Source: Bilabrum cf. latius | Lineage: Eukaryota | NCBI GenBank assembly: GCA_965178125.1 | Contig: OZ237756.1 | Location: 248,001 to 312,000 of the forward strand | Reading direction: 5' to 3' | Length of the DNA stretch: 64,000 bases | In this document: positions 1-64,000 of the stretch, piece by piece | Layout: the number at the start of each line of letters is the position of its first letter | Numbering within the stretch: position 1 is the stretch's first letter | Notes under the pieces: model-generated | Seen by the model: only the letters and a program-made list of their open reading frames with translations | Database searches by the model: none | Told to the model about the DNA's origin: nothing | Program-made: the position numbers and the translations under genes

Positions 1-264
1 AAGCATCCAGCATCTAGTATCGGCGCTTCCATCAGAGCAGCCAGCTGTCTTTCGGGCCAGTCTTTTTACGGCGTGGACCCCATCCGAATGGATGACATGG
101 ACTTTTCTTTCTTCCAGTCCGCACTATCGCCGCTTGTTCCGGCGTCCCCATCTGGATATTGATTTTTAGCACCACCATACTCCTTATGGCTTCAACACCT
201 GGTGTCCCCGTACGCTCGGATCTAGATGTACCAGGGTCGGACAGAATGACGCGAGTTCGAGGTT

Positions 265-3200
265 TCACCTATCTCGAAACCGAACCGATACATCTACACT
301 GAGTGGTACATCCTCGAGACGCTCATTCTTAGAGTGTACATGCACATACAGAGAGGGCTCTTGCACCGTGACCCCGACGTGCCATTGGAGCGGCTCCTCT
401 GACTCGGTCTCACCATCCATGGGTTGGCACGATTGTGCCCGGGACTGCCCACCAGCGCCGTGCGGGTCCAAAAACACCATGACGTTGATCGTTTCCGCCG
501 CAGCCTCAGTGCCGCAGCGCGGTACACGTCTAGCAAGCACCGCAAATCGGCCCATGGTATTCGAATACAGCGTCCACGGACAGCCATCCAGGACATCGAT
601 CAGCACGTCGGTTTCCTCGATCTCTGCTTCAGCGTCGGCCGAATCAGAGCCGAAACACATGCCAGAAAGCGTGAATAATGCAAATGAGAGCCCTGGATCT
701 GCGGGTGCATCGCATTTGACTCGACTTGGGAATGCCTCATTCCGGGAGGTATCTTCTGCCGGCACGCTCTCTCTGTCGACAGAGCCAGCAGCACCACCGG
801 CCACGCCACCCGCACTAGCCCCAGCAGACTTGACACCAGTTCTAGCCCCAGCACCATCGTCGCCAGTACTAGCCTTCTCACCCTTGCTGCCTGCCCTTGC
901 CTCCGCACCGTCGCTACTAGCTCTAGTAGCTGCAGCGGCTTTAGCTTCATCCTCACGATCACGCCTGATGCCAGAGATATCTGCATCGATGCGAAGCAGC
1001 GAATCAAATGCAGGCTCACCGCCGGGCTCTGCGTGAATAACCAGCCTAGTCATTGTGCTACAACTCGCATCTGTACAAATAGTTTCGCGTAGCTCATCTT
1101 TCAGCTGGTAAGGGCCACCGCCGGCAGCCTGATGTATCGCAACGTGCACACCGGGGAATCGGCTCGTTGATTGACACTCGCTGCCTTCTGGTTCAATTTT
1201 TTTGAAGCAGCCACACCGGTACGTAAGCAGCACAGGGTCACACGCATCCTCACTGGGGTCGCATAGGGCTGGAAGCAGATCCGCACGCGGTACTTTCCAC
1301 GATTCAAGGTCGGTCGAGGCCATGTCCCTCATCACCAATCTCTAGTCCTCCCGACCTGCCATAGTATCTGCGAGCTGTGCCTCCAGCCATCCCTCACCAA
1401 CACCAAAAGGGGCGGACGCTGCTATCGCCAGCTCCACATCCTTGTTGTTGGCTTGCAGCAGATGGAAACCCTTGGTCACGTCGACGATCTGCAGCGTACT
1501 GGCCATGGTGATCAGCGATCTGGTCACACGAGGCGCCGAAAATGAAGTACCCCGCGTGGTTTCACGTCCCTAGACGAGTGTCTCAAAATCAACTTTGTTG
1601 ATTCCCTCACCCTAGGCGAATACATCGACAGCACGGCCGTAGTGAGAAAACCCGGACATGCGCACAAAAGGCTCTGCTGCTCGGCCAGCATGGGATGCAG
1701 CATATTGATCAGAAGCATCCGGCACTGGGACAGCGTGGGATCCCACGCAAATCACACCCTTGGCATTGCAAGGGTAGGAGTCGGCGGCATTCATGTGATT
1801 GTTGCCAGCTGCGGCCACAAGAAGGAAGCCCAGGTTGTGCAGCACATCGGAAAAGTGATCCAGCTCCTCTGAGATCCTGATCATAGTCTCCGCTCTGATG
1901 GGAGGCCTCTTGGTTCCGACCGCCTGCTTTCTTCCGTCCCAGTTCGTAATGGCCATATTCACCACCCCTAGGACGGTCCCATCACGAAAAGAGGCGCCCA
2001 TGGATTGTCGGATCGTCAGCTGCACATCCTGAGCCATGTGCACTATCGCAGCCAGTCCCCAGCCAGCGAATGATGCGCGCTGCTGCGGCTTGGGAGCTGC
2101 ACCATCTGCTCCACCCTCAGCATGATCTGAAGAAAGCGGGATACTCCCGGAGTCGGGGCGTCCTGCCTTGATCGTTGAGGGTAGGTCAACGAGCTGGCGC
2201 GCCTCGTCACTCGGCAAACCACCATAATTCTTGCCCGGTTTATCCCATGCCGCACCAATGACTCGCACTGGCACGATGATCGACCGCATCCCCGGCCCGC
2301 CACATGCCTCCTTTGCGACCGTGGTGCCATGCCAGTCCTTATTATTAGTAGGCAAGGACGCGTCCTCTGCATGCCCATCAGGATTCAGCATGGACACCCC
2401 TGTTGACACCCTGCTCGTTGGCGAGTCCTTCGAATGCCCGCCAGTGGCCTGAAACAAAGCCTTCTCGACCCAGTCGAATGCACCTTCGGACTGAAACCCA
2501 GAGTAGCGACGGTGCACACCAGAATCTAGGAAGAAAACGACCTGGTGCCGATCGGTCCTCTCCACGGGAAGGCCAGCCATGTCAACGTTGTCACCGCCAG
2601 CAGCTTCTTGTGCCGCTTCTGGACCACCGGCCCCAGAAGCAGCACCCCCAGCGCCCCCAATGCTGGCAGAAGCAGCTCCCCCCGCGCGTTCACTTCCTTC
2701 TGCAGGTGCATGCGCTGCATCACCATCGCCACCACCCTCCTCGCCGCTACCCCCTGCATGGCCATCTGCAGCTGGGGGCTCGCCAACACCGTGCAGAAGC
2801 GGGCCCTGCCGGCTGCCAGCCCCTGACGATGCCTCCAGGTGAAGCAGGCTGGAGTTGGTCGACGGGATGAGCTGCCCGTGGGCTCTTGTCACGAAGGGCA
2901 TCGATGGGTGATGCGCGGCACCCCCAAACTACTGACTGCCCCTCAGGTTGGGTAGATCGCCAGCCAGCTGCACGGCCGGGTCCTCGTAGTATCCGGAGTC
3001 GCCGATGGCACCGGTTGCAACCAGCGCTTGAACCACCTCATCAGTCGTGCATGCAGACATGCCGATCACAGCGGGCTGAGGAATCAGGACTTCATCATTT
3101 GCGCATTTCTCGCCAAGCGCCGTAAGCGAAGCCATAAGATGATCCACCGTATGGTCATCCGAAGAGTGCGGCGATGATGTTCCCGGCTCGGAGGCAAGAC

Positions 3201-4250
3201 CCCCAAGCTCCGTGAGAAGCGCCTGGCTGAAGGAAGGAGGGAGGCCGTGGGGAGTGTTCTCGCTCGGCCGGTACCCGCCAATGCTCAGGTGGTACTGGAA
3301 TGGCATCTCGACACCCGGGAGACTCGCCAGATGCAGGCCCATGGACACGGCAGCCGCTCGCTGGGCCTCTGCTGCCACGGCCATGCCGATCCCAACCGTC
3401 AGTGGAGTCCCGCCGCCGGATGTGCGGCCCTCGATGAACGCATCGATGCCTGCCTGCACCTGGCATGCAGACTCGATCGCAGCCCGGACCTCTTTCTCCT
3501 TCCCCCGGGCCAGCTTGCCAGCCGCCTTGACGACGCACCCCTGCACCCCGCTGCTGGCTGGGCTCGAGGAGGAGGAGGAGGAGGAGGAGGAGGAGGGGTC
3601 CTCTGGCCTGGCGGCCTCGCTGAAGCGGACCTGACTAGCCCCGGATTCCGGTGGCCCCTTGAGACTCGTTTCTCGCTTCTGCGCATCGAAAGCGTCAATT
3701 GTATCCGCCTGAAGCGTGTCTGTAGTAGGTTCCTCCGGCGATGGCTTCACCCGGGCCTCCTTGATGTCCTCTGCAAGCTGGCGAGAGGCTGCGGCGAGCT
3801 CCTCGGCGACCATCTTCGGATCTGCGAGCATAGCAGATGATATCAGCTCCCCTGCCTTGTCCCACTCAAATGCATTCACATGAAAGATCATGTGCTTGCA
3901 CTGGTGGCCCGGACTAGCGTCTCTCTCAGGCTCAGGATCGGCCCCACCGGTGGAGCCAGCGGACCCTCCGGTCGATTCAGGCGGTGGGTCGTTCGGTTCT
4001 GCGGAGGGGACACCACGGAGAACAGACAGCAGATGCTGGGGAAATGTATCAGCAGAAACAACAATATGCGGGAAGGTGATGGCAGTTTGCGATATTGCTG
4101 CCGTTCTGCCTCACCTCTGGCTCGCATAACCGCTTGGTTTGCGCCCGTCTTTCGGTACACTCTCGAGCTGCCTCCCTTTAAAGCACCCGATTTGGCAATG
4201 GTAGAGCCCATGCATATAGCCATGATGCAAGCGGCTGCAACCGTGCGCAT
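265..4250 (-). CDS. Secreted subtilisin-like serine protease (peptidase S8), read with TAG=Gln; probable intron 4114-3999
   Basis: ORFs 2929-3891, 1612-2901, 1342-1527 and 265-1338 share a frame and are separated only by TAG (2929, 1612, 1570, 1342). Catalytic motifs are in order: FFLDSG (Asp), HGTTVA (His), AAAGN (oxyanion Asn), GTSFSAP (Ser, which lies after two TAGs). A signal-peptide-like MRTVAAACIMAICMG starts at 4250 and joins in phase via GTGAGG...CCGCAG. The TGA at 265 could instead be a splice donor. Confidence 0.8.
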
Positions 4251-5426
4251 GCCTGGTGTTCAAGAATGGACGGCGAATCTACCGGTCGAAATGCGAGAGC
4301 GAATCCCATGGAAGCTTCGCTCGCAAGCACCAGCAACCGACAAGCGACCGCGCTGCAAAATCACAGCTAATCTACAGCGCACCATGCCTACTGGCAGGTG
4401 GAGCTACGCCTAGCATGTAGGCTGCACAACCGGTTTCAAACATTCGTCGAGAACTAGACGGACCATCACGAGCGGCGACGGATCAAGGCAGAAACGGACT
4501 CAGTGTTGCTGCAGTCGTCCCAGACTGCTAGCTTTCAGACGTCTAAATTGAGGTTTACCAAGCCATAGCTGCTCAACTGTTACTAAGATACTGGTTTCAT
4601 GCTCAATATCGCTACCAGCTGAAAGCTGCTGCGCTAGCGAATCGTCTCGAGGCTGTGGCTCCACCTCTGCTGGGATGCTGAATCCTTGGCGTCCGGTCAA
4701 TCACGTAGTAATCAAGCCTAATCAGCGTTGGGTGGCGGGTTGCTTGCACCGTGTCTTCAGAGTTCTTATGGCAGAGTATGGCCTCTGCTGTACGAGATGC
4801 TTTGCGCCTATTGCATCACCAAGCCAACATGGTACGCTCAAAAAGTGACAGAGCTAGGCAGTTATGATATTCATACTGCGTGTACTATGTCACGGTATGC
4901 ATCTACGGAAACGAGTTTGCCAACATCGTAAACAGCGGGACAAGCGCGAATGAGCCCAACTGCAACTACATCCAGCGGTCTGCTAGGGCGCAAGTCAAGA
5001 CCTCTCAACCATGACATGCCTCTTCGCACACCATCTCAGCCTGCATATGGATCCCTGCGACGTGACGCTCGAAACATCGTCAGCCCAAGGGGAGTGTGGT
5101 TGTCGCGAACAACGAGTTGCGGTGCTCTCCGACTCTTGAATTGCCAGCCGGCTGGCGTGCAATCTATGCAGTATGTACACTGCGAATTCTAGAAATCAAA
5201 TAGTCGTCCATGGTATTAGCTTCCACGTCGGTGCGTGCGTGGTGCACTGCAAATTGTCCGCCTTTGATGATCACAAAATGAGACTAATTTAACACGCAAC
5301 TTGAACTCGACACGCGCCGCTCCAGGAATCAGGCGCACACATTGCTGCGAGCACTGTTGAGACCAATAATTCACAGACATATAGACCTTGTTTGAATCAC
5401 GAAGCTGGCTTCTCGTCCCGTCGGTG

Positions 5427-5546
5427 CCCGTCCGACAGCCGCAGGTAGACCGGGCTCTCCGCCGTGACGCCCTGCACTGCACCCACCCGCCCGACAGCCG
5501 CAGGTATAGACCGGGCTCTCCGCCGTGCCACCCTGCACTACACCCG
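5427..5546. repeat. Two-copy ~60-bp direct repeat
   Basis: ccgacagccgcaggta(ta)gaccgggctctccgccgtg...ccctgcact occurs twice in tandem. Confidence 0.7.
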
Positions 5547-5989
5547 TTGTTCGACGGGGCGTGAGCCGCAAATGCCACACACGGTTTCTAGAGCTTGGAT
5601 TTCGTCACATGCCCGTCAGCACGCTCGCAGATCACCCCCCCCCCCCCCCCTCGAGTGTCCACGTCTGCCCTCCATCCCTCCGGCAGCGGTTCCTACGGCT
5701 CGGTGCTCGTCTCGAACAGCGAGGCAGACACCAGCTCCTGTCCCTGGGCCCAGGCTACGGGAGGCACGATATAATCCGGATTCAGCACCAGTATGAGCGC
5801 TATCCCCAGACCCAGTTCAAGCTCCAGTTCCAGCACCGGCAGAATCATCGGGCCAGCTTGTACATCGTCACAGTGTACATCGTCAGCCTTGACCTTACTG
5901 CTCACTCCTACTCGTACCTAACTTTGCTGGGCCCTCGACCATTTACTCCTACGCTTTGGCTGCGTTGCATCCGTGCATTCAACCGCTAG

Positions 5990-6452
5990 ACTCTGGCCCA
6001 TCACTGCCCGTGCCCGAAGGACAGCCTCATCGTGGCAGCAGGCACCACCATTCATGCCCATCGGATCTCCTCTGAAGCACCCCTGGCCCATCACTGCCCG
6101 TGCCCGAAGGACAGCCTCATCGTGGCAGCAGGCACCACCCATTCATGCCCATCAGATCTCCTCTGAAGCACCCCTGGCCCATCACTGCCCGTGCCCGAAG
6201 GACAGCCTCATCGTGGCAGCAGGCACCACCCATTCATGCCCATCAGATCTCCTCTGAAGCACCCCTGGCCCATCACTGCCCGTGCCCGAAGGACAGCCTC
6301 ATCGTGGTAGCAGGCACCACCCATTCATGCCCATCAGATCTCCTCTGCAGCACCCCTGGCCCATCACTGCCCGTGCCCGAAGGACAGCCTCATTGTGGCA
6401 GCAGGCACCACCCATTCATGCCCATCAGATCTCCTCTGCAGCACCCCAGGCC
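5990..6452. repeat. ~91-bp minisatellite, ~5 copies
   Basis: Unit ctggcccatcactgcccgtgcccgaaggacagcctcatcgtggcagcaggcaccacccattcatgcccatcagatctcctctgaagcaccc starts at about 5993, 6083, 6174, 6265, 6356. Confidence 0.9.
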
Positions 6453-6599
6453 CACTTCGGAACACCCAGTCGCCCCTTCCCCCATCCCGCCTGTGCAGAT
6501 TCAGCCCATCGGTCCGAAGCATCCACCCTAACCCAGGGCTCACGTGAGAGGAAGAACCCACGCCTTGAACTCCCACGGTGCCACTCCCCTGGCTTACAC

Positions 6600-7593
6600 T
6601 AGCCCCTCCCCCTACTGCATCCACCCCACCAAGTTGATCCTCATCTTGATCTTCATTTTCATCTTCATCGCCAGTGCCCCGCACCATCGCCCGCACCTCG
6701 TCGTCCATCACCAGACCAGCGGTCCCATCTCCTCCAGCGTCTCCGCACCCGTCACCTGCGCCACTATATGCCTCGTTTGTACTAGATCGGAGCTGCACTT
6801 GGTCCAGCATAACACCCTGATCTTTGCTGCTGCTTTGTCTGCCCACTATCAAAGCTCCTGAGGACATGGTGGACCCAGCGGCTGAGGCAGAGGCGGCGGC
6901 AGCGGCTGCAGCTGCAGCTCCGCTGCTGCTGCCATGCTGAGACTTCCCAGAGGAGGGACCAGCGGGACCTGATGACGACGATGGCATGGATTGGGCTGTG
7001 TCGCCCCCTGTACCCTCTGTTGGTGCTGCAGATGCATTCGAGCTGCTCTTCATCTTCATCGGGGTCTGCACCCCATGTCCCTGTCCCGCCGCCGCACTGG
7101 AAGAACCCAGTCCTACGATACCATTATCCTCTCTCCCACCCACCGTGTCACCATTACCTCTACCATCATCAGCGCCATCCTCCTCCTCGACCGTGAAGGA
7201 GAACTCGTCAATGACGTCGGCCTCGTCAGTCTCCATCGCTGCACTCGCGGGAACCGAGCCCTGCATATTCAGCATGGTCCCAATAGGCGCACTTTCCTCT
7301 CCGGATTCACCGAGCCGCTTGGATGAGGAGGACGTACTTGCTGCTCCTGCTGGCGGTGCTGCTCCTCTCTCTCGTGGTAGGCCGGATGTTCTTGCTTCGA
7401 GTGGTTCGCCCCCTTCCATGGCAGGCTGAGAGGGTCCAAATGAATTTATTGATTTATCGTGGCCTGCTCTGCTCGCAGGTCCACCGAGCAAACCTTCCTC
7501 GGCTGCCTGTTGCGCAGCAGAATCTCCTTGAGCAGCCGCCACCGCGAGCTGCATGGCACGATGAAGTGATTGGGAGTCGCAGTCTACCGACAT
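6600..7593 (-). CDS. Hypothetical Ser/Gly/Ala/Asp-rich low-complexity protein (exon; boundaries uncertain)
   Basis: Long ORF 6364-7593 with composition like neighbouring genes. It runs into the 91-bp repeat, so it is probably spliced near 6596 (GTAAGC). The frame stays open upstream through a TAG at ~7651. No domain recognised. Confidence 0.4.
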
Positions 7594-8117
7594 AGAATGC
7601 TCACTTGGGACACTTTCATAGCAATTTAACGCTAGATGAACGGAAGCTAGCTAGACTTGAGGGTTTGATCTCGTTGCCGCATTGCGATTCGGAAGGCTGT
7701 CCTCGGCCGTATCGGGCAAAGCGTCGTGCCATTGCTGCGATGATTTTGTAGACTTCAGTGAATATATATAATGCAGGGCCAGGTTGTAGAAGCGAACGAC
7801 GGAGGCAGCAGTCTTGAAGTATCACATTTACTAGCTCCCTGATGTAGCTTGAGTCTATCCCCAACCTCGGGCCCAAGCTGCCAGCAACCTGCAGCAACCT
7901 ATCTCGCACTCGCTTATGGACAATATCCATCGCATCAAATTGAAAGGAAGGAGGTAATCATGGTGTATTAGGCTAAACAAGTACACGAACCTGGTGTTGC
8001 ACTCTCGTGAACTGCACCTTCTAGAGCAAACACAAATGCGACTGCCTTGCTGCGTCTCACGGTCAGTCACTACGGTAAATTCGGCCCAAACAACAAATCT
8101 CGAAGCACCTCGATGAG

Positions 8118-10672
8118 TCACCCCTCCCCCGCAGTCCCCAACCCCCCACGATCATCGCCACCTGCATTACCATCACTCCCCTGCTGCCCAGTCGCCTCAC
8201 CGTCTTCCTTTGCTTCTGCACCCGTCCTTCCATCCGCCTCTGCCTCCGCCTGCTTGGCAAGATGCACGGCTAGCGACGCACTCGCCGCCTGCTCCCCCTC
8301 GATCCTCCTCCTCTCCTCCTCGCTCAGCCCTCCCGACTGCTTCTCCTCCTCGGTCAGCTCGCCCACATGCTCCCCGCCAGCACCATCTTGTTCTTCACCA
8401 TCCTCCCCCTGCTGGTGCTGTTGTTCCCTGGGGGCCTGGGGGGGCACATGCGGCTAACCCCCGCCCGGCTAGTCACCACCCCCTGAGCTGCCGTCAGGCT
8501 GCTGCTCCGCCTCTGCTTCGCGAAGGTTCGCCATGCTCTGGCTGTGGCCCTCCCGCCCCCCGGCGGTTACCTGCCTCTTGAGCATACCTGGGGGACCACC
8601 ACTCTCCGATGGGGAGTCGCCGCCCCCGCCCAGCACCGGGGGACCATCACTCTCCGCCCCCTCCACCCCTCGCTGAAAGCCCCCAGTGGCGTCCTCTCCC
8701 GGAGAGGGGCTCGTCTCCAGCGGAACCGGCGCCGCGCTTCCAGAGGTGCCAGGCCTTTGCTCCCCCTCCTCCACGGAACCCTTGGAGCCGATATCCCCCT
8801 CCCCCTCCCCCTGCCCCTCCCCGCCACCCCTCCTCGGGGTCAGCATGGACATCTGCTGCGCCTCGCGGACTTCCTGAGAGCCAGGAAGCGGCAGGCCAAG
8901 GCCGGCAGTTGCGGAACCGGAGGATTGCGCGGCGCCACGACCGGACTGGTGGCTCGTTGTGGGACGGCCACTCTCCGGAACGTACGGCCTTGATTGCGCG
9001 GCGCCGCTTGGGGGCAGTCCTGCGGAACCTCCCATGTCGGTGACCTCGTGCCTCCCTCGATACCCCACCCCAACGCCTCTCCCGCTCAGCCCTAGACCTG
9101 CTCCTGCCCCGGCTCGCCTGCCCCCCACATGCCCATCGTCGAACTCGTCGTCCTCATACCCATCCTCTTCATCCTCATCGCCGTCGCCGTCGCCGTACCC
9201 ACCCCCGGCACCCATCGGGACGTAGCGCCCCTCCGGGTCCGCGTACCCGGGGGCTGGCCTGCGCCCACTCGTCACACCCCTCCCATCACTCGTCACACCG
9301 CCACTACCCCCCTACTCCCTCCTCCGCCTGTGTCTCTCCTCCTGCTCCTGCTCCGCCTCCTGCTCCAGCTCCTTCTTCAGAGTCCTCATGTACTTGGGGA
9401 TGGGCTTGGCCTTGAATCCACCACCCTTTCCTCCGCTACCGCCATTCTTGCCCTTGCCCCTCCCTCCTCCCAGCCCCGATCGCTCCCTCGCCAGCTGCCG
9501 GCTGCTCTTCCGGTTTCTCTCGATGTTCCGCAAGGCCTGGGCCTGCGACTGCCGCAGTGCACTGCAGATGGGGTGCTCCTTCCCTAGGTACACGGTCGCA
9601 ACCTCGACCCCCCTCGAGTAGGCCTTCAGACTGTCCTCGAACCTCCTGAGGAACTCGCACTCCACCCCCGTGTTGTGATAGGCGATGGCCAGTGCAGCCA
9701 CGCGGTCGGGCCTCTAGGCAGCGGGAGCAGCGCCCGACATGCCCCTGTCTCCCTCAAACAGCTCTGCCTGCAGTAGCTCCAGAGCCGCCTGGGCGTGCGT
9801 GAGTGCTTCCTCGTGTCTCTTGAGCTGAGACAATACGGCGCACAGGTTGAGGTGGGTGTCGGAGGGTTGCTGCACCTCGGTGAGGCGGGCCTCCAGGCGG
9901 AGAGCGCGCTGCAGGAATCGGAGGGCCGTGTGCAGCTTGTTCTGGCGGCGGTAGTAGCACGCCAGGTTGTTGTAGGTGACCGCGCGCAGGGAGGAATCTC
10001 GCTCGGTGAGTATTTCCGCTTTCTTCAGCAGCTCTATGACCATGGGAAAGTCTTCCACTTGCAGATACGACATGGCCAGCAGGTTGCAGAGCTCGGCTAG
10101 GCCCCGGCAGTAGGACCAGACCTGCGTGGGAACGCTGGGAAGAGGGTTTAAATACCAGAGAGTTGGAGTGGTGTAGATGCGAGATGGGCCTTTATTTTGC
10201 GCACACGAGGACACCCGATGATGATCGACTGGGGTTCACCTCTTCAGAATCTGCACCAAACAGATGCTATCGCAGCACCAAGGCTCGTTCCATGGCTTCC
10301 AATGCTTCACGATACTTGCCCTGCGCAACAATTAGCGGCAGGAAAGCAACTTAATGTAAGGGAGCAGTCGAGTCTTGACACGACCTTGCAGTTCTGCCAG
10401 CGACCCCAACTTACATCCTTCTTCAACCTTTCGGCGATGTCATCGAGTCTTTGCAGCGATATAAGCTCTGCTCTATGCTTGGCAGCCTGTGGGGCGCGAT
10501 TGAATCGAGCGACTAGAACTCAGATGAAGCGGCACACCGTTTCTAGGGTGAGCAAGTTTTCTGGTATGTACGCTTTCCCGTCTGTGCAGACCGCGAATAC
10601 ACCCCTAGCAACGTTAATCAATCTCACTGCTTCTGCCTAAGCCGCTGTTGCTACCACAGCAGGGCCAGCCAT
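8118..10672 (-). CDS. TPR-repeat protein with long low-complexity C-terminus; exons 10672-10628, 10486-10415, 10320-10240, 10121-8118
   Basis: Phase-0 GT-AG introns join MAGPAVV.../AAKHRAEL.../GKYREALEAMERALVLR[TAG]HLFG.../VWSYCRGLAELCNLLAMSYLQ. TPR motifs AVTYNNLACYYRR, DTHLNLCAVLSQL and AIAYHNTGVE are present. In-frame TAGs at 10637, 10267, 9714, 9312, 8469, 8454; ends TGA. Confidence 0.8.
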
Positions 10673-10746
10673 CGCGAATGTGTGCGAAGAGGAATTTTAT
10701 TTTGCAACGGATACGTGTGACGAGTGCTAAAGCGCTGCTGAATGCA

Positions 10747-13672
10747 TGCTCGCTCGGAACCTCTGGGAGTTTCGACCGGTTCTAACCTCGGGAGAGGTTG
10801 CAACCGGGAATTTTTGACAGTTGGGACAAATTTCGAAATTCCCATATTGCTCAGCTTCTGGTGAGTAACTGGGGTCGTTAGTGGGTGAATCTTATCAGCA
10901 TATTTATCAAAATTGGTTTTGTGTCGCTTTTGGCGCGATGAGTTCAAATCGATCGCTGATATCGCTCGCACCCGACCATGTCTTGCACAGCTGCTCGGCA
11001 AAAAAGGACTTAAAAGGACTTTCCAAAAATTGGCATGTACATTTATATGAATATCACAGTTGCATTTTCTGGATTATAGCCCTGCGCGCCCGGAGGAAAT
11101 TTCAGAATCGCCACCCAAAGTCACGTCGCAAAAACGGTACAATCAGCGATTTCTCCGACCCTGCCGGTAATACGCACAAAACAGCACCACCCGCATGTTT
11201 GTATAATACATTGACAACTTGTTGTCACCGGTGGAGCGTCACGGCGTCTCATCGTCGCGCCCATCTCGCGCTAGTGCGACCATGCGCAGCAGCTTCGCGG
11301 ACGGCCGCCTTCGTCTCTTGGTTGGGTCGGGCACCTTCCAGGCAAGCATCAGGAAATGACTCGAACCCTCCATTGGTATGTGTACCCTCTCGTTTGGCTC
11401 CCCGCCGTCGCCGCCAGGGTCGTCCTACCCGGTCAGGTCCTCGTCCTCACCCGGAGGGCCTCCCTCCATCGACGCCTGCGGGCCCAAATCGTCCACTTCT
11501 CCCGCGTCTTCCTCGCCATCGACGTTTCCTTCTGCTGCTCCCTCTTGGAGCTCATCCTGCCCGTTGAGTTCGTCTCGTCCCCGCTTCGGCCTGGCACTCG
11601 CCGGTCCCGCTGCGTTGGCCCCGCCCCGGGCTTGCTGCCCCGCTCCCCTTGCCGGTTCCTTCTTCTTCTTCTTCTTCCTTTTCTACCTCTGCTTCTGCTT
11701 GCCTACCTTCTGCTTCCGCTCGCGGAGCCACACTGCTTTGCAGAGCGCGTCCCCGAGTGGATCTTCGCTCTCCTCCACCACCGCCCTCGCCCTCATGGCT
11801 GCGGCGGCCCCGGCCCCCTACTTATCCAAAGGGGCTGCTGCCTCTGGAGCTGCACCACCTCAGTCACCCAGCAGTCCAAGTCCCCTTACAGCTTCATCCA
11901 CCCCCTGGCATCCTGCAACAACACCTGCTCAGGCTGTTGCCCCGCTGCAAGAGCCGCCCGGCCTTCAGCCTTGCAGCCCCCGACCGCCGACGCCACAGCC
12001 GCCCGGCCCCCAGCCATGATGCGGTACACTGCGGTCGCCTCGAGCCAAGCGTCCCGCACGCAACGAGCGACATATCCCGCCAGACGGTAAGGGTCCACCA
12101 GCGGTCCCGCGGACACGATCTGGGCCAGACCCGCGGGCTCTTGACTGACCTCGTTCTCCTCGTGCCTCCAGGCAAGGCGCGATGAGCTGGGCCAGCAGGG
12201 CAGCGTGCAGCCGCAGGGAGCGCGCCGTCTTGAGAAACTTTCTAGCCCGGGCATTGCCCCCCGCCCCCTGCCCCCGCCAGCTGGCCACCTCGGGAAACAG
12301 TGCCTCCTTGCCGTGCACGCGGTGCAGCAGCTCGCCGCCCATCACGTGCAGTAGGGCCCCCAGGTCGCTCGCCCGGTCGCACACCTCTCTCATGGCCCAG
12401 CTGCGCACCTTTGGCATCGAGCACATCTTCCTTTGCTTGCGTTTGTCGTTCATCTTGGCAAAGTCCTGCGGCAGCACCTGGATTCCTGTCGCCATTGCCT
12501 ATTCGACTTATTCCGACCGTCTGGCGGGGGGAGCGAGGTATGGGAATACAATGCGCTCCATCACAGTTTCCCACGAGTGTAATGCAGCGCTAAACACTCG
12601 ATATGCCACACCCACGACGGTTTCAACACTCTGCATTCCCTACAAGATGACCGATCCGTTTGGTTCGGTCTCGCGGAACTGCCCCCACATTCACAGCCAC
12701 TCCTTCTTTGCCGAGACGGACAAGAAGCTTGAACCAATTTGAAAAGATACACTTTCTGATACTACTGCTGCTAGTAATTTCGAGGCGAACCCGTCGAGAA
12801 TTGGTGACTGCCTGTCCTCATCGACTCCGAAGATCGATTTCAGCGATGGCATTGCCTGCGCAACTTGTTTAAACCATACACACATGTGATAAATGAGATT
12901 AAAAACGAAATAGCGAGCTGCACGCCCACGATACTCGAACGATCATGGCCAACAATGACAAAAAGGGTCACTTGTACGGGTGTTTTGGCTCTCGGGTTTC
13001 TCTTTATCCCCATCGATCTACGACTTGATAGGCTGCATAATGTAAGTTTTGCACAATATCAATTAACTTAACGCTTCAAAAAATTGGGGACGCCGCTGGG
13101 TCAGATGGTGCAGTCGCTTGAACACGACTGCAATTGCTGCGGCTCGACAACAGCGGTCGTTTCTCCGCTTAATATCAAGATTACATTCCAAATCTGACCA
13201 CATTTCCATTTAAATACACATCAAATATAGATTGAAGCGACATAGAGGTACACTTGACGCGTTTCAGCGGATTTCCAAGTCCGACGTCAGGCCTTCCAAC
13301 CGCTCGAAATCAGCGCGGGCGCCCCGGACGAATTTTTCCTTAATGATCCCAAACGCACCATCATGTCGTTAATTATCGACATACTAAACCAACCTGGTTG
13401 GGGATAAACGCAACTCACCCTGTACCGTCCGCAAATCGGGGAGAAGCAATTTCAGCTAGACAGCCCGAAATGCAAAAGCCATCTGGGACGATTCAAATCA
13501 GCGTCTTCGACAAAATTAACCCAACCTAACTCTCTACTGGATTCTTTCAAACATATTCGGACACAGAAGCTACTCATTATATCGCAAGAAATCGCGTGAT
13601 GTGCCACGATAGGCTCCCGAGCCGACTCTGAGGTTAGAACCGGTCGAAACTCCCAGAGGTTCCGAGCGAGCA
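10747..13672. mobile_element. Putative DNA transposon relic with 43-bp perfect terminal inverted repeats and possible 3-bp GCA target-site duplication
   Basis: tgctcgctcggaacctctgggagtttcgaccggttctaacctc at 10747-10789 has its exact reverse complement at 13630-13672. gca flanks both ends (10744-46, 13673-75). Subterminal regions are AT-richer than the surrounding genes. Confidence 0.7.
11245..12852 (-). pseudogene. Degenerate ORF of unknown function inside the TIR element
   Basis: Coding-like GC-rich segments (11965-12495, 11886-12254, and a Lys/Glu-rich tail) are interrupted by in-frame TGA (12691), TAA (~12508, 11886) and frame changes, unlike the host genes. Confidence 0.45.
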
Positions 13673-13844
13673 GCATGCATGCACGCGCACCTGCTTAATG
13701 CACACTCTTACATCAATTTTTGGCGAATGTGAAGATAGTATGGATACGTATGGTCTTTAGAAGACGATGGAACATGTACGCAACCCTGGACCACAAAAAA
13801 AATACATTGCTGCCAGCGGCACTCACAAGACAACTTTCATCGCG

Positions 13845-16800
13845 TCAGCCCATGCCCATAGACGCCAAGGACCTGCATACCTGTTCGGCTACCCTGGATG
13901 CGGGACCACGACCCGAGTCCCGGAGCCCCCTAAGGGGCACAAGCACACCTGCATCTACCACAGACTGCTTCAGGCCATCCTATCCAGCAGCGATATTCCG
14001 AAGCGCCCAGGCCGCCTGCTCTGCCTCCTCGCCCTTGCCCGACCCAAGCAGAGCCACCAGGCCGCCCAACGCACCTGCATCCACCACGGACTGCTTCAGA
14101 CCATCCGATCCAGCTGCGATATTTCGAAGCGACCTAGCCGCTTGCTCTGCTTCTTGACCTTTGCTCGATCCAAGCAGAGCCACCAGACCGCCCAACGCAC
14201 CTGCATCCACCACGGACTGCTTCAGGCCATCTGATCCAGCTGCAATATTCACAAGCGCCCTAGCCGCTTGCTCTGCTTCCTGGCCCTTGCCCGATCCAAG
14301 CAGAGCCACCAGACCGCCCAACGCACCTGCATCCACCACGGACTGCCGCAGGCCATCCGACCCAGCTGCGATATTCACAAGCGCCCTAGCCGCCATCTCT
14401 GCCTCCTGACTTGTGCCCGATCCAAGCAGAGCCACCAGACCAACCAACGCACCTGCATCCACCACGGACTGCTTCAGGCCATCTGATCCAGCTGCAATAT
14501 TCACAAGCGCCCTAGCCGCTTGCTCTGCCTCCTCGCTCTTGCCCGATCCAAGCAGAGCCATCAGACCGCCCAACGCACCTGCACCCACCAAGAACTGCCT
14601 CAGGCCATCCTATCCAGCTGCGATATTCCGAAGTGCCCAGGCCGCCATCTCTGCTTCCTGGCCCTTGCCCGATCCAAGCAGAGCCACCAGACCGCCCAAC
14701 GCTCCTGCACCCACCACGGACTGCCTCAGGTCATCCGATCCAGCTGCGATACTCCGAAGCGCCCTAGCCGCTTGCTCTGCTTCCTGACCCTTGCCCGATC
14801 CAAGCAGAGCCACCAGACCGCCCAACGCACCTGCATCCACCACGGACTGCCTCCGGCCATCCGATCCAGCTGCGATATTTACCAGCGCCATACTCGCCAT
14901 CTCTGCTTCCTGGCCCTTACCCGATCCAAGCAGAGCCACCAGGCCGCCCAACGCACCTGCATCCACCACGGACTGACACAGGCCATCCGATCCAGCTGCG
15001 ATATTCCGAAGTGCCCTAGTCGCTTGCTCTGCTTCCTGGCCCTTGTCCGATCCAAGCAGAGCCACCAGACTGCCCAACGCACCTGCATCCACAACGGCCT
15101 GCCTCCGGCAATCCGATCCAGCTGCGATATTCGCCAGCGCCATATTCGCCATCTCTGCTTCCTGACCCTTGTCTGATCCAAGCAGAGCCACCAGGCCGCC
15201 CAACGCACCTTCATACACCACGGATTGCCTCAGGCCATCTGATCCAACTGTGATGTTCACAAGCGCCCTAGTCGCTTGCTCTGCTTCTTGACCTTTGCTC
15301 GATCCAAGCAGAGCCACAAGACCAACTAACGCACCTGCATCCACCACGGACTGCCTCCGGCCATCCGATCCAGCTGCGATATTCACAAGCGCCCTAGCCG
15401 CTTGCTCTGCTTCCTGACCTTTGCCCGATCCAAGCAGAGCCGCCAGACCGCCCAACGCACCTGCATCCACCACGGACTGTCTCCGGCCATCCGATCCAGC
15501 TGCAATATTCTGAAGCGCCCAGGCCGCCTGCTCTGCTTCCTAACCTTTGCCCGATCCAAGCAGATCTACAAGGCCGCCCAACGCACCTGCATCCACCACG
15601 GCCTGCCTCAGGCCATCCGACCCAGCTGCGATATTCGCAAGCGCAATAGCCGCTTGCTCTGCCTCCTGGCCCTTGCCCGATCCAAGCAGAGCCACCAGAC
15701 CAACCAACGCACCTGCATCCACCACGGACTGACAAAGGCCATCCGATCCAGTTGCGATATTCCGAAGCACCCAGGCCGCTTGCTCTGCTTCCTGACCTTT
15801 GTCCGATCCAAGCAGAGCCACAAGACCAACCAACGCACCTGCATCCACCACGGACTGCCTCAGGTCATCCGACCCAGCTGCGATACTCCGAAGCGCCCAG
15901 GCCGCTTGCTCTGCTTCCTGGCCCTTGCCTGAACCAAGCAGAGCCACCAGACCGCCCAACGCACCTGCATCCACCACGGACTGCCTCCGGCCATCCGATC
16001 CAGCTGCGATATTCCGAAGTGCCCAGGCCGCCATCTCTGCTTCCTGGCCCTTGCCCGATCCAAGCAGAGCCACCAGACCGCCCAACGCACCTGCATCCAC
16101 CACGGACTGACGCAGGACATCGTATCCAGCTGCGATACTCCGAAGCGCCCTAGCCGCCATCTCTGCTTCCTGGCCCTTGTCTGAACCAAGCAGAGCCACA
16201 AGACCAACCAACGCACCTGCATCCACGACGGACTGCCTCCGGCCATCCGATCCAGCTGCAATATTTGCCAGCACCCAGCCCCCGTGCTCTGCTTCCTGGC
16301 CCTTTTCCGATCCAAGCAGAGCCACCAGACCAACCAACGCACCTGCATCCACCACGGACTGACACAGGCCATCCGATCCAGCTGCAATATTCCGAAGCGC
16401 CCTAGCCGCCATCTCGGCCTCCCGGCCCTTGCCCGATCCAAGCAGAGCCACCAGACCGCCCAACGCTCCTGCGACGATGAAAAGTGCCCGAAGCCTGTCG
16501 TTGTCATAACACAGTTGCCAAATTACGAACGCAGCTATTGCTGCTTCCACCTTCTCATTGGATCGAAGCCGACTCGCGAGTTTGGCTACTTCAGTTGGAC
16601 TAGACAGCACATGCTAAGCCAAGGCATCAACTGCATCGATCATCGACTGTTTTGTACTCGCTTGAAAATCGGCCATCGAGTCAATCCCTGATTCTATCCT
16701 CAGCTGCCACAGCACGCGATACAGCCCATCCCAGTCCCCCCTCCTCAGCAGCCCGTCCACAATCTCCCGCACCCTGGCAACTGCAGCCGCGCAATCCTCT

Positions 16801-18179
16801 CCCCCAGCGAGCAATGCAGGCAATAAGGATCGGATGTCTGCTGCAGCTGCAGGCGATACCCCAGATGCCGATTCCGACCGCAGCACATGCACCGCCTCCT
16901 ACACGCCCATCCTGTCTCCCGGACCAATGCACAGCAGGCCGCGCAGCATGTCCGCATACCAACCAGGCCGCTTCGACAGCACATCGTCGCCAGCCAACGG
17001 TACATCACATGTATGCAATTTAGCTGATAGCTCTCCAGGCCTGGTCCTGCTCCCGTCCTGCAGCTCACCAGGATACTAGTCCCCGAACGGGTGCTTCCCT
17101 CCCGTGGCCAGCTCGTGCAGCAGAACGCCCAACTCCCATGATGCCTGCTTCCCGAACGGCACGCATGCATCCATGTCTCCTGCCGCCCCCTTGTTCCACC
17201 CGTCCAGCACTTCAGGGGCCAGGTGGGCCTAGTTGCCGCCCAGCCCGTCACCGCCATCCTTCAGGTACCTGTACGTAACCCGATTCAGAGCTTCATCCAT
17301 TCCAGCACTAGTGGAAGCACCCGGGCCAGCTGATCGTGCGGAACCTTCGAGCACATGAACGCGTAGCGAGCACTCCAGATCGATCAGCACCGCACGACCC
17401 ACGCCCTCCGGACCCCCCTTCGAGTCCCACATCACGTTGTCCAGCTTCAGGTCACGGTGCACCACCCCGTGCTGCAGCAGGTGATGCACGCCCTCCGCGA
17501 TATCTCTGGACAGCTGCACAAGCACATCGTCAGACAGAGACCCCGGCTCATCTCCTTCCACGATCTCCAGATGGTCGCACATGCGTCTCTGCAGCAGCTC
17601 CAAGCCGACCATCTGCGCCTTGCGGGGCCGCAGGGGGGCGGCACCAGCAGAGGACATGCCCTCCCCGTCGACACCAGCAGCAATGCACACCAGGCTCGGA
17701 TCAGGCAGCATCTTCACCATCCACAGGGGAGGCTTGCACACGCACTCAAACAGCACGCGGGCCACGTTGCGGTGCTCGGGCAGGCGAGCGAGCACATCGA
17801 ACTCTTTCTGGGAATCGATGGTTTCGAGCTTGGATGTAGATAGACCCCAGTTGAATACAGTCTTCACCGCAATGTGATCAGGAGTAGCATCCAAACTAGG
17901 ATCACACGGGGCATCATCGGAATGGCCTGTTGGAAGAGCCACACGAAAGACGGCACCGAATCCGCCCTGTCCCAGCATGATACTTCCCTTCGTTGGCTTG
18001 CTGCATGCATCAAGCAGTGGTTTAGCAAATTGGCGCCTCTATACAGATGTGCCGGACTTTGTCATGAGGTACACCTCCATCACGGCGGAAGGAAGATCAG
18101 GTGCGAGAACGGCCTAAGCTGCATGGCTTTGCAAAGCCTCGCTGGCACCAGCGCCGCTGGCTGGACCAGAGGCTGACAT
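13845..18179 (-). CDS. Protein kinase fused to ~20 tandem armadillo repeats (~1444 aa with TAG=Gln, no intron needed)
   Basis: One frame from ATG 18179 to TGA 13845 with TAGs at 18114, 18039, 17229, 17076, 16899, 16614, 15540, 14610, 13980. Kinase motifs LGQGGFGAV, IAVK, HRDLKLDN, GGN[TAG]AHLAPEV, SWELGVLLHEL...HPF. The repeats are 42 aa: VVDAGALGGLVALLGSGKGQEAEQAAWALRNIAAGSDGLRQS. Confidence 0.88.
13930..16470 (-). repeat. 126-bp coding tandem repeat (ARM units), ~20 copies
   Basis: Near-identical 126-bp units visible directly in the DNA. Confidence 0.92.
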
Positions 18180-18433
18180 GAATTCTTGGCAATATTCAAC
18201 AACCACTGAACCTTTTGTAGGTAGGTTTACAGCGACTCGTAAACTCTGCAAAGTGTCTAAGATCGCTCTGGTTTTCGACCAGATGAAACGTGACAATTGT
18301 CGATTTGGTCACCTAGACGAGAACGCACGTTTTCATGGCACCAACAGGCAGATTAGGGGAATCAATGAGCCTCAATCTTCGAGCTAGGCAGAACCAAACC
18401 ATTCGCAAGATGGCTGTACACCACGTCACAGCC

Positions 18434-21400
18434 TCACTTACCCACCATGCCGGGCGGTGGCCTGGAGCCACGAGAGGCGAACCACGATGAACGTTCCCTC
18501 GCCATCCGCAGCACCCGCTCAGGCACCCCTGCCATCCCCGCCACCAGCAGACCGTAGCTCCTCACAGATGGCCCGCCCCGCACACGGTACAGGCACGTGA
18601 TGGTCTGCTACTCGCCGTGTGACGACTATCGCGCCATTTCCCCTGTGCTTGCGCTTGTACGAATGGCTACACCGCCATCTACTTCATCACCATCGCCCCC
18701 ATGCTCCTCATCCTCCGGCTCCTCTCGCAAGAATGCCATGTGCACGTTCGCGGCTATCGTGCCCCTGCTCCGGTCCTCCCCGTTGATCCGATCCACAGCC
18801 CCCCACACCTCAGGATAGTGCGTGATGAACAGACAGCAGCACCTCACCCGCACACTCAGATGCCGCAGAGCAGCCACAGCCACAGCCGCTCCATCCGCAG
18901 AGCTCGTGCCCCTCCCCAGCTCGTCCACCACCACCAGCGACCTCCCACCGGCCTCCCTAAGGATGCTCCCCGCCTGGCTGCTCTCCAGATAGAAAGTGCT
19001 CAGCCCCCCCTGAAGATCATCGCTGGCACCCATCCGCGTGTACACCGCATCAAACGGACCCACCACCGCGGACTCGGCAGGCACCCAGCTGCCCACCTGA
19101 GCCATCATGGCCATGAGGGCAGCTCCCTTGGCGTAGCAGCTCTTGCCGCCCATGTTGGGGCCCGTCAGGACCAGACTGCTGGCAGACATGGAAACGTCAC
19201 GAACGCTCCCATCGTCCCCACTGCCAGAATCATCGTCACCATCACCGCCACTTGACAACCCCATCGCGGCGCAGGCAGCGTCCATCGCCCTAACCGCACT
19301 AGTCACACCAGCCTCCCCGATACCACACCCCCGCAGCTCCGCCATTTCCGCCTCCCTATCACTCGAACGCCTCCCCAGGGCCACTGGATTCGGAATCACA
19401 TCCCCCCCAACACCCCCACCTCCACCTCCACCTCCACCCATACCCGACAGTCCCCCGTGGTGACCCGCACCAGCCAGAGCAGAGGCGCGGTACCTGCCCC
19501 CAGCCGCCTCCAGCAGCGGATGCCGCCCCATTGTGACCCAGAGACCCGAAGGCAAGCTAGTCGGCAGGACAATCGGCCTCACGTACCCGGGCAAGCGAGC
19601 CACTTTGCCCAGTGCTGCCAGCACGTCCAGCTCGCCCAGCACGCGCACCCACGCGAGCACGGCAGGCAGCAGATCCCCAGTCAGCTCTCTCACGAGCAGC
19701 CCCCACGCCCTTCTCGCGTGCACGGCAAGTCGCTCCTGCTGCAGTGCCCTCTAGCCCAGCAGGTCCACCACGTCAGGGGAATGGTACCTGACAGAGGCCT
19801 TGGTGGAGCTCACCAGCGACCAGTCCTCAGGCACCAGCCCTGCCGCTTTGCTGGACCGCCGCAGCTCCACCATGTGGGTCAGCGAAGAGGACACGCCCGT
19901 GCGGACGGTCTTCCACTCCAAGGCGGGCATCTTCAGGATGGATCTGGCCTGCTTCAACTCGGAGTCGAAACCCGCCTCAATCTGCGCCAGGGCCGCTCTG
20001 GCCTCCCCTGCCTCTGGGCACAGCCTGGCCTCCACCTCGGGCCTCAGAGCAGACCCTTGAGCTGAAGCAGCGCCTGTACCTCCATCGCGAGAGGCAGCTG
20101 CAGAGGCGCGCATGGAGGCAGCAGCGGCGGGGTTCCATTTCCTGAGGGCACCGGCCTGCCTCTGCTTCTTCTGGAACCATCCCGCACCAGCGGCTGCCTT
20201 GCCCTTCGAACCACCATTGCCCGATGCACTGCCGTGCGGTGCACCCGACAGCCGGGCCAGCAAGTCAGGGTGCAAAGAGTTCCTGACCGCAGCTATCTTG
20301 CCTGCAAGAGCGGGCAGCTGCTGCAGCTACGCCCGCAAGTGGGCAGGCAGCATCGGCCTTGTCGGTGACTAGCCATCATCGGCGGATGCAGATGATGCCG
20401 ATGCCGATGCCGAGGACTCGAATGCGTCACTGCCACCACCACTCCTGCCAACCTTATCCTCATCGTCATCAACACCAATAGCCGTTTGCCGGCTGCTCCC
20501 CCCTTGCCCCAGCCGCCAAGCAGCCCACGGAGCCTCCACTTTTCCAAGCGCTCCAATCAGCCGCAGCAAGGCGGGTGGATCGCAACCACCGCTCTTCAGC
20601 CGCCCCGCCAGCCGCTCCAGATCAACCATCCCGCGCATTGCACCGCACATCTCACCGAGAGGACTCGCCATCGGCTCAGCCGCCATTGCCGCCACACCGT
20701 CCTGCCTCTGCCTCAGCTGCACCGGGTCCTTCAGTGGGGCCATGATGGCCAGCCGAAGCCGCCTCAGCCCAAACGGGGTGCTGCACCGGTTGAGCAATCC
20801 CAGGAGAGACCCGTGTGACGAGCGAGTTGCCTTCCCCTGAAGCAGCTCGAGGTCGGCGGCAGTCTCGCCTGGCAGCAGTGCAGTGCAGTCTGCAGTGCTA
20901 CTGCTACCGGATGCTTTGTCAGGTGCAGCTGCCGATGCAGCTTTCTCCGATGAAGAGGAGCTTGCAGTTGCTGGTAGTGGACGACCGCCTTTCTCCGAGC
21001 TCTTCGCATTCTACCCCTCTCTTTCCATGTCTTGCTCGAAAGCAGCACTGTCTTCCGGGCTCGTCCCAGCGCCACTGGATACTTGCCCTGACCCGGCAAG
21101 GCCAAGCTCCAGGGGATGCACGCACCAATCTGCGGTGGCTTCGCTGCTGCTACTTGTGCCCGTGCCCTCTGCAGCGCTGCTTGAACTAGTAAATGTCCCG
21201 GCACTCGCAGATGCCCCCTCTGGCTGCATGGCTTGCACTGGCCCCAGAACCCTCGCCAGGGGATGCTGAGGCAGCCGGGCGAGGTGCCTGAGAGTTGCAA
21301 TTGTGGAGTGCCTTGCAGCCCATGGCAGGGCCACCATGGACCGAGCCAGCTTCGTCAATGGGGGACGTAGGGCCGGCGGTACATTGACCTCAGATGACAA

Positions 21401-23734
21401 AGACCCTGATGATGCCTGTAGATCTAGTGTCTTCCTCTGTGCACCTATCTACAGTGCGTTCGGATCGGTTGTGCTTGATCCCATTGTGCTACCTCCGGCG
21501 GCATTTGCAGTGATCCTTGCTCTCTTGCGGGATAGAATCCCGCCCTTGCTAGCTTGCCCCGACCGTGACCGTTTCTGGCCCGCACGAGCAGGGCTGGAGG
21601 ATGCAGCATCGTTTGAGGATAGTAACGTGATGCCACCAATATCGGAAGCACCCCCTGCTGGCGACCTGAGCGCAGGCGGCAGCATGCTCCACAGCTCCAG
21701 TAAGAGGCTGCCCAAGTCTGTCTCGCTCTGATCCTCATCCTCTTGGTCTTGCTCTTGTTCTTGCTCTTGCTGTAGATGTGTGGCACTATTCCGAGCCTTG
21801 GAAGATCGGATGTTGCCCTCACTCGCAACCGCACTAACGGGCCAATCGAACATGGAAGAGTGCAGCTCGTGCCCCACGCACCGCACGGTCCCTGCCATCC
21901 CCTGCTGCTCCAGACCACCATCAACCTGACCTGCCGACCCAGGGCCCGCCCCTACCTCTCCATCTCCCCCTTCACCCGCACCCGCACCTGTCCCGTCTCG
22001 CATCGCCCCAAACGCGACGTCTGCATCGTCGTTCTCATACCCCGCCCGCCCCCTCAGCTCCATCCCAGAGAGGCAGCACACCCTCACGCCGGCAGGAGCA
22101 GCCCCGGCTGCGTCACCCAGCGGCATGTCAAGCGTGCCCAGCCCCCCGCTGTTCTCTGCTGCTGTTCCCCCGCCCGCCTCGGCGAGGTGAGCTGCCACGG
22201 CTCGTGATGTGTGACGAGTGCACGCAGCTCCTTTGAATAGGCCTACTACCGGGGCACCTCTCCTACCGCCCTGCCCATTCGCCGAAGTTACCTCGCTTGC
22301 AGGCTGCACCCCCACCGCCCTAAATGCATCCAACGAGACAGTGCCGGCATGCAAGTCAGTCGACTGGGTCGACACTATATCTACCTCTGACGATTCATCG
22401 GACTGCGACGCCCGAACCAGCCCAGTGGCTCCTGCAGGCTGCAGCCCCGCCCCCGCCTGCACCAGCACCTCAGCCGGCTGCATCCTGCTCAGCGCGCTCC
22501 TTAGCCTAGACCTAGAGCCATCGTCCTCGAAGGCGGTAGCGAGTATGAGGCCCGACACCATGTCCACACTCGTCACACCGATATAGCCGGGCTCCGCCTC
22601 CGCCACCACGACGAGCGGCCCGTCCACCTCTGGCTCCAACACATCAGTGCCAATGTCCATGCCTGCCTGTTCCCCGCTATTGCGAGCAATCTCAGTCTCG
22701 TCAGCAAACGAAGACTACACTGCGACCGAACTGCTGGAGCTGGCACTGTTGCTGCTACTGCTGCTGCTGCTGCTGCTGGCATTGCTGGAGCTGGCACTGC
22801 TGCTTGCATTGACTCCTGTTGCGGCTCCGCCTCGGGGCCCCCCCAGACCGGCGGCGGCATCCGATTCGAGCCAGGGAACAAGCGTGCTAGGGGTAAGAAC
22901 CGCCGCAACACCCCTGAGAAAGGGACCCCCCCTGTTGTTCCCCGAGGCTTTGATGGCCGCCGTCTCCGACTACCGGACCAGGCCCACCCGCAGACCAGAG
23001 GCCACAAGTCGCGCAGCGTGTCGGGCCGCCGTGAAGACCGGAACGCTCGCGGTCACAAAGGAGAGGTCAGAGGGCTTGTAGCACCATATGCCCAGCCTGC
23101 GGGCAGCAACCACCGCGCCCGGCCCGAAGAACCGAAACTTGTACCCCGTCTCGACCATGAGCACGAGTCCGGGCCACTGAGCCTACACCGCTGCGACTTG
23201 TTGCTCCCAGGGGGTGAGGCGAGGCGGCCGCTCGAGTGAAGCCGTAGACGCGCCTGGCCTGGATCTGATGCGGCCCGTCACGCCGACCGCTCCTTCGGGC
23301 AGGTCAGTGGGATTGCCGTCCATGAAGGCGAGCACGGCGTCAGAGCGAGGCCGCTGGGCCGACGCGTCAGCAGGTGATGGCCTCGATAAAGGAAGCAAGG
23401 CATGTTTCAGCATCTCGCGGATCTTTGCGTGGTCTATCTCTCGTTTTGTGGCTTGCTCAGCTCGATTGGCTCCTGCCGCGTTCAAGTCATCAACCATGCC
23501 GCCGGCATCCCGATCAGAACCTGAATCGGATACGAGGTCCTCCACATCGTCTACGTCTACTGCGGCCAACCTTTTTGCTGCCTTCTCCTTGGCGGTATCA
23601 CTGCTATGCTTGGTGGATGCAGCTTCCGGTTGCACCTTACGAGCTTGTGCAGCGCGCTTTGCTTTTGCTAGCACCGTTGACGTATCGATAGACGCTGTTC
23701 CCCCAAAGAATGAACTCAAAGAAGACTATTTCAT
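18434..23734 (-). CDS. MSH3: DNA mismatch repair protein MSH3 (MutS family), ~1766 aa with TAG=Gln
   Basis: One frame from ATG 23734 to TGA 18434 with at least 11 TAGs. N-terminal PIP box MK[Q]SSLSSFF; MSH3-type domain I TPWEQQV...LMVETGYKFRFFG...VGLVR[Q]SETAA; TPFGLRRLR; Walker A TGPNMGGKS; Walker B DELGRGTS; FITHY; C-terminal LYRV...SYGLLVAGMAGVP. Confidence 0.9.
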
Positions 23735-24604
23735 GATTCTGTTATCATAGCGTATGCAGTGGCCCTTCTTATTAGACCAGATCTACTCCGCAAAGTCTAG
23801 GCTATGCAGTGCCGTGCAGCAGCGCGGTCGAGGCACGTCATTCATCACTTAACACTTAGCTTTCATGGAGTGCACTGGATTACAATGGTCAGACACGGTG
23901 GGACCTCCTGCTCGCATGATGTCGCACGCGCCGGCATACCTTGCTGGTTTGGAAGCAACCACGCTCCACGGGTGGACCCCGCCCGGGGCATGGGCATCGG
24001 CAGGGAGCGGCATTGAGGTCGATGTCTCCCAAGCTCCAGCGAATCCTACACGAGTCAGTAGTGAACGATCCACAGAATGGCAGGCTGCGAAGGAAGCAGC
24101 CGGGTGACTGGTAGAGGTCTCCGGGGTGCCCGGAGGCGAAGCATCCGATCGATGGAGGTATCGAATTGGGGGGTCCGCCGGGGCTGTGAGGGTTATCTGC
24201 TCAGAGATGGGGGCGGTACGCGGCTTCCAATGATGCTTTCCAGCGCTAGCCCCCTCCAACCAGGCTAGTGTCTTGCAATTCCGCGGAAGACCGGTGCGAG
24301 ACCACTGCCGACATGGGGTGCAGAAGGCGATGGATCGACTATTGCGGAGGGCAGTCGTGGAGCCAAGGGAGCCCGCCGGCGCTCAGTGGCAGAGATCCAA
24401 GGCTACCCGGTTATGGAGGGACGGTTCGGTGCGGTCGAGTCTGCAAATAGTATTTTGGAAGGTCAAAGCTGCACAGGCTCGTTTGGATGCATTTCATTCA
24501 AGATGCCCCCAAGTCGGCTCACCAGACCAACGGCTCCAGCGAAGAAAACCTGTCCCGACTTTTGCACTGCCTCCAGTCGCCCAAGATCCAGGCGACGGAT
24601 TGAC

Positions 24605-27600
24605 TCACACCGCGACTGCTAGCGCATTGCCCAGGCCTCCCTCCGTTGCTGCGGCCGACTTCTCAGCAGGGCGCATACCCTGCTTCTTCGGTTCCGTGCG
24701 GGCCTTGGACTGCTTGCCGCAACAGAACCAGTACACGACGCACGAGACGATCGCCACAAGGACGATGACGCCCACCAGAATAAAGATCCATGCCGGAGTG
24801 CCGTCTGATTCCCCATCCTCAACGTAGGGTGACGCCACCACTGCAGCGCCGTCGGTGCTTCCAGCCCACGATGCCTCGGCCCCAGGCGCTCCCGTGGTCA
24901 GCTGCGTCAGGGCCGTCTGATTCTGCAGTGATAGTTCCATCCGCTCGAGGAATTCGGTCGCCTGCGTCTCTGATTGCACGGGCACCTGGAGCACGAGCGT
25001 GGTGCTACCCTCTTCTGCCGACTCCAGCCAGTACGACGTAGACTCCGGGTCAACCCCGATGCTGGCAAGCGCAGCCACGACAAAGGCCTCGGCGCTGCTG
25101 CAGCCGATGTCGGTGAATGCCGCCCCTTCGATCTGCACGGAGGCCTCGAGTAGCAACGGAGTCGGTGACCCGCCCGTGCTCCCCCCAGCGCCGTTCGAAC
25201 ACACGACCCCATCGTCGGTCTCCTCCTCTACTGCTGCGGGGGGCGGCCTCTTGCCGCGACGACGACGAGTGGGAGTGCTCGCCTGGCTGCTGCTGCTCGG
25301 GGAGGCCGTAGATGGGCTCGGGGCAGAGCTCACGGATGATGATTGCGATGATCTGCTGGGACTGCTGGTGATGCTCGGCGTGGGCGAGGTGCTGGGACTG
25401 CTGGTGATGCTCGGCGTGGGCGAGGTGCTGGGACTGCTTGTGATGCTCGGCGTGGGCGAGGTGCTGGGACTGCTGGTGATGCTCGGCGTGGGCGAGGTGC
25501 TGGGACTGCTGGTGATGCTCGGCGTGGGCGAGGTGCTGGGACTGCTTGTGATGCTCGGCGTGGGCGAGGTGCTGGGACTGCTGGTGATGCTCGGCGTGGG
25601 CGAGGTGCTGGGACTGACCGACGGTGACGGGCTTGGGGTGGGCGAGGGCGTGGTGCTTGCTTCCACGATGCTGAAGAAAGCCAGCTCGAGCCCTGCCACC
25701 GGTACCTCGGCCAGAGCCACCACACCGGGCACGTCGTCCCAACGAGGCACAACGGCATCGACCACTCCGTCCTCGACCACGATGTCCCCGAGGGTGTAGG
25801 CCTCCGCACCTGCATCGGTGGACGTCATGCAGGCAATCTGCGTGCCGTTGGACCCGCCAGCCGCACCGGGATTGACGAAGCATGACGTGTCGTTCCACCC
25901 TCCTGCGTGCACCAGGCCTGATATGGCGCCATCTCCCGTGTGGCTGTTCCCCAGGCTCTCGCTGCCCACCACAGTACTGAGTTCCGGATTCTGCACATTC
26001 CCCATGACGATGGATGTTCCGGCATTTCCGTCCAGCCGGGCGACGGCTGCGAAATGCGAGCGCGACGATCCGACGGTCCCGATCGTGTACTCAAAGAGAT
26101 TCCCCGCTTCCTCCGTCTCAGCGAAGACTTGAAACGGGATTCCGGCAAACACTGCCTCGGCGTTGAAATATGACAGCTTGTTGGATCCGTCTACGGCGGT
26201 GAGCACGAATGCACTGTTGCCCATTCCGTCCTGCAGCACAGTGAGTCGCTCGAAGCTCCCCTGGGACGTCTCCTCCTGGCATGCAGGCTCGCCGGAATCC
26301 CTGTTTACGTTGCAAACAGAGTAGCGGTCGTCTCCAGACGCGTCAAACTACAGCACGAAGTAGTCGGCAGCACCCCCGGGCACATCCAGCCTCGCCCGCA
26401 CCACGTCGCCATCACCGAGACGTGGCGTGGCCGTTGTGTTCACCTGGTACCTCTGGGCGGCAGCGGTTGCATTCGACCCGTCCAGCACCATTACCTCCGC
26501 GTTCTGGTCGTCATTGAGCGCTGCAAACACGCACCACCGGTCGGCTACCACGCCCACCAGGCTAGCCTGCGCATCCACGCCGACGGATGCCGGGTTGGGC
26601 TCCACCGTCTGCCAGGCGTCCGCCCCTTGACGGTTCAAGTTGAACACGTACGGCTGGAATTCGGCGCCCTGCACCTTCATTACACCGCAGACAGATGACG
26701 CACTCTGCAGGGAGACGGCGTGTCCCCGGCGCGCCTCCAACCGCGTGAAGGGCAACTCATTGAGGTCCGTTACAGGATCAAACGGCTTGGTGGTTGCATT
26801 GCCCATGTAGAAGAGGGCCTGGCTCGTGTGCATGATAAGGACGCCGCCGTCCCCCCCCAGGATGAACATGTCCTGCGTGGAAGTGCGTTTAGGATTTGTT
26901 AAGTACTCGAGGGCGTCCCTGGGGTCTTCTGCTAGGTCCCAGATGGACACATCGAACTCCCGCGAGCCGTTGAAGGCGCACCGCACGTCGTTTTGCGCGA
27001 AGACGGTAAACGACGAGAAGAATCCTCCGATGATTGCGCACCGTCCAGACCCTATCGCAGGATGGATCGGGAAGGAGTACTTGAGGTTTAGTTCAGAGTC
27101 CTTGGTCTCTTGATTCAGCTCGATGATGTCAAGGGACCCCGTTTGCATCATCCCGCCTGCAGGATTCATCCGCGGGACAGTGGCGACTGCCAGCTCTTTG
27201 CCCCACACCCCGGATGGCTCCACGGCTAGGAGAACCTTATTGTTACCAATGCATTTGCGCACAAGCACAGGGTGCACCTGCAGGTCGGGGCTGTAGCCTC
27301 CGGCCAGCTGGAGCTGTACCGCGTCACCTTGGTCGCCGTTCCAGTAGTAGGCCTGCGTGCTGGTCAACGCGACCACGGCCTCTCTGTTCCCTGGACCAGA
27401 GTCCTCCCCGAGGGCATACAGATTCTTCCAGCTCTGGCCCGCCGACCCGGCAATGACAGTGACATCCACCGCGGATGAGTTGGTGACATCCAGGAGGACC
27501 AGGGAGCCGTCGGCCCCCGACTACGTGGAGCGGGCGAACACTATCTCGCTGCCAGACACGGTCGCGCCCTGCATGTTGTGCGCCAGTCGCTGAATCTCAG

Positions 27601-28849
27601 AGGCGTTGATCTCGTGCGATGTGGCAGTGTTCATGTCCAGCACGAAGTATCGGTACAGAATAGGGCCTCCGCTCTCCTGCACCCTGACCTCCTCGATCGG
27701 GTTGCCGTTTGGACCCTGCATGGGGCTGTTGAATCCGAGCACTGTGAGCCCGCCGCTGGGGACGAACTGCGGCAGGGCAGACTTCGTCAAGGCAGTCATG
27801 TTGAATATCTCCCTCGAGTCACCGACTACGGTGTACACGGCGTTGGCGGCCGCGGAAGCCGTGGCTCTTCTCTGGTTGTTCGTGGACGTCGACATGACCC
27901 AGCCGTCGGCGCTGAAGGAGTAGCACGCAATCCTGCGCAGTACATCGAGGCTGTAGCATACGAAATCACCTGCTGACCACGTGTCGGCCACACCAGCTCT
28001 ATTGATGGAGTCGCCCGAGCCGGGGTTGAGGTCTGCGCCCCCCAAAGCAGAGACCTTGCCGTAGGTCGTGATGTCGTTCGGGTCCCGCATGTCCACGAAG
28101 GCGGGCTCTTTCCCGCTCCCGACGTCAAACGTCATGAACGCCCGCCCGTCCTTTGCGTAGGCCAAGCTCGAATACAGTCCAGTCGAGATGGATGCGTACA
28201 CGTCTTCGATATACTTGATCTGGCTGCCACTCGGCAGTCTGAAATCAAGGCAGGCCATCTGGTAGTCCGCGCCGTCGTTCGCTTTGTTGACTACGCAAAT
28301 CACGTCGTCTGAAAGCCACGCGCCCAGGAACTCCAGCGGAAAGGGGGGCTCCTGCGGATCGAACGGGTGCGTCCCTGGAGGCGCACTTGGGAAGCTGCCT
28401 TCCCCCATCGTGTTCTGGCCGACAACATGCACCTGGTACGGAGTCTCCGTCACGTTCACGATGATCCACTCGATCTTACCGTCGATAAAGGCGCTGGTTG
28501 AAAGGAGGTTCCCGTCTGGTGACAGATACTGGAACGCATCCCGCTGATTGTTCCAGTACCCGCTTTGCGGCCCCGGCGCGAACTCGATAGGAACCACACT
28601 CACGTTCCCGGCCGCCTCGCATGATGCAGAATACAACTCATACCCAATTTCGCGCCCGCCATATGCCTGAAGAGTGGCGCCAGAAGGGCTTGCTCTGAAT
28701 AGGCGCGGCTATCCGCCTCGCCGGTTGGGGTTGGTATCCGTGACCTCCACGCTCAACAAGCGGCCTGAAGTAGGCGTAGCCCCCAGATTATTACCATTGG
28801 CTATACTAGCAGCGATTAAAGCCGACAGAGCAGCGAAAATCGTGTGCAT
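24605..28849 (-). CDS. Single-pass cell-surface protein, copy A (signal peptide, large beta-rich ectodomain, Ser/Thr/Pro stalk, TM helix), ~1414 aa
   Basis: ORFs 28709-28900, 27521-28636, 26348-27469 and 24605-26239 are in one frame joined at TAG. Signal MHTIFAALSALIAASIANG; 7x ITSSPSTSPTPS; TM WIFILVGVIVLVAIVSCVVYWFCC; ends TGA. Confidence 0.82.
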
Positions 28850-29041
28850 ATGTCCTCCAAATGCTTGTGCACCTGGCGACTCCAGGCCAGCCGGTGGCAA
28901 CTGATTCCGGTTTGATTGTGGGAGTAAGGTGCTGATTTTGGCTCCAAAACAAGGTCGGGAAATAAATCACCGGATACTTACCAAAGTTCTACCCACCATC
29001 CATAACCTGCCAACAAAAAAGCTCTCCGTGCACCCTATGCT

Positions 29042-29721
29042 CTCCACCGCAGCGCTCTCCTGTCCCTCCCCACAGACTCCACCGCAGCGCCCTCCTGCCC
29101 CTCCCCACAGACTCCACCGCAGCGCCCTCCTGTCCCTCTCCACAGCCTACACCGCAGCGCCCTCATGTCCCTCCCTACAAACTCCACCGCAGCGCCCTCC
29201 TGTCCCTCCCCACAGACTCCACCGCAGCGCCCTCCTGTCCCTCCCCACAGCCTCCACCGCAGCGCCCTCATGTCCCTCCCCACAGACTCCACCGCAGCGC
29301 CCTCCTGTCCCTCCCCACAGACTCCACCGCAGCGCCCTCCTGTCCCTCCCCACAGACTCCACCGCAGCGCCCTCCTGTCCCTCCCCACAGACTCCACCGC
29401 AGCGCCCTCCTGTCCCTCCCCACAGCCTCCACCGCAGCGCCCTCCTGTCCCTCCCCACAGACTCCACCGCAGCGCCCTCCTGTCCCTCCCAACAGACTCC
29501 ACCGCAGCGCCCTCCTGTCCCTCCCCACAGACTCCACCGCAGCGCCCTCCTGTCCCTCCCCACAGACTCCACCGCAGCGCCCTCCTGTCCCTCCCCACAG
29601 ACTCCACCACAGCGCCCTCCTGTCCCTCCCCACAGACTCCACCACAGCGCCCTCCTGTCCCTCCCCACAGCCTCCACCGCAGCGCCCTCCTGTCCCTCCC
29701 CACAGCCTACACCGCAGCGCC
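29042..29721. repeat. 35-bp minisatellite, ~19 copies
   Basis: Unit ctccaccgcagcgccctcctgtccctccccacaga. Confidence 0.95.
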
Positions 29722-30232
29722 GTCATTCATGTGTACTCCCTGAGGTCCTTGTGTGGACCACGGACAGGGTCAGGTCTCGGTGGCCATGCAGGGCCGAAGC
29801 CGATGCATCCGCTTCCGCACTGCGCAGCCCCACCCTCAGTGGCCCTGTTCCCTGCGCCGTATCGACGAGGTGCTGCAGGGACACGAGGGTATGGCGCAGT
29901 ATCGATTTGACCACTGGTTGTTCAGCGCGACCTGGGGCTAAGGCAAGAGTGAGGTGGGAGGCCGGGTCTGAATCTGAACCTAGGGCAAGAGTGATGAGGT
30001 AGGGCTGAGCGCCTTGGCCCCAAGGGTTGGCTGTTTCCATACGGGGCGCGCTATTGGAGCCTATATTGATGCCGAGCCGTCGATTATCGTGGCGACCGGA
30101 GTCATTGGTACAGCTGCTGGCGAAGACGGAGGTGGACAGGGTGCTGATGAGCCCACCCCAAACGGGATCGTAAATAACACAAGATTCCCTGGCCCTCCGG
30201 CCCTTTCGCCCTATCAGCCCTTTACATGGTCC

Positions 30233-30419
30233 ACGTCTACTGCGGCCAACCTTTTGCTGCCTTCCCCTTGGCGGTATCACTGCTACTAGTAGGATTGGTG
30301 GATGCAGCTTCCGGTTGCACCTTACGAGCTTGTGCAGCGCGCTTTGCTTTTGCTAGCACCGTTGACGTATCGATAGACGCTGTTCCCCCAAAGAATGAAC
30401 TCAAAGAAGACTATTTCAT
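30233..30419 (-). pseudogene. Truncated copy of MSH3 5' end
   Basis: ATG AAA TAG TCT TCT TTG AGT TCA TTC TTT... matches 23734 onward, then has indels and joins unrelated sequence. Confidence 0.75.
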
Positions 30420-31282
30420 GATTCTGTTATCATAGCGTATGCAGTGGCCCTTCTTGTTAGCTAGACCAGATCTACTCCGCAAAGTCTAGGCTATGCAGTG
30501 CCGTGCAGCAGCGCGGTCGAGGCACGGCGTAACGTCACTTAGCTTTCGTGGAGTGCACAGGATTACAATGGCCAGACACAGTGGGACCTCTTGCTCGCAT
30601 GATATCGCACGCGGCGGCAGACCTTGCTGGTTTGGAAGCAATCGCGCTCCACGGGTGGACCCCGCCGGGGGCATGGGCATCGGCAGGGAGCGGCATTGAG
30701 GTCGATGTCTCCCAAGCTCCAGCGAATCCTACACGAGTCAGTAGTGAACGATCCACAGAATGGCAGGCTGCGAAGGAAGCAGCCGGGTGACTGGTGGAGG
30801 TCTCCGGGGTGCCCGGAGGCGAAGCATCCGATCGGTGGATGGATCGAATCGGTGGATCCGCTGTGGCTGTGAGGATTTTCTGCTCGGAGATGGGCGTGGC
30901 ACGCGGCCTCCAATGAGGCTTACCAGCGATAGCCCCCTCCAACCAGGCTAGTGTCTTGCGATCCTACGGAAGTTCGGCGCGAGACCACTGCCGACATGGG
31001 GTGCAGAAGGCGATGGATCGATTATTGCGGATGGGAGGCGTGGGGCCAAGGGGGCCCGCCGGCGCTCAGCGGCGGAGATCCATGGCTGCCTGGATGGAGG
31101 GACGGTTCGGTGCGGTCGACTCTGCAAATAGTATTTTGGAAGGTCAAAGCTGCACAGGCTCGTTTGGATGCATTTCATTCAAGATGCCCCCAAGTCGGCT
31201 CACCAGACCAACGGCTCCAGCGAACAAAACCTGTCCCGACTTTGGCACTGCTTCCAGTCCGAAATCCAGGTGACGGATTCAC

Positions 31283-34200
31283 TCACACTGCGACAGCTAG
31301 CGTGTTGCCCATGCCTCCCTCCGTTGCAGCGGTCGACTTCTCAGCAGGGCGCTTACCATGCTTGTCTGGTTCCGTGCGGGCCTTGGACTGCTTCCCGCAA
31401 CAGAACCAGTACACGACGCACGAGACGATCGCCACAAGGACGATGACGCCCACCAGAATAAAGATCCATGCCGGAGTGCCGTCTGATTCCCCATCCTCAA
31501 CGTAGGGTGACGCCACCACTGCAGCTCCGTCGGTGCTTCCAGCCCACGATGCCTCGGCCCCAGGCGCTCCCGTGGTCAGCTGCGTCAGGGCCGTCTGATT
31601 CTGCAGTGATAGTTCCATCCGCTCGAGGAATTCGGTCGCCTGCGTCTCTGATTGCACGGGCACCTGGAGCACGAGCGTGGTGCTGTCCTCTTCTGCCGAC
31701 TCCAGCCAGTACGACGTAGACTCCGGGTCAACCCCGATGCTGGCAAGCGCAGCCACGACAAAGGCCTCGGCGCTGCTGCAGCCGATGTCGGTGAATGCCG
31801 CCCCTTCGATCTGCACGGAGGCCTCGAGCAGCAGTCGAGACGGTGACCCGCCCGTGCTCCCCCCAGCGCCATTCGAGCACAGGACCCCATCATCAGTCTC
31901 CTCTTCTACTGCTGCGGGAGGCGGCCTCTTGCCGCGACGACGACGAGTGGGAGTGCTGGCCTGGCTGCTGCTGCTCGGGGAGGCCGTAGATGGGCTCGGG
32001 GCAGAGCTCACGGATGATGATTGCGATGATCTGCTGGGACTGCTGGTGATGCTCGGCGTGGGCGAGGTGCTGGGACTGCTGGTGATGCTCGGCGTGGGCG
32101 AGGTGCTGGGACTGCTGGTGATGCTCGGCGTGGGCGAGGTGCTGGGACTGCTGGTGATGCTCGGCGTGGGCGATGGACTAGCACTGACCGACGGCGACGG
32201 GCTTGGGGTGGGCGAGGGCGTGGTGCTTGCTTCCACGATGCTGAAGAAAGCCAGCTCGAGCCCCAACACTGGTACCTCGGCCAGAGCCACCACACCGGGC
32301 TCGCCGTCCCAACGAGGTACAATGGTATCGACCACTCCATCCTCGACCACGATGTCCCCGAGGGTGTAGGCCTCCGCACCTGCATCAGTGATTGCCATGC
32401 AGGCAATCTGCGTGCCGTTGGACCCGCCAGCCGCACCGGGATTGACGAAGCATGACGTGTCGTTCCACCCTCCTGCGTGCACCAGGCCTGATATGGCGAC
32501 ATCTCCCGTGTGGTTGTTCCCCAGGCTCACACTGCCCACCACAGCACTGAGTTCCGGATTCTGCACATTCCCCATGACAAGGGATGTTCCGGCATTTCCG
32601 TCCAGCCGGGCGACGGCTGCGAAATGCGAGCGCGACGATCCGACGGTCCCGATCGTGTACTCAAAGAGATTCCCCGCTTCCTCCGTCTCAGCGAAGACCT
32701 GGAACGGGTTTCCGGCAAACACTGCCTCGGCGCTGAAATACGACAGCTTGTTGGATCCGTCTACAACGGTGAGCACGAATGCACTGTTGCCCATTCCGTC
32801 CTGCAGCACAGCGAGTCGCTCGAAGCTCCCCTGGGACGTCTCCTCCTGGCATGCAGGCTCGCCGGAATCCCTGTTTACGTTGCAAACAGAGTAGCGGTCG
32901 TCTCCTGACGCGTCAAACTACAGCACGAAGTAGTCGGCAGCACCCCCGGGCACATCCAGCCTTGCCCGCACCACGTCGCCATCACCGAGACGTGGCGTGG
33001 CCGTTGTGTTCACCTGGTACCTCTGGGCGGCAGCGGTTGCATTCGACCCGTCCAGCACCATTACCTCCGCGTTCTGGTCGTCATTGAGCGCTGCAAACAC
33101 GCACCACCGGTCGGCTACCACGCCCACCAGGCTAGCCTGCGCATCCACGCCGACGGATGCCGGGTTGGGCTCCACCGTCTGCCAGGCGTCCGCCCCTTGA
33201 CGGTTCAAGTTGAACACGTACGGCTGGAATTCGGCGCCCTGCACCTTCATTACACCGCAGACAGATGACGCACTCTGCAGGGAGACGGCGTGTCCCCGGC
33301 GCGCCTCCAACCGCGTGAAGGGCAACTCATTGAGGTCCGTTACAGGATCAAACGGCTTGGTGGTTGCATTGCCCATGTAGAAGTAGGCCCGGTTCGGGTG
33401 CATGATGAGGACGCCGCCGTCCCCGCCCAGGATGAACATGTCCTGCGTGTAAATGCGCGCAGGATTGCCGATGTACCCACGGGCGTCCCTGGGGTCTTCT
33501 GCTAGGTCCCAGATGGACACATCGAACTCACGCGAGCCGTTGAAGGCGCACCGCACGTCGTCTTGCTCGAAGACGGGATACGATGGGAGAAATCTTCCGA
33601 TGATTGCGCACCGTCCAGACCCTATCGCAGGATGGATCGGGAAGGAGTACTCGAGGTTTAGTTCAGAGTCCTTGGTCTCTTGATTCAGCTCGATGATTTC
33701 AAGGGACCCCGTTTGCATCATCCCGCCTGCAGGATTCATCCGCGGGACAGTGGCGACTGCCAGCTCTTTGCCCCACACCCCGGATGGCTCCACGGCTAGG
33801 AGAACCTTATTGTTACCAGTGCATCCGTGCATAAGAACAGGGACCACCATCATGTCGGGGCTGTAGCCCCCAGCCAGCTGGAGCTGTACCGCGTCGCCTT
33901 GGTCGCCGTTCCAGTAGTAGGCCTGCGCGTAGGTAATAGCGACCACGGCCTCTCTGTTCCCTGGACCAGAGCCCTCCCCGAGGGCATATAGACTCATCCA
34001 GGTCTGGCCCGCCGACCCGGCAATGACAGTGACATCCACCGCGGATGAGTTGGTGAGATCCAGGAGGACCAGGGAGCCGTCGGCCCCCGACTACGTGGAG
34101 CGTGGGTACACTATTTCGGTGTCAGACACGGTCGCGCCCTTCTTGTTGTGCGCCAGTCGCTGAATCTCAGAGGCATTGATCTCGTGCGAAATGCCAGTGT

Positions 34201-35419
34201 TCATGTCCAGCACGGCGTATCGGTACACAACGGGGCCTCCGCTCTCCTCCCGCACCCTGACCTCCTCGATCGGGTTGCCGGTGGGTCCGAATCGGGGGGA
34301 AGTGTACCCGAGCACTGTGGGCTCGCCGCTGGGGACGAACTGCGGCGGCGTTGACTTCGTCAATGAGGTCATGTTGAATATCTCCCTCGAGTCACCGACC
34401 ACGGTGTACACGGCGTTGGCGGCCGCGGAAGCCGTGGCTGCTCTCGAGCCAAACGACGTCGACATGACCCAGCCGTCGGCGCTGAAGGAGTAGCACGCTA
34501 TCTTGGCCTATCTAGAGAGGCTGTAGCATACGAAATCACCTGCTGACCACGCAGTGGTCACACCAGCGTTCTATGTGGAGTCGGCCGGGCCGGGGTTGAG
34601 GTCGGCGCCCCCCAAAGCGAAGACCTTGCCGTAGGTCGTGTTGTCGTTCGGGTCCCGCATGTCCACATAGGCGGGCTCTTTCCCGCTCCCGACGTCAAAC
34701 GTTATGCATGCCCGCCCGTCCTTTGCGTAGCCAAAGCTCGAGAACAGACCATCCGGGGTGGGTCCGTACACGTCGTCGATATACTTGATCTGGCTGCCAC
34801 TCGGCAATCTGAAATCAAGGCAGGCCATCTGGTAGTCCGCGCCGTCATTAGCCTTGTTGACTACGCATATCACGTCGTCTGAAAGCCACGAGCCCCGGAA
34901 CTCCAGCAGAGAGGGGGGCTCCTGCGGATCGAACGGGTGCGTCCCTGGAGGCGCACTTGGGAAGCTGCCTTCCCCCATCGTGTTCTGGCCGACAACATGC
35001 ACCCGGTACGGAGTCTCCGTCACGTTCACGATGATCCACTCGATCTTACCGTCGATAAAGGCGCTGGTTGAAAGGAGGTTCCCGTCTGGTGACAGAAACT
35101 GGTACGCATCCCGCTGATTGTTCCAGTACCCGCTTTGCGGCCCCGGCGCGAACTCGATAGGAACCACACTCACGTTCCCGGCCGCCTCGCATGATGCAGA
35201 ATACAACTCATACCCAATTTCGCGCCCGCCATATGCCTGAAGAGTGGCGCCAGAAGGGCTGGCTCTGAATAGGCGCGGCTATCCGCCTCGCCGGTTGGGG
35301 TTGGTATCCGTGACCTCCACGCTCAATAAGCGGCCTGAAGTAGGCGTAGCCCCCAGATTATTACCATTGGCTATACTAGCAGTGATAAAAGCCGACAGAG
35401 CAGCGAAAATCGTGTACAT
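31283..35419 (-). CDS. Single-pass cell-surface protein, copy B
   Basis: Paralogue of 24605-28849 in one frame with TAGs at 35279, 34571, 34508, 34091, 32918; 4x ITSSPSTSPTPS; same TM; ends TGA. Confidence 0.82.
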
Positions 35420-35611
35420 ATGTCCTCCAAATGCTTGTGCACCTGGCGACTCCGGGCCAGCCGGTGGCAACTGATTCCGGTTTGATTGTGGGAGTAAGGT
35501 GCTGATTTTGGCTCCAAAACAAGGTCGGGAAATAAATCACCGGATACTTACCAAAGTTCTACCCACCATCCATAACCTGCCAACAAAAAAGCTCTCCGTG
35601 CACCCTATGCT

Positions 35612-35781
35612 CTCCACCGCAGCGCTCTCCTGTCCCTCCCCACAGACTCCACCGCAGCGCCCTCCTCTCCCTCCCCACAGCCTCCACCGCAGCGCCCTCC
35701 TGTCCCTCCCCACAGACTCCACCGCAGCGCCCTCCTGTCCCTCCCCACAGACTCCACCGCAGCGCCCTCCTGTCCCTCCCC
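35612..35781. repeat. 35-bp minisatellite, ~5 copies
   Basis: Same unit as 29042-29721. Confidence 0.9.
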
Positions 35782-36312
35782 ACAGCCTACACCGCAGCGC
35801 CGTCATTCATGTGTACTCCCTGAGGTCCTTGTGTGGACCACGGACAGGGTCAGGTCTCGGGGGCCATGCAGGGCCGAAGCCGATGCATCCGCTTCCGCAC
35901 TGCGCAGCCCCACCCTCAGTGGCCCTGTTCCCTGCGCCGTATCGACGAGGTGCTGCAGGGACACGAGGGTATGGCGCAGTATCGATTTGACCACTGGTTG
36001 TTCAGCGCGACCCGGGGCTAAGGCAAGAGTGAGGTGGGAGGCCGGGTCTGAATCTGAACCTAGGGCAAGAGTGATGAGGTAGGGCTGAGCGCCTTGGCCC
36101 CAAGGGTTGGCTGTTTCCATACGGGGCGCGCTATTGGAGCCTATATTGATGCCGAGCCGTCGATTATCGTGGCGACCGGAGTCATTGGTACAGCTGCTGG
36201 CGAAGACGGAGGTGGACAGGGTGCTGATGAGCCCACCCCAAACGGGATCGCAAATAACACAAGATTCCCTGGCCCTCCGGCCCTTTCGCCCTATCAGCCC
36301 TTCACATGGTCC

Positions 36313-36495
36313 ACGTCTACTGCGGCCAACCTTTTGCTGCCTTCCCCTTGGCGGTATCACTGCTACTAGTAGGATTGGTGGATGCAGCTTCCGGTTGCAC
36401 CTTACGAGCTTGTGCAGCGTTGCTTTGCCTAGAACCGTTGACGTATCGATAGACGCGGTCCCCCCAAAGAATGAACTCAATGAAGACTATTTCTT
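36313..36495 (-). pseudogene. Second, more decayed copy of MSH3 5' end
   Basis: Homologous to 23553-23734; ATG lost and small deletions present. Confidence 0.7.
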
Positions 36496-36984
36496 GATTT
36501 TGCAATCATAATTTAAGCAATGCCACCCGGAACTGTGAGTATATGCAGTGCCGTGCAGTAGCGTGATCGAGGCACGTCACGTTCGTTCGTAGCTTTCGTG
36601 GATTACACAGTAGTACAGTTGCTGCACACGGTGGGGCTTCTTGCACGCATGATGTCGCACGCGCCAGCAGACCTTGCTGATTGGGGAGCAATCGCGCTCC
36701 TCGTTCGGACCTCTCTACAATCTGCTAGTCAACGGGCCCCGCGAAAAATTGATCACAAGTTTATCAAAGCAGTTTGCATCTCGACTTAGTATTGATTATG
36801 TTTGTACCGTCATTTATGGAGATACTGCCTTGCGATATCGGACCGCGTGTCGTTGCGACCACTGGCACTGGTGGCAGTGGATGCTCACTCACTATTTGGA
36901 GCTCATGTACCGTATGCTTGGTATACGCGCCTCGAAGAAATAAATTAAAGCGCATTTTGGAGCTACTGCAGGCCTGCTCCGACA

Positions 36985-39711
36985 ATGATAGAGCCATTGG
37001 ATGCTAGAGAGGTGGATGCACTTTTTCAGGAAGATAGCGATACGGAGCAGATACTGTCCACGGGCCGTTCCAGAACCGACCACACTAGCTGGCAACCAAA
37101 TTTTCGGATCCAATCTGAGAATATAGTAGAATGGGGTGTGCATGCTTGCCTCGGACACTCCTACCGAGCCAGACACTTGTGCTAGCAGCCGGCCAGTAGC
37201 AGCACTCTGGTTGAAGTGCAGTCAAGCGCGCACGGAAACGGATCTCCAGTAGTTCAGATACAATTATTAGGAGACGATTGCATAGTAGCCCTGTTTACGT
37301 CTGGAAGGTTGTGCGCGTGGGCGGTGTCACAGGGTGCTGCCCTCGTTGAGCTTCGCTCTGCCGGCGTGCGGTACTTTTCCGTGGTTCCCACAAAAATGGG
37401 CCAGTGCAGGCTAGTTGCTGCAATCACATCATCGGAATCACCAAGATAGTCAAACACCTTGCAGCTTGTATCGATGTGCGGAACCACGGTGCTTGCGGCC
37501 TGCAGCACAACCGCAGCTGCTGCTCGAGGCAGATGTAGCCGACGCCGTGCACGGCCCGCTTCTATCAACTTGCAGGAGAGAGACTCCCCAGCAGACCTAG
37601 ACGAACTTTTCAAAGTACCTTTACGGGCATGGACAGCCCTGTTGCCAGGGTGTTTGGGTAGCCTCGGCATCAGTAGCCCTGGGTTCGTTGAGATCGACAG
37701 CAGCAGCGGCCTCCTCGCCATTTGCAGGCCGCTTCCCAGCCACGGTAGCACTGCGCATGCGCATGGATGGTCGGTGTCGCTCTACGACTCGTCCACTCTA
37801 GACCTTCTATGTACAGAGCGGTCGGTGGATCTCCTAGACGTCAGGATTGCCAGCAACCGGACAGTGCTGCTGGCATACAGAGGCACGAGCTCTGCAGCGA
37901 CCAGAGGGCGCGGGGGAGGAGCCTAGCTCAATGCTACGAGGCAAGACACGGTATCGCGCAAGAGTCATGTTCAATCTGCTCCAGTATCCAAAGCTCTAGA
38001 GGTGCATGCACAAGCCGCGAGTGAGACGGGCCAGCGTCCCACTCGCTCCGCACGGGAGACGCACCCCAGTTCGAAAGCACCAAGCCACGTAGGCGGCCCT
38101 TCCTTCCCGCGAGTGCACGGCATTGCAGCGGACACAGTCGGTGCATGCACTGGAATCAACGAAGAGCGCCCAGGCCCAGGCACCCCCGGCGGACGAAGCC
38201 TGCCCTCACTGCCCTCTTCCCTGGCCGAGGGGTCGCTGCGGAGCGGTGGCAGGGGTCGATAGCGAGCCATGAATCGCGCCTCAAGGCCGGATTCTGGGGC
38301 GTCCTCGCCGGATTCATGGCCCATGGTGTCACCTGCAGGCAGTCCCGGATGCGTGCGGATCGGTGGGTCGCCCCCACTCGTCACAGGGGGCATCGCAGTC
38401 CTACCGCGGCCCATACTAGCCTCATGCAGCGGGGCACATGCCGGCACAGAGACATCGCCGTCTTCAGGGACCGGCGAATCGAGCAGCTGGAGCCGCCAGG
38501 GACACCTCAGGTTAGTGCGTATGGAGGCAGATACCGGCGAAGTCTGCAGCTCCGTGTCGATCCACCCGGGTCTCGCAACCGCCGCGAGCAGGGGTGCGCA
38601 GTCGTTGGCATCAAGCAGAGGCACCCTGGAGATTCTTGAGGCCATGGAAGAGCACGTGGCATTCAAGTATGCGGGGGAACCGCTCGCGACTGCTGCTCTA
38701 GCTGGCGCCAGAGTTGGCTGTGGACGACGGAGCCGCACTGATGCTGATGTTGCTGGTCAACACACATCCCCTTCTATCCAATGCTCTGACCTGGTCCATC
38801 CGCCCAGATGCCTGCTACCCGCACGTACCTTCGAAGCGCGTATCAGCGGGCCGAGATTGCAGGTGATAACACAAGAAGGGAACGTTGTGCAAGTTGAACC
38901 AGCAAGACATCGCGAGCGGCGCAAAGGAACACAGAGCAAGCAGCCTCAGCCACGAAGGACAGCCTTGCCCGCGATCGAGACTCGTGCCGGCGATTCGCGA
39001 ACTCGTCATCATCGGCCAAGTCGAACATTTGCTCGCAAGTGCAAGCCGCGTATTCGCTTCAACCTGGCCCGAGACACTGTTAGGAAAGGGAGCTCTGCTG
39101 CTGGCTGCGGGGATCCACCGGATGGCGGTGTCCCGATTGCAGGCAGCCCGAACAGGTCAGCGCAGCTTGAAGCCAGGCCTGTTCGGGAGGATCCCTTGAA
39201 GTCTCCGGCCGGTTTTTTCACTGCTGTTCCCAGGCATGTTCGGTGCGGGATTCTGGGCGCAGGATCGGTGCGTGATGACACACCTGCCAAGCAAGCCAGC
39301 GACATATCTCAGCACCAGGCAAGGCTGACCTAGATCGGCTTGAGGTGGCAGCTTCCTCGGTCTAGCATGAACAATGCAGACGTCGCCCTGGTCACTCTTC
39401 ATCGCAGCAAGTCGAGCCCTCGACAGCTGGATGCCGTGCTCTCGGGAGCTGCCGAGCATTCGTCGATTGCGCCGGTTCCTGTGCGCAGGCACCGAGTCGC
39501 ATTTGGGAGCACCATGTCTCGGCCCATTGGAACCGGTGCAAGGTATAGGTCGCCGCAAGTCATGGCGGTGTGTGCATCGATTCGAACCCACGGGGTTGGT
39601 CAAGCCGGGCACGTGCCCCGATCTCTTCTCAGGAAGCGACGCGAAGGCTGCCTTGAGATAGCACGTTTGCTCTTGGCCACACAGGATGGCCGTGTGGTTC
39701 TCTTTGAATGA
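36985..39711 (+). CDS. Hypothetical protein, probably beta-propeller/WD40-like with low-complexity inserts (~908 aa; 5' end uncertain)
   Basis: Six same-frame ORFs joined at TAG 37183, 37447, 37924, 38260, 39331; ends TGA. Propeller-like strands IVALFTSGRLCAW, PGFVEIDSSSGLLAI, LLLATQDGRVVLFE. Confidence 0.65.
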
Positions 39712-39981
39712 CGTGAGGCGCACCACGAACGAGCTCTTTCCGTGTAACCTGCGATATCCGGAATCCGGATGCAACCAATGACAATCAGGAGCAGGATTGG
39801 TGCCAAGAGCTCGATCCATTCAGGTCCGTCCGTGGTACCAGCTACTAAAAGCATGCGAAAATACTTAAATCAGATCCACAAGAAACTCCGTACGAAATTC
39901 TACAACACGATGGCAACCAGGACCGGAGCGTGGATCTCAGGGAAAAGAGTCCGGGTAGACGAGTCGAGCCATTACGCAACC

Positions 39982-42900
39982 TTACCGCCCCCCACCCACG
40001 GCCGCCCCATCCCCAAGCCCGTCCAGTCCATACCTCTCGGCCCCATCCTCGCCGCTGTAGTCGCCTCCGTGTAGGTCTCCCTCCGGGTAGGGGTTGCCCT
40101 CGGTGGCCCCGCCCCCGCCTTCCTCGTTCGCACCCGGCATAATGTTGTAGTCGTCGTCGAAGGCGGGCTGCCCCACTGCCCAGACCTCCACGGCATCGCA
40201 GTCGAACACGTCCCTCCCGGCCAAAAAAGTCTCCGCGTCCTCCGAGCTCGGCCTGAGTCCGATCCCGAAGGAGTTCTCCACCCTCGAGCTGCACGCCTTG
40301 AAGTCTCCACGGAGCACGAGGTCGCCCACCCCGAACTGGAGGAACTCAGTGCTGCACCTCTGCGTGTCGTGTCTCTAGTAGGGCCTCTTCCTCGGCTGCG
40401 GGCGCATGTAGACGGACAGGTCATAGTCATTGGGGTTATCGAGGACCTCCCCGTCCTCCCCAAACACAACGTCGTTCTGCTGGGCATCGTGGAACGCGTT
40501 GATCCTGTCCTCGTTCCACTGCGCGATAATCTGGTCCTGCATCTGCTCGTGCTGCTCCCGCTTTGCCGCGTCGATCGAGGGCTGCGGCGGGCCGCGGACC
40601 CTCCCAAGGAAGGGGATGCGGCAGGTGCGCGTGACGGAGAATAGGAAGCAGGACGGGTCACCATAGTAGTGGCCGTCGAACTGCCACCCGCTCGAAGCGA
40701 ACCCTCCGAACTTGTGGGCGCCGGACTTGATGATCACCACCGTGGGCTGCCCCGGGGCCATGCGGCTGTAGAGGTCTTGGAACGTCTCAAGGTTGGCGGG
40801 CGAGTGCAGCGCCGTGCTGAATACCAGCGAGGTGGTGGGCGGCCTGGCGTACTCCTGCTGCTGCCTCAGGTTGCCCTGGTCGTCCATGAAGTCGGGCCCC
40901 GAGGTGTTGGGCATGCACAGGTAGAGGAACCTGGCCTCCTCTTTGGACAGGATCTGCGTGCCCGGGAATGCCACCGCCTCGATCCCGTGTTCCCTGATCT
41001 CCGCAGGCAGCTGCTTCTCCTTGCGGGCAGCATACCCGATCAGAGAGTTCTTCTCGATTAGGTTCGCCTGGTACCCCCTCGGGTCCCTGGAGGGTGACGC
41101 GGCTGCGCTGCTGCTGACCCGGGACTTGAGTTTCGAGGCGGAAAGCGAGCTGTTGGCGCTGCTGGGGCCGTTGGCGCCGTCCTCATCCCCCCCGTTGGAC
41201 TTGCTCTCGGTGGCCCCGCCCCCCGCACCGCTGGCGGGACCGCGGACAGCAGAGGATGCCCCGGCAGCACCAGCACCAGACTACATCCCGGTGCCCTTGC
41301 CCGAGCCGCTGCCCTGCACGGCCACGGGCTGTGGCGGCAGGCTCCTGTGCTGCACCGGCTGTGCCCTGGCGGCCTCTGGGTCTCCGCCAGCCGCATCCAC
41401 GGCCCGCTCGTATGTGAGCTTCGCGTCGAATACGGCCCTCTTCTGCTCGTCTACCGCGTTGCGCCCCAGGTGCTGCTGCTCGGGCGGGAGCCTCCTCGTC
41501 ATGGCCGTCACTTCCTCCAGCTTGGCTTCCTGCGAGCGGAGATGCGCGCGGGCCTCTGACAGCTCATCCGCGGCCCCAACGGGCCTGCCGCGATGCCGCA
41601 CCGCATCCGTGAGAGCGTCCACGGCAGATCCCCCGAGCCCGGCACTGGTACCCTGACCCCTGGCCTTGCTCTCGCTCCCGCGCATGGACGCGGGCGTGCC
41701 CTCCAGGTCGGCACCTCCGTCCCTGGAGGGAGTGGCAGGCACCATGGCTCTGCTCGCGGCGCTGTCCACCGTGCGCCCCATCCCCATGTACCTGTCTCGC
41801 GCAGCGGCAGCGGCCGCAGAGGAGGAGGCTCCGCCCCTGCCCCCTCCCATGCCCCCCGCGGCGGCATCCAGGTCGCCCTCCGCCACGACGTCCACATCGC
41901 CGAGCACCTTGATGTCTGGCTGCACCGCCACAGCAGAGAGCGCGTCCTTGATGCCTCCTCCTCCGCCCGACTGCGCGTAGAGCTCCGTCCTCATGCGGCC
42001 GTGCGCCTGCCATGCGTCCACAAAGGCAGTGGGTTGCAGGTGGTCCTGGATCACCGGCACGAACTGCTCCGCCCACTCGATGGACAGCTGCTGCCGCCTC
42101 AGCTCTAACTCCTCCGCGAGCAGCACGTACGTCTTCTGTTTGGTGAGCTGGTCAAGTTTGTCGATGACCTGCTTATGCTTCTCGCAGATCTGGCGGTACA
42201 CGGCCTCGCTGTTGTCCTGGATGGCCTTGAGCTTCCCCTCGATGGACCGGATGCCCTCTCCGATCGACCTCTTCCTCTCCTCCAGCATGGGATCGGGCCT
42301 CGCGCTCTCGTTCAACGCGCCCTCGTACTTGGATGTCAGGTCCCCCAGCATGGAGTTGGCGGCATCGCCCATGGCGGGGCCCAGGACGGACAGTGCCTGC
42401 CTCACCTGCGCCTGCACCTGCTCCACCCTCTCCCGGAACCGGGCCTGCCTCTCCGCCAGAGGGGCGTCGGCGGCGGGCCCCGACAGGCGATCCGCCTGTG
42501 AGAACTTGAAGTGCACCACGTACTGGGGGAGCGCCTGCGCCGACTCGAAGACTACGTACTCCTGCTGGGCCTGCCTGACGCCCACCCCGGGCCCCGCCTC
42601 ATCGCCCTCCTCCTCGTCCCTATGCACGTACAGGGAATCATACCCCTGGGGGAGCTTGCGCTCGCCTTTTTCATCCACGAGAGGAAATGCCCGCCCCACG
42701 GCCACCCTGCAGAGCAGGAACTGGTGCTTCTCCCCCCCGCTGGGGTCGAGATCGATGGCCCCTGTCTTAAAGGGGACGCCCGCGCCGTCCTCGGGGACGG
42801 CAAAGCCGCGGCCGCACACGTCCTGCACTCGCTGGTTGGGGGCGCGCAGTTTCTTGATGTCTACCCAGGAGTCGAGCTGCAGCAGGCCGTGGGACCGGCG

Positions 42901-43432
42901 TCCAAACGTCACGTTGAGCGTGGGATTGTCGACGCTCCAGATGTGCACGTCGCGGACATTGACGCCACGGAGATTAAGCTGCGGTACAGGAGACTTAAGA
43001 TACATTTCTTTCGCTTGGTCTTAGCCGAGAGAGTAACGGGCTTGATTTGGCAACAAACACAGCCACAATGCTCGTCCACCAGGCAACGCTGGAGTGCTAA
43101 CTGGACACTCTGCATGGCTCGCCGAGCTCATCGCACTTGCTTCTGCTCTGTTCACGAAACCCTACATATCGGAGGCCCAAGCAGCAGCGGGCTAGCGCAA
43201 GCACTCTTGCTGCCACCCAGCGCCCAGCCTGCCAGGCCCAACGACAACCGCAGAAATGCATCACAACGGAGCTTAAACCACGACATATCCCAGATATCTC
43301 ACCTGAAGGTTATACAATATTCTCTTATACTATTCTTGGGTCTCCAATAGGCGCGTTACAGGCGGTCCTGACGACATTGGAGCCTACTTTGTTCGGGCTC
43401 GCACCCACAGACTCGCGCGAAGTGATCTTCAT
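39982..43432 (-). CDS. PARP-catalytic-like N-terminal domain + coiled coil + C-terminal TLDc domain; exons 43432-43388, 43329-43303, 42978-39982
   Basis: ART/PARP-like motifs FLLCRVAVGRAF, PQGYDSLY, EYVVFESAQALPQYVVHF. TLDc motifs VVIIKSGAHKFGGFA, YYGDPSCFLFS, FLAGRDVFDCDAVEVWAV. The TLDc domain is split by TAG 40375, with another TAG at 41281; ends TAA at 39982. The small 5' exons are inferred from GT-AG sites and phase. Confidence 0.78.
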
Positions 43433-43773
43433 CTTTGAAATTTCAACGGTTGTAACCAATCCATCGAATCCAGTTGCCTTTTGTGGATACTTATGCAGCC
43501 ATCAAGGCTACATTTTGAAACATCGTGGTATGATTGCATAATTGGTATCAATGTAAACTGTCTTAGATCAGGGACACGCCAAATAATGCATAGCGGAGAG
43601 CATATTTCGCCCTACAAAGTCTGCGGACAGGAGAGTTTCATTTCGCGGTGATCCGGATGGAGGGTACAGCCGGCGCTACTATCGAAGCCACTATCTCGTT
43701 TAGAATAGAAAAAGCCTGCTGCTCGACGAAGCCATTGCTTTAATATTTATATCATCTAGCTAAATCTTGTGGA

Positions 43774-46292
43774 ATGTTGGTTTTGTTCGAGACTCCCGCG
43801 GGGTACGCCCTATTCAAAGTGATGGACGACGGCAAGCTGAAGTCCACCGACACCATCCAGCAGCAGTTTGAGTCTGTTGGAAAGGCAGCATCATTGTGAG
43901 TTATTTAATTCCTGTGTGTGGTTCCCCCTGCTATTATTGGCGGGCAGTCGGCTGTCAGCTGGCTCGCAGCAGATCGTTTCCGATGTGTACTCGAGGGACC
44001 TTGCCATTGCTAAGCGATTCCATCCGATCGGCACATCATCGTAACTCATCAATATCTTCATCAATGCAGCGTGAAACTGGCTGCATTCAAGCAGTTCAGG
44101 AGCACGGCGGAGGCAACCGCCGCCGCCGCTTGCATGGTCGACCAGACCCTGCACGACGATTTGCGCAAGTTCCTCAAGAAGAACATCGCGAAGCGAGGAC
44201 TCGACGACGAGCTCGCCGTCCTTGATTCCAAAATCGGCGGCCTGATCAAGAGCAAGCTGGACATCCAGTGCATCTCGGACGCCCGGGTGCAGGTCCTCTT
44301 CAGGGGCATCAGGGAGCACCTGACTTCCCTCGTGGACGGCCTCGAGCCCAAGCAGCTGCACAGCATGATGCTCGGTCTGGGCCACTCCCTCAGTCGGTAC
44401 AAGCTCAAGTTCAGCCCCGACAAGGTGGACACGATGGTGGTGCAGGCCATCTCGCTGCTGGACGACCTAGACAAGGAGATCAACACGTACGCCATGAGGG
44501 TCAAGGAGTGGTTCTCCTGGCACTTCCCCGAGATGGCCAAGATCGTCAAGGACAACTACCAGTACACCCGCTGCGTGCAGCGCATGAAGGTGCGCACAGC
44601 CGCCGCTGCCCTCGATTTCTCTGACATCCTCGAGGATGACGGCATCGAGAAGGCGCTCAAGGAGGCGGCCGTGCTCTCCATGGGGACTGATATCGCAGAG
44701 GATGACGTGGAGAGCATCCAGGTGCTCGGTGACCAGGTGAGGTGCTTTTGGTTTCGATGCTTGCTGTGGGTTTTTTCTGCTTGGCTTTGCTTGGCTTGGC
44801 TTGAGCGTGCTGTCCCTCCCGTCCCGCGGCCCCTCCCCATTCCCTGTTTCGCGATGCCGCCCGCTGCACCCCGCCCTCTGATGACACGAACCACTTTTTA
44901 TACCAAGATCTGCACCGAGCGGCTCCAACCGCGATGGCGAGACGTGGATCAAGTCTGAGGGCAAGCAGCATGGTTCGATTTTGGATCAGGTTTGGATTGG
45001 ATGAGATGAATGGGTTGTTGAGAGCGCTTGCACTTATGGATTGGATGAGATGAATGGGTTGTTGAGAGCGCTTGCACTTATGGATTGGATGAGATGAATG
45101 GGTTGTTGAGAGCGCTTGCACTTATGGATTGGATGAGATGAATGGGTTGTTGAGAGCGCTTGCACTTATGGATTGGATGAGATGAATGGGTTGTTGAGAG
45201 CGCTTGCACGTATGGATTGGATGAGATGAATGGGTTGTTGAGAGCGCTTGCACGTATGGATTGGATGAGATGAATGGGTTGTTGAGAGCGCTTGCACGTA
45301 TGGATTGGATGAGATGAATGGGTTGTTGAGAGCGCTTGCACGTATGGATTGGATGAGATGAATGGGTTGTTGAGAGCGCTTGCACGTATGGATTGGATGA
45401 GATGAATGGGTTGTTGAGAGCGCTTGCACTTATGGATTGGATGAGATGAATGGGTTGTTGAGAGCGCTTGCACTTATGTGTCCACCCACCCACCCCATGT
45501 ACCTCCGTTTGCTCGTCACACCTGATCCCATTCCCTCTCGCGCAGGTGATCCAGCTGATGGAGTTCCGCACCACCCTCAACGACTACCTCCGGAAGCGCA
45601 TGCAGGCCATCGCCCCCAACCTGACGGTGATGGTGGGCGAGCTAGTGGGGGCCCGCCTCATCGCCCACGCCGGCTCGCTCATGAACCTGGCCAAGCAGCC
45701 CGCGTCCACTGTGCAGATCCTGGGGGCAGAGAAGGCCCTCTTTAGGGCCCTAAAGACCAAGCACGACACCCCCAAGTACGGTCTCATCTTCCACGCATCG
45801 CTGGTTGGACAGTCCGCCCCCAAGAACAAGGGCAAGATCTCCAGGGTGCTCGCGGCCAAGACCGCCCTGGCGGTGCGCGTGGATGCCCTCGGAGACACCA
45901 CGGAGCCCACGGTGGGTCTCGAGGGTCGTGAGAAGGTCGAGGCCCGGCTCAGCGAGCTGGAGGGGGGGCGTGCCCTCAAGCTGGCGGGGGGTGCTGTGGC
46001 GAGGGCGAGGACGGAGGCGTACCAGGCGGGGTCTTCGGGTGCACCAGGGTACAACGCGGCGGCTGACATGATGATGAGCGATTCCGCGTCGTCTTCTTCG
46101 TCTGCCGCGGCTGCTTCTGCCGCCCCTGTGGCGGGCAAGAAGAGGCGAAGGAGCGAGGATGCTGGTGATTCCGGGGCTAAGGAAGACGGCAGCAGCAGCG
46201 GGGAGGAGCGACCTGCGAAGAAGAGCAAGAAGGAGAAAAAGGAGAAAAAAGAAAAGAAGGAGAAAAAGTCCAAGAAGAGCAAGAAGGAGTGA
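43774..46292 (+). CDS. NOP58: Nucleolar protein 58 (box C/D snoRNP); exons 43774-43895, 44070-44736, 45546-46292
   Basis: [81 protein letters not shown] tail; GT-AG introns in phase; ends TGA. Confidence 0.95.
44873..44962 (+). ncRNA. Candidate intronic box C/D snoRNA in NOP58 intron 2
   Basis: Box C TGATGA at 44879-84, box D CTGA at 44955-58, terminal stem GCCC/GGGC. The internal ACCAAGATCTGCAC is complementary to conserved LSU rRNA GUGCAGAUCUUGGU and ends at a CCGA (D'-like) box. Confidence 0.72.
44993..45478. repeat. 44-bp intronic minisatellite, ~11 copies
   Basis: Unit tatggattggatgagatgaatgggttgttgagagcgcttgcac(t/g), directly abutting, no spacers. Confidence 0.95.
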
Positions 46293-46565
46293 TTGATGTT
46301 GGCAACATGCTCATCTGGTTGTGCACTCCGTTCGCGGGTCATGCTTGTTTCCAACGGCCCGCCTGCATTCCAAGTAGCCGAGCATACCGAGCAGACGTGA
46401 TGAACACGCACAAAAGTACTCAATCATCGTGAGGGTCGCGGCAGCGCCTCTTTTTTCCCTCACGGACGAAATCTGTGTTGGCTGCATTGTAACGAGCATA
46501 TTAAAGCAGCAAATCGATCCAACAGAAACAGCGCCCTGTTTGCATCAGATTCGGTTTGAAGTAGA

Positions 46566-47124
46566 ATGGCAGCTGCCGGGGGGATAGCTAAGGCTGTAGC
46601 AGACAAGAAAGGGTGGTTGGTGAAGCAGAGTAAGTACTGTGTCTCTGCAGCATGTCGGTATTGTCCTATAGTTCTTAGCAACCGATGTCTTGTTGTATTG
46701 CCTACCATACAAACGCGACGCAGGCGCTTGGCTGAAAGATTGGAGGCAGAGGTACTTTCGATTAGTTGGGAACATGCTGTACTTTTCGAAGAGCGAGGAC
46801 GACGAGCCGCACGGGCAGATTTCCTTAGAGACTGCCCTGACAGTCAAGAGCGCGAGCGCAGCCATTGGAAGAGATAACGCGTTTGTAGTTAGCACACCAA
46901 CAGCTAGTTTTTATTGCTGTGCGCCAACCATGGAAGAGAAGGATGCTTGGATCGGTGCGATTGGGCGTGCTATTGTTCGGTACAGCCATGCGACAGCCGG
47001 CGGCGCTCTTGACGGGCGCGGCGGTGACGAGGAAGCGGACGAAATCGACGATGTGGAGCTAGATGAGGATGCAGCCATGCTTGGAATCAAGCCCGGGATC
47101 GCGCTCTCTGAGAGCATTGCATGA
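46566..47124 (+). CDS. Small pleckstrin-homology (PH) domain protein; intron 46630-46723
   Basis: KKGWLVKQS/AWLKDWRQRYFRLVGNMLYFSK...PHGQISL...EEKDAWIGAIGRAI; GTAAGT...CGCAG intron in phase; ends TGA. Confidence 0.88.
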
Positions 47125-47313
47125 ACGACGCTCTGCGAGCGTCTGATGCTAATAGATCTACTGCGTTTTGGGATATAATATTATGAGATTCCGTTTTCTG
47201 GCTATGAGCTGATTGTAGCGGTAGCGAACGAATGGAGCACGCAGGCAGGCCACGAGGCCGCACCTTAGTAGATCTATGTACAGCTACCGAGCGCATGCCA
47301 TGCGAGTCATGCC

Positions 47314-49293
47314 TCACGGCTTGGACCCTGCCGCGAACCGGATGTGCCTAGATCTACCCTCCCCCTCTCCCTCTCCGTCAGCCGATGCACTGTCGTGCGG
47401 TGCACCCGGCCCAGCCTCCGCGCCTCCTTTCCCCTCACCGCCCTCCCCGTCCCCCTCCTCCTTCTTCTTCTTGGTTCTCCTCGCCAGAGCCGCCTTGCCC
47501 ACAAGCAGGAATGTGTCCCGGTTGGGCCCAGCCACCACCTGCCGGCACCGCACTGCTCTTGGCAGAGAGACCTTCACTCCCCGACCAGCCCCGATGAGCG
47601 CCCTCGCCATACCCTCCGCATCGGATCGAACCCCCGCATCGCCCACAGTGCCCCTCCCGGCCATCGTGCCCTTGCCGCTCCCGGCACCGGGTTTGCCGGC
47701 CGCAGAGTCCCACAGGCGCTCGGCCGGCCGAAGCTTCCGGAACGAACCCGAAGCGAACCTTCGCCTGATCTCCAGGTCCTGTTCCTCGGGAAGCTTCCCT
47801 CCGCTGTGCCAGTCCCCCCGGCGAGCCGTCCCCGCCGAGTACAGCTTCGCGTGCCAGGGAACATCGGAGCGGAAGGACGTCGCGGCTGCAGACAGCACCT
47901 CTGCCGTGAACGAGGGTCTTGACTTGCCACCGTCCGGCTCCAGGCTCGCAGGAGTCGACTGGGGAGGAGCAGCGGGAGAGGGGCCGCCCTCCTCTGCCGC
48001 CTCCCGTTCTTGCTCCGATCCCTGTTGATCCGATCCCGGCACCCCCCGCACCTGCAGCGCCTCAAGCCCGGGGGGGGCACTCCTAGAGGGCAAGAAAACC
48101 GCCGAGGGGCCCGGCCTCCCGTGCGCCGCCACCAGCGAGAACCGGCCTAGTGGAGGCTCTGCCCCGTGACCGCTGCCGGCGAGCGCGGTGAACAGCCGGG
48201 AGGCCGCGGAGGTCGGCTTTGCGGAACCGGAAAGCGCGGCGCCGGCATCCGAGGCCAGAGCGCCCGCATGCGCGGGGGCCTGGAGGTCGCACCTGACGAT
48301 TGCGAAGCCGACGGGCGGCGGGGGTGCCCTGCCCGAGGTCGCGGGGGGGGCGCCGTAGTGCGTCTTGATGTCGGTTGCAACCACCTCGTCGAGTGCCACA
48401 GATGGGACGGGGCTGAGGCCACTGCTCTCCCCCTTCTCCTCATTCTTCTCCTCTCCTCCACCGGTGCCGGCGCCGCGCAGCAGCTCCTCCACGCTGCGGA
48501 ACACCCACGGGCCCACGCCGCCGTCCGCGATGCTGCCCGGCCCGGCATCGGCATCCCCCGTGAGTTTCGATTCCGGATCGATCCTCGGCTTGCTCCTGGG
48601 CGGCTGCCCGTCCTCGTCCTTGCCCTTCTTGGTCTGGTCGTCTTCTTCATCCTCCGAGGTGTTCCCGGCAGAGGAATCGCTGCTCCTGGCGTCTTTGGGG
48701 AGCACCGTGGTGGGGAAGCAATCTTTGGCCGCTTCCAGGAGAGCAGAGGCCCCCAGTGGCAATTGCATGGTGGCTGTGCTGATGCTGCCACTGCTGCTGC
48801 TGCTGCCTGCGCCCGTGCTCGGTGTTGGTGCATCTTTGGATGACTCTGAAGAGGCGACTGCCCCGGGTTCGGTGCCGTTTCCTGAACCTTGCTGGCATCC
48901 TCCAGCGGAAATAATGGGACCCGCACCACTGCATGCAAATATGCTGCACTGGGCGGGAGGCGATTCGCTGCTTTGGGAACCTGGCACTGGAGGAGAGGCC
49001 TGCTATGGCGCACTAGGCTGGCCGGTCGTCAGTGGCACCAGGACGTAGATGGCAGAGGGTGGGCGCAGGTCTGGTGTTAGAGCAGATGGTCTAAGATACA
49101 CTTCTGCCCGCACTCCGGTGAGCTGCCATCCCATGGCCGGCGTGCCAGCCAGTTGATCGGCAGGCGCCCCTGGCGAGGACTTGGTATTAAAGGGAACCGC
49201 GAGAAGGTCGACGCCGCGAAGTTGCAGTGTGAAGCATAGTCGAAGCTTCTACTGCTTTGAACCAGGTATGGCACACAGCTCCAGTAGGTACAT
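47314..49293 (-). CDS. Hypothetical protein (~660 aa; start uncertain)
   Basis: The 557-aa ORF extends upstream in frame through TAGs at 49003 and ~49249 to ATG 49293; ends TGA; no domain recognised. Confidence 0.55.
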
Positions 49294-49546
49294 GTGAGGG
49301 CGTCTAGCTGTACTGCAACTGGTGCGGGATATAGAATCACTCCGTCTGCTTCGTCAAACGCGGGTCCAGTCTGGCTCGTAACGGGTTCACAAACACAGAA
49401 TTGTCGATCCAGCTTAGAACTGCAGCCGTCAACTTGGAGGACTTGAGTGAATTGGGTTTGCTTTCTCCCCTGGATTACGATCGTCACGCTGCGCCGTACA
49501 ACCTGATTGCGAACCTCACTCCTCGGGCTGCAAAAAGCAAGCCCTA

Positions 49547-51436
49547 ATGTCATATTTCATGACTTTTGGGCTGTTCGTTCTGCCTCACCTCCTTCGTGCC
49601 CATGGTACGGGGTCGCTTCCGGACCCGCTCCAGTTGCTGAAGGAGATGCAGTCCGCCATCGATAGCAAGCAGGCGTCCTTCGACATCCCCTGCGGCACGT
49701 ACCTGTTCAATGAAGCCAAGACCAACGTGGCTCTTTTCAATGCGAGCAACTTTCACCTCCGGGGGAATGGAGCAGTGTTCGTGATGGGCGGAGACCTCCG
49801 GTCTCCCGGCGTAACGCTCTCCCAGTGGACGAACAGTTCCATCAGCGACCTCTCCATAGATTTTGAGCCCGCCGCATACTCTCAGTGCGAAATAGTCTCA
49901 ATCCAAAACGCGACGACGAGCCGCCCGTCGATGGACGTCCGCCCACTCGCTGGATTCAACCCTCCCGACCCACGGCTGCACCCCGAGTACGGTGCGAGGG
50001 TCGTCAAGGCCATTTATTGGAACGGAACGGATCCATCGTACCGCATGCTGCCGTACCAGGCGGGCGTGAACAATTGGCTGGACGTGCAGCCGCTGTCCGT
50101 GCCGTGCAGCGGGACCTGCAGCCAAAGCGACCACTTTTCCTCCCGACCCCGCACAAGTACCGGGCAGGCAAATGGTGCACAGCTAGACCAGCTGTATCGC
50201 GTTTTCCTCGCGCGGCGGATCCAGGGCAATCCCCGGCCTGGAATTGATCTGGTCACGCTGGGCCCGCGCACAGGGGGGGCGATTTCGACGGTCAAGAGCA
50301 CGAACGTCACGCACTCAGGCATTCAGGTGCACGGCAGTGGCAACATGGCGGTGGCGGCGTTTGGTGGTGGGGGAGGGCACACGTACTAGCAGGTGGTCGT
50401 GGGGCGATACCCGGGCGGGGGCCTGGCTGCTTCACGGTGCGACTGGGAGGCCTAGGCTCGGCGGAGAGGATTGGACGGCGCGGAAGCAGCAGCGGGGAGA
50501 TGGGCATCACCCGGTGCAATCTTGCACGAAGGAGGAGTCCCGCCCCGGCTGTTGGCCTCGAACGCGGACGCTTTCCACGCCAACAACCTCCGCGTGGGTC
50601 CCACGGTGATGGACTCGACCTTCTCCTTCGCGGGCGATGACCTGATGAACCTCCACGACGAACTTTCGCTGTTGTTGCGACCACGCTCGCCGGCTGGGGC
50701 AGGCTGGGGGCCCGGGAAAGCCGTTTTGGTGGACGGGTCAACGGCGGGGAACCCAAGTGCGGTGCTGCAGCACCTGCAGCGGGGCTCGGTTCTCAAGTTT
50801 TACGACCCGCGGAACTTCAGTTACAGAGGGAACGCCACTGTGGGATGCATCACCCGGTGCGCGAACGTTCCTTCCGAGTGCACAGCCGATATACTGTCCA
50901 TGGCGGAGCAGGCCAGCCGGGTGATGGACTCGCCTCCTCTAGACCTGCACGTGCGAAACATCACGGCCAACGCGCAGAACACGTGGGTGGTCACTTTCGG
51001 TGACGACGATGCTCCCAACCTGTTTCCGCAGCAGGAAAACGCTCCCGGGGTCGCAGGGGGGTCCCTTCCTTCGACTGCGGTAAACTACTCGCTAGTGCAG
51101 TATGACGGGTACTCTACGGCGGGCGCTGTTGTGCGGAACGTGAGTTTCCATGACTCCTTCGACAGGTGCCTCATGCTTAAGTCAATCGGAGCTACCGTGA
51201 GCGCGTCGAGGTTTGCACGGTGCCGCGGGGTGCACATCGAGCCCGACCAGTACTTCCTCGAGGGCTCCGTTGACCTGCGGGACATCACGGTGGAGGAGAG
51301 CCGGTTCCAGGACTGCGCCGTACTGCGGAATGCGACCATCACAGTCGCGGAATTTGCGCGGAACGTGACGCTGCGGGGCAATGACATTCAGCCGGGGCCG
51401 GCGCCTGGAAGCACGGCTACGGAGGGAGGGGACTGA
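49547..51436 (+). CDS. Secreted right-handed beta-helix (pectin-lyase fold) protein, GH110 alpha-galactosidase-like
   Basis: ORFs 49547-50389 and 50471-51436 are in one frame joined at TAG 50387. Signal-like N-terminus; IPCGTYLF, LRGNGAVFV, SNADAFH, FAGDDLMNLH, VVRNVSFHD; ends TGA. Confidence 0.7.
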
Positions 51437-51807
51437 GGGCCCGGCGCCTGGGTAGGAGAGCAAGCATGGGCATTGTAAGTGTGGGAATAGTGTCCATATT
51501 ATAAATGATGAAACGCTGTGGTCTAGAAGTAGTGGGCCTTCAATAAACAAAACACATGCCCCTTACCAGCACTCATTCCCGACAAAATCTTGGCCCGTCA
51601 GCGCTGGTAAAACGCGTCGACACACCCGCTGCATCACAACGAGGCGCAAGCCCATCCAGGATAGCCTCCAGCAAAGCAGCGGTGGTTCTTGCATTGAAGT
51701 GGCCAGTTTACGCTGCCTCTGCTTCCCGGTCCACAGGTCCAGTCACCTCTCATATCGATCCGTTACCTGGTTGGAGCTCTTTTCCGTCGGTAGGCTGCTT
51801 GCCTGGC

Positions 51808-54800
51808 TCACGTCGGTTCGCTGCCAGGAGGTGACTCGCTGCCCGTCTCAAAGGGCTTGGCGACTCCAAGAGCCTTCTGCGTTTGCTTGGAGGCTTCCGT
51901 ACCATTGGAATCCGCCATGGTCTTGGCACGGTCAAGGTCTACTGGTTGAGATCCCCGATCTGCATCTCGGACGCTCTGCCCGCCGATCGTGTTGTTCTGT
52001 AGAACTTCACCCTTTGAGCCGCGGCTAGACCACATGGGAGACTGTCCCTGCAGGGCATGCATGCCTGCCGGCCCGGGCTTAGCGTTGCCAGGAGCGGTCG
52101 ACACCTTGCCGCTTCCCTGACTGGAGCTCTTTGGTCCCTGTACTGGGCCAGAAGCTTGTCGGCGGTGCTCCATGGCCTCCTCCTCAGTGTCCACCAGTCC
52201 GCTTCGTCCACACAGCCACTCCACCTTTGGGCCAAGCACCTTCTCAAACATAGTGAAAGCAGATGTAAACCCGCCAAGGATACCCACAGTGAGACCCACG
52301 ATCGATGAGGCCACCTGAGCCAAGGTGTAGGCTGGCGTGATGTTTGTCGTGGCAAACACTCCCGCTTGCGACATCTGAATGCTGAGCCTCGTCACTGTGG
52401 TGGCTGGATCGATGGCATCGACAGATCGAGTCGTTGTCGCCCCGCTGCGCAGGTCTTGCACCCTGAACCCCTCCACGCTCCTGGCGCTTCCAGCCCTCGT
52501 GTCATCCAGCACGTGACCGACGAACGCCACCTGCTCGGATCGAGCATCCAGCATCTCTTGCAGGTGCACCGTGGCGTTCGAAGTGAGTGGGTCAGCTGAT
52601 GGAGACACTGCAGTGCCGCTCACACTGGACCAGCGGCCTCCCGCGTCTTGCGTGGCCAGCCGCCAGCCGATCGCCTGCACAGCCCAATGGGTGTCGATGT
52701 CAAGCACGGTGACGGCAGTCAGGCCGCAGTCGTCACACGTGGCACGAAGCCAGCACAGAGGCCGATCGAGCTGCTGACCATCCGATGGTAGTTCCTGCAC
52801 GGTGGCAGTGGCTGCCAGTTGCAGCATCGAATGCGCTGGGGCATCCCTGGGTAGTTGCTCTGCAGACAGCGACGCGCGGCCAGAGCTCACAGTGAGAAGG
52901 TACGACTCACTGCAGGGTGCCAGGGAGGTCGGAGACAGCACGGCATCCAGCACCACGTTACTCTTCGCCGATGCAGCTCGGACAGCACCGGAGGCCCCCG
53001 CCGTGGCCACCTGCAGCCCATCCGTGGTGATGGAGTTGCGATAGGCGAAATCGAGTACAAGGGTAGTGGATGATGTCAGTGCCACCAGCACGGCCATGAC
53101 GGTGAACCATCCACCCGTTGCCGTGGTGATCCTCCTGACTGCGGCATACTCGACGGGCTTGTGCGCCTGCGCCATGCTGTCGATCATGCGCAGTCCCGTA
53201 TGCATCGTTGGCCGCACTGATGGTACTAGCAGCAGGAGCAGTAGCACGCAGAGCACGCACGTCGTCACAATCCATGCGATAATGTCGACATCGGATCCAC
53301 CCTCATCATCGGTGCCTCCATCGCTGGCCGGATCCGGTTCATCTGCAGGTGCCTCCTCTGCCCCGCTGGACTAGTCGTCTTGCATCGGCTCTTGCAGGCG
53401 CCGTGCAGCCAACCCGCCTGCTCTGAGCGCTGCCACGACCTTGGGGTCAACAACCGATTGTGGATCCACCCGCAATCGCCTGCTGGATCCACCCGAGCTG
53501 TAGCTGCTAGTCGCAGCACTAGCAAATGCATCTTCATCATTCCCAGGCAAGGGGACACCTGCCAAGGATTCCTGGATCACAGCCAGAGCAGGCACAGGCT
53601 CAGGCACACCGGGCAGGCACATGGTGCCAGGATCACTGCATGTTGGCGGATGATCAACGCACTCGTTGGTGCTTGAATCGAGAATGGCATCTCCTGGGCA
53701 CCCCGAGCACAATGCCGAGCCACTGTCACTGCGCAGGCCGGCCCCGCATCGAATGCAGCTGGATGTGAGGGCAGCACCAGGACTTGGCATGTACGTGCCT
53801 GACGGACACTCAGAGCATGCAAATGACCCGATCTTGTAGACAGACGCGGTGCCCGGCTTGCATGTCTCGCAGGACTGCACGTTGCCGCCGGCAGAAGAAG
53901 TGCCCGGCAAGCATGGCTCGCAATTCTGCCCTGCCATCCCACCAGGGCAAGAGACCACCACTGCAATGCAGTCGAGAGCAGTAGACGTTCCAGTCCCGAC
54001 TGTTGTGGTCCCATCGGGGCACTGCAGGCACGTTGATGACGAAGCGGCCAGCACGGCTTCGCTGTAGGTGCCCTTGGGACAATCGCTCTTCTGCAAGCCA
54101 TCCTCGCAGTAGGTACCTGCAGGGCACTTCACGCACATGATTTCGGTCGTTGCACTGCCGAGTATCTCCACGGGCGCTTTGTAGGTGCCGGGATTGCACT
54201 GCGCTCCTACGCTGTCCGAGATATTGACTCCCTGTAGCTTGAACAGGTTGGCAAATGCCTAGGCGTGCGAAGTCTCGATCGGGTTGTTCTACAAATTCAG
54301 ATGCTCCATGGCATTGTTGGCAGCAAAGGACAGCTGGGCCAGGTACTTGAAGCCGTTACCACTCAAGTCTACGGTTCGAACATTAACAAGAGGCGAGAGA
54401 GCGCCGTCTACGAGGTGGAACGACTGCTCACCAGAGGACCCCGCAACGCGGAGAGAAGAAAGTGCAGGAAGCCCAGCGAACGTCGCTTCGGTCCACGCAG
54501 ACCGACGCAGGTCCAAGCCTTGCAGATCCAACGACCGCAGTGTGCTCGCAAATGCACAGTCACGGAATCCATCGAGAGCCAGGTCTTGTGTTTTGCCAAA
54601 TGTGCGCTAGGCCCCCGGGGCCTCGATAGACAGCGAAGCCAGAAGATCGAGACCATCAAAGAATCCACAAGTCCCGTTCTCGACAGTAAAATCAGCTCCA
54701 AGGGTCAATTGTATCTCGGTCAGATCTCCAAGGTGCTGGAGCAGGCCAGTTGGCCCTGATTGCAGCATCGGAGCAACAAGCTCAAGACGGCCAGGACTGC

Positions 54801-56325
54801 CGTGTGCTCCAACAAATGCGTCTTGGTGCAGGTGCTGCAGCCCGGGTGCCTAGATACGTACTCGCTAGGACGACATCGAGCCTTCGAAGAGACCCGCCCC
54901 TCCATCCTACATGCTCGATGGCAGCGCGATGGACGTCAGGCCCGTCAGCCCACGCAGCGCACCAGCCTCAAGACTCGACACCTGCGTCATGGACAGGTCC
55001 AGCGACTGCAGGCCGGATGGACCCGATCCGTCCTGGCCCGATGTGAACGCGTCTGGCTCGATGGTGCTGATACTCGGGGGCAGACTGATCTCTACGAGTG
55101 TTCCATTGTCAGTTCCCAGACTGTGCTGCGTGATTGCAGTCAGGTCGGTGCACCTTGAAAGGTCGATGGAACGCAGCCTCGGGGCACCGCTAGCAAAATT
55201 CGCAGGCAGCTCATTAAGCCCAGCCGGCAGGACGATAGTGCTTAGTTGCTCCCAACCAGCTAGGACTGGCACCTCCGGTGCAGCAGGCCAGGGCGCGTCG
55301 ATCTAAGCGCCCGACAAGTCTAGGGTAGTGACATCAACATCTGGCAAGATTGTATCCAACCTTACAGATGGTGGGCGGCACATAACGGAAGCACTCCACG
55401 CCTGTACGCTCGATGGAGGGCTAGACTAGGACGAAGAGTCAGACCCAAAGCAGTGCATCTTGCCAGTGCCTGCCTCGATCCCGCACGTGTGCTCATCGCC
55501 CGCAGACACGGCGACCCACGCCTGCACGCTCGATGGAGGGCTAGACTAGGACTAAGAGTCAGACCCGAAGCAGTGCATCTTGCCAGTGCCTGCCTCGATG
55601 CCACACGTGTGCTATCCACCGGCAGATACAGCGGCCCACGCCTGCACGCTTGATGGAGGGCTAGACTTTTGGGGGTGCTAGTCATCCCCGAAGCAGTGCA
55701 TCTTGCGTGTGCCTGCTTCGATCCCACACGTATGATATGGGCCCGCAGACACGGCAGACCATGCCTGTACGCTCGATGGAGGGCTAGACTAGGACTACAT
55801 ATTGGACCCAAAGCAGTGCATATTACCGGTACCTGCCTCGATGCCGCACGTGTGTGAATAGCCCGCCGACACGGCAGACCACTCCTACACGCTCGATGGA
55901 GGACTGGACTAAACGAAGGACCCGAAACAGTGCATCTTGCCGGTGCCTGCCTCGATCCCGCACGTGTGCGATCCGCCCGCAGACACGGCAGACCATGCCT
56001 GCACGCTCGATGGAGGGCTAGACTAGGACGAAGAGTCGTCTCCGAAGCAGTGCAGCTTCCTAGTGTCAGCCTCGATGCCGCACGTGTGTGAATAGCCCGC
56101 AGACACTGCAGACCATGCCAGCACGCTCGATGGAGGGCTAGACTAGGACCAAGTGTCTCCGCCGAAGCAGTGCATATTACCGGTGCCTGCCTCGATGCCA
56201 CACGTGTGCGAGGTTCCTGCCATTTCAAGCAAGGTACGTTCGTGGTAATCCTTGCACCAGTCGTTTCCCATTGAGCGGTCAACAGCAAGAAGTGCTGCAA
56301 CCAGAAATGGAGTATGCAATCGCAT
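51808..56325 (-). CDS. Membrane receptor-like protein copy A: signal peptide, ~7 RCC1/BLIP-II-like repeats, LRRs, Cys-rich (TNFR/GCC-like) repeats, multi-TM C-terminal region (~1505 aa)
   Basis: One frame from ATG 56325 to TGA 51808 broken only by TAGs. Repeats WSAVSAGxxHTCGIEAGTGKMHCFG; LRR LQSLDLSMTQVSSL, VDLSGNGF, LNL[TAG]NNPIE; CxxCPxGTY repeats; hydrophobic helices. Confidence 0.82.
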
Positions 56326-56937
56326 TGGTTTTAAGGGAAGACACTGCTACGGCACAAGTATGTAAATAGGAGTGAATTGTGTACGGAGAGAGACCGACTC
56401 TCTTGCAGTCGTGATACACTGGCAGTTGGGTGATATCCCGGTGGGTGATATCCCGGTGGGTGATACTTCCCCAAGGCAACCCAGTGGGTAATAGTATTCC
56501 GGCCCGCCGGGAAGGGTCAGCTGTTCGTTCAGCGAATATTTGTGATTGCACGCACTTACTCAATCCCCCATTGGATCAATGCAAATGCGATCGTGTTCCC
56601 ACTAACTTGCTCTTTCCAGGCAGCAAAGCGGTTTTTGAAAAAGCCCATTATTATTTTTAGAAAGACATAAGTGGCTTCGTTCTGGGGGCAGAAGCAGTCT
56701 GAATCGGGCTCGCACGGTGCCGCAAGCGGCAAGTCCCGACATTATCAACAGGACCAAGCCCCACCACAGCCACATGGGACAGTGCTGATCACGCCCAGCA
56801 TGCATGATGCGTCGTAAATCATCCAAGGAACGGGCCTCACTCGCGGAGTCGCTTCAGAGTTGTCGCTCGAATCAATTGGCTCCACGAGAGGTGAAGCACC
56901 TGCTCGCGGTGAAAAGCCGGTCGACGACTGCAGCGGC

Positions 56938-58090
56938 GGGTATGGTGCTGCTCCCCGCCGAGAGCCTTCATGGAAGCCCAAGCGAGCACTGGACTCGGTG
57001 GGCACGATGAGCAAGAAGCCATCCGTAAGGAGGATTTGAACGACGCAGCTGAGGAGGCAGTTGGCTCTTTGCATGTGCTGGTACTGGGCTGCACCGCAGA
57101 ACGTGGAGCTGGGAGCCGTGTCGGGCGGTGACGTGCCGAGCATCTGCGTGGGCGGCTGCAGAACCCCCACCCGCCTGCCACCACGCCGGCTCCAAGGCAA
57201 ACCCCGTGCCCCGCCCACTCTAGCAGGTGCCTGGCATTGTGCTAGCACCGGTGATATCGAGGCTCGATGGGGGGCTGGCCGTTGGGGGCGAGGGTGGCAT
57301 GGACAAGGACGAGGAGGGGCAGGGGGCGGCACAGCGCGCATCGATGGGGGCAAGCAGAGGCAGGAGCAGCTGCCACAAACACGCATGGGAGCCATAGATC
57401 TGTTTGCCAGGGCAGAAGCAGAGCTCGTCGAGCAATCGCCGGGCAAGGGTCACGACGGCAGCAACAGCAGCAGCAGGGCGGAGCTCGTGCTGAATACGTC
57501 TGCTCGCAAGAATGCCAGCATCGTGGTGGCAGGCGGGACGGCCTGGTCCTGGATGGCGATCTGAAGGGCATCCCTGGGCTGGCCGCCGGGGGAGTTGGGG
57601 GTCACCGTGATGGTGGACAGAAAGAGTAGCTCCTCGCCCGGCGCCGGCCAGAGTGCGTCTCGTTCGAGCGGCGATTTCGTAGCGGAGGGAGTTGACCCTG
57701 GTGGTGATGGGCTTCTGCGGAAGCCGCGGCACGGTCAGGGTGGAGCGGTCCAGTTGTTCGGCAACAAGCACAGTCGTGAAGCCAAGGCCGACGGACAGGC
57801 CACGGCTTCCGCGTCTGACGAAGAGGAGTCGCACCCTTAGAAGAAGGTTCGATTCATCGAGCTAAAAGATCGGTTGAATTGTGTGCGTTTCTGTACATTG
57901 TCCTAGTCTAGAAGCAGGATCATCATGCCGGGAAGCCTCCGACCGCTGCTCGGGCGGTCGAACTGCACACCGGGTATGACGGTGTTCCCCGCCGACAGCC
58001 TTCATGGAAGCCCAAGCAAGCACTGGACGTGGTGGGCACGATGAGCAAGAAGCCATCCGTAAGGGGGGTTTGAACGACGCAGCTGAGGAG
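56938..58090. repeat. ~120-bp diverged direct repeat (56938-57057, 57972-58090)
   Basis: agccttcatggaagcccaagc...ggtgggcacgatgagcaagaagccatccgtaagg...tttgaacgacgcagctgaggagg occurs twice. Confidence 0.75.
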
Positions 58091-59139
58091 GCCAGGGCCG
58101 CAGGTCGCAGAGGGGGGGACGGAGAAGGAGGAGAAGGAGACCAACGAGGGAGGCGAGGAGATGGAGAAAGCGCAACTGTCGACGCGATACGGTCTCCTTA
58201 GGCACTTCGACGGCATGGTAGCAGGGAACACCCCTAGATGATGCAGCAAGCCGGCTCCACAAGGGGTCAACCGCCCCGTGGCTGCAGCACCTGCAACGGG
58301 TCCGGCCCATGGTGCGACTGCGCGCTCCAAGAGAAAGTGGGGGTAATGCATGAATGGAAGACGGCGAGTTGGTGCACAGTACCATCTGGGAGGACGAGGA
58401 GGAAGAGGGGAAAATGGTAATAGAGGACGGCGCCTCTGAATCGCTCGGTGGTGACGGTGGGGCAGCGGGCGGATCCACGGCCGTGTGGAGCAGTGCTATA
58501 TCCGCGCACCAGAATCACCAAGCCCGCGCCGCTGCACAGGCTGGGGAGCCCGTTTTCCGCTGCCTGGCTAAAACGGGCGACCCCGGGCAGCCAGGGGCGG
58601 CGCTTCGCCGGCAGTGGATACCGAGAGGCCGAGCAAGCGCCTGCAGTGCAGCGACAATGATATCATATGGATGGAGCTTCCTCCATGGGCAGCGCACTGC
58701 TGCCATCCAGATGCCTCGCGCTGCAATACCACCGGGTAGCTACTCGGCCGCGTTGAAGTTGTGCATCCTGCCGGTTGTGATCTGAGTGGCACCCGCTTGA
58801 TCCCCGGCATGCTCAGCAGCTCCATCCGTTCCTCGAACGTGAAGGCCGGCCACAGCGGAAGCAGCTACATAATGTCAGGCCTAGCACCCCTCGTAGCTCA
58901 GGTACCGTAGCAGCCCCCTCACGAAGTACCGGGTAAAAGATTGTCGTTTGCTGGATTTTTCGTTCCTATAGCGGTAGACCTACAACTTTAATGGGTACAG
59001 TGGGTGAGCATGTGTGGTCGTGCTCGGCTAGCTCCGAGAAAAAAACACGTGTACCACCAGATCTGGTTAACTTGTGAGAAATGTAGATTGCGTTTTGCAA
59101 TATCGACCACGGGGCCGGAAATCACCGACCGTACAGAGT

Positions 59140-59509
59140 TCATCCAAGCCGGCGCAAGCCAGAGACACGTGCACACTATTGCCAACAAGGCAAGCACCAG
59201 CGAGACTCAGGCGGCCAGGGCAAGCAGCATTCGCACTGCAAGCCCAGCCTGCTACTTGGTCATCCAAGCCGGCGCAAGCAAGTGACACGTGCACACAATG
59301 TGTCCCAAAATCCAACAAGGCAAGCACCAGCGAGACTCAGGCGGCCAGGGCAAGCAGCATTCTCACTGCAAGCCCAGCCTGCTACTTGGTCATCCAAGCC
59401 GGCGCAAGCCAGAGACACGTGCACACTATTGTGTCCCAAAATCCAACAAGGCAAGCACCAGCGAGACTCAGGCGGCCAGGGCAAGCAGCATTCTCACTGC
59501 GAGCCCAGC
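59140..59509. repeat. 120-130-bp tandem repeat, 3 copies
   Basis: tcatccaagccggcgcaagc...gagactcaggcggccagggcaagcagcatt at 59140, 59260, 59390. Confidence 0.9.
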
Positions 59510-60449
59510 ACTCTCGTGTTGATGCATTGGCTCCCGGGGCATCGAGATGCCCAGATTAGTTACGAGGCGTAGGTATAAGGTTGTTGGCCTGCTGTTTGTG
59601 CTCGACCTGCCGCCTCCTTTCTCCATTCTGTGAGAGACTGAACTCAATAATAGTTTATTTTTCGTTTGAAAGTAAGGCTGCGAGGCATCAGGTGCATAGC
59701 ATGTGAGTGCCCTAAACGGTTGTGCTCAATGACCGGGCTGGACTACTTGTGCGGAGCCCGCTGGTCGGCAAGTCGCTTGGCAGCCCGCCTAGAAGTTCTT
59801 AATGTACAGTCAAGTCAATGCGATGGTCTGTTTGATGTCCATCTCGTGGGTCTTGACGGGCAGCAGGGACAGTTGGCACGTTGACAACGACTGGGGACCT
59901 CATTGGCCTGCAATCGGGCATCTTGGCGCGCCTTCTGAGCATAAAACTGTCGGATGGACCCAGTGTGCGTTTCAGTGTAGGAGCATTGCGAGGTTGTGTT
60001 CGCGTAGCAAGAGTCTTGCTGCAGCTGTGGTACACTTCACTTGGTGGCTTCAACTTTAGCTACAACGTCCGTTGTGCGCCTCGTGTACTAGGTATCAGTT
60101 ACCTTGTGCCGTAGATTTATATCTTTTTGCGCTAGTTATTGCGCGTGCTCCCACAAGGGTGCCAGATTCCAGGGCCACTCTCCACGGTCCGATCAAACCG
60201 GAACTCTCCGCGCGCTCCGACTCCCAATTTGAAACACACTGGGTTGCCTGAGGGTGAATCCGAATATTACCCAACGTGATATCACCCACTAGGATTTCAA
60301 AGTCCACCCACCAGGAAATCACCCATCGGCGTGGACACAAGTACTAATAGGCTATAGTGCCGCCGAACGCTGGAGAGTCTGTCTCTCTCTAAACGAAATT
60401 CACTCCTATTTACATACTTGTGCCGTGTCAATTTCTTTCCTCTAAACAA

Positions 60450-63400
60450 ATGCGATTGCATACTCCATTTCTGGTTGCAGCACTTCTTGCTGTTGACCGC
60501 TCAATGGGGAGCGACTGGTGCAAGGATAACTATGAGCTTACCTCGCTTGAAATGGCAGGAAGAGAGCACACGTGTGGGATCGAAGCCGGCACCGGCAAGA
60601 TGCACTGCTTCGGGTCTGACACTTACTCCAAGTCCAGCCCTCCATCGAGCGTGTAGGAGTGGTCCGCCGTGTCTGCTGGCAATGAACACACGTGTGGGAT
60701 CGAGGCAGGCACCAGCAAGATGCACTGCTTCGGGTACAATGAGTACTCCTAGTCCAGCCCTCCATCGAGCGTGCAGGCGTGGGCCGCCGTGTCTGCGGGC
60801 GGCTAGCACACGTGCGGGATCGAGGCAGGCACGCGCAAGATGCACTGCTTTGGGTCCAATTTGTACTCCTAGTCTACCCCTCCATCGAGCGTGCAGGCAT
60901 GGTCTGCCGTATCTGCGGGCCAATCACACACGTGCGGGATCGAGGCAGGCACACGCAAGATACACTGCTTTGGGTCCAATATGTAGTCCATGTCTACCCC
61001 TCCATCGAGCGTACAGAAGTGGTCAACCGTGTCTGCAGGCGGGTCACACACGTGTGGGATCGAGGCAGGCACGCGCAAGATGCACTGCTTCGGGTCCAAT
61101 TTGTCGTCCGAGTCCAGCCCTCCATCGAGCGTGCAGGCGTGGGCTGCCGTGTCTGTGGGCAACGGGTACACGTGCGGGATCGAGGCAGGCGCCGGCAAGA
61201 TTCACTGCTTCGGGTCCATGTATTTTTCATTGTCCCTCTTTCCATCGAACGTGGCGTGGTCCGCCGTATCTGCGGGTGGGAGGCACAGGTGCGGGATTAA
61301 GGCCGGTACCGGCGAGATGCTCTGCATCGGGGGCGATATGTACTCCGTGATACCTCCATCGAGTGTGCAGGCGTGGAGTGCTTCCGTTACTTGTCGCCCA
61401 CCGTCCGTAAGGTTCGACACAATCTTGCTAGATGATTCTGTTACAACACTGGACTTGGCGGACGCTCAAATCGACGCACCCTGGCCTGCTGTGCCGGAGG
61501 TGCCAGTCCTAGCTGGTTGGGAGCAACTAAGCACTATCGTCCTGCCAGCTGGGCTTAAGGAGCTGCCTGCGAATTTTGCTAGCGGTGCCCCGAGGCTGCG
61601 TTCCATCGACCTTTCAAGGTGCACCGACCTGACTGCAATCCCGCAGTACAGTCTGGGAACTGACAATGGAACACTCACCGGGATCATTCTGCCCTCGAGT
61701 ATCAGCACCATCGAGCCAGACGCGTTCACATCGGGCCAGGACAGATCGGGCCCATCCGGCCTGCAGTCGCTGGACCTGTCCATGACGCAGGTGTCGAGTC
61801 TTGAGGCTGGTGCACTGCGCGGACTAACGGGCCTGACGTCCATCTTGCTGCCATCGAGCATGGAAGATGGAGGGGCGGGTCTCTTCGAAGGCTCGATGTC
61901 GTCCTAGCGAGTACGCATCTAGGCACCCGGGCTGCAGCACCTGCACCAGGACGCATTTCTCGGAGCACACGGCAGTCCTGGTCGTCTTGAGCTTGTTGCT
62001 CCGATGCTGCAATCAGGGCCAACTGGGCTGTTCCAGCACCTTGGAGATCTGACCGAGATACAACTGACCCTTGGAGCTGATTTTGCTGTCGAGAACGGGA
62101 CTTGCGGATTCTTTGATGGTCTCGATCTCCTCGCTTCGCTGTCTATCGAGGCCCCAGGCGCCTACCGCATCTTTGGCAAAACCCAAGACCTGGCTCTCGA
62201 TGGATTCCGTGACTGTGCATTTGCAAGCACACTGCGGTCGTTGGATCTGCAAGGCCTGGATCTGCGTCGGTCTGCATGGACCGAAGCAACGTTCGCTGGG
62301 TTTTCTGAACTTGCTGCTCTCCGCGTTGTGGGATCCTCTGGTGATCAATCGTTTGATCTTGTTGACGGTGCTCTCTCGCCTCTTGTTAATGTGCAAACCG
62401 TAGACTTGAGTGGCAATGGTTTTACATATCTGGCCCAGCTGTCCTTTGCTGCCAACGATGCCATGGAGCATCTGAATTTGTAGAACAACCCGATCGAGAC
62501 TTCGCACGCCCAGGCATTTGCCAACCTGTTCAAGCTACAGGGAGTCAATATCTCCGAGAGTGTGGGAGCGCAGTGCAATCCCGGCACCTACAAAGCACCG
62601 GTGGAGATACTCGGCAGTGCAACGACCGAAATCATGTGCGTGAAGTGCCCTGCAGGTACCTACTGCGAGGATGGCTTGCGGATGAGCGATTGTCCCAAAG
62701 GCACCTACAGCGAAGCCGTGCTGGCCGCTTCGTCATCAACGTGCCTGCAGTGCCCCGATGGGACCACAACAGTCGGGACTGGAACGTCTACTGCGCTTGA
62801 CTGCATTGCAGTGGTGGTCTCTTGCCCTGGTGGGATGGCAGGGCAGAACTGCGAGCCATGCTTGCCGGGCACGTCTTCTCCAGGCGGTAACGTGCAGTCC
62901 TGCGAGACATGCAAGCCAGGGACTGCCTCTGTCTCCAAGCTTGGATCAATTGCGTGCTCTGAGTGTCCGTCAGGCACGTACATGCCAAGTCTTGGTGCTG
63001 CCCTCACATCCAGCTGCATTCGATGCGGGGCCGGCCTGCGCAGTGACAGTGGCTCGGCATTGTGCTCGGGGTGCCCAGGAGATGCCATTCTCGATTCAAG
63101 CACCAACGAGTGCGTTAATCATCCGCCAACATGCAGCGATCCTGGCACCATGTGCCTGCCCGGTGTGCCTGAGCCTGTGCCTGCTCTGGCTGTGATCCAG
63201 GAATCCTTGGCAGGTGTCCCCTTGCCCGGGAATGATGAAGATGCATTCGCCAGTGCTACCACCAGCAGCTACAGCTCGGGTGGATCCAGCAGGCGACTGA
63301 GAATGAATCCACAATCGGTTGTTGACCCCAAGGTCGTGGCAGCGCTCAGAGCGGGTGGGTTGGCTGCACGGCGCCTGCAAGAGCCGATGCAGAACGACTA

Positions 63401-64000
63401 GTCCAGTGGGGCAGAGGAGGCACCTGCAGATGAACCGGAGCCGGCCAGCGATGGAGGCACCGATGATGAGGATGGATCCGATGTCGACATTATCGCATGG
63501 ATTGTGACGACGTGCGTGCTCTGCGTGCTACTGCTCCTGTTGCTGGTTCCTGCAGCTCGACCAACGATGCATACGGGACTGCGCATGATCGACAGCATGG
63601 CGCAGGCGCACAAGCCCGTCGAGTATGCCGCTGTCAGGAGGATCACCACGGCAATGGGTGGATGGTTCACCGTCATGGCCGTGCTGGTGGCACTGACATC
63701 GTCCACTACCCTTGTACTCGATTTCGCCTATCGCAACTCCATCACCACGGATGGGCTGCAGGTGGCCACGGCGGGGGCCTCCGGTGCTGTCCGAGCTGCA
63801 TCGGCGAGAAGCAATGTGGTGCTGGATGCCGTGCTGTCTCCGACCTCCCTGGTGGCCTGCAGTGAGTCGTACCTTCTCACCGTGAGCTCTGGCCGCGCGT
63901 CGCTGTCTGCAGAGCAACTGCCAAGGGATGCCCCAGCGCATTCGATGCTGCAGCTGGCAGCCACTGCCACCGTGCAGGAACTACCATCGGATGGTCAGGA
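60450..64000 (+). CDS. Membrane receptor-like RCC1-LRR-Cys-rich protein copy B (3'-truncated by window edge)
   Basis: Paralogue of 51808-56325; starts MRLHTPFLVAALLAV; one frame with TAGs at 60654, 60750, 60804, 60870, 60984, 61905, ~61920, 62481, 63399. Confidence 0.82.

Follow-up and report, generated by a model that had tools for sequence, protein, structure and literature searches.

Evidence that UAG is probably read as a minor glutamine codon in the nuclear DNA of a GC-rich eukaryote

The window, by which we mean the whole 64-kb stretch of DNA analysed, carries genes in which UAG is, with a probability of about four in five, an ordinary minor glutamine codon in a GC-rich eukaryote's nuclear DNA. 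Termination would then mostly use UGA and rarely UAA, which corresponds to the UAG-only type of NCBI table 15. TAG lies in frame within intact genes under selection and is placed at glutamine positions. An earlier note on this DNA had proposed that UAG is a nuclear sense codon for glutamine, and the proposal is supported by a column of MutS domain I, by a PCNA-binding (PIP) box, by the glutamine of an orthologue and by co-variation with CAA. As judged from the sequence comparisons, glutamine would be the best reading of TAG, though some of its partners encode serine, leucine or proline. TAA and TGA seem to have kept their stop function, the UAA part being based on a single gene end and on the zero count of in-frame TAA. 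Reassignment of UAG to glutamine alone is a rare kind of code change that is already known from elsewhere, and it is plausible that the change is new for this lineage.

The MSH3-type mismatch-repair gene (18434–23848, minus strand) consists of a single ORF, 1804 codons from stop to stop, which contains 12 in-frame TAGs and has a TGA end. MutS domains I, II, III and V follow in order in a single frame that spans the 12 TAGs (Pfam), and the alignment to the best solved relative, human MSH3 (E 6e-86), reaches residue 1787, past the last TAG. TAG-293 (22970–22972, minus strand) occupies an invariant glutamine of MutS domain I (VGLVR-TAG-SETAA) and aligns with the Q of human MSH3 VGVVKQTETAA; the column, filled in 153 rows of MutS/MSH homologues, holds Q in every one of them, the 154th row being a gap in a truncated fragment, P0126. 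TAG-41 (23726–23728, minus strand) is the first position of the N-terminal PIP motif (TAG-SSLSSFF). The pattern x..[LIVM]..[FY][FY] is found within the first 80 residues in 69 of 86 full-length MSH-type matches, and its first position is Q in 64 of these 69, S once and L once. At TAG-222 (23183–23185, minus strand) a glutamine stands opposite in the orthologue of a close relative: QQVAAV-TAG-AQWPG of the window corresponds to QQVAAVQAQWPG in P0126 (89% identity across 249 aa). The same column in distant homologues contains K 121, R 17, Q 10, L 2 and W 2, with no Ser. The P0126 gene call begins directly after TAG-41 and stops directly before TAG-293, as expected if its source relative also has TAG at these two positions. 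A duplicated 5′ fragment of MSH3 retains its own TAG. A simple column log-likelihood of our own for TAG gives −19.1 for Q, −37.5 for S, −39.4 for K and −39.5 for L.

Across the 11 credible genes (13,284 codons) the in-frame stop triplets are TAG 72, TAA 0 and TGA 0, where the two zeros are a consequence of the ORF definition and the informative quantity is ORF length. The same genes, read in their other two frames, contain 156 TAG, 83 TAA and 461 TGA, so that off frame TGA outnumbers TAG threefold. By our own arithmetic, at the combined off-frame density of TAA and TGA (544 in 26,568 codons) a stretch of 1,804 codons without either would arise with a probability of about e^-37. Under the standard code stop-to-stop ORFs reach at most 580 aa; readthrough of TAG yields 12 ORFs of 661–1804 aa. 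Reading through TGA lengthens ORFs too (longest 1037 aa), because TGA is the most frequent stop triplet of the window (804, against TAG 461 and TAA 197, the rarest); the proof is therefore the order of the domains, not ORF length alone. The earlier note had described 12 ORF chains broken only at TAG, at more than 60 sites and without frameshifts. Eleven genes with 72 TAGs stand, and no frameshifts were found in them, but the twelfth model (36949–39711, plus strand, 5 TAGs) is doubtful: its family search gave no match, its codon-position GC of 0.62/0.59/0.58 carries no coding signal, and it overlaps ORFs of the opposite strand.

In the studied genes TAG makes up about 12% of glutamine codons. 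Over 12 genes its share rises with CAA/(CAA+CAG) (Spearman 0.84, p 0.0006) and is lower at higher GC3 (Spearman −0.75), which is the behaviour of a minor glutamine codon used in parallel to CAA. None of the four bases is strongly preferred 3′ of TAG (T 25, G 18, C 16, A 13). NOP58 served as the control gene (43774–46292, plus strand; three exons at about 43774–43895, 44070–44740 and 45537–46292; TGA end); its GC3 is high and it contains 0 TAG, 20 CAG and 0 CAA. Its structure is drawn from a Pfam Nop domain split across two ORFs, from Nop58 alignments and from an intron of the form GTGAGT...CAG. The terminal codon is TGA in 11 of 12 genes and TAA in one. GC3 drops past the stop in most of the TGA-ending genes, and UGA is retained as a stop.

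The earlier note had also held that essential motifs lie downstream of TAGs, and this applies to all three cases named: the MSH3 P-loop lies 3′ of 10 TAGs, the kinase APE motif 3′ of three and the subtilase catalytic-Ser motif (GTSFSAP) 3′ of three. The kinase gene (13845–18308, minus strand; 9 in-frame TAGs, TGA end) encodes a fusion of a PINK1-like kinase with about 20 ARM repeats, each 42 aa long, with Pfam Arm and Pkinase domains and PINK1 as the top PDB match. The divergent subtilase-like gene (265–4110, minus strand; 4 in-frame TAGs, TGA end) gave no match in the Pfam search and a weak one to the proteinase K family (E 9e-4); in this weak homology its TAG-833 is aligned with the conserved Pro of ‘APG’. 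The TLDc (MEAK7-like) gene (39982–43020, minus strand; 2 in-frame TAGs) has a Pfam TLD domain, whose end, EVWAVG, lies 3′ of TAG-882. It is the sole long gene with a TAA end; GC3 is 0.80 before this TAA and 0.40 past it, and there is a TGA 14 codons further on. The remaining single genes all end in TGA. They encode a TPR-repeat protein with a long low-complexity tail (8118–10235, minus strand, 4 in-frame TAGs), a protein without family assignment (47314–49353, minus strand, 2 in-frame TAGs) and a secreted beta-helix-like protein with a weak Beta_helix match (49451–51436, plus strand, 2 in-frame TAGs).

Two paralogue pairs and two repeat families allow comparisons within the window. Gene A (24605–28966, minus strand, 3 in-frame TAGs) encodes a membrane-anchored Ser/Pro/Thr-repeat protein to which no family is assigned, and its paralogue B (31283–35536, minus strand, 5 in-frame TAGs) shares 91% aa identity with it (dN/dS 0.59). 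Gene C (51808–56559, minus strand, 20 in-frame TAGs) combines CRINKLY4/RCC1-like repeats, LRR, an ephrin-receptor-like Cys-rich region (Pfam) and a membrane anchor, with plant ACR4-type ectodomains as top PDB matches; its inverted paralogue D (60393–63998, plus strand, 9 in-frame TAGs), which runs off the window, is 89% identical (dN/dS 0.28). All three TAGs of A are common to B, whose own two face AAT and CTG in A, and C and D have 7 TAGs in common and 14 unshared. The two pairs thus keep 10 TAGs, including the shared ones reported before at 28709/35279, 27521/34091, 26348/32918, 54289/62481 and 53371/63399. The swaps of TAG with glutamine codons that had been reported between copies (54259 TAG/62511 CAG and 55303 TAG/61467 CAA) exist, but they lend weaker support than was presented: only 3 of the 16 unshared TAGs face CAG or CAA, and the rest face Leu codons (four), TCG (one, at 55969/60804) and others.

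Among the repeats, the ARM site at 15540 was correctly described as TAG against CAG in sister repeats, its column (18) containing one TAG, 13 CAG, 2 CAA, 2 GAG and one CGG. ARM column 34 is a serine column, with 2 TAG against 13 TCG, 3 TCA and one TAC. The TAG at 60654 likewise stands against CAG among RCC1 repeats, as had been stated; its V-x-W repeat column has 10 CAG, one CTG, one GCG and one other TAG, and the directly paralogous codon in C is CTG. In the kinase, TAG-360 is CAG in a variant of a family member (17231 A>G), and most contigs of family members carry TCG at TAG-411 (17077 T>G). The non-glutamine partners are one or two base changes away from TAG or CAG and lie at variable or weakly aligned positions. 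By themselves, the internal comparisons would not tell glutamine from serine.

This is where a reading of UAG as a non-glutamine sense codon, for serine (known from Scotinosphaera) or leucine (known from the rhizarian exLh), or as one that is decoded ambiguously, has its footing: TCG stands opposite TAG four times (twice in ARM column 34, at kinase position 17077 and at 55969/60804) and Leu codons do so in four paralogue comparisons. We consider it highly improbable, since the MutS column contains neither Ser nor Leu, the PIP position has each of them once among 69, the residue-222 column lacks Ser while the close relative has Q, and the summed log-likelihood falls 18–20 units below that of Q. 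Less improbable, though still unlikely, is that both UAA and UAG encode glutamine (NCBI table 6) and that TAA is too rare in 64 kb of GC-rich DNA to appear. TAA is indeed the rarest stop triplet of the window, UAR=Gln is the commonest non-ciliate variant (PMC11687900 and PMC5304391, each in part), and the best named matches of MSH3 domain I belong to the green lineage. Against it, if TAA were glutamine about 23 in-frame occurrences would be predicted (CAA:CAG 124:391, own arithmetic, 12 genes), and none is observed in genes whose domain architectures are complete. No gene needs an in-frame TAA for its completion, and TAA readthrough adds only non-coding-looking extensions: the TLDc gene loses its coding GC3 at its TAA, and the ORF piece gained 5′ of MSH3 by crossing a TAA is without coding signal and precedes the N-terminal PIP box.

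A dual role of UAG, as a sense codon inside genes and a stop at some gene ends (as in Condylostoma and Blastocrithidia), or an inefficient readthrough, would be favoured by the small number of gene ends (12) and by the ORF definition, under which genes truly ending in TAG would look extended. We hold it to be quite unlikely: all 12 genes reach a TGA or TAA, the last TAG is followed, wherever this can be judged, by conserved sequence or coding GC3, genes with 12 or 20 TAGs require near-complete decoding at each of them, and the base that follows TAG is without strong bias. There is still less room for a standard code in which TAGs are altered in the RNA, by U-to-C editing to CAG or by removal of tiny introns. 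TAG-293 and TAG-41 lie within ungapped conserved motifs that leave no space for an intron, editing would have to reach all of the at least 72 in-frame TAGs and no terminal ones, and TAG use tracks codon bias as CAA does; we know of no nuclear system that edits or splices away such TAGs. That the genes are pseudogenes, or the TAGs sequencing or assembly errors, is scarcely credible, and nothing speaks for it beyond the stop triplets themselves. The in-frame triplets are TAG only, without TGA, TAA or frameshifts, dN/dS is below 1 in both pairs, and TAGs are kept between paralogues and, as the limits of the P0126 gene call would suggest, in the relative. Contigs from runs of other studies, probably of DNA, show zero differing letters over MSH3, the listed pieces spanning 10 of its 12 TAG sites, and the TAGs are therefore not an assembly error.

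The window is cellular DNA, with spliceosomal introns, NOP58 and MSH3. Its GC content is 60% (range 0.57–0.62), and the NOP58 introns are of the GT-AG type and about 174 and 795 nt long. Ciliate nuclear genomes are marked by AT-rich macronuclear DNA, very short introns and conserved genes of ciliate affinity. The GC range, the intron lengths and the named best NOP58 and MSH3 matches, among which there is no ciliate, speak against a ciliate nuclear genome; the description of the genome as non-ciliate-looking agrees with these data. NOP58 is 70–85% identical to its stramenopile, plant and holozoan counterparts and is tentatively placed, as a single gene, among bicosoecid-like and environmental sequences; the lone chlorophyte match, from Chlamydomonas leiostraca, is 58% identical and distant in the tree. 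In another single-gene placement, the best named matches of MSH3 domain I are green-lineage, and together with the ACR4-like repeats they loosely suggest an affinity to that lineage.

The UAG/UAA split cases listed in the literature cited here are Iotanema, Protocruzia, two phyllopharyngean lineages, Scotinosphaera, one rhizarian and one ciliate (PMC11687900 and PMC5304391, in part). The fornicate Iotanema spirale, a non-ciliate, shares with the window UAG=Gln with UAA and UGA as stops, read from conserved glutamine positions; however, it is an anaerobic metamonad studied through its transcriptome, and its primary stop is UAA, whereas TGA ends 11 of 12 genes here (PMC5304391, in part). The 60% GC and the 70–85% identity of NOP58 would be unexpected for a fast-evolving metamonad. 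Protocruzia tuzeti and two phyllopharyngean lineages, all ciliates, also combine UAG=Gln with a UAA stop (PMC11687900, in part); the window differs in being a contiguous 64-kb GC-rich locus with longer GT-AG introns and no ciliate among its named best matches. Capture of both UAA and UAG (NCBI table 6) is known in Ulvophyceae (Dasycladales, Cladophorales, Trentepohliales), Hexamita, Streblomastix strix and Amoeboaphelidium protococcarum (PMC11687900 and PMC2984419, in part). These non-ciliates resemble the window in the capture of a stop by glutamine, and the green-lineage hints recall some of them, but the window has no in-frame TAA in its 13,284 codons and one TAA gene end, and its NOP58 is distant from that of Chlamydomonas leiostraca. 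Scotinosphaera (UAG=Ser) and exLh (UAG=Leu) have likewise reassigned UAG alone and kept UAA as a stop (PMC11687900 and PMC5304391, in part), whereas the conserved columns of the window indicate glutamine. The same code as in the window, TAG=Gln with TAA and TGA as stops, occurs in giant viruses (GVMAGs V2; PMC13524828, in part), from which the window differs in being cellular. An independent, undescribed UAG-only capture by glutamine in a GC-rich, slow-evolving eukaryote outside ciliates and metamonads, with UGA as the main stop, is a tentative proposal to which we give somewhat less than even odds.

By analogy with Tetrahymena, hexamitins and Iotanema, in which eRF1 carries a T32G change in the last case (PMC5304391, in part), UAG would be decoded by a tRNA-Gln with anticodon CUA, which would not read UAA and would differ by one base from tRNA-Gln(CUG), and eRF1 would no longer grip UAG, with changes expected at the codon-recognition motifs of its N-domain (GTS, NIKS, YxCxxxF). 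No tRNA genes were found within the 64-kb window, and eRF1 is not among its genes. A plausible route is that GC pressure and TGA-dominated termination made TAG rare as a stop, after which it may have been captured. Nuclear code changes are few and splits between UAG and UAA fewer still; a further GC-rich, UGA-dominated case would be an independent data point on stop-codon capture, and the genome would let changes in tRNA-Gln(CUA), glutaminyl-tRNA synthetase and eRF1 be read directly. If the reading is true, the organism would be a cellular host of the sort that TAG=Gln giant viruses need, and it might name the host type. Standard-code gene callers fragment such genes, as the limits of P0126 at two TAG positions illustrate, and in the annotation of this genome TAG should be set to glutamine.

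The proposal of the earlier note that UAG is read as glutamine is well supported (probability about 0.8) by the homologue columns at two TAG codons of the MSH3 gene (TAG-293 and TAG-41), by the glutamine that a close relative carries opposite a third, and by codon bias. The longest stop-to-stop ORF measures 580 aa under standard stops; readthrough of TAG yields 12 ORFs between 661 and 1804 aa long, and readthrough of TAA leaves the ORF set almost unchanged. As TGA is the most frequent stop triplet in the window (TGA 804, TAG 461, TAA 197), its readthrough lengthens ORFs too, up to 1037 aa, and ORF length by itself therefore does not settle the case. The in-frame content is more informative. 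The 11 credible genes covered by the main counts (13,284 codons) contain 72 in-frame TAGs and no other stop triplet, compared with 156 TAG, 83 TAA and 461 TGA in the two off-frames of the same DNA; by arithmetic from the off-frame density, the chance of 1,804 codons without TAA or TGA is about e^-37. The count of more than 60 in-frame TAG sites without frameshifts is thereby upheld. Of the 12 TAG-broken gene models proposed before, 11 stand, but the remaining one (36949-39711, forward strand) was left out of the count, as it shows neither a family match nor a codon-position signal.

In the MSH3 gene (18434-23848, reverse strand), a single frame spanning 12 TAGs holds MutS I, II, III and V in order, and the alignment to human MSH3 runs to residue 1787, beyond the last TAG. 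Essential motifs are located downstream of TAGs, as had been claimed for the MSH3 P-loop, the kinase APE (gene at 13845-18308, reverse strand) and GTSFSAP of the subtilase-like gene (265-4110, reverse strand); the same applies to the end motif EVWAVG of the TLDc gene (39982-43020, reverse strand). The TAG-bearing genes are neither decaying nor the product of sequence errors. Decay would gather TGA, TAA and frameshifts, none of which was found in the 11 credible genes. Contigs from other studies' runs over MSH3 (18226-24700) show zero differing letters, and the pieces listed span 10 of the gene's 12 TAGs; the window itself may derive from the one run that spans all of them, and the four runs compared are contigs, probably of DNA.

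Comparisons within the window are mixed as to which amino acid TAG encodes. The paralogous membrane proteins A (24605-28966) and B (31283-35536), both on the reverse strand, share three TAGs, and the second pair, C (51808-56559, reverse strand) and D (60393-63998, forward strand), shares seven. The coordinate pairs cited in the earlier note are all confirmed, including those in which TAG is exchanged for a Gln codon, but such exchanges are the minority: among the 16 unshared paralogue TAGs, only three face CAG or CAA, while four face Leu codons, one faces TCG, and the other eight face AAT, AAG, ATG, GGG, TTT, GAA, TAC and TGT. In the ARM array, one TAG occupies a column where 15 of the 18 other units have CAG or CAA, and two occupy a column where 16 of 17 have TCG or TCA. 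In variant contigs of the kinase family, too, one TAG is replaced by CAG (17231 A>G) and a second by TCG (17077 T>G), in our reading of the codons. Since these data are mixed and UAG is described as a Ser codon in Scotinosphaera (PMC11687900), an outside test was needed. The kinase TAGs were set aside because the alignment with PINK1 is too weak, and TLDc TAG-882 because it sits in an unaligned insert. RCC1 repeats carry a 'GQ' motif, and an equation of the TAG-rich column of the x-SSPP repeats with this motif was dropped, as the best solved relatives are of the plant ACR4 type and the TAG columns face P, N, I and Y.

The outside test, made on homologue columns, is clear for glutamine. MSH3 residues 195-470 were compared with 1.84 billion representatives and 154 homologues were aligned; at TAG-293 (VGLVR-TAG-SETAA) the column is Q in 153 of 153 filled rows. 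TAG-41 is position 1 of the PCNA-binding (PIP) motif near the N-terminus (TAG-SSLSSFF). The pattern x..[LIVM]..[FY][FY] occurs within the first 80 residues in 69 of 86 full-length MSH-type matches, and its position 1 is Q in 64 of these 69. The best match, P0126, is a 249-aa fragment of an MSH3 orthologue, 89% identical to the protein of the window, and has Q opposite TAG-222. Its gene call starts just past the position of TAG-41 and ends just short of that of TAG-293, exactly the boundaries that a standard-code caller would give if the relative had TAG at both. A further protein search for shorter fragments of relatives gave P0126 as the only close one. Since P0126 is cut beside two TAG positions, standard-code annotation appears to break up this lineage's genes in public collections of proteins. 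Column 1366 of MSH3 is variable (E 25, K 22, R 21, Q 10, and others) and compatible with Gln. Contrary to Gln, the residue that faces TAG-833 of the subtilase-like gene in relatives of proteinase K is Pro, conserved as part of APG, although the homology there is weak (E 9e-4). A simple log-likelihood summed over homologue and repeat columns gives -19.1 for Q, -37.5 for S, -39.4 for K and -39.5 for L.

Codon usage points the same way. The 587 Gln-type codons of the 11 genes comprise 391 CAG, 124 CAA and 72 TAG. Across 12 genes, the TAG share per gene follows that of CAA, the minor codon (Spearman 0.84, p 0.0006), and falls with GC3 (Spearman -0.75); NOP58, the gene with the strongest bias, has 20 CAG, no CAA and no TAG. 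This pattern is the behaviour due from a disfavoured synonymous Gln codon.

TAA probably does not share this meaning. TGA is the terminal codon of 11 of 12 genes; that of the TLDc gene is TAA, past which GC3 falls from 0.80 to 0.40, with a TGA 14 codons further on. If TAA too encoded Gln, about 23 in-frame TAAs would be expected from the CAA:CAG ratio, against none observed, and TAA readthrough adds only stretches without coding signal, for example upstream of the MSH3 PIP box. From the gene ends and the absence of in-frame TAA, the code is therefore most likely of the UAG-only type (NCBI table 15) and not table 6 (UAA and UAG), on a base of only 12 genes.

In Tetrahymena, tRNA-Gln(CUA) is described as decoding UAG and not UAA, and tRNAs of this type are a single base away from tRNA-Gln(CUG); in Iotanema, eRF1 is altered at a residue contacting the G of UAG (PMC5304391). 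By extension from these organisms, a tRNA-Gln(CUA) and a changed eRF1 would be expected here. TGA-dominated termination in a GC-rich genome, followed by loss of TAG as a stop and its capture by Gln, is a plausible route.

In appearance the DNA of the window resembles neither that of ciliates nor that of metamonads. For MSH3 domain I, the best named matches are streptophytes (Chara, 57%, Closterium, Chlorokybus and land plants), and the best PDB matches of the gene C/D repeats are plant ACR4-type ectodomains. NOP58 (70-85% identical to many eukaryotes) groups in a quick ML tree with Cafeteria and environmental rows, outside plants, holozoans, ochrophytes and oomycetes (SH-aLRT 98); this tree lacks a supported sister, its taxon sampling is poor and its lone chlorophyte is very distant. 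Two scans of JGI metagenome contigs, with the MSH3 N-terminal part and the ARM repeats, found no relatives, and the TAG-free part of another gene hit only clusters of mixed taxa in the Protein Atlas. The sources consulted list UAR as Gln in ulvophytes, Hexamita, Streblomastix and Amoeboaphelidium, UAG alone as Gln in Iotanema, Protocruzia and two phyllopharyngean lineages, and UAG as Leu in a rhizarian (PMC11687900; PMC5304391). The literature searched held nothing relevant on UAG as Gln in a stramenopile or in some other new lineage, though such a case may exist in print. That the lineage is new for this known kind of code change is a tentative suggestion, with the odds slightly against it.

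The window is cellular eukaryotic DNA, with a GC content of 57-62% along all 64 kb, in which neither a tRNA scan nor Rfam gave a match. The proteins encoded are NOP58, a mismatch-repair protein of the MSH3 type, a PINK1-like kinase with about 20 fused ARM repeats, one TPR and one TLDc (MEAK7-like) protein, and two recent paralogue pairs of membrane proteins. NOP58 (43774-46292, forward strand) carries two canonical GT-AG introns, about 174 nt (~43896-44069) and 795 nt (~44741-45536) long, so the organism splices; the long genes, unlike this far shorter neighbour, are single exons. NOP58 and the divergently transcribed TLDc gene have in common a promoter region of about 750 nt with lower GC. 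The ARM array (13845-16475) consists of about 20 near-identical tandem units of 126 nt (42 aa) in frame with the kinase, an architecture without a solved counterpart among the matches. The kinase domain (17000-17900) is a member of a multi-copy family whose many variant contigs are 90-99% alike, and its summed contig depth reaches about 30 times that of the adjoining MSH3 gene (run X6).

Both paralogue pairs are under purifying selection (dN/dS 0.59 for A/B and 0.28 for C/D). Gene B is a copy of gene A within a segmental duplication of about 6.5 kb (23849-30400 vs 30400-36576). A dead copy of the 5' end of MSH3 (ORF 35803-36576, '...KK-TAG-SSLSSFFGGTASIDTSTVLGKA...') is located upstream of B and retains the PIP-box TAG. 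The SPSTSPTPSITS repeat in the A/B stalk differs in copy number (24605-25400 vs 31283-32000), A being longer by 36 residues. Genes C and D are inverted head-to-head paralogues about 3.8 kb apart, with 89% aa identity and a dS of 0.23; their N-terminal repeat region, the site of most TAGs, diverges fastest (dS 0.45). For the seven-fold repeats of gene C (55360-56262), the best match among solved structures is the 'crinkly' beta-propeller found in ACR4, a plant receptor kinase (7a0j, 7a0k); gene C combines these repeats with LRRs and a Cys-rich, ephrin-receptor-like region and has no kinase.

Follow-up and report, generated by a model that had tools for sequence, protein, structure and literature searches.

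In the nuclear genome to which this DNA belongs, UAG is most probably read as glutamine, with UGA as the main and UAA as a minor stop codon. This corresponds to the assignment of NCBI table 15, and the probability of the reading, as it stands on the sequence evidence, is put at about 0.93. The window, that is, the whole 64,000-nucleotide stretch that was analysed (G000:C22:248001-312000), belongs to a 48.6 Mb assembly of 111 contigs, some of them megabase-sized. Its MSH3 gene carries UAG at two positions where glutamine is expected; nevertheless, it is the genome-wide evidence, together with a tRNA bearing a CUA anticodon, rather than MSH3 alone, that settles the glutamine reading.

On the minus strand, a single frame runs from 23734 to 18434 (5301 nt) with 11 TAG, no TAA and no TGA before its TGA end, and the remaining five frames over the same DNA hold 11-48 TGA apiece. 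The gene and its parts are as follows.

18434..23734, minus strand: MSH3 gene, a single 1766-codon frame that contains 11 TAG and ends in TGA (frame reading, Pfam, structure match)
18434..18436, minus strand: TGA stop of MSH3 (frame reading)
22877..23215, minus strand: MutS domain I, residues 174-286, with two TAG inside (PF01624)
18803..19171, minus strand: MutS domain V ATPase core, residues 1522-1644, with nine TAG upstream (PF00488)
23783..23845, minus strand: in-frame ATG (23845) and TAG (23785-23783) upstream of MSH3, a possible longer start (frame reading)
23705..23728, minus strand: PIP box X-S-S-L-S-S-F-F, residues 3-10, with TAG 23728-23726 at the Gln position (Q in 45 of the 49 motif-bearing full-length homologues)
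23183..23185, minus strand: TAG at residue 184, in a Lys-dominated column, with Q in the 89%-identical relative P0124 (alignment)
22970..22972, minus strand: TAG at residue 255, the invariant Gln of MSH3 domain I (Q in 150/150; human VVKQTETAA)
18608..22717, minus strand: eight other in-frame TAG (22715, 21449, 21011, 20369, 20327, 19751, 18626, 18608) in variable or inserted regions

The PIP box is followed by MutS domains I, II, III and V, and the protein is closest to MSH3. The Pfam matches to MutS_I, III and V exceed their cut-offs, that to MutS_II stays under its own, and human MSH3 is the best solved-structure match (E 4.7e-86). Long low-complexity inserts separate the MutS domains and make up the ~650 residues by which this protein (1766) surpasses most of its homologues (~1100). 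They give no sign of a new function.

It had been claimed from the letters alone that TAG at codon 3 (23726-28) gives M-K-X-SSLSSFF and that TAG at 22970 gives RVGLVR-X-SETAAIKA, the X being glutamine in both. The minus strand confirms both spellings, as it runs ATG AAA TAG TCT TCT TTG AGT TCA TTC TTT from 23734 and GTC CGG TAG TCG GAG ACG around 22972-22970, the latter within the protein R-V-G-L-V-R-X-S-E-T-A-A-I-K-A. In the orthologue alignment, residue 255 faces Q in all 150 homologues (148 of the best 150 plus two from a separate search, with P0124 left out and P0003 counted once), which agrees with the predicted conserved Gln of domain I. At codon 3, BLAST aligned two homologues, both with Q. 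The motif x..[LIMV]..FF was found within the first 120 residues of 49 of the 72 full-length MSH3 homologues, and Q occupies x in 45 of these 49, in keeping with the proposed glutamine of the PIP box. A third TAG lies between these two sites (23185-23183, residue 184) and had not been mentioned; its column is K113/R19/Q8/W3/L2 of 145. The eight remaining TAG are in poorly aligned or variable columns and are uninformative on the residue, while the Pfam MutS_I score separates the candidates poorly on its own (64.3 bits with Q put at TAG, 63.2 with K, 60.5 with E). The sequence-only reading was thus correct in that both columns it named are Gln columns, but its heading, by which MSH3 motifs fix the amino acid, is overstated: just one of the 11 TAG is in a directly aligned invariant column, the PIP site comes from a motif count, and residue 184 belongs to a Lys column. 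What MSH3 contributes by itself is a single decisive column plus a motif.

The Logan protein P0124 is identical to MSH3 residues 6-254 at 221 of 249 positions and has Q at residue 184. It starts shortly past codon 3 and stops right ahead of residue 255; it would appear to come from a relative with the same two TAG, whose gene was cut by standard-code gene calling. The start downstream of 23726, against which the sequence-only reading had warned, is unlikely because the next in-frame ATG after codon 1 is residue 80, yet residues 6-80 are conserved in P0124 (65/75 identical). A longer start at the upstream ATG (23845) in place of 23734 is possible. Contigs of runs X1 and X3 are identical to the window over all 11 MSH3 TAG; as these runs may be source data of the assembly, their agreement argues only against consensus error.

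Counts across the genome gave the following. The in-frame stops within 148 kinase Pfam matches were 85 TAG, 2 TAA and 3 TGA (116 of 413 candidates scored, stops counted by hand), and those within 28 dynein AAA_6 matches were 20 TAG, with neither TAA nor TGA. Pooled, the 176 domain matches contain 105 TAG against 2 TAA and 3 TGA. A 374 kb sample, composed of stretches of contigs C2, C6 and C19 plus the window, yields 53 non-overlapping frames of at least 600 codons when TAG is read as sense, compared with 7 under the standard code; a sense reading of TAA gives 9, and one of TGA gives 28. All 53 contain TAG, which makes up 15% of their Gln codons (413/2754), and they end in TGA (44) or TAA (9). 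UAA and UGA are kept as stops, since TAA ends eRF1 and two dyneins, and the frames of eRF1, PRP8 and MSH3 end in TGA or TAA.

Other codes were tried and rejected. TAA or TGA as a sense codon did not yield such a set of long non-overlapping frames. The UAR = Gln code (table 6) fails as TAA ends genes and a TAA-sense reading adds almost nothing.

The identity of the amino acid was examined in depth at conserved columns of dyneins, MSH3 and eRF1. All 19 dynein heavy-chain loci found (86,440 codons, with 358 TAG, 543 CAA and 3196 CAG) were aligned to the best 120 of 2360 homologues; the profile was drawn from one subfamily, so that distant paralogues add noise. Columns with at least 40 homologues hold 192 TAG, and those at least 70% conserved hold 70. 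Among the latter, Q is the conserved residue for 36 of the 70 TAG (51%), E for 13 and any other residue for at most 2. The corresponding values are 393 Q (46%) and 84 E of 848 for CAG, and 51 Q (44%) and 15 E of 117 for CAA. The Gln share of TAG does not differ from that of CAG (p=0.46), and on average the columns of TAG, CAA and CAG have almost the same profile. Control codons behaved as follows: TGG faces W in 87%, TTG L in 74%, TAT Y in 65% and GAG E in 66%. The summed log-likelihood ratio for TAG was -14 for Q, -236 for E, -238 for A and -249 for K, and the candidates Tyr, Leu, Lys, Ser, Trp and Glu were rejected, being at least 220 log-likelihood units under Gln in dyneins. As a point against this pattern, the one TAG in a conserved block of PRP8 presumably adjoins, and does not coincide with, a Gln of human PRP8.

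Dynein heavy chains are largely intron-free, and TAG use varies about tenfold among the paralogues, from 3 to 49 per 3300 codons; in PRP8 it is low, at 4 in 2791. This spread and the low PRP8 count suggest that TAG is avoided in highly expressed genes.

A tRNA gene with the anticodon CTA is present in a single copy at G000:C23:907607-907679 on the minus strand. It forms a perfect cloverleaf and scores 69.8 bits, the second best of 48 tRNA matches (63 of 780 candidates scored), and pattern searches gave neither a second CTA tRNA nor any TTA tRNA. Its ARAGORN label, Pyl, rests on the anticodon only. A pyrrolysine system was rejected, because TAG is a general Gln-column codon and the tRNA has C1-G72, where tRNA-Pyl has G1-C72 (PMC9976931).

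The CUA tRNA was compared with 31 other distinct nuclear tRNA genes, a set that lacks His, Asp, Leu and Glu(TTC). Its identity over 57 fixed positions is 39 with Tyr, 34 with Gln(CTG) and 32 with Gln(TTG). The whole-molecule likeness to tRNA-Tyr lacks significance, as 14 of 441 unrelated tRNA pairs attain 39/57 and 6 of 441 attain 14/21 stem pairs. Within the acceptor stem and the anticodon stem, a subset picked after looking, 10 of 12 pairs equal those of Tyr, and the best of the 441 unrelated pairs has 8. Its acceptor stem departs from that of Tyr at pair 2:71 and base 73 only. The D stem and G73 match Gln(TTG), this type of D stem being common to Glu, Trp and Arg tRNAs. Of the determinants in Table 1 of Giege and Eriani 2023 (PMC9976931), the CUA tRNA has C1-G72 and U35 from the eukaryotic Tyr set and lacks A73 and G34; the molecule has the bacterial Gln elements G73, G2-C71, G10, U35 and A37 and is without U1-A72, G3-C70, G36 and U38. 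In the consulted part of that source, the table gives no eukaryotic Gln determinant set. The resemblance of the stems to tRNA-Tyr over tRNA-Gln is a lead only. Bacterial amber tRNA-Tyr mutants with G73 probably accept Gln.

Many tRNAs of this genome are divergent. The nuclear Gln tRNAs, TTG and CTG, are very dissimilar, with the discriminators G73 and U73 (L012, L043, L044), and a CAT tRNA (L114) also has C1-G72.

It is conceivable, though improbable, that UAG is a sense codon of ambiguous meaning, read for the most part as Gln and in a small share of cases as Glu or Tyr, owing to mixed identity elements of the CUA tRNA. The Glu columns speak for such a share, with 13/70 for TAG against 84/848 for CAG (p=0.04), and one dynein column, E in 119/120 homologues, holds TAG in three paralogues; the tRNA, for its part, retains the Tyr determinants C1-G72 and U35 and a D arm of the type found in Glu, Gln, Trp and Arg tRNAs. 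Yet the Glu share of CAA is similar (15/117; p=0.30 against TAG), and GAG is a single substitution away from TAG, so that recent Glu-to-Gln changes would yield an excess, and this one-step change would explain the difference from CAG. Moreover, Tyr and Leu columns receive 1/70 each of the TAG, and the tRNA is without the A73 and G34 required for Tyr. Glutamine as the one meaning of UAG is the reading preferred here.

In Condylostoma and Blastocrithidia, stop codons are context-dependent. A comparable arrangement, in which UAG would be Gln within genes and a stop near mRNA ends, is judged very improbable for the present genome. As the definition of a frame included read-through of TAG, an occasional TAG end may have escaped, and 6 of the 18 dynein ends are without a homologue comparison. 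Nonetheless, in the 53 frames from four contigs, TAG is neither enriched nor depleted toward gene ends: per 1000 codons, it occurs 7.6 times in the last 10, 6.6 in codons 11-30, 7.0 in codons 31-100 and 6.7 in the body, which is neither an excess nor a deficit over the last 10, 30 or 100 codons. All 12 evaluable dynein C-termini (of 18) end in TGA (10) or TAA (2) at most five residues from the end of their homologues, no TAG occurs in these 12 tails, and eRF1, PRP8 and MSH3 also close with TGA or TAA.

It is hardly credible that the ribosome uses the standard code and that TAG is fixed on the RNA, whether by U-to-C editing to CAG or by small introns that skip it. None of the runs examined is on record as RNA, and transcripts were not seen for certain. 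However, a dedicated CUA tRNA is present, alignments pass through TAG ungapped, and TAG behaves as a third Gln codon with a 15% share. Pieces of runs X6 and X7, guessed to be RNA, have no letters other than the genomic ones at TAG sites, and the gaps in the cover of these runs are uninformative.

That MSH3 is a pseudogene or a product of assembly errors, with TAG still a stop, is next to impossible: its protein is indeed swollen by low-complexity inserts, but the same pattern recurs in all 19 dynein loci, the kinases, PRP8 and the sole eRF1, the breaks are almost never TAA or TGA, the X1 and X3 contigs concur at every TAG, and the genome-wide counts refute it unless the assembly is wrong at thousands of sites, which upholds the earlier view that a stop in this otherwise intact 5.3-kb gene is implausible.

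The genome has a single eRF1 besides Pelota (G000:C35:455550-457423), with four exons, a TAA end and two TAG. The TAG at residue 44 faces Q in 116/118 homologues. The other corresponds to human residue 69, where 117/118 top matches have L and the eRF1 of Zostera has Q; against this Leu column, it appears as a counter-example to the Gln-column pattern. The protein keeps Thr32, Glu55 and Ser70, and its GTS motif is intact. None of the 110-118 top matches that align there has G29A, N30D or S60V. Departures at conserved columns number 12/85 in the N domain and 9/116 in the rest (p=0.17), an excess that is not significant; the changes may have a role in dropping UAG.

The proposed mechanism would then be as follows. 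The candidate CUA tRNA would be charged with Gln and decode UAG only, and the single eRF1, altered beside its GTS and TASNIKS motifs, would no longer compete at this codon. MSH3 would count as a normal, undamaged gene in which both the PIP box and domain I depend on UAG being Gln.

As for the organism itself, in a dynein tree the gene branches as sister to a group of Cafeteria and a single JGI sequence, with an SH-aLRT of 100 (28 of 121 sequences, one gene, quick mode, SH-aLRT without bootstrap). The best dynein match is Cafeteria roenbergensis at 57%, other named stramenopiles reaching 45-48%, and the best full-length MSH3 match is also Cafeteria, at 58% in domain I. These sequences place the organism as a probable Cafeteria-related bicosoecid stramenopile. 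The mitochondrial contig (G000:C111, L057-L060; 38.4 kb, 21-27% GC) has in-frame TGA for Trp, along with several TGG, and a TCA tRNA; mitochondrial TGA = Trp is shared with Cafeteria (PMC6972860). The genomes of Cafeteria roenbergensis/burkhardae are 34-36 Mb with ~70% GC (Hackl et al. 2020, PMC6972860), whereas the present one is 48.6 Mb with ~60% GC in the window. In the consulted part of that paper, a non-standard code is named for the mitochondrion only.

On C12 lies the main 18S array, divergent and only 1700 nt long; another 18S rRNA gene, unlike it, sits on a 17.9 kb contig with low-complexity flanks (L001, G000:C95:6099-7900) and is presumably dinoflagellate-like. The runs that hold the MSH3 region bear four different organism labels, which fits an organism living as a passenger in other cultures. 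Relatives in JGI metagenomes were sought by tRNA pattern and by MSH3; neither way gave any, the MSH3 search bringing up one 26% match.

UAG = Gln with UAA as a stop is an already known code, and the present organism is apparently an independent case in a new lineage. In Iotanema spirale (Fornicata), UAG is Gln, and UAA and UGA are stops (Panek et al. 2017, PMC5304391). That lineage is unrelated, and its primary stop is UAA, while TGA is the main one here (44/53). Its eRF1 carries T32G, in contrast to the retained Thr32 and GTS of the present protein, with its G29A, N30D, S60V and TAG at 69; the work on Iotanema was transcriptome-based (PMC5304391), and here a candidate tRNA gene is in hand. 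The phyllopharyngean ciliates Hartmannula sinica and Trochilia petrani likewise use UAG = Gln only, table 15 (McGowan et al. 2024, PMC11687900). The Gln share at conserved columns is 58% and 70% in these two, compared with 51% here under a one-family profile. UAA is their main stop, unlike the TGA of this ~60% GC genome, and by the consulted text no suppressor tRNA was found in their incomplete assemblies (PMC11687900), whereas a CUA tRNA is present here.

Other lineages also uncouple UAG from UAA, with different amino acids. UAG is Leu in the rhizarian exLh and in TARA ciliate MAGs, and in Oligohymenophorea PL0344 UAG is Glu and UAA is Lys (PMC10553269). The eRF1 of exLh has L69A, and residue 69 is changed here too. 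The suppressor tRNAs of these ciliates are closest to the tRNAs of the new amino acid, but the closest one here is Tyr, not Gln. What sets the present case apart from those known, as far as the consulted sources go, is thus its lineage, ~60% GC, TGA as the main stop, the kept Thr32 and a tRNA that is not obviously Gln-derived.

A search of full-text literature, with most subscription journals and supplements outside its scope, gave no nuclear reassignment in a stramenopile. In the consulted part of a 2024 stramenopile review, the genetic code comes up only in a reference on mitochondria (PMC11412368). It is a tentative and rather doubtful proposal that no earlier case of a changed nuclear code exists among stramenopiles and that the amber tRNA arose from tRNA-Tyr (GUA to CUA), its identity being switched to Gln via A73 to G73, 2:71 to G-C and a Gln-type D arm. 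If true, a codon reassignment would go back to a natural switch of tRNA identity, and this in a genome where low-GC mobile elements with polymerase B already use TAG as their principal Gln codon.

Codes that split UAG from UAA are, in the sources consulted, known from a handful of lineages, for the most part through transcriptome data or incomplete assemblies. No decoding tRNA was found in the UAG = Gln cases compared; here there is a candidate, and the one eRF1 retains Thr32, the position held responsible in Iotanema. How eRF1 drops UAG alone and where the tRNA came from thus become directly testable questions. Stramenopiles would join the list with a GC-rich, TGA-stopping genome unlike the UAA-stopping ciliates. 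Standard annotation would fragment most genes of this lineage, P0124 being such a fragment, and relatives may hide in public data. Any virus or virophage that infects such a host has to conform to the host's code.

Low-GC elements (0.30-0.37) with a protein-primed DNA polymerase B domain (PF03175) have 28 matches in the genome, 11 of them over the cut-off. We assume that they are Polinton- or virophage-like. One frame of 1189+ codons has 24 TAG, compared with 13 CAA and 3 CAG, and the elements appear to use the host code. A homologue in IMG/VR (L150; 42% identity) has no TAG; among the 21 aligned TAG, 6 face Q, more than any other residue. No solved structure matched the element. These elements and, separately, genes of the window that carry in-frame TAG are listed below.

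L147:865-4431, minus strand, equal to G000:C12 ~912313-915879: polymerase-B element, also L148 and L149 (PF03175)
13845..18179, minus strand: neighbour of MSH3 with a kinase-like N-terminus, 42-residue repeats and 9 TAG (frame and repeat alignment)
24605..35419, minus strand: two tandem paralogues, 24605-28849 and 31283-35419, with 3 and 5 TAG, three of them shared (frame comparison)
51808..63998: inverted paralogue pair, 51808-56325 (minus strand) and 60450-63998 (plus strand), with 19 and 9 TAG, seven of them shared (frame comparison)

In the neighbour of MSH3, 20 armadillo-like repeats of 42 residues, almost identical to one another, come after a kinase-like domain, and according to the reads the genome has many related copies at other places. 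In its repeat columns, one TAG falls in a CAG14/CAA2/GAG2/CCC1 column and two in a Ser column. Between the paralogues of the window pairs, TAG is exchanged with many codons (CAG 2, TTG 2, others 1 each), which is uninformative. The inverted pair encodes predicted surface proteins, 89% identical, that combine 40-residue repeats with leucine-rich and cysteine-rich regions. The variable positions of these repeats are uncommonly rich in TAG (19 in 1505 codons). The Met(CAT) tRNA occurs in several near-identical copies on different contigs (L024, L038, L042, L049-L051). Their AT-rich flanks are conserved, some adjoin further tRNA-like stretches, and they may represent a small repeated element.

What the first reader, a model, noticed from the sequence alone, without database searches (positions are those of the whole stretch)
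39982..39984. UAG and UAA appear decoupled; TGA is the dominant stop
Seen: 12 complete gene models end in TGA and one (TLDc gene) in TAA. No in-frame TAA occurs in intact genes despite more than 60 TAGs and regular CAA use. Established: UAA and UAG usually change meaning together, and UAG-only reassignments are rare (e.g. the fornicate Iotanema, some ciliates). Inference: this needs a CUA-only tRNA and an eRF1 that rejects UAG but keeps UAA/UGA. Caveat: the single TAA end sits in CGGTAAG, which could be a splice donor, and GC bias would make a sense TAA rare.
Basis: partly seen in the sequence, partly recalled or inferred. Interest (0 to 1): 0.7.

Follow-up and report, generated by a model that had tools for sequence, protein, structure and literature searches.

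The report
Protist reads UAG as glutamine only
This single-celled eukaryote, probably a bicosoecid-type stramenopile, reads the stop codon UAG as glutamine but still stops at UAA and UGA, a rare genetic code that lets one study how two normally linked stop codons come apart.

Summary
Confirmed at genome level. The nuclear code is UAG=Gln with UAA and UGA as stops (NCBI table 15 type). In the central half of 89 long frames bounded only by TGA (66,542 codons from a 694 kb sample) there are 342 TAG and 1 TAA; about 83 TAA would be expected if it were sense. TAA ends genes with well-defined C-termini: histone H4, cytosolic Hsp70 and eRF1 itself, and paralogues or a relative have TGA at the same place. 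One nuclear tRNA with a CUA anticodon was found and no UUA tRNA, though the searches are incomplete. eRF1 keeps GTS, E55 and S70 but carries S60V, L69Q, N129S and K130H. The TAA at 39982 itself stays unproven: RNA-like contigs end about 70 nt short of it. The code is known from Iotanema and some ciliates. New here, as far as 7 searches show: a stramenopile host, the CUA tRNA in hand, and UGA rather than UAA as the main stop.

The parts
39982..39984 (-). TAA closing the TLDc gene; probable stop, in a donor-like context (CG|GTAAGG)
   Evidence: coding score falls from 0.36 to -0.34 after it; RNA-like contigs end at 40051-40056
39982..42978 (-). TLDc gene, main exon; 2 in-frame TAG, 0 TAA
   Evidence: Pfam PF07534; codon counts; covered by RNA-like contigs from about 40051
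42979..43302 (-). 324-nt GT..AG intron of the TLDc gene
   Evidence: joint in 3 RNA-like runs, absent from run X4, which holds the stretch in one piece
43303..43377 (-). TLDc first exon with probable ATG and one in-frame TAG at 43330-43332
18434..23845 (-). MSH3-like gene: 12 in-frame TAG, 0 TAA, ends TGA
22970..22972 (-). TAG aligned to the Gln of human MSH3 VVKQTETAA
13845..18179 (-). Kinase-ARM repeat gene: 9 TAG, 0 TAA, ends TGA
51808..56325 (-). RCC1/LRR membrane protein gene: 19 TAG, 0 TAA, ends TGA; paralogue at 60450-63998
43705..46292 (+). Nop58 gene, three exons, ends TGA; used as lineage marker

Best explanation
The nuclear genome uses UAG=Gln, with UAA and UGA as stops. Shown from sequence: TAG is a regular sense codon, TAA is excluded from coding interiors and ends genes, and one tRNA with a CUA anticodon is encoded (G000:C23:907607-907679, minus strand). 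Inferred: this tRNA is charged with Gln and reads UAG but not UAA (C34 cannot pair with A). Also inferred: eRF1 changes near the third-base pocket (L69Q, N129S, K130H, S60V, G29A/N30D, I35V) weaken UAG recognition, while the intact GTS, E55, S70 and V71 keep UAA and UGA. UGA dominates in this 60% GC genome (67 of 73 scored frame ends); UAA persists at about 8% and is common in histone and chaperone genes.
For: Codon counts: 342 TAG vs 1 TAA in 66,542 codons, expected about 83. Coding score after the codon: TAG 0.27 (n=141), CAA 0.29 (n=201), TGA -0.04 (n=67), TAA -0.09 (n=6); all 6 of 6 TAA fall below 0.12, against 17 of 141 TAG. TAA at natural ends: H4 at codon 104, where PDB H4 chains are mostly 102-103 aa; eRF1 DFI-TAA, DFI being the commonest end in 42 of 110 homologues; a relative has DFI-TGA there; H3 RGERS-TAA vs RGERS-TGA in 3 other loci; Hsp70 DEVD-TAA. 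Of 19 genes with recognisable ends, 8 use TAA, 11 TGA, 0 TAG. TAG=Gln: eRF1 column with Q in 115 of 117 homologues, MSH3, methylmalonyl-CoA mutase (Q in 2 human entries, A in 1 other), paralogue partners Gln 9 vs Ser 3, next 2 each, a 99%-identical Prp8 fragment with Q, the relative's TAG where G000 has CAG. TAG share of Gln codons is flat at 8.8-9.5% up to the stop.
Against: Two TAG sites align to mostly-Leu columns: eRF1 69 (L in 111 of 117, Q in 4) and BiP (L in 4 of 4 shown). Other sites align to N/S, D/E, E, A/I, L, H, P. The CUA tRNA is not clearly closest to a Gln tRNA: matches 50 with Tyr, 49 with Gln(UUG), 49 with Glu, of 75. The tRNA searches are incomplete: 63 of 780 candidates scored, and two patterns missed the known Gln(CUG) gene. 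Four of the 8 TAA ends sit in a GTAA donor-like context. 7 of 141 TAG are followed by non-coding-like sequence (P=0.017 vs CAR pooled, P=0.40 vs CAA). No proteomics.
Confidence: 0.92

Rival explanations
1. Ordinary UAR=Gln code (table 6); TAA is just rare because of GC bias, and the TLDc TAA is a splice donor.
For: The TLDc TAA and 3 of 6 scored TAA ends lie in GTAAG; the tRNA search is incomplete.
Against: 1 TAA seen vs about 83 expected; H4, Hsp70 and eRF1 end in TAA with no donor; TAA and TGA swap at the same end; no Pfam stretch spanned a TAA in 36 candidates read under table 6, of which only 5 had any match.
Confidence: 0.01
2. UAG is ambiguous: mostly Gln, but still a stop at a few gene ends, because eRF1 keeps some UAG activity.
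For: 7 of 141 TAG are followed by a low coding score; eRF1 keeps T32, E55 and Y125.
Against: 0 of 19 recognisable ends use TAG; no TAG depletion near stops; rate not different from CAA (P=0.40); the EEVD-TAG and xDEL-TAG pattern hits were internal or chance matches.
Confidence: 0.05
3. UAG is sense but encodes another residue (Leu as in rhizarian exLh, or Tyr/Glu).
For: TAG at Leu columns in eRF1 and BiP and one IMDH site; the tRNA is as similar to tRNA-Tyr as to tRNA-Gln.
Against: TAG at near-invariant Gln sites; swaps with CAG/CAA in paralogues and relatives; the tRNA has a short variable loop, unlike the long-arm Ser tRNA here; the nearest eRF1 in the tree also has Q69.
Confidence: 0.02

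Closest known systems
Iotanema spirale nuclear code (PMC5304391; passages read)
   Same: UAG=Gln, UAA and UGA stops.
   Different: Iotanema ends 104 genes in UAA and 15 in UGA; here UGA dominates. Its eRF1 has T32G; here GTS is intact. Its CUA tRNA was predicted but not seen; here one is in the genome.
Hartmannula sinica, Trochilia petrani and Protocruzia tuzeti, ciliates with table 15 (PMC11687900; passages and Discussion read)
   Same: Same codon table; TAG evenly spread along genes.
   Different: The phyllopharyngeans use UAA in 86.9-98.3% of genes, and no suppressor tRNA was detected in the two UAG=Gln species; different lineage.
Rhizarian exLh and TARA phyllopharyngeans (UAG=Leu); Scotinosphaera (UAG=Ser) (same two papers)
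   Same: UAG reassigned alone; exLh also alters eRF1 position 69 (L69A, here L69Q).
   Different: Different amino acid.
UAR=Gln code (table 6) of Tetrahymena, ulvophytes, hexamitids (as listed in PMC11687900)
   Same: UAG read as Gln by a CUA tRNA.
   Different: There UAA is also Gln and a UUA tRNA exists; here UAA terminates.
Bicosoecids Cafeteria roenbergensis and Cafileria marina (PMC6723347; passages read)
   Same: Mitochondrial UGA=Trp with a UCA tRNA, similar mitogenome size (38.4 kb here, 42.8 kb in Cafileria).
   Different: No nuclear code change appears in the passages seen; no named bicosoecid was among the top 120 Nop58 or Cox1 hits.

Membership tests
Table 15 code (UAG=Gln; UAA, UGA stop) | UAG is an internal sense codon | tested here: met
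   342 TAG in 66,542 codons; coding score continues after it
Table 15 code (UAG=Gln; UAA, UGA stop) | UAG specifies Gln | tested here: met
   near-invariant Gln sites and CAR swaps; two Leu-column exceptions; few sites, no proteomics
Table 15 code (UAG=Gln; UAA, UGA stop) | UAA is absent inside genes and terminates | tested here: met
Table 15 code (UAG=Gln; UAA, UGA stop) | UGA terminates | tested here: met
   KDEL-TGA in PDI and a MANF-like gene, H3, H2B, Prp8
Table 15 code (UAG=Gln; UAA, UGA stop) | tRNA with CUA anticodon present | tested here: met
   one gene at C23:907607-907679
Table 15 code (UAG=Gln; UAA, UGA stop) | That tRNA is charged with Gln | not testable with these tools
   D-arm shared with own Gln(UUG) and Glu tRNAs, but overall similarity does not single out Gln
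Table 15 code (UAG=Gln; UAA, UGA stop) | No tRNA with UUA anticodon | tested here: inconclusive
   none; searches miss intron-bearing or odd tRNAs
Table 15 code (UAG=Gln; UAA, UGA stop) | eRF1 does not recognise UAG | not testable with these tools
   substitutions at 69 and 129, positions tied to third-base G in PMC4381064 and PMC3632111; effect not measured
Table 6 code (UAR=Gln) | UAA internal at Gln sites | tested here: not met
   1 seen vs about 83 expected
Context-dependent (ambiguous) stop codes | Dual codon depleted before the stop and used at gene ends | tested here: not met
   TAG share flat at 8.8-9.5%; 0 of 19 recognisable ends
Bicosoecida (Stramenopiles) | Phylogenetic placement | tested here: inconclusive
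   eRF1 falls in an 11-row group with Bicosoecida sp. CB-2014 (SH-aLRT 99, quick tree, midpoint root, long branch 0.72); named Nop58 hits mostly stramenopile; mitochondrial code fits; no multigene or 18S tree

The most novel reading that the evidence does not exclude
This is the first nuclear genetic code change in stramenopiles and the first UAG=Gln-only organism with both the CUA tRNA and eRF1 visible in a genome. It is also the first such code in which UGA, not UAA, is the main stop. With UAA down to under a fifth of gene ends, it could be a snapshot of the step before the common UAR=Gln code. A metagenomic relative at 82% nucleotide identity has one in-frame TAG in eRF1, so the code may cover a whole clade.
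Probability: 0.6. Interest if true: 0.8.

Novelty: new member of a known kind. Interest (0 to 1): 0.7.

Why it matters
UAA and UAG nearly always change meaning together, and the few exceptions come from uncultured organisms, transcriptomes or partial assemblies. Here a 48.6 Mb assembly in 111 contigs gives the code, the candidate tRNA and the eRF1 together, so the mechanism of third-base discrimination can be tested directly. It also tests the published argument that UAA is locked in as a stop because nearly all genes use it (PMC11687900): here most genes do not. Annotating this genome with table 1 would truncate most long genes, and table 6 would wrongly extend histones, Hsp70 and eRF1.

Tried and rejected
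ARAGORN on the window: 0 tRNAs. A first anticodon-arm pattern gave 4 non-tRNA hits. No run was on record as RNA; 3 are guessed RNA. Their contigs leave 39806-40050 uncovered, which is no evidence either way. EEVD-stop and xDEL-stop patterns were at chance level: 9 hits vs 14 control and 19 vs 25; of 11 hits read, only 2 KDEL-TGA were real ends. The Pfam scan of 36 TAA-ending candidates was mostly uninformative: many were antisense frames and only 5 matched. The Prp8 profile search covered three TAG columns, none conserved Gln (H/N/S, P, S/F). Two PDB searches returned nothing because my E-value cut-off was too strict. Cox1, Nop58 and cluster look-ups named no close relative, so the species is unidentified. 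No atlas result is available for the TLDc protein, so its natural C-terminus was not compared with homologues. Earlier findings of the scan: none.

Full report
Setting. The window is G000:C22:248001-312000 of a 48.6 Mb assembly in 111 contigs, 60% GC, with long genes and few introns. Contig C111 (38.4 kb) is an AT-rich mitogenome with UGA=Trp and a UCA tRNA. Named Nop58 hits are mostly oomycetes and brown algae, with some haptophytes. In a quick tree of 112 eRF1 rows the gene falls in an 11-row group with Bicosoecida sp. CB-2014 (SH-aLRT 99), on a long branch of 0.72. Bicosoecid mitochondria use the same code (PMC6723347, passages). I take the organism to be a bicosoecid-like stramenopile; this rests on one gene tree and is not firm.

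The observation. The TAA at 39982-39984 (minus) closes a TLDc-domain frame. Of 15 closed frames tallied, 14 end in TGA and 1 in TAA; with one open frame they hold 78 TAG, 0 TAA, 136 CAA, 433 CAG. RNA-like contigs confirm an intron at 42979-43302 and an upstream exon with a TAG, but end at 40051-40056 in all three runs, short of the TAA. The coding score drops after it. Donors seen in this genome include GTAAGT, GTAAGC and GTGAG, so GTAAGG cannot be excluded. I put this TAA at about 0.7 as a true stop. The question was therefore taken to the genome.

TAA is not a sense codon. In 694 kb (20 scattered 10 kb pieces, eight 50 kb blocks, the window with flanks, and Prp8) I took all 89 non-overlapping frames of at least 700 codons bounded by TGA alone. 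Their central halves hold 66,542 codons: TAG 342, CAA 526, CAG 2166, TAA 1. Scaling TAG by CAA/CAG predicts about 83 TAA, P=7e-35. With a Markov coding model trained on the same sample, the score downstream stays high after TAG (0.27, n=141) and CAA (0.29, n=201) and collapses after TGA (-0.04, n=67) and TAA (-0.09, n=6). TAA thus makes 6 of 73 scored ends (95% interval 3-17%); some of these ends may be intron read-through, and 3 of the 6 are donor-like.

TAA is a stop. Histone H4 ends TLYGFGG-TAA in both copies read; the TAA is codon 104 and the common PDB H4 chains are 102-103 residues. Cytosolic Hsp70 ends DEVD-TAA (the EEVD end motif is recalled). eRF1 ends DFI-TAA, and DFI is the commonest last tripeptide, 42 of 110 homologues. 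None of these three has a GT donor at the TAA. A metagenomic relative (L135, 82% nucleotide identity) ends DFI-TGA, and one H3 ends RGERS-TAA where three other H3 loci end RGERS-TGA. H2A, Rpl24, a second Hsp70-family gene and a WD40 gene also end in TAA; the first three and the H3 have a GTAA context. Eleven genes end in TGA (three H3 loci, two H2B, mitochondrial Hsp70, BiP, PDI, a MANF-like gene, Prp8, Nop58). None of the 19 ends in TAG. This set is hand-picked and rich in highly expressed genes.

TAG is glutamine. It sits at an eRF1 column with Q in 115 of 117 homologues, at the Gln of MSH3 KQTET and at the Gln of methylmalonyl-CoA mutase FQTP. In paralogue alignments the differing partners of TAG are Gln 9, Ser 3, Lys, Glu and Leu 2 each; these are few and not independent. 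A Prp8 fragment 99% identical has Q where G000 has TAG, and L135 has TAG where G000 has CAG. Against this, two sites align to Leu columns (eRF1 69, BiP) and the rest to varied, mostly polar residues. The nearest eRF1 in the tree also has Q69. TAG makes 8.8-9.5% of Gln codons at every distance from the stop, so there is no sign of a context-dependent code, though 7 of 141 TAG are followed by low scores (P=0.017 against CAA+CAG, 0.40 against CAA).

Machinery. One tRNA gene with a CUA anticodon lies at C23:907607-907679 and folds as a normal cloverleaf with a short variable loop. It shares its D-arm motif with the Gln(UUG) and Glu tRNAs, but overall it is no closer to Gln than to Tyr or Glu, so its charging is inferred from the codon data. 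Gln(UUG) and Gln(CUG) genes exist. No UUA tRNA appeared in the Rfam search (63 of 780 candidates scored) or three patterns; the last recovered the CUA gene as a control, and its two unexplained TTA hits did not fold as such tRNAs. One eRF1 gene was found, besides a pelota-like gene. In human numbering (yeast plus 3) it keeps G31-T32-S33, E55, NIKS, S70, V71, Y125, C127 and F131. It has A27T, G29A, N30D, I35V, S60V and K130H in 0 of 110 homologues, L69Q in 3 and N129S in 11. L69A raises UAG readthrough slightly more than the others in yeast (PMC4381064, passages), and positions 55, 125 and 129 were linked to the third-base G, although only N129P was UAG-selective (PMC3632111, passages). The link from these changes to UAG loss is inference.

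Comparison. UAG=Gln alone is known from Iotanema spirale, Hartmannula sinica, Trochilia petrani and Protocruzia tuzeti; UAG=Leu from rhizarian exLh and TARA ciliates; UAG=Ser from Scotinosphaera (PMC5304391 passages; PMC11687900 passages and Discussion). Where stop use is given, UAA dominates (104 of 119 in Iotanema, 56 of 71 in exLh, 86.9-98.3% in the phyllopharyngeans), and no CUA tRNA was reported for Iotanema, H. sinica or T. petrani. Seven searches (listings and abstracts) and passages of a stramenopile review (PMC11412368) showed no nuclear code change in stramenopiles; the library lacks most subscription papers and I read no supplements. PMC9976931 (passages) gave no eukaryotic Gln identity set that I could apply.

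Verdict. The code is a new, apparently independent instance of a known rare table, with two distinguishing features: the CUA tRNA is in hand and UGA is the main stop. Confidence in the code 0.92; interest 0.7.

Noticed in passing
L011 (G000:C32:91173-91245) and L086 (G000:C4:952092-952164): Both nuclear tRNA-Ile genes seen have a GAU anticodon, while Ala and Thr use AGC and AGT; most eukaryotes use AAU for Ile (recalled). The tRNA set is incomplete, so an AAU gene may exist.
   Followed up: no
L045 (G000:C95:6099-7900): A second 18S rRNA, 79% identical to the C12 array, on a 17.9 kb contig; probably another eukaryote in the culture, dinoflagellate-like by recall.
   Followed up: partly
L046 (G000:C12:950271-951970): The main 18S rRNA is short (1700 nt) and divergent, in a tandem array of about ten copies.
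   Followed up: partly
G000 C2:1623394, C6:1427078, C11:377713, C15:1046754, C19:54576, C25:254043, C37:355552, C41:106240: A shared motif of about 30 nt at eight places with unrelated upstream flanks; possibly the end of a mobile element.
   Followed up: no
L227, L230 (histone 3' flanks): H4, H2A and H3 genes share a conserved motif about 50-60 nt after the stop; candidate 3'-processing signal.
   Followed up: no
L135 (metagenome contig, 1-1299): eRF1 of a relative (92% protein identity) with one in-frame TAG; the only one of 30 parsed eRF1 loci, out of 80 fetched, with an internal TAG.
   Followed up: partly
window 23268-28966 and 30222-35536: Tandem duplication: two paralogues of a 1400-aa membrane protein without Pfam match in the copy scanned, and a partial copy of the MSH3 5' end near 30200-30700.
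   Followed up: no
window 39985-40030 (minus strand): A run of G tracts just before the TAA could form a G-quadruplex and might explain why RNA-like contigs stop at about 40051; speculation.
   Followed up: no
L025, L080, L083, L089-L091: Several AT-rich nuclear tRNA-Met genes nearly identical in body to an adjacent tRNA-Pro(UGG), scattered over several contigs.
   Followed up: no
window 44741-45539: The second Nop58 intron is about 800 nt and holds a roughly 132-nt unit in about three copies.
   Followed up: no
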